In this document: piece by piece, positions 1-64,000 of the stretch | Position numbering within the stretch: position 1 is the stretch's first letter | Layout of the letters: each line of letters opens with the position of its first letter | DNA from: Psammoneis japonica | Lineage: Eukaryota | NCBI GenBank assembly: GCA_008632985.1 | Contig: QPGO01000013.1 | Coordinates: 1 to 64,000 of the forward strand | Reading direction: 5' to 3' | Length of the DNA: 64,000 bases | Notes under the pieces: generated by a model | What the model was told of the DNA's origin: nothing | Databases searched by the model: none | What the model saw: only the letters and a program-made list of their open reading frames with translations | Program-made: the position numbers and the translations under genes

Positions 1-830
1 TTCATTGTCACATTGCACATGAAAAAATTGTGTGCTGTGCACTGCTGCATTTTGCAAGACACTGAGTGTGAAAAACTCACTCAACTTTGTGCACCTTCAG
101 CAACAAATGTTTGACCCGTGAAAATTTTCCAAGGCTTGTCAAAACACAATGACAATGGTGGCTACAAATGCAACATGCTCCACCAACAAGCATGGAGTCA
201 CCATGGTGCTGATGCATGTTGGCAGCGTGGACTTGACACAGCACACACAATTTGACTGTGCCCCTTTCTGTGCTTTGGCAAGCATTGTTGGCTGCAGCAG
301 AGACAATGCTGGCTGAAATGCTCAATTTTCTGCCAACTGCTTTCAACCACACAAGTCAAGAACAAGCTTGTTGCACTCACATGCATTGATTCTCCTGGTT
401 GCAAGTGTTCTGGCTGTCATGTCTCTTGAAAGTGGTGTGATCCCTTGGAGAAAGCGGCAGCTGTGCAGAGTCGCCATCATGGTGAGAGGTGGCTCTCCAT
501 CTGCGGCACTCCCACATTGAGCTTGTGCTGATTCTGAGTCATGCTTGTTGAGTCAGCAATGACATTGCTTGGCACATCATGGCATGCCCACCACTCTCAG
601 CAGCAGTGCTGGCAGCTCCAAAAAATCGCGGCACTGCAAAAAAAAAAAAGGGCTGAGGCCACACACCCCAAGAGAGCACACCACTTTTTCTTGTTGTTGC
701 TTTTGTGAGAAGTGCAGCAACAACTCCAGTCTTTGCCGTTGGGTGCAATGGATGCTTTGAGTTGTTTGTGGAGCACAGTGACCGTGTGGGGTGTCTCGTT
801 TGTGTTCATTTTCTAAACCTCGCTCGTTCA
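1..830. repeat. Degenerate repeat DNA, depleted in TpA and CpG (TG/CA-rich); family not identified
   Basis: Almost no TA dinucleotides up to about 810, with normal TA frequency from about 880. ORFs here are Cys/His-rich and show no recognisable domain. Confidence 0.55.
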
Positions 831-1139
831 TTGATTCATGAAACTCATTGTGTTCTTGTTGAAGCGTTGTCGCCTGTTTAGAGTCATAGCATAGATTGAT
901 GACGCATCCCGTCTGTGCGTCGTCAAAACGAGTGTCTCTATCTCGTTGAGCCTGTCTCTCGTCGCGTCAATCACTCGTCAGTCATTCGCTGTAGATTTCT
1001 ACGAGTTCAATACCACGACGATCTTTCCCGCACTAAAAAAACAACACAACAAAAACCAAACGGGTACTGTTGTTGTTGCTATTATTACGATTGCTGCTGT
1101 TGCTGTTGTTGTTATAGATTTGATAGATAACTTACAATC

Positions 1140-4100
1140 ATGTCTGACAAGGACGACGAGGAAGATCAATTTGATGTGGAAGACAGTGACGATGAAGAAG
1201 AAGAACAAGTGAGCAAAAAACGCAAAAGCGCGTCTTCGTCTGAAAAACCCACGAAAAAGAGTCGAGCGTCTTGGATTGACGATGCGGCCGAGCATTCTGG
1301 AGATGAAGAGGATGATGACGACGAGGAAGAAGATGAGGATGACGATAATAACGATTATGTACGTGACGATTTTGTCGTGGACGAACAAGACGAGATTGAA
1401 CGCATACAAAAGGACGATTTGGAGGATTCTGATGACGATGACGATGTTGGTGGAAGACGAAAACGAAAAATGGCGAGAATTCGAAAAAAAGACATGGATG
1501 AGTTGGATGAAGATGATTTGGATTTGATTCAAGAAGCACAGGGACTCAAGAGCCGTGTCGATGCGGCAGAAGAAGCGCGTGCTCGTCTAGAAGAAAGCGT
1601 CATGCTGCCACGTTGGTGGCACGAGACGAAGCCGAGTTGCGCAAGGGACTCTTTTATGATTCCGATTCGGGTGCAGCGCCGCAAAAGAAATTGCCACCAA
1701 GAAAGCAGCTGTGGAGCGGTATGATGAGGACGGGTTGGATGATTTTATTGACGATGATATTGGAGATCAGGATGAGATCATCGCTTCCGAGCGCAGAGGA
1801 GGTGAAATTGGTGGCTCGAGGTCGGGAGTCAGTGAGGCGCAATTGACGGAAGCGTCTGAGATTTTTGGTACAGACTATTTAGACTTTATGGCTCAGGATG
1901 AGCAAGGACAAGACGAGGACGAGGAAGAATTGGGTCTAGGTGAGAAGTATCGAGAACGCGGTGTGGGAGTGGATTACGGTGTGGACTCTGATGATGAGGA
2001 AATTATTTCCGACGATGACTTGTTCGGAGAGGACGAGTCGGATGAAGACATGACGGGCTTGTCTGCCCGACAGCGCGCCGAAGCACTCAAGCTCAAGAGG
2101 CAAAAGCGTGAAATGCTCAAGGCGGAGCGGAGGAAAAAGGCTCGCCAGAAAAAGGCAGAACGGCACAAGGCTCGATTGAGGCGCACGTTTGAACCAGTGC
2201 ACTTGGTGGAGAACTTTTGTACCGAAAAGGATGACGAGATTCGAATGCTAGATGCACCGGAACGATTCTTCTATTGGACCACGCCGTTTCACGGTCCGCC
2301 GGGGGATGTCAAGGAAATCTCGGACGAAGAAGAGGAACAAGCCATGTGGATCGCGACGCGTATTCCGGAAATTGCGTCCGAGCTATATTCTCCTCCCAAG
2401 GAACTAAAAGAAGGAGAGGACACGGAGGCAGCCATGGAAAAGCAGCAGCGATCCGTGTTGGATTCCATTATACACGCGCTTCGCTATATGCACCGTGACA
2501 AGCTGGAACCGGAATTTATTAAACGCTACCGCGCCGACGTTATCACTTCCAAGGGGGTGCGAGAGAACTTGCACAACATTATGGATGAAGATGGAGAGTG
2601 GGAAAGGTTGATTCATGCGCGATCCAAGGTTGAAACCCTGCTGGAGGACATTACCACGGCGGCCCAAGGCGACGAAGCCAAGGGTGCAGACGAGGAGAAT
2701 GTGAATCGATTGAGAGAGGAACGGCAAAAGGCACAAGAGCGTCTTGATGAGACTTTGAAAGAGGAGCAACGCATCAAGGATTCGCTGGTGGAACTGGGAG
2801 ACGTGGAGGATGCAAAGGACGATGACTCGGACGACGACGATGATGAGCTTTTTGGAGACGACGATGGTGCTGATGCGGTGAGTATCGACCGGCCAGCGTG
2901 TAGTGTTGAACTTCATATTTTGCTTGGCTCGTGCGTTGACCATGGCCTTGCTTTGATGTGTAATTGAAACAACAGGAAACAAAGGCAAAGCGTGCTCAAA
3001 AGACATCACTTGAGGCCCACCTCAGCACCATCAAGAGTTTGCTTGAGGACCGTGCGGAACGGGTCGCTCAGCTTGAATCCTCTCTTAAGGCAGCCGAAGA
3101 GAGGAACGCGGAATCCCTTCAAAGCCAAACCCCTGCCATTCAAATGACAAAGAAAATTTGTCGGACAAAACTTTGGAACAGTGACGACTACGCGCAGTAC
3201 TTGGCCGATCTTACCGATGCCCGTCACATTATTGACATGAATGGGTATTTGGGCCTGATCAAGGAAGGTAACGACACCATCAGACTCAAGGATGCGCCCA
3301 TGGACGCTGCTACCAAGGAAAAAGCTGCCCGGAAGAGAAGCCGGAGGTTTGATCGTGACTTTTACCGCACATGCGTGTCCGAGGGGTTGCGTTCCATCTG
3401 CTATCAGTTTGTCTTGGGGCCAAATAGGGTCGGAATCAAATTGGAAGATAGTGTAGATAACGGAGGTTTTGACTATGAGCGCACTCTACCGGGTGATGAG
3501 GATGTTGTCGAAGGAGGGGCCGGAGACCCTCGGTTGTGGGTGCCACCCGTCGTTCCTGATTCAGATCCTGATAAGTTTGCCAGTGATTTGGTGGGAAGCG
3601 GTGAATTGGTTCTTCTTTCGTCGACTCAGGGTTCTGCAGATGACATGGATGATCACCCTGAACTCAAAGACCCCCTCCGTGGTTGCCGGTATGTTGCTGC
3701 CATGGAGCTGGCTTATGAACCCCGTGTCCGCCGGCACTTGCGTAATATTTACCGCAAAAAGGCTGTCCTTACGACACGCCCGACAGCCAAGGGAATGGAC
3801 AACATTGACGACTACCACGAGTACTATGGCCTCCATTTAATCCGGGACAAGCCAGTCAAGGAACACTTTCCCATGAATGAAGAGGAGCTTCAGGCGCTAA
3901 AAATGGGGATGGATATCGAGGAGCAAGAGGCACTGGATGCCGAAATTAAGACTAAGGAGAAGAACAGCTGCCTCCAATACCTCAACATACTCAAGGCCGA
4001 ACAAACCGGTGATGTATCAGTTGAAGTGCATTTACCACTGCTTCGCGATGAAGGGAGTCGTTGGTTCGAAAGTAGGCAAGAACAATCGCAGAAGCTGGAA

Positions 4101-7100
4101 AAACAAGATTTGAGCCCGCTCATGGACGAGCTGGAAAAGGCGTACCTCCCACCTGATGGAGACACAGATGAGTGGAACCAGGAGCGTCGGAAAATCCTAC
4201 GATTTGCCCTCACCAACTTTCTTTTGCCCCAGTTCGAGGCGGAAATCCCGGAAGGAAATGAGGGAGGCGGCCACAAAGGTGGGAGTGATTGCGGCTGCAG
4301 ATAACCTACGGACCATGGCCATGGAGGGGCCCTACAGGCCTGCCTCCATGGTGACTGCAAACCGCTTCCTTGAACCCACTGGAGATCTCCCAATGGTGGG
4401 AGTGTGTTGCTCATCGGACGGAAAGGACGCCACCTACCTTGCGGCTGTCAACAGGAGAGGAGAATCGGCTGATTACCTAGCCATACCTTCGGGAACCAGG
4501 GTGGACGATGACAAAATGAGGGAAAAGGTGATTATGTTCCTGATTACTTCGCGCCCTGCTGCCGTCATGGTTGGAACTGGAGGTGGCCTGCAGAGTCGCA
4601 CTTTGGTGCGAAAGCTGGTTGAGCTTGTGGGACAAGCTACAGAAAGATGGGACAAGAGGGATATCCAGGGTGAAGACGAAGACGACGAAGACTTCCAAGC
4701 ACGTCAAGCTGCCTTTGACCGTTTGATCCCAAGGGCAACACGACGTCGTGGCAGTGACGAGGACCTAGACCGACCTTGGAGATGCAACGTGGAGCTTATA
4801 GATGACAGCGTTGCGCAGCTTTTGGAAGAAGCGTTCGCGGCAGAAAGGAATTCCCGGAATTCGATGTCAACTTGAAGTGCGCCATCGCGACAGCTAGACA
4901 GGCGAAAGACCCTCTCGCCGAGCTGACTTACGCATGGAGTGTAGCGAGTGATTCTGGAGTTTTCGGCACTGAGATGCTTTACATGAATATACATCCTCTA
5001 CAAAAGCTTCTTCCCAAGACTTCACTGTTGCGTCACTATGAACGAGTGTTGTGTGGTGCTGTTGCAGAGGTCGGCATAGATGTGAACACTGCCTGCGCGC
5101 ACACTCACATCCACGGCATGCTCTCATTTGTCCCGGGTCTTGGACCCCGGAAAGCTAGTAGTCTCAAGCAGAATTTCATGCGCTCAGGAGACGTCGTGGC
5201 TAGTCGACGGGATCTCCTAGCGAAGCGTTACATGGGCCCCATTGTCTACAATAATGCTGTGGCCTTCCTAAGGATTAGAAGCGTGGACCAGCTTGAGGAT
5301 CAGTTTCTATTTCCCCTTGATGATACCCGACTCCATCCGGATGTCTATCATCGTAACAAGTGGGCGGTGAAGATTGCGATTGACGCCCTGGAGAGGACTG
5401 ACAGCGACGAAGATAAGGAGGATACGGCTGTAAACGCCCTTACTGATGTCATGGAGGACTCCAAGGAAGAGGTAGCACGATTGTTTAATGCAACGAAAGA
5501 CGAGTGGGAGAAACACTTTGGCCCAACTTTCAACATTCAAGCGTGGAATCCCAGGGTTGACGTCCCGTCTAACCAATGGCGTGATAAGGTTGAGGAATTG
5601 GATCTTGAAGCATTTGCGGCTATGATTGAACGGAGCGGTGTCGGTCGTTGGCTTAGTCACCTTCAAATGATCAAGTGGGAGTTCCGCCTTCCTTTCGAGG
5701 ATCCGAGGAAGCCAATGGAACAGCTTACAGGTGAAAAGCTTTTAGGGTCCTAACCGGAGAAACGGATCAATCCTTGCGTCCTGGAAAGGAAGTCACCGGG
5801 AAGGTCGTCTCGAACGGGGATTTCGGTTCCAGGATAAAGCTCGAAGGAGATATCCCAGCTTTTATCCCGTTACGAAATCTTGCTGACGAACATGTAGAAT
5901 CAGCCGAGGATATTGTAAGTGTCGGGACAGTTGTAACGGCGGTCGTGACCGAAGTGAAGAAAGACCATATGACTGTCGATGTAAGCCTCAAAATGGAAGA
6001 CTTTCGCAAGCCCGCTAGCGCATGGGAGCGGCCTGCTTCGTTGCCTCCTCTTGATGAGCACTTTGATCAAAATGCAGCTGTGACAATCGAGCAAGACAAA
6101 AGTACCCAACGGGAGGCCCGTATCGCAGCGCTGCAGTTGAGTATGAGTAAATCAAAGGGTGCCGAGGGCTCACAGTCAGGCGTCAATGGAGACGCGTCAA
6201 AGAGGCGAACTGGTCGGGTCACAAGGCGCGCATGTGCTCATCCTGCGTTTCGCAATGCAAAGAACAATGAAGTTGACCGCGAGCTGCGTGATGCGGGTGA
6301 CGCAATGGTTGGTGAAGCACTTATTAGACCCAGCAGCAAGTCAGCGGATTCTCTGGCTATTCACTGGGTGGTTAAACCGGGAACCATCAAAGTTATTGAA
6401 GTCGTAGAAGAAGATAAAGATACGGACGCAAGCATTGGAAATATCCTTAAGATCAAGGTATGTCGAATTGTGTATGAAATGATAAAGTGCCACCCGTTTG
6501 AGCGATAGAGCTAACATTGCTGTGGTATGTGTTGAAAGAACGAAACATACGAGAGCATAGACGAGTTGTTAGGACGGTACATTGCACCAATGAACGATTA
6601 TGTAGAGGAGCTGACAAACCATCGAAAGTTTGTGGACCTTACAGAGGATGATCTTGACGATAAGCTGAGGGAGCAGAAAACAGCTAACCCGAAGGGAATT
6701 TTTTACAATGTCTGCTGGGCTGACATGCATCCTGGATATGCATCACTCCGCTTCATAATGAGCAACAATCCTCGAAATCATTACATTGGGTTGTCGCCGA
6801 GTGGCTTTATTTGGGGAGAGAAGACGTTTACGAATTTAGATAAGTTGATGAACGAGTTCAAGAAGAATCCCACCAATGTGGCTTCGAAGCAGAGCGGTGC
6901 TAAAACAGGTCCACCGGCGCCCGCCCGAGAGTCTAAACCGTCTCGATGGGGAGCAAAGCCAGCGCCTCCTGTCGCCCCACCCGCATGGGGTGGCAACGCA
7001 CCTCCAGTCCCACCACCGGTCCCTCCCGCTGCAGCGCAAGCTGGAGGATGGGGAGCTCCATCGGCTGCCACCGCCGCACCGGGAGGCTGGGGCAATGCAC

Positions 7101-7282
7101 CACGTCCACCTCTGCCTCCACCTCCCCAGCAGTTCCCTCCCGTCCCTCCCGGTCCCCCACCGCCCTATGCGCAGCCTCCTCCGCCTCACTTCGGACAGCA
7201 GCCACCGCCTCCGCCGACCGGTGCTTACCCGCCTCCGCCTCCCGGTGGCCCGCCACCTGGTTATCCGCAAGTCCAGCATTAA
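1140..7282 (+). CDS. SPT6: Transcription elongation factor / histone chaperone SPT6
   Basis: Acidic N-terminus, then FEPVHLVENFCTEKDDEIRMLDAPERF, a YqgF-like region, HhH (FVPGLGPRKA), DDTRLHPDVY, an S1 domain, tandem SH2-like domains (ALIRPSSKSADSLAIHW) and a Pro/Gly tail. GT-AG introns at 2878-2975 and 6458-6538 join in frame. About 5 apparent frameshifts (near 1610, 1710, 4250, 4822, 5745). Confidence 0.93.
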
Positions 7283-7419
7283 TGAGTTGGTCATGCTGGA
7301 AGCGAGTGGATGCGGCTCGCTAATTCTTCTGGTATCGTATCGTTGATTCGCGAAACAGTAACTTAATCGAAACTACTGTAGCTTTATGCTTATTAGTGCA
7401 AGTTATTGCTTTAACTTGC

Positions 7420-10400
7420 TCATTCGAAGAAGCTGACGATTGCCTTCTCAGATGAGTACGCCAATACGGTGTCGACAACCATGAGAGTGCACATCGCAAC
7501 AGGAAACCCAAGAGCTTCTACGAAATCGTGCAAGAAGCGGTAGTCAATGAATGTCGCTCCCGGCGCAGCCTCCGGCAAGAACAATTTACTAGAGTCTGGC
7601 ATCGGTGTAAGCTAGAGAAAAGGAAACACGAATGTAACGTGTCAGCAATGTGGCTTAGGATGGTAGAGACGGATGCGCCATATCTTACCTGAAGCAAATC
7701 GTTTAGCGGCGGGAATAGCTCCAGTGCGCAAACAAACAGAACGGCGTAGCAGATCTGAACGCTGCGAATCATTGCAACATTGTCTGTTAGGTCTTGCATG
7801 AACGGACGCCCCCTATAATTCACCACAAACGTGTTGACAGTCGCCAACACGGTGAGCAAAAATGTACAAGAGTTCAAAACATTCGGATTGAAAGGGCCAT
7901 CCGGTATCATGCTTGGGTCCCATGGATCCACATACGCAAGTGAAATATGCGTAGCTCCCACGATGGCGAGCGCGTGAATGACAAACTGCACTGCGATCGA
8001 AACGAGTGCTTGGCGGCACAGTACAGATGGAGGCGGCCGATGCGAAGACAGCTTGGGGAGGGGTTTGCCTTTTGTTACAAACAAGAAAAGCATCGCCACG
8101 ACAATACCCAGTATCGTCAGCTGACGATCCCCCTGCTTGACTCCGTGCATGTGCAATTTTGTTAAAACAAGAGCATTCACTAAGCAATTCACCCCCAGAA
8201 TTTTGTATATCTGCAGCATCGTTACTAAGGTGCAGCGACCTTGTTGAAGCACATCTTTGCAGCAATTGATGGACACGGCGCGAGACGTAAATGGCGATGC
8301 TACAGACGCATCTCCAAGTTCCACAAAGTCCAGTTCTTCGTTGGCCTCTCGCAATTTCCGAAGCGACTCCTCGAGGGTTGTGGCGCGGGCCTTCTTCTTC
8401 GAAGCGCTAGAGCCATTGCTCTTACTTCGACTTTTCCCTTGCTTTTTCTCCCTCTTCTGTTGAGCTTTGACTTTTGCCACAGCAGCTGATGCGTCACGGT
8501 GTTTAGCTTCGACACCGGGAGCACTGATGATTGATATCCCAACATGCGCTCGTTTGAGGGCGCCGACATCGTTTGTCCCATCCCCGCACATTAGAGTATG
8601 AAAGCCCCCAAGATTGAAGGCAGCGACAACAGCTTCCTTTTGACGGGGCGCGTGACGAGCAAATACGGATACAATCGGTACCAATTCCTTCAACACATTC
8701 TGTACAGCGGGATGGAACAGAATATTTTTCTCGTCGGCCATGGATAAATCAGCCGGAGCAGAATCCATATTACGGAAGCCTCGAAATACAGTAGATGTGA
8801 TTTTGACCAACATTGCACCAGAAATACAAAACGATGCCTCTGAACGGGAAGACATTCTCGCATGAGACTGAGATTCGAGGGAGTCAACGGAATGTCCCCA
8901 GTGGTGGACGACCCTGACGTTGTTGTTAGGGGAAAGAAGGCAAATCCGGATAACGAAGAACCTTGTCCTCGTTCCCGGTCACGGTTCGCTCTCGAAGTTC
9001 ATACGTAGAATGCGCTTTGCCCTTGCCTACACGGATAATTCCCACCTGCCGAGCAACCTCAGCTGCTGTTAATGCGGCATCTCCCGTAATCATTACTACT
9101 CTGTGACCACTCTTTCTTAGCTCTGAAATAACTTGTTTCGAGTCAGGCTTCAGTGGACAATCTAGGACCAAGAACCCAGCAAAGGTCAAATCTTTTTCGA
9201 CGGATTCACGTCCTGCTTCTTTCCATTCGGTCACGGATTTCTCCTTCCCAAGGTTTCGATAGGCAAGTGCTAACACACGCTGACCAAGATTCATGTGATG
9301 GGTGTAAGCCTCATCGTAGTCTGATGGTAGGGAGTCACCGCTCAAGAACATTTTTATCGTCTCTGGTGCTCCTTTTGTAAGCGCCCAAACATGTTCGTCT
9401 CCGGATTCTGTCATCAATACTGTCATTCTTTTCAGACGAGACGAAAAGGCAAACCTGTGATGAAGCGTTATCTTGGGGCTGTACTTGCTCACATTTGTCT
9501 CATCAACTAGCGTCACAACGCCAGAACGTTTCATTGTGTAAGGAGTACCCTGCAAAACTGTCTTTTCCAAGGGATCCCCAATGACACCCTCTCCGTCCTT
9601 CCCCGTTCCCACAGCCAATGAATGGCATGCCACCATGACACGCATGACAGGCCAAGGCAAACGTTCCTCCTCACCTTCCTCGTTGCTTGGATTCACCAGA
9701 GTGTTGCTGTTGGCAGCCGCACACCACGCAACCGCATTTCGTCACTCGTCAACGTTCCCGTCTTGTCAAAACAACAAACATCGACTCTTCCCGCCCAGGG
9801 GATACGATACGGTTCGGTACAGAATACGTTGCATCGCTTCATGAGATCGGCAACACTATTGGTGACTGCAAGACTCAATTCCATTGGCAGTTCCGGAGGC
9901 ACAACCGACGTGATAATGATAATTACGTGCAGCAAAAGCCGAAACCGGTTTCGAGTCTCGTCCTGCCATCCTTCGAGCAGAACGGAAACCGCACTGGCCA
10001 CGGCACAAAGCAGTAGCAACGACACAAAGACAAATGTATCACGCGTGTAAATGCCATCTACACTTTGGCTTGAGCTGTGGCCATGGTTCGCAGGAGAGAA
10101 CCCTGCGCTGTTTCAAATCCCGTCCGAAGCACAAACCCCACGACACCGCCATCGGGTGGCGACGGGAACGGAATGGATCCGCCGGTAGTATCCTTGGAAT
10201 CATGGCTCACCAGCACGGTCCCACCAAAGAGGACCGACTGCTTGTGCTGCGAGTCTTGCACATCCAGCTTGGACAAATCCGAGGCACCGGCGGCAGCCGA
10301 CGTATCGAGAGGACCCTTTAATTGAGGCACCGACTCGCCCGTCAAGAGTGCTTCATCCACAACGACTGTCCCCTTGAGCAAGAGAACGTCGGCTGGAACG

Positions 10401-11515
10401 TGTCGTTCTTGTTGTGGCTGTGCATCAGGTCGTGGTCTTGCTCTCCGAGCACGTTTACCACTCGAGGCAGAGGACAAGCTCACCACATCGCCAGGAAGGA
10501 GTTCTTCGGTTTTGACCGCAATCCACTGATTGAGACGGTACACGTAAACATGATAGGCGTGACGCAATGTACCTCGGAGTCGTTCGAGGTTCTTGAGGCG
10601 ATTGTATGCCACAGTACATTCAAACATGATCAATGCAAACAGAGTAAAGATTGCATAGTACCAGTACTCATCGAGACTCCACAGGGCAACGCATAGCAAT
10701 TGAAACAGAAAAAAGGGTGCCAAAAGCTGCTCTCCTAGCAAGTGAGTAAAGGGGGGCAACTGAATGTGAGTCGTGTTGCTCCCATACACCTCTTCACACT
10801 CCTGAGAGCTCTCGAGTGACTCGTGCCCTTTCCATTTTTTGTAAAAGTCAAGATGCAACTTGTCTGGATACTTGAGGCGACAAAAGCGGGGCGTTTCATC
10901 TACCAAACGATCGTCCTCATCTACTTCTTCAATGTCACTGTTGCTTCTCGACAAAAACAAGGTATCCATCAAATCGTCCGTATCCGTAAGCGGAGCTCGA
11001 AACACCACATCTCGAAACGTCACGATTGCCACTTGATGTTCAAACACAACCGGACAAATTTCCGCATCCTGCACCACTCCCCCCACGGCATGGGTACGGA
11101 CCCAACAATGCGTCCACTTGGCTGGATTGGTGCATACCGAGTAGCCCACCTTGGACCGTACCGCGACTCTCCACTGCTGTGCCAACGCCAGAGCCACGTG
11201 GCTCGTCAGAGCCAACGGAAATGCCACCAATTGAAAGAGTCGAAAACTCGCGCTGTCCAATTCGACTTGATCCAGAATAATCAAGAGACTGTAGAGAATC
11301 ACAAAGGGACTGACATCGAAACGAGCCAAGAGCGATTTTCGTTGGAGTGGAATCAACACGTGACCATCCTGACGTTGTTTTTGATGTAAGCTTGAAGAAT
11401 TTTGTCTCTTTTTACTCGAATCATCTTGCACCAGAGTTGCATTCGTAGAGATAACCTCTGCAGTATTTCTGGTCTTTCGTTGATGCAAGCCCATTCGAGC
11501 CGTCGACATGGACAT
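7420..11515 (-). CDS. P5A-type ATPase (Spf1/ATP13A1-like ER transmembrane helix dislocase)
   Basis: Motifs VDEALLTGESVPQLK, ITSVVPPELPMELS (P5A-type PPELP), CFDKTGTLT, KGAPE, MITGD and MCGDGTNDVGALK. An intron near 7613-7689 plus several frame breaks. The start codon is uncertain; the ORF is open to 11629. Confidence 0.9.
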
Positions 11516-12055
11516 GGTGAAGCACTGTCGTTTGTTTGTGAAAATCGCGGACGAAAAAACTCCCGCCACCCATCCGTTGGACGTCATTATGACGTCACGA
11601 CGTGAGGACCGGGCTTCAGCCGCGCGCATGGATCGCTGAAGTTACTTCGAGGCAAGTGTTCGAGGTGTGAAAAGTAGGAGTACAGTAGCCTACCGGTACT
11701 GTAAAGGTGAGCTGGGCATGAAGAAGGGTTGTTAGACTCCTTGGTTAGACTGCTGTTGCAGTCATAAGAGGCCACATTTTTATTGTCTCTCCACCTTGTC
11801 TGTTCTATGCAGTGCCAATGGAGAACGTCTAGTGTTACTGTGCCTGACTTTGGACATTCCGTCCTGGAGTTCATCGCAGACGAAACCGTATTATTTGTAG
11901 CATAGTAGCTACCATACTTGTACCGCGACATCGTTATTCGCTTACACTTAAGAATACCTGGTTGATGGAGAAGTAAGTTTGTTTCCTAGAATGGGCCAGG
12001 GTACGTAAGTTAAAACATAAACTACCGGTAGAACCTTTAACAGACTCGTATTTAG

Positions 12056-12703
12056 CTACAAGTTCTCAAACTTTGGATACTTCTCCTTGAGGTTCTTGAC
12101 AGCCTCACTCTCCACATGAGTTTCAGGCAAGACACCGTGCCTCTTTGTCTTCATCTCAAACGGATTCGCCACTGTCTCTGGTCCAGAGTAGTCCAGAATA
12201 CCCAACAACAGCCCGAATCCCATAGCCGAACTCGTCATTAGATCCAGCCTTCGCGTGGTTGCTCCAGCGACGAGACCAGCCGCCATTCCACCCAAGACAC
12301 TATTCCACGAATCCTTCTTTTGGCGCATTTCCTGAGACATGCATTCCACCAAGGCAAAGGCCGAACCGGCAGCAGCAAACCACATGCCCGGTCGCATTAT
12401 GGCACGAGACACGGCTCGAACGTCCGTCTTTCCAACCACGCCACCAGCCGACGTGACGGGATCGGGATACCAAGCCACTTGGCAGGAACCAAAAAAGGTT
12501 CCAGCCACGGCTCCGACCATCTAAACAAAAAAGCATGGAAGAAGCAGCATGTGATGAGCTTTTCAGGAAAAGATGATTCCTTCGACTACAGCGGACTTCA
12601 AACTTACAGCGGCGTTCATGAAGCGTTCAGCGCAGCTACCTGTGACCGCTCTTGGACCATCATTGATTTCGCCAAACACGTTCAAATCGCCTCCTCCGCC
12701 CAT
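12056..12703 (-). CDS. Tim17/Tim22/Tim23-family mitochondrial membrane protein (possibly complex I subunit NDUFA11-like)
   Basis: Exon 12608-12703, intron 12521-12607 (GTAAGT...TTTAG), exon 12056-12520, joined in frame. Family motif MRQKKDSWNSVLGGMAAG and GxxxG helices. Confidence 0.75.
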
Positions 12704-13012
12704 GGTTTCCAGCAGTGTTGATTGATAGCAGCAGACACTCGTTGTCGTCGCGTCAACAACAACAGCAACAACCAGCACAACAAACGAACGCGATGCCTGC
12801 GCTTGCGCCGCCGCGTGCGCGTGCGTGCGTTACAGTAAGCGAGAGTCCGTACGTCGTACTCTTTTAAACAGTGTAGTGCAGGCAACGGTTTTCTACGTAG
12901 CCAATTCTTTTAGTCGCATTGATCGTCTCATCTTTTCACAGCCCACATCAAAGAAAGCGCTACCGGTAGACGTTAGAGGTCAAAGTGTTTTGTTGTAGGG
13001 GCCCTAAGACCC

Positions 13013-13726
13013 ATGATGAGAGGCTTTCACCAAATAGTTGCGTTGCCTGTGGCTCGAAAAATACTGATATTGCTGCTGGCTATGAGCGTAGCGGGATTTA
13101 CGATACATTCGCCTTGCAGATCCGCTCTTGGAGTTGCTCCCCGAACGACAGCTCGATTGTTCTCTCATGCCAACAACAGTAACAAATCTTTCAATGACTG
13201 GCGAGCCTCAATCTGTACAGGATTGCTTTCAATAACATTACTTTCATCATTTCCAGCGCTGGCGTTTGATCCTTCCGTCTACCAAAACGACTACTCCGAT
13301 CCTTTGCACCCACTCTGCCAACGAAAAATCACGGTATCGGGCAACACGTTTCACTACTCGGGAACCGCGGTTGGGCCCGAAAATGATGATTCTGTTCCAC
13401 GAGGTTGCAGTCCCGCTGAAATTAAAGAGTATGGTATACGCCGGGGTGCCTTTGACGGAGTCATTAGGGAGGACGGAAAAATATCAGCAGGCGACGGCAT
13501 TCATGAAGGAATCTGGGAACCCGCAAACAGTGCAAGCACCAGTCTCGGCTATGAAGACCTGGATGGCATTCGTTGGAATGATGGGAACAAGTGGACCGTC
13601 AAACCACCAAGTATGGGAGAATCAGCAGGCTAGGGATTTTTTGTAGTCTATGTTCTCTTTAGCCTTGCTGCTGGAGCCAAGGAACTAGTGGAACGGATCC
13701 GTGATTGGAACCAAGCAGCGGAATGA
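13013..13726 (+). CDS. Hypothetical protein with bipartite/lumenal targeting-like N-terminus; in-frame TAG at 13631 before a C-terminal hydrophobic helix
   Basis: Signal-like ILILLLAMSVAGF, a Ser/Arg-rich transit-like stretch and a second hydrophobic segment ending ALA-F. The frame continues past the TAG as GFFVVYVLFSLAAGAKEL...AAE* to TGA 13724-13726. Confidence 0.6.
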
Positions 13727-15902
13727 AATAAGCACTGATGCAAAGAAATCTATGTTGCAGGTAAACCTAGAATGCCGCGTTGCTGAACAACATTTCCAGA
13801 AGGATTACAGGAACCCTACGTTGCACGGGCTGGGTAAAGTAGCTTTGTAGAATGGTCCTTTTTGCAGCGTGAGATACTGATGAAGGCTGAAACGTTACTG
13901 TAGGTAGTGGCTGGATCCTTTCTAGAGTATGAAGACTCTCCAAGGACGCACTTTTTCTAATCGTGTGTCTCCTTCATGGTACATCCAAAGTGGCAGTGAG
14001 ACTGGGTGTGTCGAAGGTAGAATTGCGTCACTGCAAGCGTGTGCTGGATTTGACGTTGGCAATGGAGCCGGTGCCGTCTGCCGACGATGCGACTGAAGGT
14101 TAAGGATCTGGCACTGGTGGTGGACTTGCCATTGTTGACATCTGAGTGTGCATTGTAGAGGGAGATTTTAGCACTGTCAGTCACATTGGACGTCATTCAG
14201 ACACAGCTGCAACTGGTGTAGGATTGAACAAGTCAAGTTTCTAGTTTGTTTCGTCACAGCCCCCTCTGAAGGCGGTAAAAGCATAACCACCTACGTCTCT
14301 AGTAGAAACTGAAGTGTCACAAAAGATTGTTCTCCCCTGAACAGAAAGTGTCCACTGCCGATGCCGTGCAAGCGCCCGAAAGCACTGCTTCGCAACCGTG
14401 TCCCAGCAGAAGTTGCTCCACCCCTCTTCGAGTGTGTCTTCCGATGAGATGTAATTGCATCTCTGTTCTCCCAGAATGACTTTGTCCAATGCTGCAGGCC
14501 CACTTGGGTTATCGTCACCTCATTTCACGCCCCCAATGAGCGGCCAAAAAGCGGCTCATTGCCCAATTCTTCACCCTGGTCTGCCTCGTCGTTGTTAGAA
14601 TCTCAGCCATGATCTTCGACAATGTTGTGAAAATGCCCAAGGGGAACCTGACAGCCAACTTGCAACAACCATTTCAAATGGCTTTCATGAAAGGGAGCAT
14701 CACCATCTGGCAAGGCACAAAGGAGATCCTCCATCTTGATGTTTTAGCTGGATCACAACACTTGTCGCGAATGATCTTCATTTGCTCAAAGGCATTGTGT
14801 GCTGAAAAGCAAACCTTGTTGGGTCGATTGCAAAAGCGCAACAAGAGGTGCAACAGACTGTCACCCACGACTGCAAGCATTCGACTCCACCAGGGTGGTG
14901 CTTGAGAACAGGGCAGCATCCAGCCTCTTGCATGTCAGGAGAACTGAAGAAACGGGAAGGAGGAGTGCAGAAGCGGAACGTCCAAAAACCACGGAGGCAC
15001 GTGCTGGGCTTGAGTTGGACACTGTTCAGCTGTGAGTGAGAAAGGTGCAGACACCAAAATTCTCCTTGTCTGCTTTGTCCCAAGTCCTGCATGGGTCTCT
15101 CTGAGCTTCACACTTGACTGGATCCAAAACATGAGGCCTTCTGGGGGTGCACCGCCTCGTCTCCGGGGGGAATTTGTGCCGTGACAACCTCCGCCATCAC
15201 GATCATGTTAAATGAGCACTTTGTCATCCATCTCTCATGGTGTTTTTTTAGCACACATGAACGCAAAAGACTGATGATGAGAATTGTGAATGGAAAACCA
15301 CAAAAAAGTTTGAAAACATGCTCCCTTTGATGGCTGGCCTTTGGCATGTGGCATGGGGGTTGTGATGAGGCCAAGAGGATCTTTTCTTAAGAGATTTCAA
15401 ATGCACTGCTTTGCAACATTGTTTTGCTGGAAACGAACACTTGCAGAGAGATGACCGCTTGGGGAGACCCTGGTTTTGAGTGATGTTAAAGTGACACATG
15501 CACTGGAAGCCTTGGGGTTGGAGACAAAGAGTGGCCACTTTGGCAAGCAGAGTGTGCAATGCTGCTGTGCATTGATTTTTCCAAGAAGCTCTTTTTTTCC
15601 AAAATGGCTGAGCAGCAGTCCCAGGATTCATCAAAAAGCATGACACTGTTTGGGTGTGGTTTGACAATTTTGGTGAAGCAAGCTGGAAGCTCATGATCAT
15701 TGGCATCATGGGAAGAGAACTCATTGGCATGGTTGTCAACAAGCCCAACATCTCCTTCAGAACACTGTCTTTGAGTTGCAGTTGGCATGGTTTGAACGAG
15801 TCTCAATCTTGATGCTGAAGCAGCTGCCAATGTCCCCTGCTTTGTCTGAGGTGCCGGTGCTTCCACTCAAATCTTTTTTTAATGTGCTCATCAAAACATC
15901 AG

Positions 15903-16178
15903 TGACAGGATTTGAACAGGATTTAGGTGCGCGCGAAACATCGCGCGCTGTTTAGTTTGCCGCGCACAGTTTTGTGTGCTTTAGTTCCGCGCGTTCGCGC
16001 GCGATGCAGTTTGCTTTCGAGCCACAAGGCTCACAAGAATAACAACAGTAGCCCGATCACACCGACTTGCACGTCTTTTGGCTCCTGTGACGGTCTCTGA
16101 GCGGAGACTCATCTGCCATTTAGACAGCAGTGAGGAGTCATTGTTTGAATTCTTGCCACTTGCCTTCAACTTCTGTCA
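15903..16178 (+). repeat. 5' LTR of Copia copy A
   Basis: Aligns without gaps to 22732-23007 and has 6-bp terminal inverted repeats. Confidence 0.95.
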
Positions 16179-17112
16179 GATTGACAGTCTTGCTCATTGT
16201 CAACCCATTGAGCAACCGCCATCGTCGTCGTTGATTTGCCGACGACGCTGTTTCAATTCTGCGTGGACCTCCGTGCATGTTCTACATACATCGGCAAGTC
16301 TGCGCGCGTTCAACACCAGGCATCGGCAGGAATTTAACGTCACCGTCAAGTCTCCTTGCCGCTGGACATCTGGATTGATTGCACTGCCTTTGATCGCTGA
16401 AGACACACATCAACGGTCACATCCCAAGTCCATCCTTGATCCTCATCCCTTGATGTGCCCATTCAACGGTTGACGGTCAAGAACCCCACACATTCAAGGA
16501 TCTCCGTCGCTGAAGACACACACACACACATCTTCACGGCCAAGGACTTGAACCCACTCTTTGGACTGCGGCTTTGCTGCCACTCTACAAGCACGCCGAG
16601 TCCATTGTGCCTGATCTACCCCAGACTGCTGGTGCTCCACAGTTCTGCCAGGTCCACGAGGACAACTGTGAGAGCAAGCAGCCGTGATTGCAGCCTGCGT
16701 TGGGGCGAGGGTGTTTTCCCGCGTTTGTTCGTTCGTCCACAGCGCCTGACGCCTGCGTCAACTGGCCAGCCTGATCGGGAAATCCAACCGACATAAAATG
16801 AGAACGGTTCGGGGGTCTTGTCCACCTCCAGTCAGCTTGCCCGCAGGGGTTTGCAACCCGCTGCTCCGCTCGCAAGCAACCCAAAGCGCCGCTGGCTGCG
16901 GGTTCGGACGTGCCGGCACAACTCTACGGACCGGATGGGAAGTTTAGCACCTGACAACGAACGGGACAGCACAGCCCGGCGACTTCTGATTTTAAGGCAG
17001 TTCAAGATTTCAAGTCAAGTCCATTTCAAGTCAAGTCTGTTCTCACCCAAGTTTCAAGTCTGCCTTCGCTTCCCAACAAGAATTGCTTGTCCTGACAACA
17101 CTTTTGTCTGCC

Positions 17113-20100
17113 ATGGTTCTCACTCGTCAGCAACAAACCGATGGTTTCGAGCACGTTGTTGGAACTGTGCTTGCCCAAGGTGCTGGGAGCCCTCTTCGTT
17201 TGGCTTTGACCCAAGACGGCACGGACTCGCATCAAGAACTGTTCACGTTCATGCCGTCCCAAATCGACTCGCTTGAGTGCGACAACGTCACTAACGTGAT
17301 CCCTTTGCCCCACGGTTGCAAGAACATGTTAGCAGCTCCAACCAGTCTGTGCATTGTCAAAGCACATGAAGGTCTTGACGTTGCCAATGACTCCTCGTTG
17401 TTCACGCATGACGAGTTCCTTGCCTGCTGCCTCAGCCCCGACTGCATGTCTTCTGTGTCTGTCGGCAGCTCACCCCTCGCACCTCCACATGTCACCAACC
17501 CGACCAAGGCACGTGACCCGGTGCGAGACTTCAAGCGAGGCATCAAGCGTGACCCCACCACTTTCACCGCTCTCAAATCCGACAAGCAGTGGCACACTTG
17601 GCACACCTCACTTGTGGCACAAGCTCGTGCCCAAGACGTTGAGTGCATTCTAGACTCGTCATACAAACCGACCAGCCCCGAAGACAAACCGCTCTTTGCT
17701 GAACAGCAAAAGCACATGTTCGCCGTCTTCGAACGCATTCTTCTCACCGACAAGGGCAAGGCTCTCATTCGCGAAAATGTGGGGTCTTCTGACACTCAGA
17801 CCATCTGCCGCGCCTTGTCTGAGCATGCGCTCACCTCCACCCGCGCATCTGTCGAGTCCTCCACCTTGCTCACGCACCTCACCACCGCACGGCTTGGTGA
17901 TGGCACTTGGAAAGGTCCGACCCACGGGTTCATCCTTCATTGGCAAGATCAGTTGCGCAAGTGCGAGGCACTCATCCCGGCCAGTGACCACTTCTCTGAA
18001 GGACAGAAGCACGTCATGCTCGAGAATGCCGCACACCCTGTCGAGGAACTCCGTGCTGTCAAGAACCAAGCTGATCAGCATCTTACGCAGAGTGGCAAGA
18101 GCCTCACATGCGATCAACACTGTGGCTTGCTTCTCTCCGCGGCAGCTCAATGCGACAGTGCGTTTCAACCCAAGACGACACCTCGAGCTCCCCGACGTGC
18201 CACATGCGCACACGACATCCACTCCGAGGAACCGTCCGACGATGTGTTCTGCGACATTGACAGCAACATTGACGTCCTTCAGGCCAATGCTGCCTGCACC
18301 CGTGGTCCCAGCCTCGCCGGTGACCAATGGAAACGTCTCCCTCCCGACCACCAATGGATTTGGGATTCGTTGCCCCATTCCTCCAAGGCGATCATCCTTG
18401 AGCATTCTCGTCCGCCTCCCCGCAACCCGCGAGCCAGCAACTGCCATGAGTCTGTTACAGCCAACCTTCACGTCCAACGCCTTGGGAGTGACGGTGATGT
18501 CAACTTGTCCAACACGACTCCTGCTGACTCTGGTGACCCCGCTCCAAATGTGGGTGCCACTTCGGATGATCCCATCCTGGCGCACCTCACCAAGCGCATG
18601 CCACTGCCACCTGGTGATCTGCAACGTCTGTTGTCTCCCAACCAAGCCCCCAACGCCAGTCGACCGGGGCCATCCGCCGCTCCCTCTACTCCGCCAGCTC
18701 CTGCCGGATGACATGGAACTTAACGGCCGCACTCACCGCCGCGTCAATGACCACAATGTCATTTGCTCTGCCTCTGCTCATCGCTCCACACGCACTGGTG
18801 CTCTAGTCGATCATGGGGCCAACGGCGGCATTGCTGGCGACGACGTTCGCGTCATTGCACGCACCTCTCGCCAAGTCGACGTTCAGGGCATTGACGACCA
18901 CCAATTGGTGGACATCCCCATTGTCACCGCTGGTGCCGTCATTGAGACCCAGCGTGGTCCCGTCATCGCCATCCTCCATCAGCACGCACACACGGGCAAG
19001 GGCAAGACCATTCATTCCTGCGGCCAGCTCGAATGGTGCAAACAGGATGTCAACGATCGCTCTGTCAAGGTGCCCAACGGCTTGCAATGCATTGCCACCC
19101 CTGATGGCTGTGTCATCCCCATTGACATCAAGGGTGGCCTGCCTCATGTTGCCATGCAACCTTGCACTGACGCTGAATGGGACACCCTGCCCCATGTCAT
19201 CCTCACCGGTGATGACACATGGGATCCTTCCGTCCTCGATCACTCTGTCACTGACGACGACCAGTGGTGCGACGCGATCTCTGACCTGCAGGACGATCCC
19301 ACTGCCAACCCATTTGACGAATGCGGCAACTGCCGTCATCGTGTCATTGTCAACGAGACCATCATGTCCGCTTCCTTGTCTGCCGATCACGCGTCAGCCC
19401 TCGATGATCACCTCATTCCAAACGACGACGTGTTCTACGAGAGTGTCATCTACACGCGATTGACCCCAAGGACGACAACGTCCCGCCCCCGGAGCGCACT
19501 GTGCAACCCAAGGACCCCCCCTTTGAGTCTCTTCGGCCTTGCTTTGGCTTCCCACCCACTGACACGGTCCGTCGCACTTTTGACTGCACCGCGCAGTGCG
19601 CCCGCATGCCCGCCGGTGCACACCTTGGGAAGGCCTGCAAATCACCCAACCCCGCCCTTAATGTGCACCGCCGCAATGAGCCTGTCGCCACTGACACAGT
19701 TTGTGCCGACACCCCGGCCATCGACTCTGGTTGCACCAGCGCCCAACTGTTTGTTGGCACCGAGTCTACCGTCACTGACGTCTGTGGCACCAAGACGGAC
19801 AAGGAGTTTGTCAACACACTCGAGGATCAGATCCATGAGCGTGGTGCCCCATCCAAACTCATCAGCGACCGTGCTCAAGTTGAGATCAGCAACAAGGTGC
19901 TCGGGATCCTACGAGCCCTCTTCATCTCCAGCTGGCAAAGTGAGCCTCACCAGCAACACCAAAACTTTGCCGAGCGTCGACACCAGACCGTGAAGCGCAT
20001 GGCGAACACTGTCATGGATCGTTTTGGTTCGCCCGCCCACACATGGCTGCTGGCGCTCATGCATGTGTGCTTCGTGCTCAACCACACAGCATCCCCACGT

Positions 20101-22784
20101 CTCCACTGGCGCACGCCCCTCGAGACTCTCACTGGCTCCACCCCGGACATCAGCCCATTGCTTCGCTTTCACTGGTGGGAACCCGTGTGCTTCCACCTCG
20201 ATGACTCCGATTGGCCGTCCGAATCCCGTGAGTTGCGTGGACGCTTTGTTGGCATTGCTGAGCATGTCGGCCACCAGATGACCTTCAAGATTCTCTCTGA
20301 CGAGACTCAGAAGATCCTCTGCCGGTCCAACGTACGCTCCGCTGCCACCGATCCTGCCGTTCGAAACCTGCGTCTTGATCCTCCTGATGGGGAGCCACCT
20401 GAACCCATCATCAAATCTCGCCATGACGACAACCCCGTCGATTCTCCTGATGGGGAGATCAGGACACCCAAGATGCCAGTTTTCGATCCGCAAGACATCA
20501 TCGGACGCACCTTCCTCATGCAGCCACAAGAGGACGGACAACGCCACAGAGCTCGCATCGTCAATGCCGTCGAAGACCACGAATGGAAAGTGAACGGCAA
20601 TCCCGAGCTCACTAAGTTCATCTGCTCTGTCAACAACGACGAATGCAAGGAAGTCCTTGCCTGCAACAACATCATGAATCACATTGAGCAAGAAGACGAA
20701 GACACTGCTGTTTGGAAATTTCGACGCATCGTGTCACACGAAGGACCTCTGAAGCCTCATGACCCAACCTGGAAAGGCTCAAGCTACAACATCATGCTTG
20801 AATGGGAAAGTGGGGAGATCACGTCCAAGCCTCTTGCCATCATCGCCAAGGACGACCCCGTCACCTGCGCCATCCATGCACGAGAGAACGGACTTCTCGA
20901 CACTGATGGCTGGAAGCGGTTCCGCACCATCGCGAGGCGCCAAAAGAAGCTATTTCGCATGGCCAACCAAGCCAAGCTTCGCTCCTTCCACACTGCACCT
21001 CGCTGCAAGTGCGGATGCGAAGTTCCCGGAACTGCAAACACGCCATGTCACTAGATGAACGCAACGGCAACCGCAAATGGGGAGACGCAACTAACCTCGA
21101 GATGGACCAACTCGAGGAATACGAAGTCTTCCATGACAGCGGGCCCTTCGAGTCTTCCACTCCTCCTGCGGGACACAAGAAGATCCAAGTGCACCCAGTG
21201 TGCGACGTGAAACACGACGGTCGCCACAAGGCACGACTCGTAGCCGATGGGCACCTCACGGACGCACCTGTCGACAGTGTCCACTCCGGAGCAGTCTCCC
21301 TCCGTGGCCTTCGGCTGATGATTTTCCTGGCCGAACTCAACGAGTTAGAGACATGGGCCACCGACATTGGCAATGCCTGCCTTGAAGCCACCACCAAGGA
21401 GAAGCTCTACATTGTAGCCAGACCCGAATTTGGCAAACTCGAAGGACACATCCTTGTCATCCACAAGGCCCTGTATGGACTGCGCAGCTCTGGTCTCCGC
21501 TGGCACGAGCGCTTCGCCGACTGCCTGCGAGCTGAAGGATTCTTCCCCTGCCGCGCCGAACCCGACATTTGGATGCGCAGGAACGGCGACCACTGTGAAC
21601 ACATTGCCATTCATGTGGATGACCTCGCCATTGCTGTGAAGGACCCTCAATCTTTTGTCGATGCTCTCACGGAAAAGTGCAAGTTCAAGCTCAAGGGTGC
21701 GGGACCCATTGAGTTCCATCTGGGTTGCGACTTTTCCCGGGATCCCGACGGAACCTTGTGCCTGTCTCCGCGCAAGTACATCGAGCGCATGGTTGACAGC
21801 TGCGCCCGACTGTTTGGGGAGAAACCTGCCACCAACGCCCTGTCACCTCTGGAGAAGGGTGACCACCCCGAACTGGACACTTCCGAACTGCTGGGGCCCG
21901 ATGGCATTCACAAGTTCCAGTCTCTTGTTGGTTCACTCCAGTGGGCAGTGTCCCTTGGTCGAATTGACATCACCACGGCCGTCATGTCACTCTCTAGCTT
22001 CCGAGCTGCACCCCGTCAAGGCCACTTGGACCGTGCCAAACGCGTCTGTGGTTGCCTCTCCAAGATGCAACACGGCGCTCTCCGCGTTCGTACGGAAGAG
22101 CCCGACCATTCGGATCTCCCTGCTCCGGCCCATGAATGGATGCATTCCATGTGTGGCGAAGCAGAAGAGATGATCCCGAAGGATGCTCCACCGCCCCTTG
22201 GCAAGTTCGTCACTGCCACCCACTGCGTCGATGCAAACTTGCACCATTGCATGCTCACCGGACGCTCTGTCATGGGAATGCTCCATTTCCTCAACAAATT
22301 CCCGGCTGATTGGTTCTCCAAGAAGCAAGCCACCGTGGAGACTGCGACCTGCGGGTCTGAATTTGTTGCCGCAAGGACTTGTGTTGAGCAGATTATCGAC
22401 CTGCGCATCACCCTGCGCCACCTTGGCGTCCCGATCTGTAATGTCAGTTGCATGTTCGGTGACAACAAGTCAGTTGTAGACAGTGCCACCATCCCGCACT
22501 CCAAGTTGCACAAGCGACACACCGCACTGTCGTTCCACCGTGTGCGTGAGGCAATTGCCTCTGGTTGCCTTGAGCTCCACTTCATCGAAGGCTCCCGCAA
22601 CCCTGCTGACATTCTCAGCAAGCATTGGGGTTGCTCCCAAATCTGGGACCTTCTCCGCCCCCTCATGTTCTGGAACTTCATTCCATCCGAAGTCGAATCT
22701 GTTTCTGTGACTCCTCAAGCAAACTGGGGAGTGACAGGATTTGAGCAGGATCCAGGTGCGCGCGAAACATCGTGTGCTGTTTAG
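17113..22784 (+). pseudogene. gag-pol polyprotein of Copia copy A (frameshifted, Tyr-depleted)
   Basis: Gag RDFKRGIKRD; protease LVDHGANGG; integrase VATDT...ISDRAQVE...NFAERR; RT DVKHDGRHKARLVA, DIGNACLEA, KALYGLRSSG, HVDD; RNase H GDNKSV...NPADILSK. Frame breaks near 18700, 19400-19500 and 21030. Confidence 0.93.
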
Positions 22785-23007
22785 TTTGCCGCGCACAGTT
22801 TTGTGTGCTTTAGTTCCGCGCGTTCGCGCGCGATGCAGTTTGCTTTCGAGCCACAAGGCTCACAAGAATGATGACAGCAGCCCGATTGTGCCGACTTGCA
22901 CGTCTTTCGGCTCCTGCAACGGTCTCTGAGCGGAGACTCATCTGCCATTTAGACAGCAGCAAGGAGTTGTTGTTTGAATTCTTGCCATTTGCCTTCAATT
23001 TCTGTCA
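22732..23007 (+). repeat. 3' LTR of Copia copy A
   Basis: Direct repeat of 15903-16178, followed by the TSD ATCAG. Confidence 0.95.
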
Positions 23008-23514
23008 ATCAGAATTTGAGAGATCAAAACTTGGATGATCATCAGTGCAAACTGGAAACATTGTTGAGCCACTGCAAAATGCACATCCATCATGGCAGGT
23101 GAGCTGCTTGAGCCCAACGTTGATGAGAGCACTCCTTGAGAACACAAACTTGAGGTGGATCCAGCATCCTTGTCATCACACATGTTTTTTGACATCTCCA
23201 GGCAGCACTTGTGGTGGCCCAACATTGGGAAAGTCAACGCCCTTTGGCAGCTCCACAAAAACAGGCCTTGACATGTTGGCACATGGGTGTGCACACTCCA
23301 GCCAAGCAAAATCAACTTGCCTTGATCTTCACTTTTAAAAAAGATGGACAGAACAAGGAACAAGTGAGAGTGGCAGTCAACAAGAAAGCAAAAGCATGGG
23401 CTTTGTTGTGGTGGTCACCTTTCTTTGTCTTGTGTTTGCCCAAGCCAAGTTGGCTTTTTCCATTTGTGCACTTGGCTGCTGCAAGAATGCATTGACTGTG
23501 CTTGTTCACAAGGG

Positions 23515-23690
23515 CCCCATGCTGCACAGGCAAAAGAATGGTCTCACCCTTCTTGGGCACATCAGCACTTGCAACAACACACCAATGTTTCCCATCAGCA
23601 TGGTCTCACACTTTTTTGGCCACAGCTTTCAGAGAGCTTCATGCATGCACAGCATGTCTGGGTCATTCTTGGATGCCTTCAGGTCACTCA
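23515..23690. repeat. Dispersed repeat segment; second copy at about 40757-40920
   Basis: CCATGCTGCACAGGCAAAA..TGGTCTCACCCTTCTTGGGCACATCAGCA...CAGCTTTCAGAGAGCTTCATGCATGCAC is present at both loci in the same orientation. Confidence 0.8.
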
Positions 23691-25316
23691 CAGTTGCTGT
23701 CAGCAAGAGATTCTTGTGCATGCAGTGCATGGTCATTAGACTGTGCAGGCTTGTGTGTGTGTGATGTGCAAGTGGAATGCACGTGGGGTTGCTGCTGAGA
23801 GGATCGACATGCAGTGGATTTTTTGCCAGCGCACAATCTACGCGGTCCACAGGGAAGATAAATTTACATTTGTTTCTGATGCTTGCACATGTCATTGAGT
23901 TTGCTTGTGCTTTAAAAAATCTTGCAGAACACCCCAAAAAAAGTGTGGAATCTGCACAAAAAAATTTCCATTTGACGGTCCAAACATGTGTGTCGTGAAG
24001 CACTTCTCACACTTGCGTTGCCAAAAGAGAATCACTGTCGGTGACACAGAACCCTGTCCTTCATGCGCAATGACAGCGCACGACAATGCACAACACCACC
24101 ATGGCACAGCAAACAATGCGAGCACCATTCAGGGATCTACGAGCTGCTGTTTGAAGATGAGATTGAGGTGTGCACACAACAAGTGCACAGCAGCGCAATG
24201 TTGGACAGATGACAGTCGTGCATTTCTTGCAATTTGCATGACAAATTGCCGTTGACGCCGATGACAACAACATTTTTCTCAAGCTCAGACAGGATGACTT
24301 TGCAATGGGCACTTGTCAAAATGATTGATTGCACCATTTAAAACATGTGTGTGCAAAGAAAGTCCCCCTGACAAAGTCTCAATCATTCAACAAATGCTGC
24401 ATGACAGAGACTTGTCAGAAAACAGAGCTCTGCATTGGTGTGATGTTTGCTTTTGAACGGAGGTTGCTCTCGAGGACTTTCATGACTGAACACATTCTCA
24501 AACTTAACAAACTAAATGTCTGCAATGACAAAAGACTCTGGGACACGTCACTGATGTCGCTGTCATTGTGACAACACACCACCGTCATGTCACTGATTTT
24601 TAGCGATGATGTGTGTAGCGTGCACGAAGTTTCCAGCACAAAAAAATTCAGAAAGTCCAATCATCTTGCCATCCATCAGCTTGTTGTGTGAATGCCTTAA
24701 ACCGATTGAACAACATTGATGCACTTCATTCGTGGGTCAAGTTGGGATTCTTCTCATTGCTTGTTGTCATGTCATTTTACAATGTTTTGACCCATGCCGT
24801 GTTTTCTGCTTTGTTGCTTCTGCTTGTGCGCCACCAACCACACACCACCCAACAGCTTTTCCTCTGCAGGGTGTGGCCAGTTGCACAGTCTTCACATCAA
24901 ACCCAGCCAAACTCTGGAGCTGTCATCATTCAGCATCAACACAGTTTGCAAAACTGTTCTCGACACTGTGTGGGTGAGGCTTGTCAAGATTGCAGTCAAA
25001 TGAAAGATGAAGCAGCAAGTGGCAGAGCTGGAGCATGAAGCAGCCACATGTGAGTGCATGGTGGGATGGGGCATGGACAGTGAGGTGATCCCTGCTTTTT
25101 TGGGACCAGCAATCACATTGGTGTGCCTCTCCTTTCCAGTGCCTCACTGAGCAACACCTTGTCATCGGGGGGCCATCGATTTGCATCGCGCCATCTTCCA
25201 TGATGGCTGCCTTGTGTTGCATCGTGACCAAGGAAGCCTCAACGATCGGGGCACTCTCCAGAAACTGATGGAAATGTGCCGGCATGCCATGTGGCAGAAG
25301 GCCCATTGTGGGTGAT

Positions 25317-28225
25317 TGTGGCAGATTTAAGAGTCATTCATGAAAAAATGAGACTGCAAAAGTGTAAAATGCTGAAGTGAAGTTCTGGAGTGGCGGCTCC
25401 ATGGAATGTTCTTTGTCTTGACTTTCTCCAGAGACTTTTTTCCTGCTCATGCACACAGAACATTCCTGAGGTTGTCCTTGAATGCAGAGCATCTTGAGAC
25501 ATCTGAGGAGTTGTCTTGAGACTTCCAAGGAGGTCTCAAATGATGTCCGAAGGCATCATGGGGGAGAAGTCGAGAGCTCTGAGGCTCGGTCTGCAGGTGA
25601 AGTTCTGGAGTGGCAGTTCCATGGAATGTTCTTTGTCTTGTCTTTTTCCAGAGACTTTTTCCTGCTCATGCACAGAACGTTCCTGAGGTTGTCCTCAAAT
25701 GCAGAGCATCTTGAGACATCTGAGGAGTTGTCTTGAGACTTCCAAGGAGGTCTTGAATGATGTCCGAAGGCACGGGAGAAGTCGAGAGCTCTGATTTGCT
25801 CTTCATTTTCTTGACCATTTTCTTGTGAGATTTGGATTGGTTGAAAGGGAACTTGAGGTTTGGTCGAGAAATGTCTTCTTGATTTACTTGGGCAGTGATG
25901 CACGTTTGCTGTTGCTTTCTGCACGTGTCCGGTTGTTTGCTCAGGAGGAAGACATTGAGCAATTGTTCATGTGGCACGCAGTTGTCTCTTGATGCATGTT
26001 CACGTAGATGTGGATTGGTTTTGTCCACAGTTCTCCATTGTTCTTTATGACATCACGAGGTGTCTGGTCATGAGCACGATGTGACACGTGCCTCCTCCAA
26101 TGAATCGCATCAGGGAGAGAAAGGAACGAGATGCCGTGCATTTGCTGTCTCAAGGCAATTTCCTTTTTGGATGATGACAGTGCCATTGGACTTCATTTCA
26201 TGTGTCTTGCATGAGCCAAGTCAGTGCAAGGCAAGTTTGGATTGACGAGGGTTGTTGTTTTGGAGAGAAACAAGGTCTCCTGCTTTGAAGTCATGGTCGA
26301 GTCACCGAGAGTTTTCACGCACATCATCTGCTTGCACTTGTTGTCGGCAGCAAGCACAAATGGTCTGCCAATGGACGTTGCATTGTGAGGGAAGGATCAT
26401 GTCACATCCAAAAGCAAGTTGACTGGCAGAGGCTTGCATGATGGTGTGTGCCATCGAGTTCATTGCCCAAGTTGCTGGGGCTGTTGTTGCATTCCACAGA
26501 TTCGGTTGATTAAATGCATCAGGATCATCAACTTGTTGGGCTCACATGCAGCTCCATAAAACATTGTGGGTTCATTCAAGCAGTGAGTTCACTTGTGGGT
26601 TTCACACTGCTGCAGCTTTAGATTTAATCCCATGAGAAACCAGTGGTTCTTGAAATTCAATGCCTGTGAATTCTGTGCCGTTGTTGTGCATGCAACAGAC
26701 CGGGCATGGAAATTTGCATGACCATGCTTTGTTGAATGCTCTGGCAGTTTCCAGAGCTGAAACTGTGGAGATCTGCTCCATGCCAAAACAATGAGCAGCC
26801 AGATCTGCCATTGCAAGGGCAGTCAATGTCAAACTTCGTTGGTTGACGCTGGTGCCTGCAGTGAAGGCAATTGGTCCGGAGGTGTCGACTGCCACCTGCA
26901 ACCAGGGGCTGATCTCAAGGGCTTGCACGTCCTTGGGAGGTGTTTTTCCACACACTCTGCAGTTCTCTTTGCACCTTGGACAGGTTTGGCATTGGTCTGT
27001 CTTGGTCTTGACGTCTTGGGTCAAACCTTGCCAGCAGCGGCACTGTCTGAGGGTCTTTTCCATCCGTTGGACACCTGGATGGCGCAAATTGACATGACGC
27101 CAAGTCAACAGAGGTGCTTGCAGAGCTGCAGGGATGACAATCTTGTCCTTAAAAAGGACTAGAAGCAGGTGTCCATCCTGCACCATGCAACTGCAATCAG
27201 ACAATTCTTTCTAACTCGGGTCGGTTTGAGTGAGTTGCAATGCTTTTTTGCACATGGCATCATCTTGCTGTGCTTCAATGATCACATCAAGTGAAATGGG
27301 TGAGCGAGTGTTGTTGTCACATTCAAAGGCAAAACACTCTTCCAGTGTTGGATCTGCAGCTGGCATCTCTGGGTCACTGGTTGTGTCGTGGCTTGGGATG
27401 AGCAATCCGCAAGCACATTTTTTGCTCCCGGCAAGCAAAGAATCCTGGGACCAAATTCCTCAACAATCAGCCACCAACGATGTGCGCAATCTGACTTGAA
27501 ATTTGCAAAGGTCAGATTCTTGTGATCCACACAAATCATGATCCCATGACCCAACAGGACATCATGATGCTCTCGTAGGATCATGACGATCAACAGCAAT
27601 TCTTGTTTGACAACTGGATGTCTTTTTTGCATGTTGGAGAGTTTGATGGAGTGAAATGCCATCGGGAGCTTGTCTTGAATGACAGCACTGCCCAGCTGGC
27701 ATTCTGAAGCATTGGTGCAGATGCAGATCATCTTGTTGAAATCAGGGTGGGCAAGAAGCGTTGCAGTGGAGATCCGTCTCTTGATTTCTTGAAACGCTTG
27801 CTCGTGCTTGGGTTTCCATTCAAACTTGACTGCTTTCGAGGTCACACTCAAAAGAGGTGCCAACAGATGGGCACAAAGTCACCACATCTTGCGACAGCAG
27901 TTTGTCATTCCAACAAAACCTCTGAGTTCTTTCTTTGTTTTGGGTGAAACCAAATTCATGATCACATTGACTTTTTTTGGCTGTGGTTTGATTCCGTTTC
28001 CAGCAATGACAAATCCTAGACACTCCGTTTCGAGAGCACAAAAGAACGTTTTTCACAAATTTGCTCTAAAGCCTGCATCATTCAAAAGCACAAACACTTC
28101 ATGCAATTGGGCGAGGTGATCATCAAAGGATCCCTTGCCAACAATCAACAGATCATCAACAAAAATAAGGACAAACTCCAAGTGTCCAAGCAAGTCAGTC
28201 ATGACTTTTGGAACAAGGGTGAAAT
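25317..28225 (-). mobile_element. Ty3/Gypsy LTR retrotransposon remnant (RT C-term, RNase H, integrase, probable 3' LTR about 25317-26086)
   Basis: RT IFVDDLL...ETECLG; RH LAHPDFNK, NASECQLG, QELL, DHKNL; integrase HxxLxHPG...CQTC, PWLQVAVD, NGTEF; end ETANARHLVPF* near 26110. A purine tract (GGAGGAGG) precedes TGTCACA at 26086. LTR limits are tentative and the element is 5'-truncated. Confidence 0.85.
25377..25794. repeat. Tandem duplication, period about 220 bp, inside the putative Gypsy LTR
   Basis: GTGAAGTTCTGGAGTGGC...GAGAAGTCGAGAGCTCTGA occurs at 25377-25582 and 25597-25794. Confidence 0.9.
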
Positions 28226-28499
28226 AATTTCTCTAAAGTGAAAAACCTGACTCCATTTGCTTCCAATCAACATGCCAAAGAAAAAAGCAATGAACTCCAA
28301 TGCCAGCAATGGCCAGCGCACATACCACAGGGATTGACCCTCAAACCTTTACACTCAAGCCTCTGCCACCATATTCCAAAACTTGAAGATAGCTGTGTAG
28401 AGCCGATGAAATTCTGCACGAAAGTCAAAAAAACTACCATACAAAATGCCCGTAGAATCAGTGTTATCACCGTCCGACGTGAAGACTATTTTTTTAAAT

Positions 28500-30219
28500 C
28501 TATTGGTCGAATTGGAATCCTGCCGCAGCTGAAGAACGGACCGTGGATACCGTCGTAGTAACAATGTTCACCTTGCTGGATTTGCACGCAATCGAGATGA
28601 GTTTTGATTTGGATCGTGTACCACGAGCGGCTTTCAACTGCCGTGTGAAGTGAACGGTCATGTTCGGAGATATACCGTCCATGGACACAATGTACACATG
28701 GACTCTCTGAAATTGGACCGTTTCGTAGACGACAGTGCAAAACTTGTCCCAGAAGGAATGGTCATTGAAGTTGTGCCTGTCGCTTTTGGTGTATTGAAGC
28801 GCATAAAGCACGCCTCCCAGTACAACGGCAGCATCAATGTTCCCAAAATTTGGAATACTCGGGATCCAATACACGCTCTCACTTGTCAGCTCCATGACGC
28901 CTTCTCTACCAGTTCCGGTCGATTGGTGAACACTCACTACACCATGCGGAAGGGTATCCTTGAACCACTGATGAAGGAGCTCTTCAAAATATATACCAAC
29001 AACAGAACCGCTCGCGATTACCTTCCCCTTGACCAATGCACTATGGTATGATTCCATAGTTTGACGATCGCGAAGGAGTCTTGCAACAAACGGCGAATCA
29101 ATAATTTGGATAGGCGCTTCTGGCAAACGATCGGATTCGCTCTCACCATTGAACATCATACGTAGTCTGTCGGGGTTTTTTGAATCGTCATCATTTGGCC
29201 GGGACGTGGTGGTCAAGAGCAAGTCAATCTGGTTTTTTGAAACACGATTCACAAGTTGGAAGTGACTTGAGTGCAACGCGCTTTTGCGTCCTTAAAGCCT
29301 CGTCTCCGTACAAATATTCGTTGATGTCGCGGATGCATCCACTAAATACTCTATACGCTTCAAGGCATTCACTTTCGCGATTAAGGAATTTTCCGTATGC
29401 CACCACGGTATCCTCTATCCACCCATCGAGGATCCAGAGATAAAGATCGTTTTGCGCATTCTTGGGTAAAGGGTGCCCGCCGGACGTACAAAAGTAGTGA
29501 TAGTATGCATTCAAAACTTTGCTGTCGTCGTGTCGTGGACCGTCCAAGAAAGACGTATACTGCATCAGTTGCGTCCACCCAAAGCATTTCGCCACCCCCT
29601 TTATGGTTGATGGGATGCTAACAAATTGCTCTTTGTCAAGGGTCCGGCAGGAGAATATTCTCAAACTGCCACCCGTTGTGCGGAACATGACGAAAGCAGA
29701 AACATCTGGCTCTTCCCTTGTTTGGCGGACGTACACAACCGGTACATCCATCTGGACTGAAGCCTTATACATGGCTGCAATGAAAAAGAAGACTGACTTC
29801 CCAACTCCGGGTGAGCCGAGCAACACTCGATTAGAACCGTAAGAGACCCTGTCTTGCTGAAATCGCTTCCACATGGTCTTCATGCAGTCGCGAATAAATA
29901 TGCGATCCGGAAAGAACTTCTCAATGAATGGATGCTTCCCTCTGAAACAACAAAATACATCTTTTAGATCAACCATTTCGTTCGGCCGAGACAAGTAGAA
30001 CGCTTCGAAAAGCGGTTTCAGGAGAGTGTCGTAGGGGAGTTGGTGTGATTCGAAACTTTGGCCGCCCAGAATGCTTTCTTGCTCCGATTCTGGTTTTGGG
30101 TGGCATGGATGGGGCGGGGGTGGCCATCCTTTCTCCTCACGGTTCACTTCTTCAGTATCCATAGCGTTTGAGTTGGTGGAAGACATCATCTCGTTGTTGG
30201 TGGTGTTGCTGCTGCTCAT
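28500..30219 (-). CDS. Crinkler (CRN)-like P-loop NTPase + PD-(D/E)XK-type nuclease protein, with one frameshift near 29255
   Basis: Walker A-like VLLGSPGVGKSVFFF preceded by IFIRDCM; LDGP and CTSGG. C-terminal YFEELLH...YWIPSIPNFGNIDAAV...ALQYT..H resembles CRN restriction-endonuclease-like modules. Tyr codons and TA frequency are normal. Confidence 0.65.
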
Positions 30220-30249
30220 CGTCCACTGATGGTATATTAGTAACCCGCA

Positions 30250-31850
30250 CCTGTGCCATCCCATCACTCCTGCACCTTCTAGAGTCCGACGTCTGCTTCA
30301 ACTTCAACCCAGACAACCCACAACCCCTCACTTCCTGGACTTCACCTTTCCAACAAGAGGTCCAATGCCACTGCAACGCCTGCCTGCAACATCTTACAAC
30401 AGCGCAACCACTGCCACTGCCATCACACGCCGCGCTCCTCGCCCACCTCCCCGCATCCTCCGGCGGCGTCGGCTGCCGATCCACATCCACCTCCGCCATG
30501 CCCTTTCTCGTCTCTTAACTCGCTCGCTCCTTTTGATGTACAACACATGGACCAACCACAGGCCATGACAACCCCCTCAAGCTCCCACCTTTCTGCGCTT
30601 GCTCCCTCCGCACCTGGGCCACCTCCCGCCGCCCCTTGTGCCTGTGTCAGGTCTTTCAGCACTGTGGCAAAGCTGCCACACACACACTTGACCCTCCCCC
30701 ACCTTCCCCAAAAGCCTTTGTCAAAATGCACCCACTGTGCAACCTTTCCCACACCCTCCATCATGCACACTTTGAACGCATGCTCAAAGACCTCCGCCTG
30801 CATGGACCATCGCACGTCACCCATGCGCTCCCGTCCCTTCTCTCTCCACTCACAAGTCTCACACTCCACTCCCTTGCTCACTCGCCACCTCGACAATGCC
30901 TGAACCCTGAACAGTTCCATCTGATGCTACAACACAAATTGCAGCTCCCCATCTCACCCCACCAACTCGAATCTACCTCTTGCCCCTCTTGCTCCGGCAC
31001 CATTGACCCATGCGGTGACCATGCCTTCTGTTGTCGATCCCTCGGACACAAAACAACCATGTCCAACGCCATCCGCGATGGCCTCTACGCTGCTTTCCAA
31101 ACACTTGCCCCACTCTCCAGCATCTGTGCCAACTCTTCCACCGTGCACCACGAACCAACCAACCCAATGCCTCATTCACCCCTCAAATGCCCTGCTGATG
31201 CAGGCATCCAACTTGCCCCAGCCGCCTCTGCTGCCTCCCCTCTCGGCCGCCGACACCTCGCCATTGACATTGCTGTCCCCAAACCTCCCCCATGCAAGCA
31301 CAAAACGGAAGTTCAATGGAACCCACGAGACCCAACACGAAGCAACCCTTACATCCGCCCTTGACAATGCCAGCATCTGCCTCATTCCCTTTGCCATTGA
31401 CCATCTGGGAGCCCCAGGCTACTTCGCCCACCGCCTTCTTTTTGGTGCCAACCAAGACCTCCCCATCCCTGCTCCACCTGCCCCACCTTGGAACACCGAA
31501 ACCTGTTTTCAACACCCAGCTGCCCATGCCACATGTGCCTGCGCCCAACAATCCCTGTCTGCTGTCCTCCCTGCCACCACTGCCACCTGGCAAACCATCT
31601 CTGCCAAATGCTTTGGCCCAACCCACCACTCCTCAACACCGTCACAATGGGGTCTACAAAGCCTGAGCCTTGCGATTGCCAAATCACTTGCTGACCAACT
31701 GACCCACTGCTCCACCAAACTACAATCGCAAACATCAAACCCCAACTCGAAATCCATCCCTTTTCCCACCTGCATGACTCAGTTCCGCCATTGCCCCACA
31801 TCTGTCCCTCCCCCATGCCACTGGGTGACGTTGCACATGAACTTCTCACG
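30250..31850 (+). mobile_element. 5'-truncated non-LTR retrotransposon with C-terminal Zn-knuckle and restriction-like endonuclease (CRE-clade-like)
   Basis: KLQLPI...CPSC...DPCGDHAFCC...KTTMSNAIRD...EP...PAD...LAIDIAV and LIPFAIDHLG match the CCHC + RLE layout of early-branching non-LTR elements. The + strand is C-rich and TA-depleted. Confidence 0.65.
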
Positions 31851-31906
31851 TGCGCGTGCTGCCAGGTGGTTTCCCCAACCAACAAACTGCCGCACCAGCG
31901 GCCTCA

Positions 31907-34128
31907 CCCCTGTGGTGCCGGCAGCGGGCGGGAGCTGTGTGTGTGTGTTCGTGGTTGTGCATTGAGTTTCAATGTCAATGTCCACATGCATGTGCACATT
32001 CCACAAGCAAAAATTCCCACTCCACAGCTCCCCCAAAACTCTGACCACCAAAAACCGGGGGTGTGGAAACGCGCTTTTTGGAAGACAGTGCACACACCAC
32101 AACATCACGCGTTTCGACAACTCGGCCATGACAACCTCCCGTTCTTTGTCCCCTGCACCACCTGACACACACCCGCCTGCCATTTCTGAGAAGGCGGTCT
32201 CTCCTGTGTTGGCCGGCACCGTCAAACCCGCTGTTGTAACCCAAACACAGCAGATTTGCAATCCTGAAGTTTGGGCCCATTTTTGTCAGATCCAAAATTG
32301 ACCATGGACGACATTGCAGCCATTTGTCATTGAGTGCTGCAATCAAGCACAATGCAACAACAAGGCAAAACAATCCCACTCATGCTCTGACAACTGCTGT
32401 GGATGCAAGCAGGCCTGGTGGTGGCAGAGTGAGGCGATTTTGCTTGGAACAACAAAGGTGTGGGATCAACGAGCACTGATGCACTGGTCAATGCTCCTTG
32501 CATGGGTGTGGGCATGGCAGAGGAGCATCTATGATGGGAGGCATGGTGATGACTTTTCTCAGGATGGTCATTCCCAAGCAGAACCTCCTCTGTCTGGAGG
32601 TGATTGAGACTCACCCAGAGCCCAGCGGAACCAATTGGAGCCAACAACAGGTGTGTCTAGATGAACTGCAGCAACATGTGAAGGAGGATGCAGCCAATTG
32701 AGTGCAGGCAGAGAAGGCGCCGGTGTGCAAAGCAGCAGCACAGCTGTCTACATGGCACTGGTTTTGAAGGCAGTCTGACAGTGACAAACACAGTGAGCAT
32801 TTGCCAAAAGCACGTTGCTGCCTGTCTCTGTTTTGGCAACTTACAAAAACAGCATGTTGCACATCATGCACAAAATTCAAACGGTGTCTTATGGAATTGC
32901 ACACAATGACCTGGTCCTGGAAAATGGAGCAGTGTCCAAGTCACATGCACGACTTGAAACCTTGCCAAGTTGCCTGCAAACAAACACCAAGTCGTGAACC
33001 TCTCCAACTTGAAACTAAAAAACTGCAAAAGCATGCCTGCCATCCAATTGTTGTCAGGTTTCTAATTTACAGAGAGCTGCACAATTTGTCTGTGCATTCT
33101 AAAGATTAGACCACACTCGAGAGCCAACCAAGAGGCACTGTTCACGTCCATTGATGTCACAGGCCAGCAAAGGGCAGGCAAAGAGCCCACTGAACACTTG
33201 TGCAACACAGGTGTTGATGCTTGCAATGTCTGAAAAATTGATCACCATGTCTTTGCCCAATGGGCTGCAAGTGCTTCAGAAGTTTCCTTGAACCGAAACC
33301 AGAAAACCATGAACAAACACAGAAAGCATGAGAGCCATGACACCAACACTCGTCCATCAGAAGGCCGTGGTTGCATGGGTTTCCTGGTCCGCTGTCATCC
33401 ATTGTGCTCCTTCCAAAGCAAAAACAACAACAGCATCAACAGCACCTGCAGCAGCAAGGGTGGGATCAACAGCGTCGGGCATGCCAGGGGGGTAAAACGC
33501 AGGTGCGGCATTGGAATTTGGGAGGTGGTGGGGCGAGAATGAAAGAAGTGTGAGTCATTGGCATTTCATTGTGGACGATGTTGGCAAAAGCCAATGACAG
33601 TGTCAACAGCACCTGCGGCAGCAAGGGCAGGCAGGAGCAACAGTGTCAGGCATGCCAGGGGCCTGAAATGCAGGCACGGCATTGGAATTCATGACAGCAT
33701 CTGTGGGAGGCAGTGGAGTGTGCAAACAACAGTGTGAGTTTGCAGCATCTTATTTTGCATGCATCACACCCATGAGAGCCGGAACAATGACATTGCCTGT
33801 TGCATCAGTGTTGTCATCAATGGCGTCAGTGGGATTGGAATGCTGGGAAGTTGATGGGGACAAACCAAGAGGCATCGTCATGGTCGAGTCGTCAAAACAT
33901 GTGTTTTTTGTGCAAAGAAAAGAGCTGCCAAAAGTGCGTTTTCACACCCCCGGTTTTTGGTGGTCAGAGTTTTAGGGGAGAATGTGGTTCAGGATTTTTC
34001 CTGTCACTGCAAGCATTTGTGTGCAAATGCATGAATGAATGTGAGGACATTTGTGTGAAAATGCAATGAGTGAGATGCAAATCTGCCATGCAACCATGAC
34101 ATCACCACATTCTCCCCCACCACAGGGG
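31907..34128. mobile_element. TIR DNA transposon derivative (about 2.2 kb), probably non-autonomous
   Basis: Terminal CCCCTGTGGTG / CACCACAGGGG. An inverted subterminal block of about 110 bp (AAAACTCTGACCACCAAAAACCGGGGGTGTG) at about 32020-32130 versus 33878-33988. No intact transposase recognised. Confidence 0.7.
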
Positions 34129-37100
34129 TGTCACAGATGAGGCATGAACCACCGATTTGTTCTCAACATTTTCGTCATCCATGACATTTCATTGTCCTGT
34201 TTTAAGTTCTCATCTGGATTTGATGAACAGCTGTGCTGTGTTGATGATGCACCTTCTCAAAAAAATGTTGTGGCGAACAACAATGAAAACTGGGGCCCTG
34301 CCACTGCACACCAATGCAGTGATCTGTTCGCGTGACTAAAGCAATCTTGTCAAGAAAGTCACACATGATTGACCAGTTTCATCAATGTTCCCATCTTTGT
34401 GTTCCATTTGTCATTGCTTGACCCCAATCACTCTGCAACAAACAATTGTTTGCCGTTCACGTAAACACTTTAATTCTTTTTTTACAATGATGACCCAAAC
34501 AGTTTTGATGACTGTGTCATTTCCAAACCAGATGTTGGGTGCAAAATGATTCAATTAAATTCTGTTTTTCTAACCATCATACATGTGAACAACATAAAAC
34601 GGCAACTGTGCCTCTTCACGAAGTGCCGGCACAATTTTTCGCATGGCAAACTGCTCTGAACTGCGCGGAATCAGCTGACACAGTCGAACAATGCGAGCCT
34701 GAAGCCATCTGCCCTCCCAAGCCAGGGCGCCCATGCATTTGTAAAGAGAGAGACCGGACACGCGAGACTTCCAGACTCCTCATTTTTCCAAGGGATCGCG
34801 CATCATTCATCAAAGCACCACACACCATGACAATCGGAGCGGCTCATTGGACCATTGACAATCCTTTCAACAATGCCAACATGCTGTCTGCCAGTCTTTG
34901 CCTTCACATGGAAACAGCTTGTGTTGCTTTTTCAAAGACAAGCAACCAATTGTAAGGTGAAAAAGGGATTTTGCATTGACACCACGATTCAAGACTCATT
35001 GTCGCTCTCTGTCACAATCAAGCTGCTCTGCACTTTTGTTTTGGAATCTCGCTCATTTTCTTTGACATGTTTGTCTTCATGGCTCATGTGGAGAAGCTCT
35101 TGAGCAACACATCACCCCTGCAGATGAACAATGGCTCACAGTTTCGTGTCGGTGTTGACACCATTTTTTCTTTCAACTCAATGTTCTTCCACACATTGGA
35201 GCGGGGCGCTGTGGTGTGTCCTGCACTCCCTTTTGGACCAAACCCAGCAACCTGCAGTTGACACTGTCACAAAGAATGACAATTGCAGTGTGCAACGGGA
35301 GGGCATTGATGTCCATGACGTTGCCAAGTGCTGGTTGGTGGCACTCCCTCGTTCGGGGACCAAAAACTGGGGTGAGTTGTAAATCTTGGTGGCGCGTGGA
35401 GACTCTGCAATTGGAGTGCGAGTGAACAGGCTCAAGCCTTGTGCAAATGACTCCCAAGGCTGTGCACCAAAGCAAGGCATGTTTGCATTTAAAGCAGCAT
35501 TGATGCATCATGCACACAGTGCTGGCATGAGGATTTTTACAATTTGACCATGTCATTCTCCGTCTCTGTCTTTTTTGTCCAGGTGGTGAGAGGGGCAATG
35601 CACGACATTTTGGTGCTTCTCTCAGGCTTCAAGCAATGGACAATGCTTTTGACGAGATGCTTGCATCATGCGTTTTGCATCATGTGCATCCTTGCCAGCG
35701 GGCGACCCCAAACTGGAGCATTGGCGTGAATCAGCACTTGTCAAAACCCATGACAATTTGGCGGACTGCAGCAGCGTGCATCATCACTCGTCGTTGCAAC
35801 AATCAATCAGCCATTGGGTTGATTGGCAATCTGCGGCAGACCCTCCATTTGAAGTTCCATTTCTTCCGTCTGCCATCCACCATCACATTTCGTGCCATCT
35901 GTTGTCCCCCCTCCATCGCGTTTCATGCCGTCTGTTTCCCCCCCCCCTCCATCACATTTTGTCTTTGAGGTGTCTGGGACATTTGTGCATGATTGTTCAC
36001 AAATGACAAGTTCATCCCGTCAGAAGCCCTGCACAGACTGCCGCAAATCGCAGCACAAATTTTAACAGTGTTTGTGCCATGCATGGCAACAGGCTTGCAC
36101 ATAGATTTGCATGCACCGGAGCTTGTGCATCCTGACAGACTGTCCTTGGGTGGACAAGACACCAGTGCTCGTGTTGGAGAATCAAAAGCCATGCAGTGCG
36201 GCAGAGCCGTCTGGGGGGCATCTTTGGAAGTGAGGCTGTCGAAGAAATTTGCGTGGAATTTGCACTGAGACAGTCTGTCAATCAGTGCAATTGGGGCATT
36301 TGGGAATGCTGGACAGATCCCATGTGTTTTCTTGTGCATGCAAATTGCACTGGAAATGCTCCCAAATGCACTGGCGATCAGACCGCATTTGTCAATCTCA
36401 CTTCCAAAGATGCCCCCCACGTTGGCGCAGCGGCAGATGCACTCTACATTGCCACCCAAATGGAAGCCCGCTTCGGACAAGGCATCTTTCTCCATCTCAA
36501 CTGTGAGCAAAGATCCCACTTCTTCCACGTACGATGAAGAAGTCACCAAATGCAAGCACGAGATGAAAGGGTTTTTGGAGGCAGACGAACCAGAGGAGGC
36601 CAAGCAGAAGAGAAGAAACGGCGCAACCGGGAGATCGTCTTGAATGAGAATCACATGAAACTTTGGGCAGCAGTCAAAGCCAGTGGCAAATGGGAGGATG
36701 ACCTCGAAAGCGTGCATGGCCTCTCTGACTTGGAAGCCTCTGTTTGTGTTGGCCTCGTGGCCAAGCATGACAAACACCACTCCTTCCCAGACTCGGATCC
36801 TGATGGCAAGAACCAAAAGCACCTTGATCTCGCCCGTGAGGGATGGTCTCTCATGCAAGAATTGAAATCTCTCATTGCAAAACATCCACAAGAAAATTGT
36901 GATCAGCACCGTCTCAATGGGGTTTGGCACCTGCACCTCGGTCCCACCTTGAAAGAGCTGGAGGGAAAAAACAAAAGCGAGCACGCGAAAGCGGACGTTG
37001 CGAAAGTCACTGTGGAAAGACAGGTTTGGGAAAATCACATTGAAAGTTTGTGCTAGAATGTCATTGAAAAAAAGCACTGGCAGCAGCTGTGGCACCAGTG

Positions 37101-37223
37101 CAGGTGCTCAACAGGAATCATTCGAAAATGTCGCGTGGGTCACAACCAATCTTTTGCATGAGGAAAAACACAAAATCGTGCAGAAATGTGCACAATGTCA
37201 CACGAGAGAGTGATTTGAGCCAA

Positions 37224-37336
37224 CAACTTTTCGGGAACTGAGCTGAAATGCCATCTGATTGACGGTGTTGGCCTTCACTGTGTGAATCAAAATGCCGTCA
37301 ATCAGATGGCATTTCAATTGATTTCCCGAGAAGTTG
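37224..37336. repeat. Long hairpin / palindrome (MITE-like or element terminus)
   Basis: Perfect 22-bp arms TGAAATGCCATCTGATTGACGG (37244-37265) / CCGTCAATCAGATGGCATTTCA (37295-37316), extended imperfectly to about 42 bp. Confidence 0.85.
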
Positions 37337-38179
37337 AAATTGCACACGGATGGATGGACAGACTGACAACAATTGTTTTTAGCACTCTTCCATCCTGCAC
37401 AATTTCCACGTGATGACTCTCAGGACCCGAATGATTCCCATTGGCATGACACCATTCTTGAGCATGGCTGGTTTCAGGCGTCGGAGGGGAAGCTGAAGGT
37501 TTCGAAAACTTCTGGAGTCAATGCAATGGTGCCAACCATCCTTGCCATCTACAAAACTCACCACATGAAGTTGCTTCACTGAAAGGAAGTGACCTGATCA
37601 GCAATGTGCATTTGGACTCAATCATTTGACGTGGATGTCAAGTTCATTGTCACAATCAAATGCTGTCACACCATGCTCAGCCAGAACTTCCTTGGCAGTC
37701 AGTCTCATTCGATCGACGAGTGCTTGTTCCTGTTGGCATTCGCGGTCGCCTCGCAATGTCAAGCTCAGAGCTGCAGTGCATGGTGAGACCAAAAAAAAGA
37801 AAGCCCATTCACATGCCATGTTGCAAAAATGAGGGCCGCAGAACCGTTGCAGTCACCGCCGCATGTTGCGCTCTTCATTGCGCGATTGCCATGGACCTGA
37901 AATGTGTCTTGGTCTCCAAACGCAGGCACTGAGAGGTCTCCAGCTGTGCCATGGCCGCTGCTGTGAGAATTTGACTGTTTCAGCCCCTTGTCCTTGCTGC
38001 AGGCACTGGGGGATCAAACATGACTGCTGCTGCCAACAATGATCAATCCCCAGAAAAAATCTTCTGCACTGAATGTCCAATCAAGACAAAGAGAGCCATC
38101 TGGCAACAGCATTGAAAACTCTGCTTGAAATTGGAACTGTTTGGATGACTTGGGCACTGCTGCAAAAACAAGAAGATTG

Positions 38180-40494
38180 AAGGAAAAATGGTCAAACACA
38201 ATCAACCTTGAAAACACTTGTGGGCCATGCACCGGATCACTTGACGGACACCTGCAGAATGTTTGATCCAATGACAAACAAAATCTTGAACACAAGAGAT
38301 GTTGTCTGGCAACCTTGGACACAAAAACACCCTGTCAAGGATGCAATGACATTCTTTAGAAGACAACCAGCTGCTGCAAAATTGAAAAATGATCCCGAGC
38401 CACCACTGGTCCCCTTGCATGCACCTGTGTCACTGTCTCCAGCAGGGAGGAAAAATGACGAGGAAGGCTCATCACCCATGGAACCAGCCAAGGAAGGCTC
38501 AACACCCACGGAACCAGCCAAGGAAATCACCCAAGGCAAGGGTTTCTTTGCAAATCCTGGAGAAGATTGCACACAAGTTTTTGCCCCAGTCATCAATGAC
38601 ACTTCACTGTGGACTCAGATTGCCTTTTTCCTCTGCAAATCAAAACACACAAACAAGAACTGGACAATGGAACACATGGACATTTTGGCAGCCTTTCCAA
38701 ATGCCAGATCAGACAGACCCACCTTTGTGGAATGGCTGGAAGGCGCTCTTGAAATTGGTCCAGTGTCAGAAGCGGAAAGAGCAAGATGCTGTCTGAGAAA
38801 TGCAAGGGCCACGCATGGAGGATGTGATGCTCCCCAACTGTGGCCAAGGACAGCGACACAGCATCTGATGTCAATCAACCATCGCCCGAGTGCTGTGGAC
38901 CCATGAATCTTCTGTAAAAGAGATGCAAGAGGAAAGATCATTGAAATGATCACACTCTGCATGGACAACATTCTCATCTGCAGTCCACAATCAGAAGTCA
39001 ACAACTTCTGTGATGAGATCAGCAAAAGGTTCACTCTCACACAGCTTGGAAAAATCAGAAAGTGCAAGGGAACCTGGTGGGAATGGTTCAGGGATGAGAA
39101 TGGAGACTCACGTCTTAAGGCTTCAATGGACAAACTGCAACAGGAGATCATCAAACTCCACGAAGAATTCTCTGGAAAACATGCTCAAGAATGTGGGGCA
39201 CCCGGAACTCTTGGCCCAACACTGAGAGAATGGGATGGTGATCCTGTGAAGCAACAAGAGTGCTGAATGTTGGTTGGAAAGGCCTTGTGGTGCATGACCC
39301 AAGTTGCCCCAGACCTTGCCAATGTTTGTCAAGAGCTGTCATCTCATCTCAGTGGGTCAGGCCCAGACCATTGGAAAGAATGTGGATGACTTGTTGGACA
39401 TCTAAAAACCTGAGAGAATGAAGGCCTCATCTACAAAGTGCCTGCTTTTCTGCAAAGTGTGAATTTGTCAGACTCAACCTGTGCATCAGATCCTGATGCA
39501 TGATGGAGTGTCACCGGGATGATCAATGCAATCAGAGGTGCTGTCATTCACTGGTCCTCCAAGAAGCAATCTGCCACTGCCTTGAGCTCAACAGAAAAGC
39601 CGAGCTGGTGGCTGCTGCAGAATGTGGGAAAGAGGCTGTCTACATTGACAAGATTCTGAAGGAGATCATTGGAAAAGATCCCAAACCAGCCATCATCATG
39701 GCAGACAACATGGGAGCAATTTTCCTTGTGAAAAATCATCAAGTCAGATCAAAAACGAAACACCTTGATGTCTGTCTAAACTTTCTCTGAGAAAGAAGAA
39801 GTCAGCTTCTTGTTTGTCACATCAAGACTGAAGACAGAACACAGCAAACATTGAAACCAAGAATCTTTCTCAGACACCTTTCAGCAGACACTCTGTTTCC
39901 ACAAGAAATGCAACAATGAACAAGTTAGCCCAGAAGGTGTGTGATTTGGCTGATGACAAACTCAGCAGGGAGGATGTTGGAATGTCCAATCTCAATGAGC
40001 AAAGATCAGACAACAACACTGAAATCTGTTGGCCAGCCCAAGGCAAGATGACACCCTGGAAACAAAGACTGCCAAGACTTCTTGAAGTCAACACCTCATT
40101 CAACAATGTTGCCAAAGGAGACGTCCATTCTGTCAAACATGACAAGCCAAATTAAACAAAATGAAGACGCATTCTGCATTCTTCAGACAGAAGCTGGAAT
40201 CAATCTTTGCCTCATTCCAACTCTGATGGAGACATCCTGCTAAGGCCGTGTGAACAAGAGAAAAAGCATCAAGACAAAACTGCACACTGCTTTTTGGAGA
40301 AAACATGAAAACTGCATGGGTTGGAATTAGTTTAATTTGAGCACCTTTGAAGTGCTCACAATTTGGATTTGGGGAAAGTTGTGAGACTAAACTTTTACAA
40401 TCTAGATTGTGCCATTGGCAATCCCAGCCCATGTGGAGAGCACAGTTGTCCCTGCACACTGCAGATGGCACAAGAAGTTTTGCAGTGTTCAACA
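38180..40494 (+). mobile_element. Degenerate Ty1/Copia remnant (IN C-term, RT, RNase H, probable 3' LTR 39975-40494)
   Basis: VGHAPDH..DTCRMFDP..KI.NTRDVVW; PGEDCTQVFAPVIND; THGGCDAP; CMDN in place of YVDD; WSSKKQ...LSSTE; DNMGAIFL...RSKTKHLDV. Purine tract AGGGAGGA followed by TGTTG...CAACA. Confidence 0.8.
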
Positions 40495-41299
40495 TGTGTT
40501 GACCATGTGCCTGTTAAACAACTCTGTCAGCAGCGTGCAATTCTTGTGTTGTAAAGTGAAATTATCATCACATGAAGGATTGGTGTTGCTGCATCATTCA
40601 TCTGTGTCACAACAATCTGAACTTTAAAAAACACCAAGCTGACTGTTCAGCCACAAGACATGGATGCTTGAGTCTTAAGTTTTGTCTTTAAGATTGTTTC
40701 TTCTGGCAAGATTTTAGATGCTTTTGTAGTTACCTTTTTTTTCCACTGTGCTGCAATGGCCATGCTGCACAGGCAAAATGGTCTCACCCTTCTTGGGCAC
40801 ATCAGCATTTGCAACAATGCACCAATGTTTCCTGTCAGCATGGTCTCCCACTTTTTGGGCCACACAGCTTTCAGAGAGCTTCATGCATGCACTGCACATC
40901 TGGGTCATTGGATGCCTTCAAGTTGCACAATGTGGGTTCCTCAATTGGCTGCGGTTTGGCTGTGGTCACTGCCAGCAAGAGATGCATGTCCTGGGCAATT
41001 GCCTCATCATGAGGAGTGGTGGAGACATGCAAAACAGTTTTGGGTTGACATTGAAGTTGAGACTCAGTGGCCACAGGGGTCACATGCACTCTTCAACCCA
41101 AGTGAGTGGTGACTGTCAGACTTGACTGTTTTGCTGTTTGTGAGCCTCCTTCTCATTTAACAACATTGAGATCCATGTGTTGACTTTGCAATGGCTGCTT
41201 GCGGGTGTGTCTGCATCACTGGCATGATCCACATCAGCAGTTGATGACAAGGCTGATGCATCTGGGAGTGGAGCTTGATCTGCTGTGTGCTGTCATCTG

Positions 41300-41900
41300 G
41301 CAGTCATGTCTGTCTGGAGCAAATCTAACTCTTGCTTCTTTCTGAAAATGACACTTGACTTGCCATGCTCTGAACTTTGAGGAATGATGGAGAGGATCCT
41401 TTGATGGTCTCAAATGGGTTGTCAGACTTGACATGGCATTGTGAAGAACCAAGTCCTGTCTCCAGGCTGAGGATGTGACCCTGGCTGCAGATTGTTCTTT
41501 TGACACCTGTGTGGGGCATCCAGAGGATGAGAGGGGAAGTGTCACATTTTCAGCTTTTCTTGGACATTGGCTGAGAGCTCTGTGGGTGAATCACATCTTA
41601 GAAATTGAGCTGTGCAGCAGTCACACTCATTGTTGGCACAGCAAACAATGGTGCACAGTCACAAATGGTGGTCAATGGCTTCAGACCAGCAATGGCAAGC
41701 CAGATTGAGTTGTGTTCTTGCTCTTGTCATCTCAGAGATCTTGGACATGTTTGTCTCTCCACCATTTGAAAATGTGCGCTCACTTCACAGTGCATCACAT
41801 GTTGCCATTGCTGACATGCTGATTTGACAAATGCACGCAGCCACTGCTGGCAAAACATCTGCAGCTGGCATGACAGTGTTTTGAGCATTGACTGTGAGAC
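41300..41900 (-). mobile_element. Highly degenerate Copia integrase remnant
   Basis: Minus-strand fragments ARTQLNLACHCWSEAIDHHL and ILSLETGLGSSQCHVKSDNPFET resemble Copia ARTML..RWP.AI..HLW and L...TG.VSPQY/FHV..D..FET. Confidence 0.55.
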
Positions 41901-42214
41901 TGCAAGCACAGGCTCCATGTGCAACTTTGGCACACAGAGAGTTTTTTCAGATGTGATGGACTTTTGCGAATGGGTGGACAAAGAATGCAAAATGTTTGTA
42001 GAGAGCAGGGTGTTTCAAAACAAAGTAATTTCTGTCATTGGCCATGTGCAGTGTTGGGAAGTGCAGTTGTCAGTGCAAGCATCAAATCAGCTGGCAACAA
42101 AAAATTGCTGTCTCAGGGATCATTGCAGATGCAGCCATGGAAGCAGGTTGCAGCAGCATGTGTGTTGATCCAGAGAGACAGCTTTGTTGCCTTGGCAGTC
42201 TCTGTGATTGTTCA

Positions 42215-43700
42215 CACAGCAGATCACATTTAGATCACAGAAAAATGGCAGAAAGACTGCACACACATTGCAAAACCACCACCACAGCCACAGGCATGGC
42301 TTGGTGCATTGTGCAGTGCTGGGAAGCAGCCGCTTTTGCTCTGGAAATCTTTTGTGCCATTGTTTGCTGCAGAGAGAGCAAGATCTGACTCAGCATTGTC
42401 CTTGACAGGGAGGTGCAGTTGTTGGCAAGGTGAGAAGCCCAGCACTCCCGATGCTTGCAACACACTTGTGTGACCATCAACAGCCTTGGTGTGCAGCTGT
42501 TTGTCCTCAGGAGCTGCACTGTGCCCAGCACACTTGCCCCAGAATGAGTGCTTTTTGCATTCATTGGGCAAGATCTTGTGCTTCTGATCATTGTCATGAT
42601 TGCTCCTGGAGTCCTCTTTCATTGGCTTTTTTCCCTTGGAAGCATGATTTGGAGAGCTCGGGGGGGGGGGGGGGGGCATTGTTGGTGGAACATGGTTTCT
42701 TGCATGACTTGACCTCAAAAAGCTCTTCTTCATCTCTGCTTGAAGTGTGAGCCTGTGGTCTCTTGTTCTTTTGCAGGAGCTGCCCACTTTTTAGACTTTG
42801 TGAAGATCTGGGGACAATTCCCTGCCCGCAGAACAGGTGCAGATTTTCAGGTCAGGCCCACCATCACAGCTGCTCCTGCACTTCATGATGACATCCATGC
42901 AAGCATCTGGACTTCTGCTTTGGGCAGAGCATGGCCTTGAGGAGTGCCACACTCTCACACTTGTTTTGTTGCCAATGGTGCGCTGAGCTTCTTTTCCATT
43001 GCCACAATGGTGTTGTTGGAAGGCAGGGTGCCCCAAAACCAAATGAGTGGCAGGCACCAGCAGCTGTTCCAAGCATTTCTTGCTTTTTGGTTGAGGTGGT
43101 TGGCTGGCTGAAACTGTGCAAATTTGCTTGGCTGAGATTTTTGAAGGCTGTGCTTTTGGCCCACATCATGCCTTTGCTCTTGGCCAAAGCAGAAGGAGCC
43201 ATGACTTCATTGACATCAGCTGTTGTTGCCAGAGTGTTGTTCCAGCCAAAGGTTTTGATGGCAAGTTCTTTGAGAAAGATGGAGATGTCGGCAAACTCAA
43301 GACCAAACTGGGCACTCAGCAGCTTGGCAGCGGATTCTAAAAAAATGGGCACATCACCCTTTTCTGTGCTGCAGCCTGCTGGTGTGTCAGCAAAAGGACC
43401 TGCAGGGTTGGAGCTGCAGATGTTGCTGCAGGCACAAGCAAGTCATTTGCAACAGGCTGGACAGCCACCCATGTGGCCTGAGCAATGGCACTCACAACCA
43501 CGCCAGTGCCCAAAACAATGGGGTCACATTTTGAAGCAGTGGAGCACAATGTTGTGTTGGTTTTGTCATGCAGCACACATCATGTTGGCTCTGAGAGAAG
43601 GTTGCTGGCTTGGCTGAGAACACTTCATTGCAGAGAAAGTGTGTGAGTTGGCAGTTTGATCAGAGCCAGATGAGACAACTGGCTTGGCAAAGAAAACAGG
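42215..43700. repeat. Dispersed repeat family member sharing collinear blocks with 55285-56320
   Basis: CACAGCAGATCACATTTAGA.CACAGAAAAATG.CAGAAAGACTG (42215 vs 55287), GCAAAAGGACCTGCAG (43390 vs 56016) and TGTTGGCTCTGAGAGAAG...CTTCATTGCAGAG (43582 vs 56211). Confidence 0.75.
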
Positions 43701-45496
43701 TGAACCACCACAAAAATTGTGATTGTGTCTGAATTTGGTGGAGAGGACTCTAAAACAAAAAAATTGTCTTCCCAACAAATGTTTGAGATGTCTTGGACAG
43801 TTTGGGAGGCACAGGATCAACAATTGGCCCAGCCAGACACAAACAGTTGATCACGTCTTGTCGTGTGACCAACCCAAAATCACAACAATGATGTGCTGTA
43901 ACATGGTGGAGTGCAATCATCCCTCCATCATCTGCCTGGTCATTTGAAATGGCCCTGCAATGTTAAAATAACTCGCAACATTCCACCGTCACTTTTCAGG
44001 TGGCAAAAAGCAACAACAACTTGTTTGCTCCTCTGTTCCATTCATTTGGGTCCACCAGGATGAGTGTTGTCCAGCAACTGTGCATTCCAACTCAGTCAAA
44101 GGCATCTTTCTTGGATGCCTCCCCAACACTGCCAAGAATGTCATGTGGTGTGACCATGCCATGTCTTGTGTCAAGGTGGACAAGCACTCCCATTGCAGTG
44201 AGGGTGTGAATGACCTCCCACAAGACAAAAAATGCTCTGAATGCCATTCACATGCAATGTGCTCAGAATGGTGAACCCTTCCCAGCCAAAACAACTGAAT
44301 CCACTGTGGAGAAATTTCACTTCACTGGCAATCCCTTTTCAAAGACACTTGCCTGCAAGATGAAACGCCCCCTGTTGGATGCCCCATTTGGCATGAGCAT
44401 CACCACAGATGCATTGTTCAACCGTGCCCATCTGGGTTCTTGGTGCACACATTGTTCCAGTCAATGGTGTTGATGTCTTCACTCAAGATCAGGTGATTGC
44501 TGGACTCCATTGCCTCCATGACAGGGGCACCCCAGAATTTGACATTGTCTTTGCTCCAGAGTGCCTTCTTGACTCCACATGTTGTCCACAAGCAACGCAC
44601 CCTGGGCCTGATTGAACACAACATTTTCTCCCCCCCCCCCCCTGCCAAGGAAGAAGAGGAACATGGTCTGGAATTGACCATGGCTGACATGTGTGCTGTT
44701 GCAGAGTTGCGGTTCCTGGATGTTGATCTTTCCACTGTGGATGACGTGGATCCCAAGTTCTTGCCTGCAATTGATCTGGATGCTGGCACCTTCAGCATTT
44801 TTGCTCTCTCGTCTCATGCAGTGACCCCCAAGGAATGGCAGCTGGATGGTTTTACCCACAATTGCCTCAAGAAACTCCCCACTTGGTGTCTTTGGTGTGA
44901 TGGTGAATTCAAGCAATTGGACCATTTTCATGCACTGGGTGTGTTGGAAAACCCATTCCCCACCCTCCAGGTGCTGTTGTCCTTCATCCCCACTGGCAAT
45001 GCAGTGTCAAGAGGATGGCACACGTCAATCATGCCACTGTTGTGATGGATCCCCTTGCACCGCCCTGCTCTGCATTGCCTCCAGCCAGTCCACATGTGCT
45101 CTTCTTGTGTGGAACAACCTGTTCAACAGCTGTTCATTGCTCTCTCAGCTTCCATGGCCTGCCAAACACATGCTGGAGATGCACAGGATGACTCCCTTGT
45201 GGTGTGTCCAAATGGACAAAGCCTGTGCCTCTTGGTGCAAGGGCTGTTTTGGCATGGACCTGGATTGGTCGATGGTGCCCCTGATCCTCCATGCACTGCA
45301 GGGACATTCTGAATCAAATGTCCCATGGGAGACCCACATCAACAGCACATTGATGAATGCAAAGCTCCTTTTTTGGAATGTGACACACAACAACTGCACT
45401 TGTGCTGGTGCTTTTGAAGGCAAACATGTTCTCCTTCTATGGAGGGGATGATTTTGCGATTGCATGTCCAGAGGAATCCATTGCAGTCAAGATTTA

Positions 45497-48400
45497 TGAC
45501 AGAAAATGAAGATGACTGGGTGGAAGAAAACAACAACTCCTCACTGCTGTCTGAACAGCAGATGAGTCTCCATGCAGAGACCGTCACAGGAGCCGAAAGA
45601 CTGGTGTCGTGACATTGGTGCTGCTGTCATCATTCTTGTGAGCCGTGTGGCTCAAAAGCAAACTACATCGCACGACGTGCACGGAACTAAAAGAGCACAC
45701 ACAATTGTGTGTGACAAACTAAAATCTTGTTCAAATCCTGTCACTCCCCAGTTTGCTTGAGGGGTCAACAGCGACAGATTCGAAGTCAGATTGGTTGAAA
45801 GCCTCGGGGTCAAAGTTCCAAAACATTAGAGGATGAAGGAGGTTCCAGACTTGGGAGTGACCCCAATGCTTGCTGAGGATGTCAGCCGGGTTGCGGGAGC
45901 CTTCGACAAAATGAAACTCGAGGAATCCAGGAGGCAATCGCCTCACGCACACGATGGAACGAGAGGGCGGTGTGTCGCTTGTGTAACTTGGAGTGCGGGA
46001 TGGCAGCACTGTCCACAACCGACTTGTTGTCCCCAAACATGCAACATGTTTCACGAATGGGAACGCCAAGGCAACGTAAAGTGGTGTGCAGATCAATGAT
46101 CTGCTCAACACATGTCCTTGCGGCAACAAACTCGGATCCACACGCAGCAGTCTCGACAATTGCTTGTTTCTTAGAGAGCCAATCAGCCAGAAACTTGTTG
46201 AGGAAATGGAGGATGCCGGTGACAGAGCGTCCAGTGAGCATGCAATGGAACAAGTTCGCATCAACGCAGTGCATGGTGGTGATGAACTTGCCAAGCGGCT
46301 CGGGCGCATCTTGCGGGAGCAGCTCTTCTACCTCCCCACACACGGATTGAGCCCAATCGCACATGGGCTTGGGGAGGTCCGAACAGTCGGGCTCCTCAGT
46401 GCGCACTTGAAGGGCGCCATGATGCATCTTGGAGAGGAATCCGCAGATGCATTTGGCACGGTCTAGGTGGCCTTGACGGGGCACTGCGCGGAAGCCAGAC
46501 AGGGACATGACAGCCGCAGTGGTGTCAATGTGACCCAGAGATGCGGCCCATTGCAGGGATCCAATCAAGGATTGGAGTTGGTGGATGCCGCCTGGTTTGA
46601 GTGACTCGGAAGTGTCAAGCTCAGGGTGGTCACCCTTGTCAAGGGGTGAAAGCACATCAGTGTGGGGCTTCTCCCCAAAGAGGTGCACGCAGTTGTCAAT
46701 GATGCGCTCAGTGCACTTGCGGGGAGCAAGGCACAGGGTGCCGTCTGGGTCATGGGTGAAGTCGCAGCCAAGATGGAACTCCAATGGTCCAGTGCCCTTG
46801 AGCTTGAACTTGTGCTTCTCTGTGAGGGTGTCTGCAAAAGCCTGGGGGACCTTCATGGCGAAGGCCAGGTCGTCCACATGCACTGCCACGTGTTCGCAGT
46901 GGTCACCATTCCTGTGCAGCCAGATGTCGGGTTCGGCCTTGCATGGGAAGAAGCCTTCAGCACGCAAGCAATCAGCAAAGCGCTCATGCCATCTGAGGCC
47001 GGAGCTGCGGAGTCCACACAAGGCCTTGTGGATGACAAGGATGTGTCCTTCCAGGTCACCAAACTCGGGGCCTGCCATGATGTACAGTTTCTCCTTGGTT
47101 GCAGCTTCAAGGCAGGCATTCCCAATGTCAGTGGCCCAGGTCTCTAGTTCATTGAGTTCGCCCAGGAAGATCATCATTCGCAGGCCACGGAGGGACACCA
47201 CTCCGGAACAGACACTGTCAACGGGCACGTCTGTGAGGTGTCCATCGGCAACAAGCCTTGCTTTGTGCCGTCCGTCATGTTTGACGTCACAGACGAGATG
47301 CACCCGGATCTTCTTGTGTCCTGATGGAGCACTGGAATCCTTGTGGTGTCCGCAGTCGTGGAAGACCTCGCACTCATCAAGTTGAGTCATCTCAAGGTCC
47401 GTTGCATCTCCCCACTTGCGGTTGCCATTGCGCTCATCAAGGGCCATGGCATGCTTGCAGTCCCGTGGCACTTCATGCCCGCACTTGCATCATGGCGCAG
47501 TGCGAAAGGAGCGCAACTTGGCTTGGTTGGCCATGCGGAATGGCTTCTTCTGACGAAGTGCTGTCTTGCAAAAACATCTCCATCCTTTGGTTTCTAGGAG
47601 GCCGTGCTCACGCGCGTAGATGGCGCAGGTGACGGGGTCGTCCTTGGCAATGATGGCAAGGGGTTCGGACGTGATCTCCCCATTCTCCCATTCAAGCATG
47701 ACGTTGTGGCTTGAGCCTTTCCAAGAGGGATCATGGGGTTGCAATGGTCCTTTGTGAGATGCGATGCATTGGAACTTCCAGAGAGTTGAGTCCTCATCTT
47801 CTTGCTCAATGTGGTGCATGATGTCATTGCAGGCTGGGACTTCCTGCACTCATCATTGTTGACAGAGCAAATGAACTTGACCAGTTCAGGATTGCCTCCG
47901 ATTTTCCAGTCGTGGTCCTCAAAGGCTTTGATGATGCGGGCTCTGTGGCATTGTCCATCCTCTTGTGGCTTCATGAGGAAGGTGCGTCCTTTGATGTCCT
48001 CGGGGTCAAAGACCGGCATTTTGGGCATCCTGATTGCCTCCCCATCTGGTGAATCTGGTGAATTCTCGGAGTCGTGGCGGGATTTGATGACAGGGTCAGC
48101 AGATTCCTTGTCAGGAGGATCAAGACGCAGGTTTGGAGCAGACGGATCACGGGCGGAGCGCACATTGGAACGGCAGAGAATCTTCTGAGTGTCGTCAGAA
48201 AGAATCTTAAACGTCATTTGGTGACCAACGTGTTTGGCAATGCCAACGAAGTGACCACGTAATTCACGGGATTTGGATGGCCAGTCGGAATCATCCAGGT
48301 GGCAGCACACGGGTTCCCACCATTGAAAGTGGAGGAGCGGGCTGATGTCGGGGGTAGAGCCAGACAGCACCTCGGTGGGGGTGCGCCAGTGGAGCTTGGC

Positions 48401-51400
48401 GGATGCCGTGTGGTTGAGCACAAAACACACGCAGATCAGGGCGAGCAGCCAGGTGCAAGCTGGGGACCCGAAGCAATCCATGATGGTGTTGGCCATGGTC
48501 TTCACAGTTTGGCAGCGGCGTTCAGCAAAATTCTGATGCTGGTGGTGAGGCTCACTTTGCCAGCTAGAGATGAAGAGGGCACGAAGGATGCCAAGAACCT
48601 TGTTGCTGATCTCAACCTGAGCACGGTCGCTGATGAGCTTGGACGGGGCACCGCGATTACGAATGCTGTCTTCAAGGGTGTTGACAAATTCTTTGTCAGT
48701 GTTGGTGCCACACACGTCAGTGACAAGAGATTCCATGCCGACAAAGAGCTGGGCGCTGGTGCAGCCAGAGTCAATGGCAGGGGCGTCGGAGCAGACCGTG
48801 TCGGTGGCAATGGGTTCATTGCGTCAGTGGACATTGAGAGCCGGGTTGGGTGATTTGTGTGCCTTTTTCAGGTGCGTGCTGGCTGGCATGCGGGCACACT
48901 GCGTCGTGCAATCAAAAGTGTGGTGGACAGTGTCCTTTGGGAGAAAACCAAAGTGGGGGCGGAGGGACTCAAAGTCGGGATCCTTGGGATTGAGTTTGCG
49001 CTCATGGCATTCACAGAAGAAATGAGATGTCGGGAGCAGGTGATCATCAAGGACAGAGTCTGTAAGCAAGGCGTTGTTGACGACATGGCGGTGACGACAG
49101 TTGCCGAACTCATCGATGAGGTTCGCAGTCGGGTCGTCTTGCAGGTCAGACACGGCATCATGCCATGTCTCCTCGTCCGTGAACTGGTGGTCAAGGACAG
49201 ATGGATCCCATGTGTCATCACCAGTGAGAATGACATGCGGCAGAGTGTCCCATTTGGTGTCAGTGTGCAGGTGCATGGCGATGTGCGGGAGGCCGGCTTT
49301 GGCATCAATGGGAATGATGCATCCATCAATGGTGGTGAGGCGCTGCAGACCATTGGGGACCTTGATGGACCGATTGTTGACATCGTGTTTGCACCACTCG
49401 AGTTGGCCACAAGAGTGCATTGTCTTCCCCTTTCCAGTGTGGGTGTGCTGGTGAAGGATGGCAATGGCAGGGCCGCGTTGCATGTGGATGACACTGCCGG
49501 CAGTGACAATGGGGATGTCGACCAGTTGATGATCGTTGATGCCTTGGACGTCAACCTGGTGACCAGTGCGGGCAATGACACAAACATCATCACCGGCAAC
49601 ACCGCCGTTTGCACCACGATCCACGAGAGCGCCTTTGCGAGTTGACTTGTGGGTCGAGGCAGAGTGGATGACATTGTGGTTGTTGACGCGACGGCATTTG
49701 TGGCCGTTGATCTCAATGTCAGTGTCATTGGGCTTCACGTTGGAATGGACGAAAGGTGCAGAGCCGGGTGGTTTCTCGCCAGAATGGGCGGAAGGAGGCT
49801 GTTCAGGTGCCAGGAGATGTTGCAAGTCGCCGGGTGGCAGAGGCTTGTGCCTGGTGAGATGAGCCAGAATGGGGTTAGCATCGGCTGCATTGGCTGCAGC
49901 GTCGGATTGTGCCAAGGCTGACGCAAGATTGTGAGTGTTGGCGGACAAGTTGACATCGCCATCACTGCCAATGTGGAGGTCATGCAGGTTGACCACCATC
50001 AAGTCATGGCAGTTGCCCGTGTGGGCGGTGCGCGAGCCAAGAATGATGGCCTTGGTGGGCTGGGGCAAGGTGTCCCAAATGCGCTGGTGGTCCGGCGGAA
50101 TGTGACGCCATTGTTCCCTGGTGAGGGAGTTGCCACGGGTCTGTGCAGCACAAGCTTGTGTGACGTCAACATCACTGTCGATGTCGAAGAATGCATCATC
50201 ATCAGGGTCGTCAGGAACCAGGTCATGTTCGTAGATGGCACGGCGCAGAGCGTGAGGAGCCGTCTTGGGGGCGAACGTGCTGTCGCACTGTGCTGCAGCA
50301 GAAAGCAGGAGTCCACAGTGCTCTTCGTAAGAGAGTCCCTTTCCATTCTGCGTGCGAAACTGATCGGCCTGATTCTTCACCGAATGGAGTTCCTCGATGG
50401 GATGTGCGGCGTTCTCAAGCATGACACGTTTCTGGCCAGCAGAAAAATGGTCCGCACCCGGGATGAGAGCTTCATGCTTGTGGAGCTGGTCCTGCCAGTG
50501 GAGCACAAAGGCATGAGTGAGCCCTTTCCAGGTGCCATCACTGAGGCAAGCAGTGGCGAGGTACGTGAGAAGGGTCGAGGACTCCAGGGATGTGCGAGTG
50601 GAAGTGAGGGCATGCTTGGAAAGGTCACGACACACCGCTTGAGCATCAGAGGAGCTGACGTGTTGACGAACAAGAGCCTTGCCTTTGTCATTCTGCAAGA
50701 TCCATTCAAATGCGGCGAACATGCACTTCTGTTGTTCAGCAAACAAGGCCTTGTCCTCAGCTGTGGAGGGCTTGTACATCGGGTCAAGAATGCGTGTGAC
50801 ATCTTGGGAGCGGGCCTGTGCAATGATGGAGGTGTGCCACATGTGCCACTGTTTGTCAGACTTGAGAAGCGCGAAGGTGAGTGGGTCACGTTTGATGCCT
50901 TGTTTAAAGTCACGCACGGGATCATGTGGTTTGGGTGGCAACGAGCCAGGAGTGGGAGCAGATGGTGCTGCACCCATGGAGAGGGACGCCACACACTCAG
51001 GACTAAGACGACAGTTGGTGAACTCCTCTTGTGTGAACAATTGAGGGTCATTGCTGACATCCGCGCCGCCATGCGCTTTTGCCGTGTGCAGGCTAATCAA
51101 TGCAGCTGTCTGTGCTTTGTAACCACGTGGCAAAGGCATTTGATTGGTTCCGTCATTGCACACAAGGGCATCCAATTGCAACGGAGCAAAAGTGAAAAGG
51201 TCCTGATGCAAATCGGTTCCATCAATGTTGAGAGTGGAGCGCAATGGACTGTCTGCGGCTTGATTCAGAACAGTGCCTAGAATGTGCTCGAGGCCATCGA
51301 TTTGTTGTTGCCTGGTGAGAACCATTTTGGAACTGGGTGGATGTCGGAACTGGCCAGAGTCGGGGGGTGAGCTTGAAATGACTTGAAACTTGACTTGAAT

Positions 51401-52385
51401 CTTGGCTTGATGTCTTGGACTATCTTGAGAGTCAGAAGCCGCTGGGCTGTGACATCCTGTTCGTAGTCAAGTGCTGAGCTTCCCATCCGGTCCGTAGAGT
51501 TGTGCCGGCACGTCCGAACCCGCAGCTGGCGACGCTTTGGGTTGCTTGAGAGTGGAGCAACGGGTTAAAAACCCCTGCTGACAAGCTGGCTGGAGGTGGA
51601 CAAGACCTCCAAACCGTTCTTGTTTTATGTCGGTTGGATGACCCGATCAGGCCAGCCAAATTTGGTGCTGTGGAGGGACAAACAAATGTGGGAAATGCAC
51701 CCTCGCCCCAATGCAGGCTGTGACCATGAATTGCTTCCTCTCACAGTTGTCCTCGTGGACCCCTGCAGGACTGTAGAAGACCAGCAATCCAGCGCAGATA
51801 CGAGGCGGTAGACTTGGTGTGCGTGGAGCAGAGCCAGAGTCAGGGATTTGTGTCGTGTGCGCGTGAACGCGTGCGGATGTGTTGGCAGGATCCGCTGTGA
51901 GGAATCCGGAATCTCGGATGTCTGAGAATTCAGGAATTCCTGGCCAAACAAATGTCCGTTGAACAAACACATCCAACGATGGGAGGCATCGGATAAATCC
52001 AAACATGCAGATTTAATCCAGCATCCAGCAGTGAAGAAGGTAGATGTGCACTTCCACCGCCAACGGTGCGCGTCATCGAAAATTTCTCGATGATGATGAT
52101 GAATGCTCAACGGACAATGAAGAGCAAGACTGTCAATCTGACAGAAAATGAAGATGACTGGGTGGAAGAAAACAATGGCTCCTCACTGCTGTCTAAACAG
52201 CAGATGAGTCTCCATGCAGAGACCGTCACAGGAGCCGAAAGACTGGTGCCATGATGTCGGTGCTGCTGTCATCATTCTTGTGAGCCGTGTGGCTCGAAAG
52301 CAAACTGCATCACGCGACGTGCGTGGAACTAAAAGAGCACACACAATTGTGTGTGACAAACTAAAATCTTGTTCAAATCCTGTCA
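45497..52385 (-). mobile_element. Full-length Ty1/Copia (CoDi-like) LTR retrotransposon, copy B (related subfamily of copy A)
   Basis: 247-bp LTRs at 45497-45743 and 52139-52385 with TGACAG...CTGTCA ends. TSD ATTTA (45492-45496) / ATTTG (52386-52390). Same PPT and post-LTR sequence (GATTGACAGTCTTGCTC) as copy A. Confidence 0.95.
45731..51325 (-). pseudogene. gag-pol polyprotein of Copia copy B (frameshifted, Tyr-depleted)
   Basis: Start MVLTRQQQ as in copy A; LVDRGANGG; ISDRAQVE; DVKHDGRHKARLVA; KALCGLRSSG; HVDD; NPADILSK; ends GSDRI*. Confidence 0.93.
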
Positions 52386-55300
52386 ATTTGCAATTTGATT
52401 GACAAGGCCCCACATGTTCCAAGGTGAGGATGAGATCCCTTTCAAGCATTTGGGCCCATGTTCTGATGCTGCATGTCCATCAGCATGACAACTCAACATT
52501 GATTGCATGACACAGCTGCCTTGACTGCGCTCTCATCTCACATGGCTGGTTGCACCCTGCTGTGGATGAATCGGACTCTGATCTTCTTTGTGTCACCCTG
52601 TCACCTTTGGACTCCATTTCTTGTCTCTGTTCTGACGTGGGTTTGTTGGAAGGTGCTCCTGAGCATGCAGAACTGGCTGAACTTCAAGGTTTTGGGTGTC
52701 GCAAGAACCTCCTCAGTGAATTGTTGCATGCATGCATTGTTTGCCGCCTTGACATTGGGTGTGCCATTGGGGCACTCTCTGAGTTCACATCTCGTCTGGC
52801 CCTGGCACATTGCAATGCTTTGAAAGGTGTTGCAAAATGTCTTCATTGCACAAAGCATTGGGGCATCAACTGCAAGAAGCCTGTGAAGTTTCCTGCCCCA
52901 CCATTGTGTCCTTTTGAGCACTTTGAGCCAGACACCTCCTTGCTTCACTTCCCTGCCCCAGACTCACCCACCCAACTGCAAGCTTTCCCAGATGCTTCAC
53001 ACAAAAACAACCTGCAGAGTTGCCAATCCATGACAGGGCATGCCTGCATGTTGGCTGGTGATGCCATCTTACACCGCTGCAAGCACAGATGGTGACGGCT
53101 CTGCCAGCTCTGTCGAGGCCAAATTTCATGCTGCCAGCACTGCCGACAAACAGGTTCTTTGTCTCTGACCTGTTCTCTGGGGGGGACTTGATTTCCCCCA
53201 GCATGGCCCCACTCCTTTGCATGTTGACAACAAGTCTGCCATCAAGATCATCAACAACCACATTCTGACTGAGCACTCCCGACACATTGACACTCAATTG
53301 TTTGTCCTTCAAGATTGGAAGGAGGGTGGTCATGTTGTTTGTCAACCCCCAAGCAATGACCTCACCAAGACTCTTGGTTCAACACTGCATGCCCACCATG
53401 CCCGTCAGATGGTGGGACACTCTCATTGAGTCCTGCTGCTGCATGTCTCTGGGCATCTGCAGAGTTGTGCTTTTTGTGTTTTGTTTGCCCTGTCTGACTC
53501 TTTCATGACAGTCATCACATCTGCATGTGTCATCTTTGGTTGTGATTGTTGCCTTCCCTTTCTGTTCTGTCTGTGATCTGCATTGTCCTCATTGGACATG
53601 TTGGATCAGGGGAGGGTGTCAGCTGACCCTGTGCATGGTCAGACTGCTTGTGGATGATTGTCACACATTTTCAGACAGTCAAGATGGATGATCTCTCTGA
53701 GATCTTCTCTCACTCTTTCTCACTGGCACACATGTCATCCACTGTCACCAGTTTGCAGGGAGCTCTTCAGCTCATTGCTTTTGCCCTTTGGTGCTCTGAG
53801 ACAGTTGTGCTGTGTGTGACAATTGCAGACATGCACCCACGTTGACCCTGGGTGGAGTTTGTGGTTGAATTCAGGGCATTGTTTTCACCAGCTGTTTTTG
53901 CAATTTTCTGTGTGAGCTGCATGCAGCAACTGTGCAGGACATTGACAACAAGGGATCAACAAGGGGCTGCATCTAAAAAATGATGCAGACCACACACACC
54001 TTTGATCTGAGGCTGATTGCAAAACAAGAGCAGAGGGAGGAAATGGCAGGAAAGTTTGTCAAGGTTCCAAAGTCAAAACAAAAGTCAAAACAAGATGAGC
54101 TGGTGGAAGGGGGGGGTGACTGCTGCGGCTGCCCCACAGACTCATTCCAGAGCTTGTGCTTGGCTGCAACCTCAAGAAGCACAACATGTGCAGCACACTT
54201 TCTCAAAAAGAAAGAAAAATGACAATGTCCAGAATTGCTGCACCCTGCTCCTCCATTTGCAAGCACCCTCTGTCAAACACATCCAAGCAGGCCAAGGAAG
54301 GCAACCCCAAAAGAACCACAGCAGCAATTGACAAGAAAAAGCAAGAAAACACAGATGATGCAACACCACTTGTGAGTGGATGCCAGGGTTTTTGTGAGCA
54401 AGCTCAAGCAGCCTTTTTTGACCATGAGAGCACAGCAAGCAGCCCATGGGGGAAATCCAGTTGGCGTGTTTCCCAAGGGACTCATGCAGCAGTTGACTGA
54501 ATTTTGCATGGCGGAGAAGCTGGCTGCTGGTGTTTCAACAACTCTGCTGCTTTCTTTGAGGCAATGGGCAATGTTTTGCACTGATGAGGCAGACCATTGC
54601 TGGGATGTCAGTGAATTCTGGGAGCTCCAGCATGGCGCTTTGGAGCTGTTGTGGTCTGCAATCATGGAACAACAACTGTGGTCACACTGTCCAAATCCAT
54701 TTGCTGTCCATTGCTGTCTGGCAGCTGTGTCAAAATTGGGGCCAGGGGAGCTGCACTGCATCTTTACCAAGACCCACACTTCCAGCACACTGGGCTGTGT
54801 GGCAGAAGAGACAAAGGATCTGACAGAAGCACCTGGAGATGGAGTGAGAGCTGCAAAGTGCAGAGTGCTTTACTTGCTTGAGACTGCCCTTGAGCACAGG
54901 TTTGGCCAATGCAAAATCCAGCTTGAAAGCTCAGATACAGAGTCTTCCAAGTGCACACCAACAAAACCCACTGACACATCATGGCACCTTGCCAGATGCT
55001 CTTGCCTCTTGTTGCAAACAGCGCCACAAGCTCCACCTGCAACTGATGCCATTGTGCCGGCTGCTGGTGGGACTCAGCATCATGCATGACCATGAACCAA
55101 TTTGTTGTGTGCCTCCCACAGGTCCTGGCAATGCTTCCAAATGAAGGAGCCAATCTGAAATGACCAGCTCAGAAATGAGCAAGTCAAGGTGCTTTGCAGT
55201 GTGGTGGTCCAAGAACCTGGTTGTGATTTGGTGTGAACTGAGGAGCTTTTTTCTTTTTTAACAAGCACTTGCAGCTCCCTTGTTGCACAGCAGATCACAT

Positions 55301-57233
55301 TTAGAGCACAGAAAAATGACAGAAAGACTGTGCACACTCTCTGCAAAACAGCCACAGCCACAGGCGCAGCTTGCTGCACTGTGTGGGGCGCTGTGGCAAG
55401 TGCTGGGGCTTTTGTGTTCTTGGAAATGTCTTGTGCGCCAACATTTGTTGCAGAGGGAGTGAGATCTGACTGCTGTTGTCCTTGATGGAGACACAATTGT
55501 TGGCAAAGTTAGAAGCTCACCAGTGCCAATGTGATCCAGCTCTTGGCAGGATCTCACACTGCTGCACTGCGACACTTGTGTGAGTTTTTTGGATCGAGGC
55601 CGCAGCGTGCACGCGCACTTCTGCATGTGATCTTCTGTGAAATTGTCCCACACTCCCTGTTTTGCAACGCCAAAGGCTTTCCATTTTCTCTGTTTGTGAG
55701 AACAGAAATGGGGTGAGTGTTCTTCAATGTTTGAAGAATGCACATTTGGGCAAATCACAAATGATGTGCTTCAAGTGTGGAGAGGAGGAGAGACGTGCTT
55801 GCAAAATTGCCTCTTTTTCCATTGGCAATCATTTTGTGTGTTTTTCATTGCTGAACAATTTTGTTGCAGAGCTTGTGCACAGAATTCTGCAAGCTCAATG
55901 TCACACAGCCCCGCCTGGAAGGCAGGGTTGGAATGTGCATCCGCTCCTGATGCAAGCAGCAGTGCTTGTGCACACAACCATCGACGGCTTTGGTGTGTGT
56001 GGCTGTCCACTGGCAGCAAAAGGACCTGCAGAATCAGCAGCAAATGCTGTTGCAGGTGCAAGCATGCCATCAATGACAGCCCAGACAGCCACCACTCATG
56101 TGCCCCGAGCAGCAAGGCTCGCAAGTGTGCTGGAGCCTGCAGCAGCTGGGTCTTGAAGCAAGCTGCAGAGCACAAGCTGTTGTGCTGACCTTGTCAGGCA
56201 GCACACATCTTGTTGGCTCTGAGAGAAGATTGATGGCATGACTGAGAATGCTTCATTGCAGAGGAAGCGTGCGAGTTAGCAGTTTGATCAGAACCAGACA
56301 AGACAACTCGTTCTGAACAAACATGGGCAATTTTTTCACATTCGTGGCCGGTTTAAAGGAAAAGGGAAAAAAGGAGGGGATTCCGACAGTTGAACACACA
56401 CACAATTTGACCATGCAACCAGGGCCAGAGTTGCACTGGCTTCTTTTGGTCCAGGGTGGTTGCTGCAGGTGCAAAGAGTGGGGCACATTGCAGCTGCAGG
56501 AGGGCAACAATGTGACTCTGAGTGTGTGCTGCCAAGCTGAGAAGCCCAGCTTGGTTGTGAGCCAAGCCCTGCCAGGCCTGCTGCCCTGGCTCCACAGCTG
56601 CTCCTCCCAGTGTGTGCATCAATTGTTGAAGGAGCACCACATTGACTCAAAGGCTGTGTTTTGGGTGGAACAGAGAGGGAAAGAATTGTTGTCCTCTTGA
56701 CTGGTGCTTGCTTCAGACCCCGCATCATGAGCACAAGCTCCTCTTGAGAAATGAGCGAGAGACACTTCACACAGTCATTTTTGGTGCCTCTCTTTGGCTG
56801 CCCACTTGGCATTGCCAACAAACTCTTGAACCCAACCTCACTTACAATTTCTTCACCCTTCAACCACAAAAGCAGGCTCAACTTTTTGTTGGCTTTTTTG
56901 TGGCCAGGGATCACTGTTGCAGGCACAAATGGTGGGCACATGCCATGTGGCTCTGCTTGGCAACAATGTGATGCCAAGCAAGCATGTGCCACCCACCAAG
57001 GAGTCAAGCAGCCCAGCTCAGCTTTGAATGGAGCTCCAGGACAGCAGCCAGCTCTTGGTGCTCCCAGCATGGCTTGCTTGCTCAAGCTGTGCTGCATTCA
57101 CCCCACAATGCTCTGTGTTGTGGTGGCTTGTTGCAAGCCATGAGGAGTCTGCAGTTGGCCAGGGGCCCATTTTGCAAAGGCCACACATGTTGTGTGAGGG
57201 GCCAGGTGCAGAGATCTGCAACAATGGCTTTGT

Positions 57234-57530
57234 GGCTGTTGGCGCCAAGTTGGCATTTGATTGGGAGCCAGTGCTGAGGGGCTGTGAAGTGGCTGTGCTG
57301 GGGTCAGGAGCCCAGCCAGCTCACACTCTCTCTTGTTGTCACAAATTGCTGTCACAGCTGTCTTTGCATTGCAACCAGCCAGGTGCAGTTGGTCCCAAGC
57401 TGGCACTTGATTTGGAGTGGCTGCCAAGGAACTGTGAAGTGTGGGGTTGGGCAGTCCAGCCAGCTCACACTCTTTGCTGACAGCAGAAAGTGCTGTCGCA
57501 CCTGTCTTTGCATTGTGGTGCCAGCCAGGC
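57234..57530. repeat. Degenerate tandem repeat, about 150-bp unit x2
   Basis: GTTGG..CCAAG.TGGCA.TTGATT.GGAG...CTGTGAAGTG...CCAGCCAGCTCACACTCT...CTGTCTTTGCATTG...CCAGCCAGG occurs twice. Confidence 0.7.
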
Positions 57531-58762
57531 ACACATGGCCAGAGCAGCCTTGGCACATCCTGCTGACAAAACTGGCAAAACAGCAACTCTTGTGGTTGGG
57601 CCAGCATGCAGGCAGTCTGGGCACACCCCTGGGAAGTCAAACAGGAAGGAGGGCTCAGCATTGCCGCCAGTGCCAGAAACATGCTCAGCAGCTTGTGTCT
57701 TGAGAGAGATTCGAGCCCACACAGCCCCGAGCTGGGTGTCTTGGCTGGCAGGTTGGAAAGCATTCTTGAGCACAGTCTGGTGTGTGGGTGGCACTGTCGC
57801 CAAGAGAGCTGCTCTGCAGAGGAAGAGGGAAACAGGCAACAGCATTTTGCAAGAACTGTTTTTTTTTCAATGGTTGGGTGGGATGGGGCAGCATCTGGAC
57901 TTTGACGGAGCATTTGGCGGACAAAGCTTGAGCACAGAGAGCTGTCCACTCAAGCTCCACAAGTGGCACATTCCAAAGGTGACACCACACATGGGCCATT
58001 TGTTCATGCATCAACATGCATCAAGCTGCAAGTCTCACAAAAAACCACCACCAACCTTTCAACCAACCACCATGGAGGAGAGAACAGGGCAAGAGGTTCG
58101 AAACAAGAGTGATTCATTGACTCTCTTCTTGTTTCATGCATTCAAGAGCTTCTTGTCCTTCTTGAACATTTGTTGTGCATTGTTGTCTCTTTTAATTCAA
58201 GTGCAAAGAGGAATCACTTTTCTTGTTTCTTTCTCTTGAGGGGTTGTTGGTTGTTGAGTGATGCAATTTTTGTTGTCACATTTTTGGAAATGTTGGCAAA
58301 CCCGATCACTGGCTTGATTGTCAACCCATTCACCATTTTGAGTCTCCATGGCATAAAATGCCACAAGCCCAGAGCCCTCAATTGTTTCATCAAACGCAGT
58401 GCTTTGCACACGTCCAACATCAACTCGACTCAGTTGAAATCCCAATTTGTGGGCGATGAAAAATCACGAATGTCAAACAAATGGCTGCTTTCGACACCAA
58501 CATCCCCGAGTTCAATCCAAATGTGACGGCATGCCTTGCAGCTTGTGACCATGACACATGCAAGCATGCTTCATTGTTGTCATCGCGCACTCGCATTGAA
58601 AATGCCGATAGATCAAAGTTTACGAAAAGGATGGAATACAAATTCATTTGTGCATTCATTGGTGGCATTGGAATAATGACATTAAGGGCAGAAGGGAAAT
58701 CCTTGTTCATCATTGACATTTCTGTGTTGCTCAGAATTTGAAATCTGACCACTGCCGTTAAG

Positions 58763-58905
58763 CATTTAGCTTTCTTTGTGTCGAAGTGTAAATGACACTT
58801 AACGATTTGCACTAATCATATAGCTGTCTCTGTGTCGAAGTGGAAATGACACTTAACGTTTTACACTATTCATTTAGCTTACTTTGACTCGAAGTCAAAT
58901 GTCGA
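58763..58905. repeat. Tandem repeat, about 54-bp unit x2.5, at the right edge of the TE cluster
   Basis: TAGCT.TCT.TGTGTCGAAGTG.AAATGACACTTAACG.TTT.CACTA.TCA repeated. Confidence 0.75.
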
Positions 58906-59390
58906 GTTTGGGTTATGGGCTTATCGTTATTCAGCCACGATCATGAAGTCTTTGCTGTTATGGGGACTTTCAAACAAAAGAAATGTTTGCCCAATAAATG
59001 TTCGAGATGTCTTGAACAATTTGGGGGCAATAGGAAGAACAATTAGGGGCCATTGAAATTGATTAACCATACAGTACTTATACTGTACAGTGCGCGCATG
59101 TCATTCGTTCAAGAGACATAAATAAATACTTCTACTTAGTTAGTAGCTGTATCTCTCTATGTAGATAGAGTCACATAGACTATCGTCGTGTGACCGTACC
59201 ACCCGCACGCTCGGTCCCGATCCCGCGTGCGTTCCATGAGGTTGTACATACCGCACACACTAACAATGACCCTCACAATGACCAGGAATGACCTGCCGTC
59301 ACTTTTATTTCAGCGGAGCGAGTCGTCTCCAAGCTTTTTTGCTAACGATCAAAGGTTTAGTCTATCATATTGACCAGCGCAACTGTAGCA

Positions 59391-60767
59391 ATGATAAAAG
59401 GCAACTTGTCAGCAACAAGAACTAAACAGAACAGAATGGTCCTTGCTTCAGCAATTTTCCTGCCACTCTCATTATGGATCTTGTTGTCCTCCAGAATGAG
59501 TCCAGTGAACTCCTTGGAGGATGAATTAGGCTCGATTGACGACATCGAGACAAACCGCGTTAGCAATGGAGTGTCAGCAAGCCTTCGAGCAAACGACGCA
59601 ACAGAGGAAGCTGCGAGTGAAAGCAGTGACAGCGGCAATCGCGGCGAGAAGCCCCTATTCGTGCTTCATGTTGGCCCAAGTAAAACAGGTACAACGACGG
59701 TTCAGTATTTTGCTAAGAGCAACCTAGAGCTACTGGAAAATGCGAATCTTTACTACCTGGGACACGACGGGCATACTCCTTCAAGGGATACGCATCGACT
59801 TCACACCTACTGTCTCTCGGATAATAATTACAAGCCCGACGAATGCAAACAGAGGTGGGAAGAGATTCAAAAAAACATTGATGAACACCATTCGAAGAAT
59901 CACATGGTATTACTTTCAGAAGAGCGCTTTTCATATCCTCGCGACGAAGAAGCCGAGGAGAAGTACCTATGGAAGTATCTAGTGCCGCTGAAGGAAAAGT
60001 GGGATGTGCGAGTGGTGTACACGTACCGACGCTACTATGAGTGGCTTCCAAGCAAGTACTACCAAGTTTTCAATCCAAAGGGTGGTTCTAGATATGCTTC
60101 CAACTTGGCGAAACGACTAGAATGGCCTGACATGAAAGGGAAAGTTATTCCATCGTTTCCCGAATACTTTGAAGCGTACTCCAACAAGTGGCAAGCAAAG
60201 CACCCGGCGTCCATGAAAAAGAAGTTTCAGGAACGCTTTGACAATATGGTTTATTTCAATATGCATCAAGAAGGTGATTTCTTACCCCGATTCTTTTGCG
60301 AAATGATACCCGAGGCTGCAAGTCTCTGCAAACACCTCAAGACCGAGTACGAAAGCATTGTCAAGAATCCGTCAACGTCCAAGCATGTTCACTACGACAT
60401 GATTGCCGTAGAGGCATACAAGAGGGGTTGGGTGAATAAAGAATTGCCCAGACAGGACGTTGCTCAAGCTGTAGAGGACTATGCGAATGAATTGGGCTTC
60501 ACAAAAATGACTGACTTTCCGTTAGATTGCTTGACTCCTGAACAACTCGAGTCTTTGCTAGATCAGTCACTTGCTCTGGAGGAGGAGAGCGTTCCCGAAT
60601 TTTTCAAATTACAAGGAGAAAAGGCTCTACGAGATGGTTTTGTCGAATCAGTTGAAAAGAAAAAGTTCTGTACCGTGGACGTGCAAGCCGTGCTGGAACA
60701 ACCAAAGTGGGAAAAGTTCTTCAAGAACATGACCAAAGACAACATTTCCGTAAAGCCCGACGAATAA
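59391..60767 (+). CDS. Type II membrane protein with sulfotransferase-like P-loop domain
   Basis: N-terminal TM segment (MVLASAIFLPLSLWILL); FVLHVGPSKTGTTTVQ (PAPS-binding loop-like); LLSEERF; VVYTYRRYYEWLPSKY. Intact single ORF. Confidence 0.7.
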   Translation: MIKGNLSATRTKQNRMVLASAIFLPLSLWILLSSRMSPVNSLEDELGSIDDIETNRVSNGVSASLRANDATEEAASESSDSGNRGEKPLFVLHVGPSKTGTTTVQYFAKSNLELLENANLYYLGHDGHTPSRDTHRLHTYCLSDNNYKPDECKQRWEEIQKNIDEHHSKNHMVLLSEERFSYPRDEEAEEKYLWKYLVPLKEKWDVRVVYTYRRYYEWLPSKYYQVFNPKGGSRYASNLAKRLEWPDMKGKVIPSFPEYFEAYSNKWQAKHPASMKKKFQERFDNMVYFNMHQEGDFLPRFFCEMIPEAASLCKHLKTEYESIVKNPSTSKHVHYDMIAVEAYKRGWVNKELPRQDVAQAVEDYANELGFTKMTDFPLDCLTPEQLESLLDQSLALEEESVPEFFKLQGEKALRDGFVESVEKKKFCTVDVQAVLEQPKWEKFFKNMTKDNISVKPDE

Positions 60768-60949
60768 AAGCTCAACGTTTTGTTATTACATTAACACCCT
60801 AAATTGTGTGTATGCTTTAACCAATCTTTACTGAGAACGACGAGTTTCCCCATTCACAAACATAATGTGCATGTCTCAAGAGGGCAAAAATGCTCAGTTT
60901 CTCTCTAGCGAGTAGATGGTGGCATTTTGTTACGTGCTGGTGCTCATGA

Positions 60950-62100
60950 CAGAACAAGTGCAGGTGACCCCATGATCGTGCTGAGACATTGACAAACAAG
61001 CACACCGCCTGGAAACAAAGAGAAGCGAGACAAACCTGATCCAACAAGCAGGGAAGCATTGGCAGCCTTGGTTGTGTGTGCCTGATGGTGCCAAGCAAAC
61101 CAAACAAATCCCATGCTGACAGGAGGGCTCAGTTGCTCATTGACTGAAAACACTGATGTTGCAGCAGCGACACAACAAGGGTGCTCTGAGAGGTGCCTCT
61201 GTTGCAGCTGAAAAACAGCTGGTGAGCAAACTGCAACACATCCCATCAAACAGCAGGTGTGACTCATGCACAAATGCACCAGACTGTCAATCACAAGTCT
61301 CTGGGCCTGCTCTCTTGTTGCTCTCTTTGACAACTCCATCATGGCTCTCAACACACCACGGCCTTGACAAAAAAAGGGAAGTCCATGTGTTGTTTTGCCC
61401 AATCTTGGCAAAAAGAACAAGCTTTGGGGCTCACTTGGCAGTGCTTTTGCAGGCAGCTGAGCTACAGCATGCAACAAAGCAGCTCTTTCTTTGTGCACAC
61501 TGACAGCAGCAAGAAGAGCCGGAGCTGTCTCTGCGCGCAGCATCGCAGTGCGCAGTTGAGCGAGACAGCTGATGCAGAGACAGCAGGTCCGCCATCCATT
61601 TCACAGGTTTGCTTTTGCACACACAACAGAGCGTTTCTTGTGGTCACCCCCCCCCCATCAAAGCCCACGCTGCTTGTGGCTGTGCTCCACCAACGGGGGC
61701 TGCCAGTGGGCTTTGCTCGCGCCAGCCCCGCTTCTTCTTGTTCTTCTTTGATGGCGGCGTTTTGCAGCAAGATGACACACAACACTCCAGAGGCTTGCTT
61801 AGACACGAGAAGCCACATTTGGTGAGAAAGACTTGCCTCACCTTTTCCTACGGTGGCGCAGAGCGCCACAAGGATCACACGCAGGTGTGCAACCAGGTCT
61901 GCAAAAAAGCAAGGGGGGTGGACGGAAAGAAAGGAAAAGCTGACGTCAGGTCTTGTTCGCGCGCCATCGCGCTGATCCCAAGGAACTCCAACCACACGAC
62001 GGACCAAGGACCACACAACACATGCATCCACATGTCCACATGCATCCCTTCTCGCTTCTTGGGAAGCTTGTTAGCGTCTGGAAATCACATTTCTCTCTCT
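60950..62100. repeat. Isolated TpA-depleted island, probable degenerate TE fragment between two genes
   Basis: Only a handful of TA dinucleotides in about 1.1 kb, with overlapping Cys/His-rich spurious ORFs. Normal TA frequency on both sides. Confidence 0.55.
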
Positions 62101-62268
62101 GAGAGTTGTATGAAACTCGCAAGCACTGGTCTCTTTCTGCTAGCATTTCTCTCTCGACATTAGTTTAGTTGCTACGGCTTTACGTGTGTTCCCTCTTCAC
62201 TCGATTTTTCCCACAAAAGCTCTGCTCCTCCAAAGTTTGCGAGCAGTCTCACTCCTATCTCAACTACC

Positions 62269-63684
62269 ATGTCGTCGTCGTCTGCCAACGGCGAATCCAA
62301 TAATGACACCATGATGCTTAATCGTGTCACTCCTGCCAACATTTCTTTGGAAATCAAGGACCCCGTCGACCCCAAGGCCTTGGAACAAGCGAAGCAGATT
62401 ATGAATGAGCTGAGCGACAAGAAACAACCGATTCAACCACAAGCACTACTGGCGGTAGCTCAGAGGTTGGGTGATGTTGCCAGTGACTCATCTTCACTTG
62501 TGGTTTCCAAAGAAGAGTGCAAGGCTGCCTTTGATGGCTTGACGTCCGAGGAAAAAACTGCCTTGACGAACATTCATGCTCGTGTCAAGGCCTTTGCCGA
62601 AGCACAGAGGAAATCCGTACAAGATATGGAGAAGGATATTCCCGGTGGCAAGGCGGGACACACCGTCAGTCCCTGCAAGGGTAAGAAGATGACTGAAAAA
62701 GCTGTTGGCGATATGCATGATTAGATGCATCATCTCATTCTGAATTTTTTGCTCTCTACAAATACTATAGCTGCCGGTTGCTATGCTCCCGGAGGACGCT
62801 ATCCACTTCCTAGCTCCGTCGTCATGACTGCCGTGACGGCTCGAGCTGCGGGTTGTGAACGTGTCGTCTTGGCTTCGCCCCGACCGGCTCTCATTACCAA
62901 GGCTGCCGCCTACATTTGTGGATGTGACGTTTTCTTGTGTGTCGGTGGCGCACAAGCCATTGCCGCCATGGCGTACGGAGTGGCTGGTATTGTCGACGAG
63001 GGATGTGACGTGATTGTTGGACCGGGCAACCAGTGGGTGACGGCTGCCAAATCGATTGTCAGTGGACATTGTGGCATTGACATGTTGGCGGGTCCGTCAG
63101 AAGTGCTAGTCATTTGCGATGATACCGCCAAGTCCGCAGTCGTTGCCTCGGATTTGATTGCGCAAGCCGAACACGATGTTGTCGCGCGTGCCATTCTCTT
63201 GTCCACGTCTGAACAGGTCATTGAAGAGGTGGACAATCACGTTCGATCTCAAATTGCGTCCTTACCGGAACCCAATCGATCCACGGCTTCGGCAGCGCTC
63301 CGTCAGAGCTTTGCCGTCAAGTGCGAATCAGTGGATGAGTGTATTGCGATTTCGGACAAAATTGCACCAGAGCACTTGGAAATCCAAACCCGAGACGCAG
63401 ATGCTGTAGCAAGGCGGTGTGGCAATTATGGTGGTCTGTTTATTGGTGAACACGCTGCAGAGGTGTTGGGTGACTATGGCGCTGGACCCAATCACACGCT
63501 TCCCACGGGCGGTACTGGCCGCTACACGGGTGGATTAAGTGTCTTTGACTTTTTGCGCATCCGAACATGGATGCGTATTGACAATGCCGCCGAGTCTCAA
63601 GACATGGTGAATGATAGCATCGTCATGGCTCGGCTTGAAGGGTTGGAGGGACACGCCCGTGCAGCCGAAGCAAGGAAGAACTAG
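62269..63684 (+). CDS. hisD: Histidinol dehydrogenase
   Basis: Intron 62681-62770 (GTAAG...TAG) joins in frame. Motifs GCYAPGGRYPLPSS, GGAQAIAAMAYG, GIDMLAGPSE, AQAEHD, IAPEHLE and GDYGAGPNHTLPT. Confidence 0.95.
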
Positions 63685-64000
63685 TTCTTTCTTCGCGTTG
63701 ATATCGACTGAGGCTGTTACATGATATATGTCGTCAGCAACACGTTCGCGGGATTAGGATCTAAAGTAGGTATGTATAACCTCCTATTGTATATTGCGAT
63801 GGAAAAAGGGATGCGTAGCGTAGGAGTAGGAATGTCATGAATTCGACCATGGGAACTTCCACTTTGGACTGTCTTTCTTCATTGTATCCTCTCTCTCTTG
63901 CGGTTCCGTTTCTTTTGCCCTGTCGGCATACTGTCGAATCATTTCCTTTGGAACTGTAGTTGCTATACCGTACACACCAATCGCTGCCAATGACCACCAC

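Follow-up and report, generated by a model that had tools for sequence, protein, structure and literature searches.

Throughout the repeats of the 64-kb window considered here (the whole stretch of DNA that was analysed), the dinucleotide TA is almost missing, whereas the intervening genes have it in normal numbers. The question raised by this locus is whether the deficit was a property of the elements from the start, was produced by mutation after they inserted, or exists in the sequence data and not in the DNA. A preliminary description had favoured mutation, proposing that A:T pairs at TpA were converted to G:C in repeated or heterochromatic DNA.

TpA depletion in the repeats and its authenticity

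The window as a whole contains 964 TA, an observed/expected ratio (O/E) of 0.25, with TG at 1.55, CA at 1.49 and CG at 0.62. Pooled counts bear out the contrast first noticed by eye: TA has an O/E of 0.09 in 43.6 kb of repeats (227 TA in 43,598 bp; CG 0.47, TG 1.70, CA 1.67, GC content 0.511) versus 0.57 in 19.8 kb of genic DNA (724 TA in 19,798 bp; CG 0.98, TG 1.21, CA 1.11, GC content 0.494). Base composition would predict 2,611 TA in the repeats, and the genic ratio 1,488. The ratios for AA, AT and TT are equal in repeats and genic DNA (AA 1.17 vs 1.11; AT 0.90 vs 0.93; TT 1.18 vs 1.18), and the gain of TG and CA in the repeats is symmetric (4,584 TG, 4,580 CA). At 1-kb resolution, TA O/E lies between 0.00 and 0.28 at 1–1000, 14001–28000, 30001–59000 and 61001–62000, and between 0.40 and 0.80 in genic intervals. 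When the two cut-offs used for Bigelowiella natans (TpA depletion and CpA/TpG enrichment; Mettrop et al., bioRxiv 10.64898/2026.01.13.699255) were applied, 34 of the 64 1-kb intervals passed both, the longest unbroken run comprising 13 intervals.

The transitions between TA-poor and genic DNA are sharp, falling within ~100–300 bp, and the borders measured at 100-bp resolution (~814, 14.5–14.75 kb, 28.0–28.3 kb, 30.3–30.5 kb, 58.6 kb and 60.93–62.07 kb) coincide with the repeat coordinates given in the preliminary description. The depletion extends over the Copia, Gypsy and TIR elements and the unclassified repeats but leaves SPT6, the P5A-ATPase, HisD and two further genes unaffected (Table 1).

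Table 1. TA-depleted features and control genes, with their positions in the window.
Feature	Positions	Strand	Details
TA-depleted repeat fragment at window edge	1–814	.	1 TA per 810 bp
Control genes SPT6 and P5A-type ATPase	1660–11641 (SPT6 1660–7282; ATPase 7518–11641)	+ (SPT6); - (ATPase)	TA O/E 0.4–0.8
TA-depleted, CpG-poor unclassified DNA adjoining Copia A	14550–15900	.	
Copia A, LTR retrotransposon	15901–23007	+	LTRs 15901–16178 and 22730–23007; RVT_2
TA-depleted repeats including Gypsy-type fragment	23008–28000	.	
Gypsy-type fragment	26605–27878	-	Integrase_H2C2 and RT_RNaseH hits; 0 Tyr in 400 aa
Control gene between both repeat blocks	28300–30300	-	Normal TA, 4–6 per 100 bp; covered by RNA-like X2 contig
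TA-depleted repeat block	30350–45496	.	Contains TIR element and Copia RT fragment
TIR element	32028–33980		51-nt terminal inverted repeats; 1.95 kb; TA O/E 0.12
Copia RT fragment	38181–39263	+	
Copia B	45497–52402	-	LTRs 45497–45760 and 52139–52402; RVT_2
TA-depleted unclassified repeats	52403–58609	.	13 TA per 6.2 kb; one 1,350-bp TA-free stretch; sharp 58.6-kb border
Isolated 1.1-kb TA-depleted island between two genes	60931–62072	.	3 TA
Control: histidinol dehydrogenase exon	62725–63684	+	Normal TA; nearest named relatives are diatoms

Because TA-free DNA is without TAA and TAG stops, long false ORFs arise on both strands; the window holds 46 ORFs of at least 200 aa. Homology searches fail on such DNA: of 128 repeat ORFs of at least 110 aa, 123 lacked a Pfam hit, and the remaining 5 (E ≤ 0.01) all matched LTR-element domains. 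Of the affected classes listed earlier, Copia (RVT_2), Gypsy (a fragment) and TIR elements are confirmed and non-LTR elements are not, the Pfam matches of these ORFs including neither a non-LTR nor a transposase domain.

A region-specific effect of this kind is also what would be expected if a modified heterochromatin base were miscalled, the true DNA retaining TA. However, Logan contigs of sequencing run X1 reproduce the TA-poor stretches: contigs including one of 6,371 bp match 10001–15929 with 5 differences, others match six stretches within 22982–27374 with 0–2 differences each, and X1 contigs do show TA where they cover genes or further Copia copies. The platform of X1 is not on record; the run behaves as accurate reads and is possibly the data from which the assembly was built or polished. 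X1 excludes long-read basecalling error, although it is not an independent sample, and the check for an artefact thus mostly favours real sequence. Furthermore, the same loss of TA and Tyr occurs in independent public metagenome contigs (L033, L030 and L014) and in 4 of 150 database homologues, the random choice of TG or CA at the same site in both LTRs of an insertion fits mutation, and a base read as G or C by every polymerase would turn into a true mutation once the DNA was replicated. Basecalling is an unlikely source of the pattern, and we regard a sequencing or assembly artefact of any kind as highly improbable.

A further run, X2, labelled 'DNA?', behaves like RNA, with a spliced joint at 12520/12608 (CT..AC ends) and contigs over genes only. 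Its cover over 14.7–28 kb is zero, a blank that does not count as evidence of silence.

Direction, timing and level of the changes

The two Copia elements allow the direction of change to be read. Copia A contains 50 TA, at the upper end of the 40–50 estimated by eye, and has lost ~90% of its TA while largely retaining CpG (O/E about 0.85); Copia B contains 43 TA. The LTR pair of each element is 92% identical, and the two elements are 74.5% identical to one another. Tyrosine makes up 0.6% of the Copia A RT ORF (20907–22784) and 0.2% of that of Copia B (45882–47489), within a range of 0–0.6% for repeat ORFs, whereas 150 homologues have a median of 3.8%. Among 15 RT columns with Tyr in at least 60% of 32 homologues, copy A has Tyr at 3, Cys at 5, His at 4, Phe at 2 and Ile at 1 (Cys/His at 9/15), and copy B has no Tyr, with Cys at 8, His at 3, Phe at 2, Leu at 1 and Thr at 1 (Cys/His at 11/15); the codons are TGY/CAY. 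The remaining conserved RT columns are retained at 188/213 (A) and 177/209 (B). For the change of Tyr to Cys/His, Fisher tests give p = 2e-8 and 9e-12.

The RT regions of ten related Copia elements from metagenomes, ordinary in their TA content, have 63–131 TA per ~1.6 kb, versus 14 and 7 here, and TA O/E is at least 0.5 in 46 of 49 related loci. Where one Copia element has TA, the other has CA (30), TG (21), TA (20) or any remaining dinucleotide (17). In X1 contigs from other copies of Copia A, 16 places among the 40 listed of 423 differing places have T/A where the window has C/G; 10 of these yield TA in the other copies and 3 more are halves of CA/TG swaps, against a chance share at such sites of ~31% (p = 5e-5, among the same 40 of 423 places).

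These comparisons bear on whether the elements simply never had TA, owing to codon use or horizontal origin, or lost it to GC-biased gene conversion. The mild TA deficit of the host genes is in keeping with such an origin, but relatives have normal TA and Tyr, conserved Tyr columns are now Cys or His, and the depleted elements belong to unrelated classes. AA, AT and TT are undepleted and, therefore, there is no general drive from AT to GC. Intrinsic composition or selection thus scarcely merits consideration as the cause. A second candidate signature, an excess of C over T on the sense strand in the comparison of Copia A and B, was dropped, given that the nearest normal relative (L001) is equally C-rich at third codon positions.

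The LTR pairs date the changes, as an element inserts with two identical LTRs. Of the 22 sites that differ in pair A, 18 are in YR dinucleotides, including 6 CA/TG swaps, 3 cases of TA versus TG/CA and 3 of CG/TG, and CpG is retained (21/20); in pair B the figure is 13 of 21. Since the LTRs of each Copia element diverge mostly through CA/TG swaps and through TA versus TG/CA, the changes at TA post-date integration. As a rough estimate inferred from pair A, each LTR lost ~75% of its TA, 7% of its CpG and 1% of its other sites.

Editing of retrotransposon transcripts from A to I by an ADAR- or ADAT-like enzyme, fixed through reverse transcription, would act earlier. It would suit the majority of affected elements here, which are retrotransposons, and ADAR and ADAT prefer a U 5' of the A that they edit, according to the accessible text of Mettrop et al. 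(bioRxiv 10.64898/2026.01.13.699255). However, the edits are not shared by both LTRs of an insertion, placing the changes after integration; TG and CA are equally numerous, in place of sense-strand TG alone; and depletion is just as strong in unclassified DNA and in the TIR element, the latter indicating that TA loss does not depend on reverse transcription. Editing at the RNA level is accordingly very hard to sustain.

The direction is TA to TG or CA, after insertion, at the DNA level and confined to mobile DNA. The conversion of A:T to G:C at TpA proposed in the preliminary description is therefore supported by the LTR pairs, by the change of Tyr to Cys/His, by TA in other copies of the family and by related Copia elements elsewhere with normal TA.

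Chemistry, targeting and a probable defence function

CpG decay runs alongside the loss of TA, as seen in the pooled CG ratio of the repeats and in the CG versus TG/CA differences between LTRs, and CpG O/E falls to 0.07–0.2 at 38–45 kb. By estimate, ~42 of the 110 CA/TG swaps between Copia A and B are accounted for by CpG decay. It also supplies part of the overall CA/TG excess.

This CpG depletion of the affected DNA would fit methylation and the frequent repair of T:G pairs, and hence error-prone repair synthesis in methylated heterochromatin (e.g., after deamination of 5-methylcytosine), during which a translesion polymerase would misinsert G opposite T at TA, like polymerase eta at WA in antibody hypermutation; the WA signature of polymerase eta is A:T to G:C. 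That signature should also deplete AA and TT, which are as frequent in the repeats as in the genes. Copia A keeps CpG while losing TA and, therefore, the loss of TA does not follow CpG damage. Moreover, the hypermutations of B. natans are all at TpA in the portion of the preprint available (bioRxiv 10.64898/2026.01.13.699255). We consider repair synthesis a very improbable source of the changes.

The base attacked could also be thymine: the T of TpA within silenced DNA might mispair with G once it has been modified (e.g., hydroxymethylated by a TET/JBP-type enzyme), or might be enzymatically aminated to 5-methylcytosine, either route giving CpA, with TpG opposite. TA being palindromic, the equal rise of TG and CA hides which base is hit, and the 5-hydroxymethyluracil (5hmU) of dinoflagellates prefers TpA; on the other hand, 5hmU:A pairs are generally weakly mutagenic. 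Amination of U to C is carried out by DYW:KP domains in plant organelle RNA, as described in the accessible part of PMC11845758, but the literature searched reports no such activity on DNA and no thymine modification for diatoms. An attack on thymine is unlikely, although it is the least improbable of these alternatives.

Adenine deamination in silenced DNA, producing hypoxanthine at TpA that is read as G, is the chemistry that we tentatively favour, at a little under an even chance; the enzyme would most likely be a nucleic-acid adenine deaminase. The TA that persists in the repeats occurs in uneven contexts, with TTAA 4.0-fold and CTAA 2.6-fold over-represented and ATAT at 0 (42 on the expected scale). 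An additive model fits these contexts, which tentatively suggest that the target A is preferred with a 3' neighbour in the order T>C>G>A. This order disagrees with ADAT tRNA substrates and with ADAR preferences. At 49 sites, the product formed (TG or CA) is in no clear agreement with the flanking-base preference from the residual contexts.

As for targeting, the proposed aim at repeated or heterochromatic DNA stands in part: mobile DNA is hit and genes are spared, but dependence on repetition as such (RIP-like homology sensing) gains no support; 14.67–15.34 kb is TA-poor though its X1 word depth equals that of single-copy flank. Word depth is 55.6 in the flanks versus a summed 28,000–143,000 over Copia A, which indicates many related copies and is no copy number. 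Many other copies of Copia A keep TA at sites mutated here and, therefore, the process is not immediate for every repeated copy. We infer that what directs the enzyme would be the state of the elements (silent chromatin, methylation or small RNAs) and not their sequence. Attractive candidate enzymes, given in the accessible part of Iyer et al. (2011), are the Rossmann-fused deaminases and the deaminase-SAM-Tudor proteins specific to stramenopiles, whose reader domains could provide such targeting.

We propose that mobile elements insert and would then be mutated from A:T to G:C solely where T precedes A, each TpA becoming TpG or CpA according to the strand hit, with both strands hit about equally. 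The process would halt ~100–300 bp from the borders between elements and genes and would be superimposed on ordinary CpG decay. Tyrosine codons, TAA and TAG stops and TA-rich signals would all be lost and, therefore, the element would be killed while its GC content goes up, not down. The same signature has arisen de novo in B. natans mutation-accumulation (MA) lines and is therefore read as the same kind of targeted defence. It is likely that this post-insertion, DNA-level and near-saturating TpA hypermutation is the long-term footprint of a genome defence of the B. natans kind, now in a stramenopile. The broader proposition, that diatoms, and perhaps SAR more widely, possess a dedicated enzymatic defence, a natural DNA adenine (or thymine) editor that turns A:T into G:C at TpA in double-stranded DNA, directed against silent or foreign elements as a functional mirror of repeat-induced point mutation (RIP) and saturated here on every mobile-element class, we judge as probable as its opposite.

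If true, targeted TpA hypermutation would not be unique to one chlorarachniophyte but would be a defence strategy common to two or more SAR lineages, and its strength here would have sufficed to remove ~9/10 of TpA sites across every mobile-element class. Diatoms are transformable and editable, and pennates can be crossed; therefore, the enzyme and its targeting signal should be findable by experiment. For base editing, a natural enzyme that writes A:T to G:C in chromosomal DNA would be of interest. Unless the TpA process is modelled, estimates of repeat content and of the ages of elements would be wrong.

Comparison with known systems

Decay of CpG through deamination of 5-methylcytosine likewise yields TpG/CpA and is present here, but it cannot remove TpA. 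Retroelement editing by ADAR/ADAT and APOBEC3 is likewise a deaminase-based attack on selfish nucleic acids, and ADAR/ADAT favour U before the target A; however, these enzymes act on RNA or single-stranded cDNA, before integration and on one strand, whereas here the changes are post-integration, neither strand is spared and a DNA transposon is among the targets. The signature of pre-integration editing, one strand with identical edits in both LTRs, is absent: TG and CA are balanced, the LTRs differ and the TIR element is hit.

Fungal RIP resembles the present case in several respects: it is a targeted hypermutation by transitions, specific to a dinucleotide, it inactivates mobile elements through changes in their DNA, and its borders with genes are sharp. 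RIP changes C:G to T:A, mostly CpA to TpA, making TA and AT-rich DNA, and here the change is the opposite: a test for the direction of RIP fails, with repeat GC content above the genic value and TA depleted. RIP also has its own requirements, namely duplication, a sexual cycle and RID-type cytosine methyltransferases (RID/DIM-2).

The closest match is B. natans, which supersedes the earlier remark that no described pathway was known. It was the only account of this signature in the literature searched, and none was found for diatoms (most subscription journals lay outside the search). In the accessible text of the preprint (Mettrop et al., bioRxiv 10.64898/2026.01.13.699255), A>G or T>C changes, all at TpA, make up 230 of the 231 mutations that newly arose in two integrated viral regions, at a rate raised ~1000-fold in living lines and episodically, and RT and DDE domains are over-represented in TpA-depleted clusters and CDS. 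The window shares with that case the restriction of A>G/T>C to TpA, giving TpG/CpA, the clustered 1-kb TpA depletion coupled with CpA and TpG enrichment, and the targeting of foreign or mobile DNA with host genes spared. The differences, as far as that text goes, lie in the host (a rhizarian versus a diatom-like stramenopile, probably a pennate diatom), in the target (integrated giant-virus and virophage DNA far from saturation, with an NCLDV Rho_TpA of 0.45, versus LTR and TIR elements near saturation at 0.09), in the evidence (mutations seen live in MA lines versus a footprint alone) and in the CpG decay that accompanies TpA loss here. The precedent is recent, a 2026 preprint, and the present case is the same signature in a diatom-like genome with LTR and TIR targets.

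Extent and composition of the TpA deficit

The window contains 964 TA dinucleotides, corresponding to an observed/expected ratio (O/E) of 0.25, with TG at 1.55, CA at 1.49 and CG at 0.62. TA O/E is 0.00–0.28 in the 1-kb windows of 1-1000, 14001-28000, 30001-59000 and 61001-62000, and 0.40–0.80 in all other 1-kb windows. The pooled repeat blocks (43,598 bp; GC 0.511) have 227 TA (O/E 0.09), where 2,611 would be expected from base composition and 1,488 from the genic ratio; the pooled genic DNA (19,798 bp; GC 0.494) has 724 (O/E 0.57). TG and CA number 4,584 (1.70) and 4,580 (1.67) in the repeats vs 1,464 (1.21) and 1,398 (1.11) in genic DNA, and CG O/E is 0.47 vs 0.98; AA, AT and TT show no difference between the two pooled sets within the window. 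Because TG and CA rise equally across the whole repeat set, both strands are hit. These counts bear out the preliminary description, in which TA was near-absent from repeats and normal in genes, and its repeat coordinates match the depletion borders mapped at 100-bp resolution (~814, 14.5-14.75 kb, 28.0-28.3 kb, 30.3-30.5 kb, 58.6 kb and 60.93-62.07 kb).

Genes, mobile elements and other features of the window
Feature	Position	Strand	Remarks
SPT6	1.66-7.28 kb	+	Host gene
P5A-type ATPase	7.5-11.6 kb	-	Host gene
Intron	12520-12608	-	CT..AC ends (GT..AG on minus strand)
Copia A	15901-23007		Full element, orientation opposite to Copia B; LTRs 92% identical
Tandem duplication, 217 bp	25377-25794		Within TA-poor block
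Gypsy-type fragment	26.6-27.9 kb	-	
Expressed-looking gene	28.5-30.3 kb		
TIR element, 1.95 kb	32028-33980		51-nt terminal inverted repeats
Copia reverse transcriptase (RT) fragment	38.2-39.3 kb		
Copia B	45497-52402		Full element, orientation opposite to Copia A; LTRs 92% identical
Tandem repeat, 54 bp (2.5 copies)	58759-58895		TA normal; directly outside the 58.6-kb border
Expressed-looking gene	59.4-60.8 kb		
Histidinol dehydrogenase (HisD) exon	62.7-63.7 kb	+	Host gene

The HisD exon has 77% identity to a cluster with Fragilariopsis kerguelensis transcripts among its members and 73% to a Nitzschia protein, and of the named Copia proteins the closest comes from Fistulifera solaris. Judged by these matches, the host would most likely be a raphid pennate diatom. 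Copia A and Copia B, both LTR retrotransposons, are 74.5% identical to each other. In a Pfam search of the 128 repeat ORFs of at least 110 aa, 123 had no match, leaving much of the repeat DNA unrecognisable to Pfam; a non-LTR element, previously listed among the affected classes, was not confirmed in this search. Stop-to-stop ORFs of at least 200 aa number 46 in the window, and many of them overlap on opposite strands within the repeats (14600-58600). Two of three stop codons (TAA and TAG) require TA, and its depletion therefore leaves many reading frames open; gene finders would predict false genes there.

Authenticity of the TA-poor sequence

The stretch is present in four public sequencing runs of one sample (X1 to X4), and X1 was compared as k-mer contigs over 10001-30000, at a word depth (k-mer cover) of 55.6. 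A single X1 contig of 6,371 bp spans 10001-15929 with 5 differences, reaching from the ATPase gene far into the TA-poor DNA, and six other contigs match portions of 22982-27374 with 0-2 differences each. The possibility that long-read basecalling produced the deficit, against which the preliminary description had called for a check with other reads, is unlikely, because noisy long reads do not give contigs so long and accurate; the TA-poor sequence is in all likelihood real, although X1, of unrecorded platform, may be the assembly's own data and does not count as an independent sample. TA depletion was also found in 3 of 49 related Copia loci of public metagenome contigs (L033, 0.13; L030, 0.27; L014, 0.31), with tyrosine at 0.6% in L033 and 0.9% in L030 and retained at 3.1% in L014, and four of 150 homologue cluster representatives (P0190, P0197, P0253 and P0259) combine <1% tyrosine with raised cysteine and histidine. 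These loci and proteins lend independent support to the TA-poor DNA as real, and the TpA-loss process seems to be active in other organisms too.

X2, labelled 'DNA?', behaves like an RNA run: its contigs lie on genes only, and one skips 87 nt at the intron. At 10047 and 10059 in the P5A-ATPase gene, near a contig end, X1 contigs have TA for the window's TG and CA for its TA, and X2 carries both forms at half depth each; these differences may be allelic variation.

Direction, timing and rate of TpA loss

Both LTRs of an insertion derive from one template, so differences between them arose after integration. Of the 22 sites that differ within the LTR pair of Copia A (278 nt), 18 fall in pyrimidine-purine steps, including six CA/TG swaps, three sites with TA vs TG or CA, and three CG/TG; the two LTRs retain nearly all CpG (21 and 20) and have 6 and 3 TA. 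With CpG so well kept, the CA/TG swaps must come from TA that turned into TG or CA separately in the two LTRs. In the Copia B pair (264 nt), 13 of 21 differing sites fall in the same classes, and several others are located where the repeat end is ragged. RNA editing ahead of integration is contradicted by these differences between LTRs of one insertion, by the strand symmetry, and by depletion of the TIR element (TA O/E 0.12), which also indicates that reverse transcription is not required.

The coding sequence carries the same imprint. At 15 RT columns with tyrosine in at least 60% of 32 homologues, Copia A has Y 3, C 5, H 4, F 2 and I 1, and Copia B has Y 0, C 8, H 3, F 2, L 1 and T 1, with the cysteine and histidine codons being TGY and CAY. 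Other conserved columns are retained at 188 of 213 in Copia A and 177 of 209 in Copia B (Fisher p 2e-8 and 9e-12, respectively, for tyrosine vs other columns). Tyrosine makes up 0-0.6% of repeat ORFs vs a median of 3.8% across 150 homologues, and is absent from the 400 residues of two Gypsy ORFs. An intrinsically TA-poor composition of the elements would account for low TA; however, in ten related RT regions whose TA content is ordinary, TA numbers 63-131 per ~1.6 kb vs 14 and 7 here, and therefore the Copia lineage is not TA-poor by nature.

Other copies of Copia A show the same direction of change. Among 40 listed places of 423, at least 16 show C or G in the window where X1 contigs read T or A; at 10 of the 16, other copies have TA, often as the majority of depth (61,824 of 69,822 at 16238), and another three each form one half of a CA/TG swap (by chance, ~31% would fall at TA or swap sites; p = 5e-5). 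At least seven further listed places, with CG in other copies and TG or CA in the window, represent ordinary CpG decay. Copies of Copia A are very numerous, and most of them retain TA at several sites mutated in the window copy; as many copies elsewhere still carry TA, the process acts neither at once nor on every copy. Summed X1 word depth over 15300-23300 is 28,000-143,000 vs 55.6 in the flanks, and two very small runs (X3 and X4) assemble the Copia A element alone.

For Copia A, ~18 ancestral TA were inferred in the LTR, with ~75% lost per LTR, vs losses of ~7% at CpG and ~1% at other sites; on a log scale, this one LTR pair suggests that TpA in this element mutated at roughly 20x the CpG rate and 100x the rate of other sites. 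The younger Copias have likewise lost more of their TA than of their CpG (TA O/E 0.08-0.2; CpG 0.7-0.9), and in the oldest blocks (38-45 kb and 53-58 kb; CpG O/E 0.07-0.15) hardly any of either dinucleotide is left. Across blocks, CpG decay varies widely and TA-poverty is equal. The word depth of a TA- and CpG-poor segment at 14.67-15.34 kb is that of single-copy DNA; the segment may be an ancient remnant that its own mutations have rendered unique, or may reflect spread into flanking DNA. A TA-specific error-prone repair polymerase would also remove TA, but this explanation is weakened by the unchanged AA and TT and by the faster disappearance of TA than of CpG.

Where Copia A and Copia B are aligned, TA in one corresponds in the other to CA 30 times, TG 21, TA 20 and anything else 17. 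Relative to genic contexts, residual TA is enriched in TTAA (4.0x) and CTAA/TTAG (2.6x) and depleted in ATAT (0), ATAC (0.19) and ATAG (0.22). An additive model fits the ten TA context classes with the 3' neighbour of the target A ranked T>C>G>A, a preference held as tentative because a direct product-choice test on 49 sites did not clearly agree with it.

Proposed mechanism and precedent

The data demonstrate a TpA-restricted transition process that acts on DNA, after insertion, on two strands and confined to mobile DNA. The original interpretation of TpA to TpG/CpA change directed at repeated or heterochromatic DNA, with genes spared, holds. We infer that the process would be enzymatic and that silencing of the elements would guide the enzyme to them; repetition, foreignness or chromatin may be the trigger. 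Adenine at TpA may be deaminated to hypoxanthine; this chemistry is tentatively favoured, though at somewhat under even probability, because the hallmark of ADAT/TadA and ADAR enzymes is a target A preceded by U or T. Attack on the thymine, via modification or amination, appears improbable. Stramenopile-specific deaminase-SAM-Tudor proteins and Rossmann-fused deaminases, described without assigned roles (Iyer et al., 2011; PMC3239186), are candidate enzymes for adenine deamination.

The preliminary description knew of no such pathway, but the TpA signature has been reported for the chlorarachniophyte Bigelowiella natans in a 2026 preprint (Mettrop et al., bioRxiv 10.64898/2026.01.13.699255). 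In mutation-accumulation lines of B. natans sequenced by Illumina, two integrated viral regions mutate ~1000x faster than the remaining genome, with 230 of 231 changes being A>G or T>C; every one of these hits TpA, and only some lines show them; TpA-depleted, CpA- and TpG-enriched clusters are enriched in RT and DDE domains, and an ADAT2-type adenine deaminase is proposed (Mettrop et al., bioRxiv 10.64898/2026.01.13.699255). Diatoms and stramenopiles are not mentioned in that preprint, and our literature search, in which subscription journals were thinly covered, found nothing on diatoms for the TpA signature. By the preprint's cut-offs for TpA depletion and CpA/TpG enrichment, 34 of the 64 1-kb windows here pass both. 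The TpA-targeted hypermutation in P. japonica is a diatom case, at saturation, of a kind described only in that one preprint, and shares with B. natans both the restriction of A>G/T>C changes to TpA and the TpA-depleted clusters.

Follow-up and report, generated by a model that had tools for sequence, protein, structure and literature searches.

Probable post-insertion hypermutation of TpA to CpA and TpG in LTR retrotransposons on a contig of Psammoneis japonica

The closest described counterpart of the pattern reported here comes from the chlorarachniophyte Bigelowiella natans. According to the accessible part of the preprint (bioRxiv 10.64898/2026.01.13.699255), 230 of 231 new mutations in integrated viral DNA of mutation-accumulation lines were A>G or T>C, all of them at TpA dinucleotides; adenine deamination to hypoxanthine was proposed as the mechanism, reverse-transcriptase and DDE Pfam families were enriched among low-TpA coding sequences, and ADAR-type enzymes were described as preferring a 5' U. 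As far as the accessible text goes, the giant-virus and virophage DNA of B. natans (Mettrop et al., 2026) resembles the present locus in that only TpA>TpG and TpA>CpA changes occur, foreign or mobile DNA is the target, host genes are spared, and TpA is low and CpA plus TpG high in the long term. It differs in that the process was followed there in real time on two viral insertions still rich in TpA (0.45 in the giant-virus region), whereas here it is deduced from Copia and gypsy elements, through their LTR pairs and their Tyr codons, and is close to saturation (0.03-0.19). The words LTR, retrotransposon, context and trinucleotide are absent from the accessible text of that preprint. Among the partial literature records retrieved, no other account of TpA-directed A:T>G:C hypermutation of transposons was found, the remaining matches concerning RIP or CpG.

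Ascomycete RIP is also a dinucleotide-specific, genome-defence-like transition hypermutation of chromosomal repeats that makes divergence dating unreliable, but it converts CpA to TpA, enriching TpA and lowering GC, whereas here TpA is destroyed and GC rises; C>T at CpA, TpA enrichment and AT-rich repeats, the marks of fungal RIP, are not what the window contains. CpG decay shares the end products TpG and CpA and co-occurs in the same sequences, with CpG down to 0.09 in old copies, but its substrate and direction are C>T at CpG, and in the element examined most closely (element A) it is about ten times rarer per LTR site than the TpA process (0.07 versus 0.72 in the LTR model). ADAR hyperediting and APOBEC3 likewise produce deaminase-type, context-dependent clustered transitions in retroelements, but they act on RNA or pre-integration cDNA, with one polarity and identical LTRs, whereas in the present case the two LTRs have diverged, changes of both polarities are found and host DNA at the flank carries them too. 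The locus is probably a new case of the kind of process just described in B. natans, here on LTR retrotransposons.

The window is the whole analysed stretch of 64,000 nucleotides of contig QPGO01000013.1. Element A has the following parts:
15898..15902, plus strand: target-site duplication of A, left copy, ATCAG, identical in sequence to 23008-23012
15903..16178, plus strand: 5' LTR of Copia element A, 276 nt, TG..CA, from the LTR alignment
16179..22731, plus strand: internal region of A, degenerate, with coding scattered across several frames
19468..22760, plus strand: integrase-to-reverse-transcriptase homology to 120 Copia-type homologues, source of the polarising Tyr codons
21165..21800, plus strand: RVT_2 domain (Ty1/copia reverse transcriptase), PF07727, E=8.6e-25, residues 87-298 of the frame starting at 20907
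22722..22731, plus strand: putative polypurine tract, purine-rich, immediately 5' of the 3' LTR, its function presumed
22732..23007, plus strand: 3' LTR of Copia element A, 276 nt, TG..CA, from the LTR alignment
23008..23012, plus strand: target-site duplication of A, right copy, ATCAG, matching the left copy

With TG..CA LTRs, a 5-bp target duplication and an RVT_2-type reverse transcriptase, element A (15903-23007) is a Ty1/copia element. Homologues of about 1030 aa are collinear with it from 19468 to 22760, and a Pfam search of the degenerate frames gave no integrase domain. The identical ATCAG on both sides marks A as one insertion event rather than a recombinant. The LTR pair that an earlier note had proposed is real, at 276 nt each, and all the strings quoted in that note occur in the alignment.

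Across 276 aligned columns the two LTRs of A differ at 22, and all 22 differences are transitions, with no gap columns, as the earlier note had claimed in reporting neither indels nor transversions. They comprise six reciprocal CA/TG sites (accounting for 12 differences), two TA/CA sites, one TA/TG site, three CG/TG sites and four other transitions, in agreement with the approximate tally made beforehand (about 6 reciprocal, 3 TA-retaining, about 3 CG/TG and 3-4 other); the list of differences stands, with the minor correction that a last G/A at the 3' end, possibly counted there, falls outside the LTR. When 22 transitions were placed at random on this LTR, four or more reciprocal CA/TG sites arose in none of 20000 sets. 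Dinucleotides common to both LTRs number 19 CG, 3 TA, 19 CA and 19 TG, and the three intact TA are all T-TA-G. At the variable TA-type sites the 5' LTR reads CA at four, TG at two and TA at three, and the 3' LTR reads TG at five and CA at four.

These LTRs can be compared with the remaining mobile DNA of the window, whose features are as follows:
14001..28000, no strand: left TpA-depleted transposon island, TpA observed/expected 0.07-0.18, CA+TG 1.3-1.7
26113..28199, minus strand: Ty3/gypsy fragment with the same signature, Pfam RNase H and integrase zinc domain
30251..58500, no strand: right TpA-depleted transposon island, TpA observed/expected 0.03-0.19, CpG 0.09-0.72
38181..38903: second Copia fragment, inside the right TpA-depleted island
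45492..45496 and 52386..52390: target duplication of B, ATTTA and ATTTG respectively, differing as TA versus TG
45497..52385, minus strand: Copia element B, about 78% identical to A, with LTRs at 45497-45743 and 52139-52385, 247 nt

The LTRs of B show 15 differences, all transitions: two CA/TG, two CA/TA, five CG/TG, two CA/CG and two other. The intact target duplication of A, the occurrence of CA and TG within each of its LTRs and the TA/TG difference in the duplicated host site of B place the changes, by indirect evidence, on the chromosome after insertion, which supports the proposal of the earlier note that they were chromosomal and post-insertion rather than products of RNA editing or reverse-transcription error. 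An origin before integration, by ADAR-like A-to-I editing of RNA or deamination of single-stranded cDNA during reverse transcription, with the changes then inherited, is accordingly very improbable. The 5' U preference of ADAR-type enzymes would fit it, and some changes may have been inherited from mutated parents, as the agreement between A and B at shared Tyr columns allows. Both LTRs, however, derive from a single template, which means that RNA editing would leave them identical, and cDNA editing would give one polarity per LTR, whereas CA and TG stand at 4/2 in the 5' LTR and 4/5 in the 3' LTR. The host target duplication of B, the TpA-depleted single-copy flanks and the presence of both A>G and T>C on the sense strand of the element also argue against an origin before integration.

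The direction of change was polarised in A at columns at least 80% conserved among the 120 homologues. Conserved Tyr (TAY) is kept at only 4 of 20 such columns, the 16 losses being 10 Cys (TGY), 5 His (CAY) and 1 Phe, and the remaining conserved residues show 23 losses in 376 (Fisher p=1e-14 for Tyr against the others). Retention is nearly complete for Arg (29 of 30), His (CAY, 17/17), Asn (AAY, 10/10), Phe (TTY, 16/17), Trp (13/13) and Cys (3/3; TGG and TGY together 16/16), and GAY is kept at 25 of 28. The change is thus restricted to TpA, with TAY lost and the non-TA codon classes AAY, CAY, TTY, TGG and TGY nearly all kept; the kept Arg, His, Asn, Phe, Trp and Cys speak against any general A>G or T>C change, and equally against CA>CG or TG>CG. 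Tyr to Cys or His makes up 15 of the 39 departures at conserved columns in A and 18 of 50 in B, and the 36 positions at which the best intact relative has Tyr read in A as Tyr at 4, Cys at 18 and His at 10. Element B keeps 1 of 21 conserved Tyr, with 14 changed to Cys and 4 to His, and at no column among the 41 Tyr columns of A and B does Arg, the product expected of CG, appear. In the gypsy fragment, for which homologues came from an exhaustive search of representatives, none of five conserved Tyr is kept (2 Cys, 2 His, 1 Phe), and Arg is kept at 3 of 10. Where Tyr columns are mutated in both A and B, the two elements show the same outcome at 10 of 13.

Opposite-strand deamination of 5-methylcytosine in each LTR, at sites that were CpG at insertion, would also generate reciprocal CA/TG sites. 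CpG decay is certainly present: the LTRs of A carry three CG/TG sites, and at 16079, a CpG position, 93% of the family depth reads C; CpG-type differences make up 7 of 15 in the LTRs of B, CpG observed/expected falls to 0.09-0.3 in older transposon sequence, and some reciprocal sites in B and in older repeats may well be CpG-derived. As an account of A, this origin is extremely improbable. With 19 CpG intact and three hit once in the LTRs, about 0.05 double hits are predicted and six were seen (Poisson p=2e-11), so that the 19 intact, 3 single and 6 reciprocal sites depart from what ancestral CG decaying at the per-site rate of other CpGs would give. A homogeneous double-hit model with CG ancestors fails on these counts (G=20.3, a value reached in 0 of 3000 bootstraps), whereas with TA ancestors the counts of 3/3/6 give a tolerable but marginal fit (p=0.044), and we attribute its marginality to sequence context, since the three doubly intact TA are all T-TA-G. 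In the coding region of A, one Arg column of 30 changed to Cys, His, Gln or Trp, against 15 Tyr columns of 20 that changed to Cys or His, and a TpA observed/expected of 0.13 cannot come from CpG decay. A CpG ancestor for the reciprocal sites of A was therefore rejected, by the retention of Tyr and Arg codons and by the double-hit model.

Other family copies bear on the same question. Among the 40 of 545 variant places that were listed, 21 have CA or TG in A where other copies read TA, and at 11 of those 21 TA exceeds 50% of depth; the only LTR rows among the 40 are 16043 (18% of depth T) and the CpG position 16079. The TA polarity comes from the coding region, from the count model and, at places other than the six reciprocal LTR sites, from family copies. 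At four listed places A has CG and 92-100% of the family depth has CA or TG, behind which subfamily structure may lie. As an outgroup, element B reads TG or CA, not TA, at five of the variable sites of A and is uninformative on ancestry. A 27-position pattern of LTR A had no matches in metagenome_contigs or viral_contigs. The earlier note had held that a family consensus of CG rather than TA at the reciprocal sites would overturn its reading; wherever the comparison was run (Tyr codons, LTR model, listed family copies), it favours TA.

The depletion is restricted to transposon sequence. TpA observed/expected is 0.03-0.19 over about 40 kb of it in the window, in islands whose boundaries are sharp within 250-500 bp in 2-kb and 250-bp profiles, against 0.48-0.70 in host-gene windows, where CpG is 0.81-1.0; lower-TpA windows on the host side are 1-2000 (0.26) and 60001-62000 (0.35). 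Both Copia elements, A and B, bear the signature, as does the gypsy fragment; host genes escape it, and so does the block at 28001-30250. In protein-atlas look-ups aimed at the host taxon, an SPT6-like fragment pointed to a diatom and a P5-type ATPase to a zoopagomycote or haptophyte; these phyla disagree, and by themselves the look-ups support nothing narrower than a eukaryote, probably a protist. The single-copy flanks (depth 56-71 versus about 1e5 for the element) are TpA-depleted as well. Among 78 relatives TpA observed/expected spans 0.33-1.15, while A stands at 0.13 and B at 0.11; the internal region of A has a GC content of 0.57 and a TA frequency of 0.0063, the mean over 69 relatives being 0.053. 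Transposon GC is raised (0.55-0.57 versus at most 0.53 in relatives), and the combined frequency of the four dinucleotides CG, TA, CA and TG has stayed level (0.251 versus 0.244). Tyr is read as Cys or His at 78% in A and in B, against a median of 3% and a maximum of 33% in 78 metagenome relatives; across the 120 homologues, 2126 cells at the Tyr columns are Tyr and 28 are Cys or His. The relatives P0079 and L037, each an independent public record, carry a partial form of the same signature.

Taken together, these observations are probably best explained by a DNA-level process that acts after integration, turns TpA into CpA or TpG on transposon-derived DNA, spares host genes and has run close to saturation. 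In such a process, A:T to G:C transitions would strike TpA on either strand of integrated transposon DNA, and about 72% of the TA sites in each LTR of A would have been struck, independently of the other LTR. A TA struck on opposite strands in the two LTRs would leave CA in one and TG in the other. CpG decay to TpG or CpA proceeds alongside, more slowly, and accounts for 3 of the 22 differences between the LTRs of A and for 7 of the 15 in B. Site specificity, direction and confinement to transposon sequence are shown by the data, as is, from indirect evidence, action after insertion; the chemistry is inferred.

Modified thymines at TpA occur in some protists, and a modified base at TpA in silenced DNA could be miscalled as CA or TG by a long-read basecaller. 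The sequencing technology of the window and of the supporting read run is unrecorded, TpA base calls are without an independent check, and the supporting run is possibly the same data as the window assembly and hence not independent. Such an assembly artefact is nevertheless highly improbable: independent miscalls at both positions should yield CG, read as Arg, which appears at none of the 41 Tyr columns; thousands of k-mer contigs hold stable, copy-specific CA, TG or TA states; and the partial signature recurs in the two independent public records of relatives. For B. natans, the accessible part of the preprint describes mutation-accumulation lines whose mutations were called with Illumina reads.

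Hypoxanthine pairs as G, and given a TpA-directed process of this kind, the most likely chemistry, held with about even confidence, is that an enzyme deaminates adenine to hypoxanthine in DNA that is silenced or foreign. Because TpA is self-complementary, the attacked base is indistinguishable from sequence alone: T>C on one strand of the palindrome equals A>G on the other. The main alternative chemistry, less probable given the same process, is a thymine modification at TpA that mispairs with G, such as 5-hydroxymethyluracil or a base-J-like product of a TET/JBP enzyme; that the whole pattern is a real TpA process arising as a by-product of such modification in heterochromatin, and not from adenine deamination, is unlikely. 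Survival of TA relative to relatives depends on folded context (ATAT 0.05x, GTAC 0.4x, CTAG 1.5x, TTAA 3.4x), which is compatible with thymine modification and adenine deamination alike. In a paired test of the neighbouring base, Tyr codons significantly favour the strand with a 3' pyrimidine, 23 to 7, and single-hit sites between A and B divide 9 to 11, which is not significant. Strand-coordinated runs of Cys or His along A number 9 against about 7.7 expected, showing no clustering.

Returning to the post-insertion TpA process, we tentatively entertain a dedicated genome-defence system, comparable to RIP working in reverse, that would recognise transposon or foreign chromatin of any class and erase 80-95% of its TpA by A:T>G:C editing, with boundaries sharp to a few hundred bases and with R-TA-Y attacked fastest and Y-TA-R slowest. 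Such a system, if real, would remove Tyr codons and, of the three stop codons, TAA and TAG. Should the host differ from the chlorarachniophyte of the first description, the system would be spread over distant protist lineages, and the partially edited metagenome relatives L037 and P0079 hint at such a spread.

Independent, sequence-only support is thereby provided for a process so far known from one 2026 preprint, with LTR pairs serving as natural before-and-after controls; it is extended from integrated DNA viruses to two LTR retrotransposon superfamilies, with an end state in which TpA is nearly erased, and the context table of surviving TA offers a reference profile for testing candidate enzymes. 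Loss of TAA and TAG leaves long spurious reading frames on both strands that mislead gene callers, and the change of Tyr to Cys or His degrades profile searches, as with the integrase that Pfam missed in A. The consequence for dating that the earlier note anticipated, a gross overestimate of age, is borne out: LTR divergence in A is 8.0% overall, 2.8% once TA-type sites are dropped and 1.9% when CpG sites are removed as well, so that, in such genomes, ages read from LTR divergence come out about 3-4 fold too high unless both kinds of site are excluded.

Element A (15903-23007, plus strand) carries the following features, the LTRs having been delimited by direct-repeat search and alignment.

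15903-16178 and 22732-23007: LTR pair, 276 nt each, starting with TG and ending with CA
15898-15902 and 23008-23012: target-site duplication ATCAG, identical on both sides
Internal region: RVT_2 reverse-transcriptase domain (PF07727, E=8.6e-25)

A degenerate coding region lies between the LTRs, and Copia-type proteins of ~1030 residues are collinear with the element over 19468-22760. Given this alignment, the RVT_2 domain, the TG..CA ends and ATCAG on both sides, element A is one Ty1/copia insertion, whose LTRs were identical on arrival. Across 276 aligned positions the two LTRs now show 22 differences, every one a transition, and no gaps. Six reciprocal dinucleotides, with CA in one LTR and TG in the other, account for 12 of these differences; at three sites the 5' LTR has TA and the 3' LTR CA or TG, and the remainder comprises three CG/TG and four other transitions. 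Among 20,000 simulated random sets of 22 transitions, none reached four or more reciprocal sites. Alignment and counting thus confirm the earlier note's description of transitions without indels, rich in reciprocal CA/TG sites and poor in CG/TG.

Reciprocal sites could derive from CpG, through 5-methylcytosine deamination on opposite strands, or from TpA. With 19 CpG intact in both LTRs and 3 single-hit, the CpG hit rate per site is ~0.07, which predicts ~0.05 reciprocal double hits against the six observed; a homogeneous CG-ancestor model gives G=20.3, a value reached by 0 of 3000 bootstraps. A TA-ancestor model (3 intact, 3 single-hit, 6 reciprocal) fits acceptably with a hit probability of 0.72 (p=0.044), its slight misfit following from sequence context, as each of the three TA that survive in both LTRs is T-TA-G.

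The coding region provides the direction of change. Conserved columns were defined by tblastn of 120 homologues (55-68% identical) against the element, requiring at least 80% agreement among at least 40 homologues. Tyr is kept at only 4 of 20 such columns, the others being 10 Cys (TGY), 5 His (CAY) and 1 Phe, while all other residue classes are 80-100% kept (Arg 29/30, His 17/17, Asn 10/10, Phe 16/17, Trp 13/13, Cys 3/3). Loss therefore stands at 16/20 for Tyr vs 23/376 for all others (p=1e-14), and in the homologues the same columns hold 2126 Tyr cells and 28 Cys or His. When the whole alignment is compared with the best intact relative, element A has Tyr at 4, Cys at 18 and His at 10 of 36 Tyr positions, and its reverse-transcriptase catalytic box has His in place of tyrosine. 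Because conserved Tyr is lost to Cys and His and other residues are kept, the codons show a change from TA to TG or CA, with no further step to CG and with CG not the source. In composition, TpA observed/expected is 0.13 in element A vs 0.33-1.15 in 78 metagenome relatives, and TA has a frequency of 0.0063 where relatives average 0.053. Taken together, the four pyrimidine-purine dinucleotides are as frequent as in the relatives (0.251 vs 0.244).

Family variation was read from public contigs of a run containing the window. Copies are very numerous, with ~1e5 of summed word depth on the element vs 56-71 on its flanks, and transitions make up 471 of the 538 variant places among them. At 21 of the 40 variant places listed, TA is found in other copies where element A has CA or TG, and it exceeds half of the depth at 11 of the 21; since two of the 40 lie in the LTR, this polarisation applies outside the six reciprocal sites. 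At 16308, 16595, 17295 and 17690 element A has CG and 92-100% of family depth has CA or TG, the reverse of what CpG decay in element A would produce; these places may reflect subfamily structure.

CpG ancestry is accordingly rejected for element A, and the earlier note's proposal that TA rather than CG was the changed dinucleotide is borne out by the hit-rate models, the Tyr codons, composition and the 21 of 40 family-copy places.

Editing before integration, of RNA or single-stranded cDNA, is not the source of the LTR differences. RNA editing is unable to make the LTRs differ because one template serves both, and cDNA editing would leave one polarity per LTR, whereas the 5' LTR has 4 CA and 2 TG and the 3' LTR 4 CA and 5 TG. 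In addition, the duplicated host target site of element B, a second Copia element (45497-52385, minus strand, ~78% identical to element A), has TA in one copy and TG in the other, and TpA depletion extends into the single-copy flanks of element A. These observations show that the changes arose in the chromosome once the element had integrated, in agreement with the earlier note, whose interpretation of element A is supported. Elements A and B show the same outcome at 10 of the 13 Tyr columns changed in both (hand count; ~0.56 expected under independence), so some changes were possibly inherited from already mutated parents, although this is not required.

The process is not peculiar to element A, as reciprocal CA/TG sites occur in every repeat pair of the window. 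Of 247 positions, 15 differ between the LTRs of element B, by transitions throughout (2 CA/TG, 2 CA/TA, 7 CpG-type, 2 other), and the conserved Tyr of this element is kept at 1 of 21 columns (14 Cys, 4 His). A gypsy fragment at ~26.1-28.2 kb keeps 0/5 Tyr and 3/10 Arg. Further repeats and fragments were observed:

42215-43680 and 55286-56308: segments ~75% identical, flanking element B at ~13 kb spacing, with 8 and 11 reciprocal CA/TG sites; probably LTRs of an older element interrupted by the insertion of element B
23517-23684 and 40760-40923: pair of ~170 bp, 89% identity, 17 kb apart, with 11 differences that include 3 reciprocal CA/TG sites
25377-25582 and 25597-25794: tandem duplication of ~200-220 bp at 91% identity, including 2 reciprocal CA/TG sites and 2 CA/CG sites
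38181-38903, plus strand: third Copia-type fragment, weak RVT_2 match (E=4.9e-07, just under gathering score), lying where TpA observed/expected is 0.06

In 2-kb steps, the TpA profile of the window is bimodal. Host-gene windows have TpA of 0.48-0.70 and CpG of 0.81-1.0, except for TpA of 0.26 at 1-2000 and 0.35 at 60001-62000; ~40 kb of transposon sequence has TpA of 0.03-0.19 and CA+TG of 1.3-1.9, and the switch between states occurs within 250-500 bp. Three host genes have normal TpA and CpG:

1131-7282, plus strand: SPT6-like elongation factor, ~seven exons with short introns
7518-11641, minus strand: P5-type cation ATPase
62725-63681, plus strand: histidinol dehydrogenase (PF00815, E=8e-106)

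Inside the depleted island, TpA (8-15 per 250 bp) and CpG are at normal levels in the block at 28001-30250, which looks like a spared host gene; its two long minus-strand frames (28503-29291, 29227-30297) have no Pfam match. The process is therefore not simply regional. Those LTR-like pairs of relatives whose copies are not identical (L002, L007, L011, L023) differ at 16, 23, 20 and 31 positions, with 1, 0, 0 and 1 reciprocal sites, and retain many TA, so the pattern belongs to this genome rather than to the Copia lineage.

With the relatives as baseline, surviving TA in the island is non-random for context (chi-square p=1e-43).

TA survival in the island relative to relatives, by context
ATAT 0.05x
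ATAG 0.21x
ATAC 0.24x
GTAC 0.40x
ATAA 0.53x
CTAC 1.4x
CTAG 1.5x
GTAA 1.5x
CTAA 2.9x
TTAA 3.4x

Mutability is highest for R-TA-Y and lowest for Y-TA-R, and, starting from the four palindromic contexts, an additive one-neighbour model recovers the mixed ones (hand calculation from the ratios). At Tyr codons, editing favours the strand with a 3' pyrimidine (Cys:His 24 to 9, p=0.014; paired test 23 vs 7), a preference absent at single-hit sites between elements A and B (9 vs 11).

LTR divergence of element A falls from 8.0% overall to 2.8% without TA-type sites and 1.9% when CpG is also removed. Counted on both strands, TAA and TAG occur at 2.9 and 4.4 per kb, where relatives have 22.7 and 23.7, and TGA remains at the same level (41 vs 43); owing to this loss, 22 frames of at least 100 aa cover both strands. 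Element B likewise shows TAA/TAG loss and long open frames on both strands, and gene callers would be misled by such frames in either element.

The process is TpA-specific, A:T>G:C in direction, post-integration and targeted to transposon sequence, with slower CpG decay proceeding alongside it. The simplest chemistry would be conversion of adenine to hypoxanthine by a deaminase that acts on DNA; the same trace would be left if a modified thymine at TpA mispaired with G. It resembles RIP in purpose and is opposite in direction and product, and differs from ADAR/APOBEC in not being pre-integration editing. In a full-text literature search, the sole description of this signature found was a 2026 preprint on Bigelowiella natans (bioRxiv 10.64898/2026.01.13.699255). 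There, of the 231 new mutations that arose within an integrated giant virus and a virophage in mutation-accumulation lines, 230 were A>G or T>C, all at TpA and at ~1000x the background rate; low-TpA coding sequences were enriched in reverse-transcriptase and DDE domains, and its authors proposed deaminase-mediated adenine deamination to hypoxanthine. Specificity, direction and targeting are the same here, and the terms LTR, retrotransposon and context are absent from the preprint text; the present case differs in concerning LTR retrotransposons near saturation, with evidence from LTR pairs and a target duplication, and in yielding a context table. The window thus provides a new example of a type of hypermutation that was described very recently. 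The signature is also present in other public data, in partly edited form: a protein homologue of the Copia polyprotein (P0079) has Cys or His at 8 of 20 Tyr columns, and a 2.5 kb metagenome contig (L037) has them at 9 of 27 Tyr positions, with TpA observed/expected of 0.33.

Follow-up and report, generated by a model that had tools for sequence, protein, structure and literature searches.

In this diatom genome the transposable elements were, with a probability that we put at roughly 0.85, hypermutated at TpA dinucleotides only, within the chromosome and each copy on its own, presumably by a deaminase. The change, TpA to TpG or CpA, would be an A:T to G:C transition on either strand, which would have run nearly to saturation and stopped at the borders of the transposon tracts. 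Within the window (the whole 64-kb stretch of DNA that was analysed), the analysis demonstrated the direction of the change, its TpA specificity and its flank preference, and showed that it is limited to transposons and acted after integration.

Two complete Copia elements

The window contained two complete elements, A and B (Table 1), both flanked by direct LTRs ending TG...CA and by 5-bp target-site duplications, which are Ty1/Copia traits. Pfam identified RVT_2 (Copia-type reverse transcriptase) in A (E = 7.6e-25) and in B (E = 6.1e-20). The same search gave neither an integrase nor a gag domain for A, B or P0003, an intact full-length homologue of 1881 aa with its reverse transcriptase (RT) at residues 1367-1577. 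Pfam models may miss domains of hypermutated elements, although the intact P0003 likewise returned RVT_2 only.

Table 1. Features of the 64-kb window, with positions counted from its first base.
Feature	Position	Strand	Basis or remark
Tract at window start, TA-free	1..800	.	1 TA/800 bases
Host genes, internal control (SPT6, P5A-type ATPase, Tim17 family)	1131..13630	.	TA obs/exp 0.4-0.8, CG about 1
TA-poor transposon tract containing A and the Gypsy fragment	14601..28200	.	
Target-site duplication of A, left copy	15898..15902	.	Identical to right copy
Copia element A, complete, hypermutated	15903..23007	+	LTR pair; tblastn to P0003 (frames 1/2/1/3), three frame changes; TA obs/exp 0.15
5' LTR of A	15903..16178	+	Aligned to 3' LTR, 276 bases
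RT-RNaseH reading frame of A (P0001)	21009..22784	+	Tyr 0.7%, His+Cys 9.3%
HVDD replacing family YVDD, copy A	21612..21623	+	Translation; family consensus; alignment column 289
3' LTR of A	22732..23007	+	LTR alignment
Target-site duplication of A, right copy	23008..23012	.	
Gypsy fragment (integrase zinc finger, RNase H)	26605..27878	-	0 Tyr/400 residues; TA obs/exp 0.06-0.09
TA-poor transposon tract containing B and the older Copia	30401..58600	.	
Older Copia RT fragment	38181..38903	+	0 Tyr/241 residues; TA obs/exp 0.03, CG obs/exp 0.2
Target-site duplication of B, left copy	45492..45496	.	Only last base differs from right copy (TA here, TG there)
Copia element B, complete, hypermutated	45497..52385	-	LTR pair; tblastn, two frame changes vs P0003; TA obs/exp 0.12
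3' LTR of B	45497..45743	-	
RT-RNaseH reading frame of B (P0002)	45882..47471	-	Tyr 0.2%, His+Cys 11.7%
HVDD replacing YVDD, copy B	46869..46880	-	Translation
5' LTR of B	52139..52385	-	
Target-site duplication of B, right copy	52386..52390	.	
TA-free tract between two TA-normal genes	61001..62000	.	1 kb, 2 TA/1000 bases

Loss of tyrosine in both copies

Tyrosine was lost specifically from both elements. Compared with P0003, A kept Tyr at 4 of 61 positions (25 became Cys and 13 His) and B at 3 of 62 (29 became Cys and 12 His), whereas about 53% of the other residues were kept (937/1713 in A and 905/1731 in B; Fisher p = 4e-15 and 2e-15, respectively). When both copies were mapped onto P0003, 18 positions were reciprocal, with His in one copy and Cys in the other and the codons CAY against TGY in all of them, and at 8 further positions one copy retained Tyr (TAY) where the other had His or Cys. 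An earlier note made from this DNA had listed nine and six such positions, so its list was exceeded. Its RT-region His/Cys pairs were read in the translations at 21282/47210 and 21678/46814, and its pairs with Tyr kept in A alone at 21474/47018 and 21777/46715; HVDD and a Cys in the NAY-L motif were found in both copies, as it had said. The gag/integrase part was covered by coordinates in the position map rather than by the individual peptide strings of the note.

The homologues carried Tyr, and not Arg, at these sites. At 14 columns with at least 60% Tyr in 77 RT-RNaseH homologues, A had 5 His, 4 Cys, 2 Tyr, 2 Phe and 1 Ile, and B had 6 Cys, 4 His, 2 Phe, 1 Leu and 1 Thr with no Tyr kept; one of the lost residues lies in a column that is Tyr in 77/77 homologues. 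Retention of conserved residues other than Tyr in the same alignment was 67-100% in A and 57-100% in B. Tyr was within the top three residues at each of the five reciprocal columns of the RT-RNaseH region, and Arg was always outside the top four. Over the 18 reciprocal positions of the whole polyprotein, Arg was never the majority residue and occurred in 1/12 homologues at just two positions. The direction TA to CA/TG proposed in the note is thus supported by the specific loss of Tyr, the CAY/TGY codons and the Tyr columns of the homologues. Its premise that none of Arg, His and Cys is native at these columns stood for Arg but not for His at every column: His was present at column 331, one of the 14, in the six closest intact homologues and is probably native there, and 16/77 homologues have His at the YVDD position, where the closest intact ones have Tyr. 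Seven of 269 homologues retrieved from databases (ENA and JGI assemblies) were Tyr-poor; these columns held His or Cys in them too, but in different arrangements.

At the former Tyr sites common to A and B, the joint outcomes were Cys/Cys at 19, His/His at 5, His/Cys at 6 and Cys/His at 5. Independent hits predict about 20 concordant and 15 discordant outcomes; the match argues that each copy was hit separately and bears out the earlier claim of independent hits on both strands in each copy. The base preceding the site showed a trend with the His or Cys outcome that was not significant (p = 0.23).

Depletion of TA at the DNA level

TA obs/exp was 0.15 in A and 0.12 in B, with CA at 1.37-1.52 and TG at 1.51-1.65. 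In the RT-RNaseH region, the number of TA per kb was 8.5 in A and 4.5 in B, whereas 20 related loci had a median of 46.3 (range 28.6-78.3), and G+C was 0.57 and 0.56, respectively, against a median of 0.484. Depletion this extreme was absent from the best 80 related metagenome loci, where TA obs/exp was 0.33-1.06. Reciprocal CA/TG dinucleotide pairs between A and B numbered 110, compared with 16 for AC/GT, 25 for AT/GC and 0 for TA/CG as controls. By our estimate from the pair table, decay of CpG could account for about 40 of the 110, so the argument rests on the protein columns and on the LTR pair of A.

Surviving TAs were overrepresented in TTAA (4.3x) and CTAA/TTAG (2.6x) and underrepresented in ATAT (0.07x), ATAC/GTAT (0.22x) and CTAT/ATAG (0.25x). 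RTAY was the most affected flank and YTAR the least. Runs tests for strand-coherent clusters found none in A (p = 0.8) or B (p = 0.09).

Other copies of the family were seen in contigs of the source sample. Among the 27 variant rows listed inside A (a further 420 rows lay beyond the listing), seven had TA where A has CA or TG, and at 16238 and 16302 TA was the majority state; another 8 rows, in four pairs, were CA/TG swaps. One sample contained this DNA, and the assembly itself was probably made from it, so the confirmation of the letters is not fully independent.

Action after integration

The LTR pair of A showed 22 mismatches in 276 aligned bases, including six reciprocal CA/TG sites, three sites of TA against CA or TG and three of CG against TG. 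Of its CpG sites, 19/22 were intact in both LTRs and 3 were changed, and at this level of decay about 0.05 reciprocal sites are predicted by our own arithmetic. From these small numbers we estimate that each LTR lost about 7% of its CpG but about 90% of its susceptible TpA. The LTR pair of B showed two reciprocal sites, which could have originated from CpG decay (5 CpG kept and 7 changed), and the target-site duplication copies of B differ by one TA/TG change. Read indirectly, from the LTR pair of A and the target-site duplication of B, the hypermutation acted on integrated chromosomal DNA.

Transposon tracts and host genes

The transposon tracts contained 248 TA in 43.5 kb (5.7 TA/kb) and the gene tracts 686 TA in 20 kb (34 TA/kb), and the switch from one kind to the other is abrupt, within about 200 bp. 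TA obs/exp in the transposon tracts was 0.02-0.15, and CG obs/exp in the older ones was 0.07-0.2. Tyr made up 2.2-4.7% of five host ORFs and 0 of the 641 translated residues of the Gypsy and older Copia fragments, in agreement with the earlier claim that these are affected likewise. Within this one window, hypermutation was restricted to transposons and the host genes were spared.

Discussion

Mechanism and rival explanations

The likeliest route would be an enzyme that deaminates adenine to hypoxanthine on one or the other strand of TpA within silenced repeat chromatin, which is also the proposal for Bigelowiella natans. TAY codons would become CAY (His) or TGY (Cys), TAA and TAG stops would be erased and G+C would rise; missense changes would kill the elements, and long open frames would remain. 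Repetition, small RNA, and chromatin or DNA methylation marks are candidates for what guides the process to transposons. TpA is palindromic, so adenine- and thymine-directed mechanisms leave identical signatures that sequence does not separate. The same TpA-specific process could run in the genome through modified thymine, e.g. if an enzyme of the TET/JBP type oxidizes it to 5-hydroxymethyluracil and a mispair with G or an error of repair then changes T to C; on either strand of the self-complementary TpA this yields the CA/TG products seen. Other protists use 5-hydroxymethyluracil; against this route, ADAT/TadA-type enzymes naturally target an A preceded by U. The sole paper on this signature also argues, in its available text, for adenine deamination (bioRxiv 10.64898/2026.01.13.699255), and we consider the thymine route unlikely. 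Changes fixed by integration, after ADAR-like A-to-I editing of double-stranded transposon RNA or editing of cDNA during reverse transcription, would fit the very high repeat number of this family in the source sample, and ADAR is known to favour A to G changes next to a 5' U (bioRxiv 10.64898/2026.01.13.699255, available text). However, the two LTRs of A, identical at integration, differ at its six reciprocal and three TA against CA/TG sites, one copy of the target-site duplication of B was changed, the hits lack strand coherence, and old fragments and the 1-kb non-coding tract are depleted even more. TAs before A or G survive best, unlike the 3' G preference of ADAR, and ADARs are not known outside animals, whereas the host here is a diatom. 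With non-identical LTRs and no strand coherence, RNA hyper-editing of the ADAR type fixed by retrotransposition was rejected, and editing before integration in any form seems very improbable.

Decay of methylated CpG to TG or CA would derive the His/Cys pairs and the CA/TG excess from an ancestral CGY (Arg). It does occur in the older tracts, it may underlie Arg to His at 4/14 conserved Arg columns in B, and it could supply the share of reciprocal pairs estimated above. It is unable to remove TA, though, and the homologues have Tyr at the relevant columns while the LTRs of A combine mostly intact CpG with six reciprocal sites; the Tyr columns and this LTR pair rule it out as the sole cause, and its chance of explaining the pattern is minimal. 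Scarcely any weight falls either on a low TA native to these families or selected against stops, TATA-like sites or UA-cleaving RNases. Host genes are moderately TA-poor as well (obs/exp 0.4-0.8) and some relatives go down to 0.33, but this view is contradicted by the loss of catalytic and strictly conserved Tyr (such as the invariant column), by the frame changes in both A and B, by the affected non-coding LTRs and fragments and by relatives with 28.6-78.3 TA per kb against 4.5-8.5 here. Modified bases cause systematic long-read errors, and the library type of the sole run is not on record, so miscalls at modified TpA could in principle have been carried into the assembly. K-mer contigs of that run nevertheless matched the TA-poor stretches within 22982-27374 with 0-2 differences at single-copy depth, states at the same site varied between copies and between LTRs, unlike a context-determined miscall, and Tyr-poor homologues exist in unrelated ENA and JGI assemblies; an artefact is highly improbable.

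Comparison with known systems

The pattern in the diatom elements has its nearest likeness in B. natans, where TpA hypermutation of integrated viral DNA was described (Mettrop et al., bioRxiv 10.64898/2026.01.13.699255, 2026). According to the available text of that preprint, two viral inserts gained 231 mutations in mutation-accumulation lines, of which 230 were A to G or T to C, all 230 at TpA; an ADAT2-like deaminase was proposed; and TpA-poor coding sequences were enriched in reverse transcriptase and DDE domains (bioRxiv 10.64898/2026.01.13.699255). As far as that text goes, both cases share TpA as the sole target, the products TpG and CpA on both strands, the bias towards G+C, the confinement to foreign or mobile DNA and the clustering of windows poor in TpA and rich in CpA and TpG. 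They differ in host, a diatom (stramenopile) here and a chlorarachniophyte (rhizarian) there, and in target, high-copy LTR retrotransposons here and viral inserts there. Depletion is near saturation here (TA obs/exp 0.02-0.15) against 0.45 in the B. natans giant-virus insert, a preference for RTAY over YTAR is seen here and none is reported in the available text for B. natans, and the evidence there came from mutation-accumulation lines, whereas the diatom case is one of standing sequence only.

The diatom pattern resembles fungal RIP in its dinucleotide-specific transitions on both strands, its repeat or transposon target, its sharp borders and its killing of elements copy by copy. The outcome is the opposite: RIP turns CpA into TpA (C to T), which makes the DNA richer in A+T and TpA and introduces stop codons, while here TpA becomes CpA or TpG, G+C goes up, TAA and TAG are erased and long open frames are left. 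With this direction, TA obs/exp of 0.12-0.15 and raised G+C, RIP was rejected. Animal ADAR/APOBEC editing likewise produces deaminase-type transition clusters in retroelements, but it acts before integration on RNA or single-stranded cDNA and is strand-coherent, whereas here the LTRs differ, strand coherence is lacking and the host is a diatom. Methyl-CpG decay in silenced transposons also changes a palindromic YpR dinucleotide to TG or CA on either strand in the same tracts; its substrate is CpG and not TpA, and CpG loss is, by the LTR estimate above, much slower here.

Significance

A literature search found no report of TpA hypermutation in diatoms, and the one account to date of foreign DNA hypermutated at TpA only is a preprint on a single chlorarachniophyte. 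The signature at saturation in diatom LTR retrotransposons adds a second, ecologically dominant lineage. Annotation has to deal with elements that have become poorer in Tyr and richer in G+C and in which both strands retain long spurious open frames. Ages read from LTR divergence will come out too high here, since 15/22 LTR mismatches of A are of the TpA-hypermutation type. Model diatoms permit routine gene knockouts, which opens the enzyme and its targeting to experiment. We tentatively propose, at somewhat less than even odds, that diatoms share the TpA-directed DNA-editing defence of chlorarachniophytes, as an old SAR-wide (or wider) adenine-deaminase system against silenced transposons and viral inserts that removes susceptible TpA at about 30x the speed of methyl-CpG decay, has a preference for RTAY and inactivates elements by missense while leaving frames open. 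If so, this defence would mirror fungal RIP and could be dissected genetically in diatoms.

Two Copia elements and their relatives

The Ty1/Copia LTR retrotransposons A and B, both depleted in TA, were delimited by self-comparison of the window together with LTR alignments. B is a nested insertion, because it is located within an older TA-free tract. Pfam recognised RVT_2 in both elements and RVT_2 alone; gag, protease and integrase domains were not found by Pfam in A, B or P0003, an intact Copia polyprotein homologue of 1881 residues from public assemblies and likewise matched by RVT_2 only; in this diatom Copia lineage these domains are too diverged for the Pfam models. P0003 was alignable across almost the full length of each element, with three frame changes in A and two in B. 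A and B were about 75% identical to each other (5062 matches, 1735 mismatches).

Four rows of sequencing runs matched this DNA, all of them from one sample and in contig form, and no RNA set was listed. In this single sample the family of A (window 15338-23341) is extremely repeated. From the contigs of this sample (run X1), 12,980 pieces were placed at 90% likeness or more on a 20-kb stretch around A, and the summed depth over A, which is a depth sum and no copy number, was 3e4-1.4e5 vs about 55 in the single-copy flanks. Both elements had more C than G on the sense strand, with a GC skew of -0.12 to -0.20 in A (16001-22000) and of +0.16 to +0.22 in B (48001-52000) when read on the + strand, unlike the RT region of related intact loci, where the median GC skew was near 0.

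Features of the window and their TA status
Feature	Position	Strand	Remarks
TA-poor tract	1-800
SPT6	1131-7279		TA-normal tract
P5A-type ATPase	7521-11641		TA-normal tract
Tim17-family gene	12059-12520		TA-normal tract
TA-poor tract	about 14600-28200
Target-site duplication of A	15898-15902 and 23008-23012		5 bp, both copies identical
Copia element A	15903-23007	+	complete, 276-bp LTRs
Two ORFs	28503-30297	-	263 aa and 357 aa, a P-loop in one of them; TA-normal island, Tyr 4.2%
TA-poor tract	about 30400-58600
Target-site duplication of B	45492-45496 and 52386-52390		sole difference is the last base, TA vs TG
Copia element B	45497-52385	-	complete, 247-bp LTRs
ORF	59361-60764		TA-normal tract
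TA-poor tract	61001-62000		1 kb, 2 TA, low CpG; between ORF 59361-60764 and histidinol dehydrogenase
Histidinol dehydrogenase	62164-63681		TA-normal tract

Tyrosine loss and the direction of change

Translation of A and B recovered the His/Cys pairs of the RT region and the HVDD motif that the earlier note had reported, each in its place. When both elements were mapped residue by residue onto P0003, the reciprocal sites at which one copy reads His and the other Cys numbered 18, and the codons were always CAY vs TGY; at 8 positions Tyr (TAY) was retained in one element and replaced by His or Cys in the other. Tyr of P0003 was retained at 4 of 61 positions in A (25 Cys, 13 His, 8 Phe) and at 3 of 62 in B (29 Cys, 12 His), vs 55% (A) and 52% (B) of all other residues pooled (Fisher p = 4e-15 and 2e-15, respectively). 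The RT-RNaseH frames contained 0.7% (A) and 0.2% (B) Tyr and 9.3% (A) and 11.7% (B) His plus Cys; the medians over 269 database homologues were 4.2% and 4.7%, respectively.

The full library was searched with A's RT-RNaseH frame; 150 homologues were listed, and the 77 covering the frame were aligned. At the 14 columns with at least 60% Tyr, A carried five His, four Cys, two Tyr, two Phe and one Ile, and B six Cys, four His, two Phe, one Leu and one Thr, while retention was 86-100% at columns of conserved Trp, Gly, Leu, Glu and Asn. At the column that was Tyr in all 77 homologues, A had Tyr and B had Cys, and so it was at the column that was Tyr in 73 of the 77. At column 331, one of the 14, the six closest intact homologues have His, and the His there is probably native, judging from these relatives. 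His was also present at the YVDD column in 16 of the 77 homologues; the closest intact ones have Tyr. Of the 269 homologues in the databases, seven, which come from ENA and JGI assemblies, were Tyr-poor, with His or Cys at conserved Tyr columns in patterns differing from those of A and B, and some of them were partly converted. The earlier note had named Arg, His or Cys in intact homologues as the state that would speak against Tyr ancestry. At every reciprocal His/Cys column Tyr ranked in the top three residues, and at none did Arg rank in the top four; therefore CGY was not the ancestor.

The target is the dinucleotide and not Tyr as such. For TA, obs/exp was 0.15 (A) and 0.12 (B); for CA and TG it was 1.4-1.65. 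The RT-RNaseH region contained 8.5 (A) and 4.5 (B) TA per kb vs a median of 46.3 (28.6-78.3) in 20 related loci, and its G+C content was 0.57 (A) and 0.56 (B) vs 0.484. TA obs/exp was normal to moderately low (0.33-1.06) in the best 80 of 519 related metagenome loci, which served as a baseline and not as extra cases. A and B differed by 110 reciprocal CA/TG dinucleotide pairs, compared with 16, 25 and 0 in the control classes; by our estimate from the same table about 40 of the 110 could be attributed to concurrent CpG decay, and therefore the raw reciprocal count is by itself no proof.

In the contigs of the sample, other copies of the family showed TA where A shows CA or TG, TA was the majority state at 16238 and 16302, and four adjacent variant pairs were swaps between CA and TG. 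Among the 40 of 460 variant places listed (420 further rows lie beyond them), 27 rows fell inside A, comprising 7 single changes from CA or TG to TA, 8 in reciprocal pairs, 5 of CpG type and 7 others. The direction claimed from the reciprocal sites, TA to CA or TG, is thus supported by the homologue columns, the sample variants and the TA depletion.

Action on integrated DNA and on both strands

The two LTRs of one element are identical at integration. The LTRs of A differed at 22 of 276 positions, which comprised 6 reciprocal CA/TG sites (12 mismatches), 3 sites of TA vs CA/TG, 3 of CG vs TG and 4 others. Nineteen CpG were unchanged in both LTRs, so that by our arithmetic about 0.05 reciprocal sites would be expected from CpG decay. 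The three TAs surviving in both LTRs all had the same T-rich context. Per LTR of A, the estimated loss was about 90% of susceptible TpA vs about 7% of CpG, a rate ratio in the order of 30 from small numbers. The LTR pair of B was mixed, with 2 reciprocal sites, 2 sites of TA vs CA, 7 CpG changes and 5 CpG kept, and one TA/TG change separated the two copies of its target-site duplication. The hypermutation acted on integrated DNA.

At the shared former Tyr sites, the joint outcomes in A and B were 19 Cys/Cys, 5 His/His, 6 His/Cys and 5 Cys/His, close to the approximately 20 concordant and 15 discordant sites that independence would give. Strand-coherent runs of His and Cys outcomes along the elements were not found (p = 0.8 for A and 0.09 for B). 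Thus in each copy both strands were hit, one site at a time, as the idea of independent hits on both strands had held.

Restriction to transposon tracts

Tracts were defined by 1-kb and 200-bp profiles of the window. TA obs/exp was 0.4-0.8 with CG about 1 in the TA-normal tracts, vs 0.0-0.15 with CA and TG at 1.4-2.4 in the TA-poor tracts; the totals were 686 TA in 20 kb and 248 TA in 43.5 kb, respectively, and the borders were sharp to about 200 bp. Within the window the process is restricted to transposons. The two ORFs of the TA-normal island had no Pfam match and are flanked on both sides by TA-free transposon tracts; they may be a host gene escaping the process or an untargeted mobile gene. 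The short TA-poor tract near histidinol dehydrogenase showed no similarity to the rest of the window by self-comparison; it is possibly a solo LTR or else a fragment of some age. The best named relatives of the SPT6 frame, from Seminavis, Odontella, Cylindrotheca, Cyclotella, Fistulifera and Thalassiosira (50-58% identity; top matches overall 62-64%), are diatom proteins, and therefore the host is a diatom, one other than these. Two repeats also lie in the transposon tracts: a tandem one of about 200 bp with 92% identity between its copies (25377-25582 and 25597-25794), and a dispersed one of 165 bp with 89% identity (23517-23681 and 40760-40920).

The same pattern had been described for the Gypsy fragment at 26605-27878 and for the older Copia RT at 38181-38903, and 0 Tyr in 641 residues bears this out, the Gypsy case being mainly compositional. 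Solved-structure comparison of the Gypsy RNase H with Ty3 gave a weak alignment, where the window has His in place of one conserved Tyr, and no homologues of this frame were found among longer proteins at E <= 1e-10. CpG obs/exp was 0.07-0.2 in the older tracts and 0.67-0.88 in the younger A and B; CpG is lost in the former yet kept in the latter, and therefore TpA goes before CpG. Many overlapping ORFs of 150-830 aa were present on both strands in 17000-23000 and 45700-51500, and long open frames abound throughout the TA-poor tracts, because TAA and TAG vanish and TGA is the only stop created. The aligned translations contained no stop in A and two in B.

Flank preference

Compared with the TAs of gene tracts, the TAs surviving in transposon tracts were enriched in TTAA (4.3x) and CTAA/TTAG (2.6x) and depleted in ATAT (0.07x), ATAC/GTAT (0.22x), CTAT/ATAG (0.25x) and GTAC (0.4x). 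Thus RTAY is the preferred target and YTAR is refractory. Per strand, TA before T or C was most lost and TA before A least lost. The preference for RTAY fits the 54:25 ratio of Cys to His outcomes at Tyr codons, where the sense-strand A always precedes a pyrimidine. A direct test of the preceding base against the His or Cys outcome gave a trend only (p = 0.23).

Discussion

The observation of the earlier note is real and its inference is right. CpG decay as the sole cause is contradicted by the intact CpG beside reciprocal sites in the LTRs of A and by the Arg-poor homologue columns; natively low TA content, editing of RNA or cDNA, and artefact are each contradicted, as the sole cause, by at least one direct result. 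The sequence shows that TpA is converted specifically and in one direction, on both strands of integrated transposons, with a flank preference and ahead of CpG decay. The chemistry would most likely be adenine deamination on either strand of TpA, and some cue would guide it to transposons. Modification directed at thymine would yield the same signature, and we consider it unlikely. In its working the process resembles a mirror image of the repeat-induced point mutation (RIP) of fungi, yet it is not RIP.

A very recent description comes from Bigelowiella natans. According to a 2026 preprint, two integrated viral regions in mutation-accumulation lines mutate about 1000x faster than the remaining genome, with 230 of 231 mutations being A to G or T to C and all 230 on TpA (bioRxiv 10.64898/2026.01.13.699255). 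The preprint also describes clustering of TpA-poor, CpA+TpG-rich windows and an enrichment of reverse transcriptase and DDE domains in TpA-poor coding sequences, and its authors proposed an ADAT2-like DNA adenine deaminase (bioRxiv 10.64898/2026.01.13.699255). Our full-text literature search, with most subscription journals outside its coverage, found no report of this TpA signature for diatoms or for stramenopiles in general. With the window, this hypermutation has a second case, which is independent of the first, more extreme, and in another lineage. In its hypermutated tracts (17000-23000 and 45700-51500), false genes would be called by gene finders.
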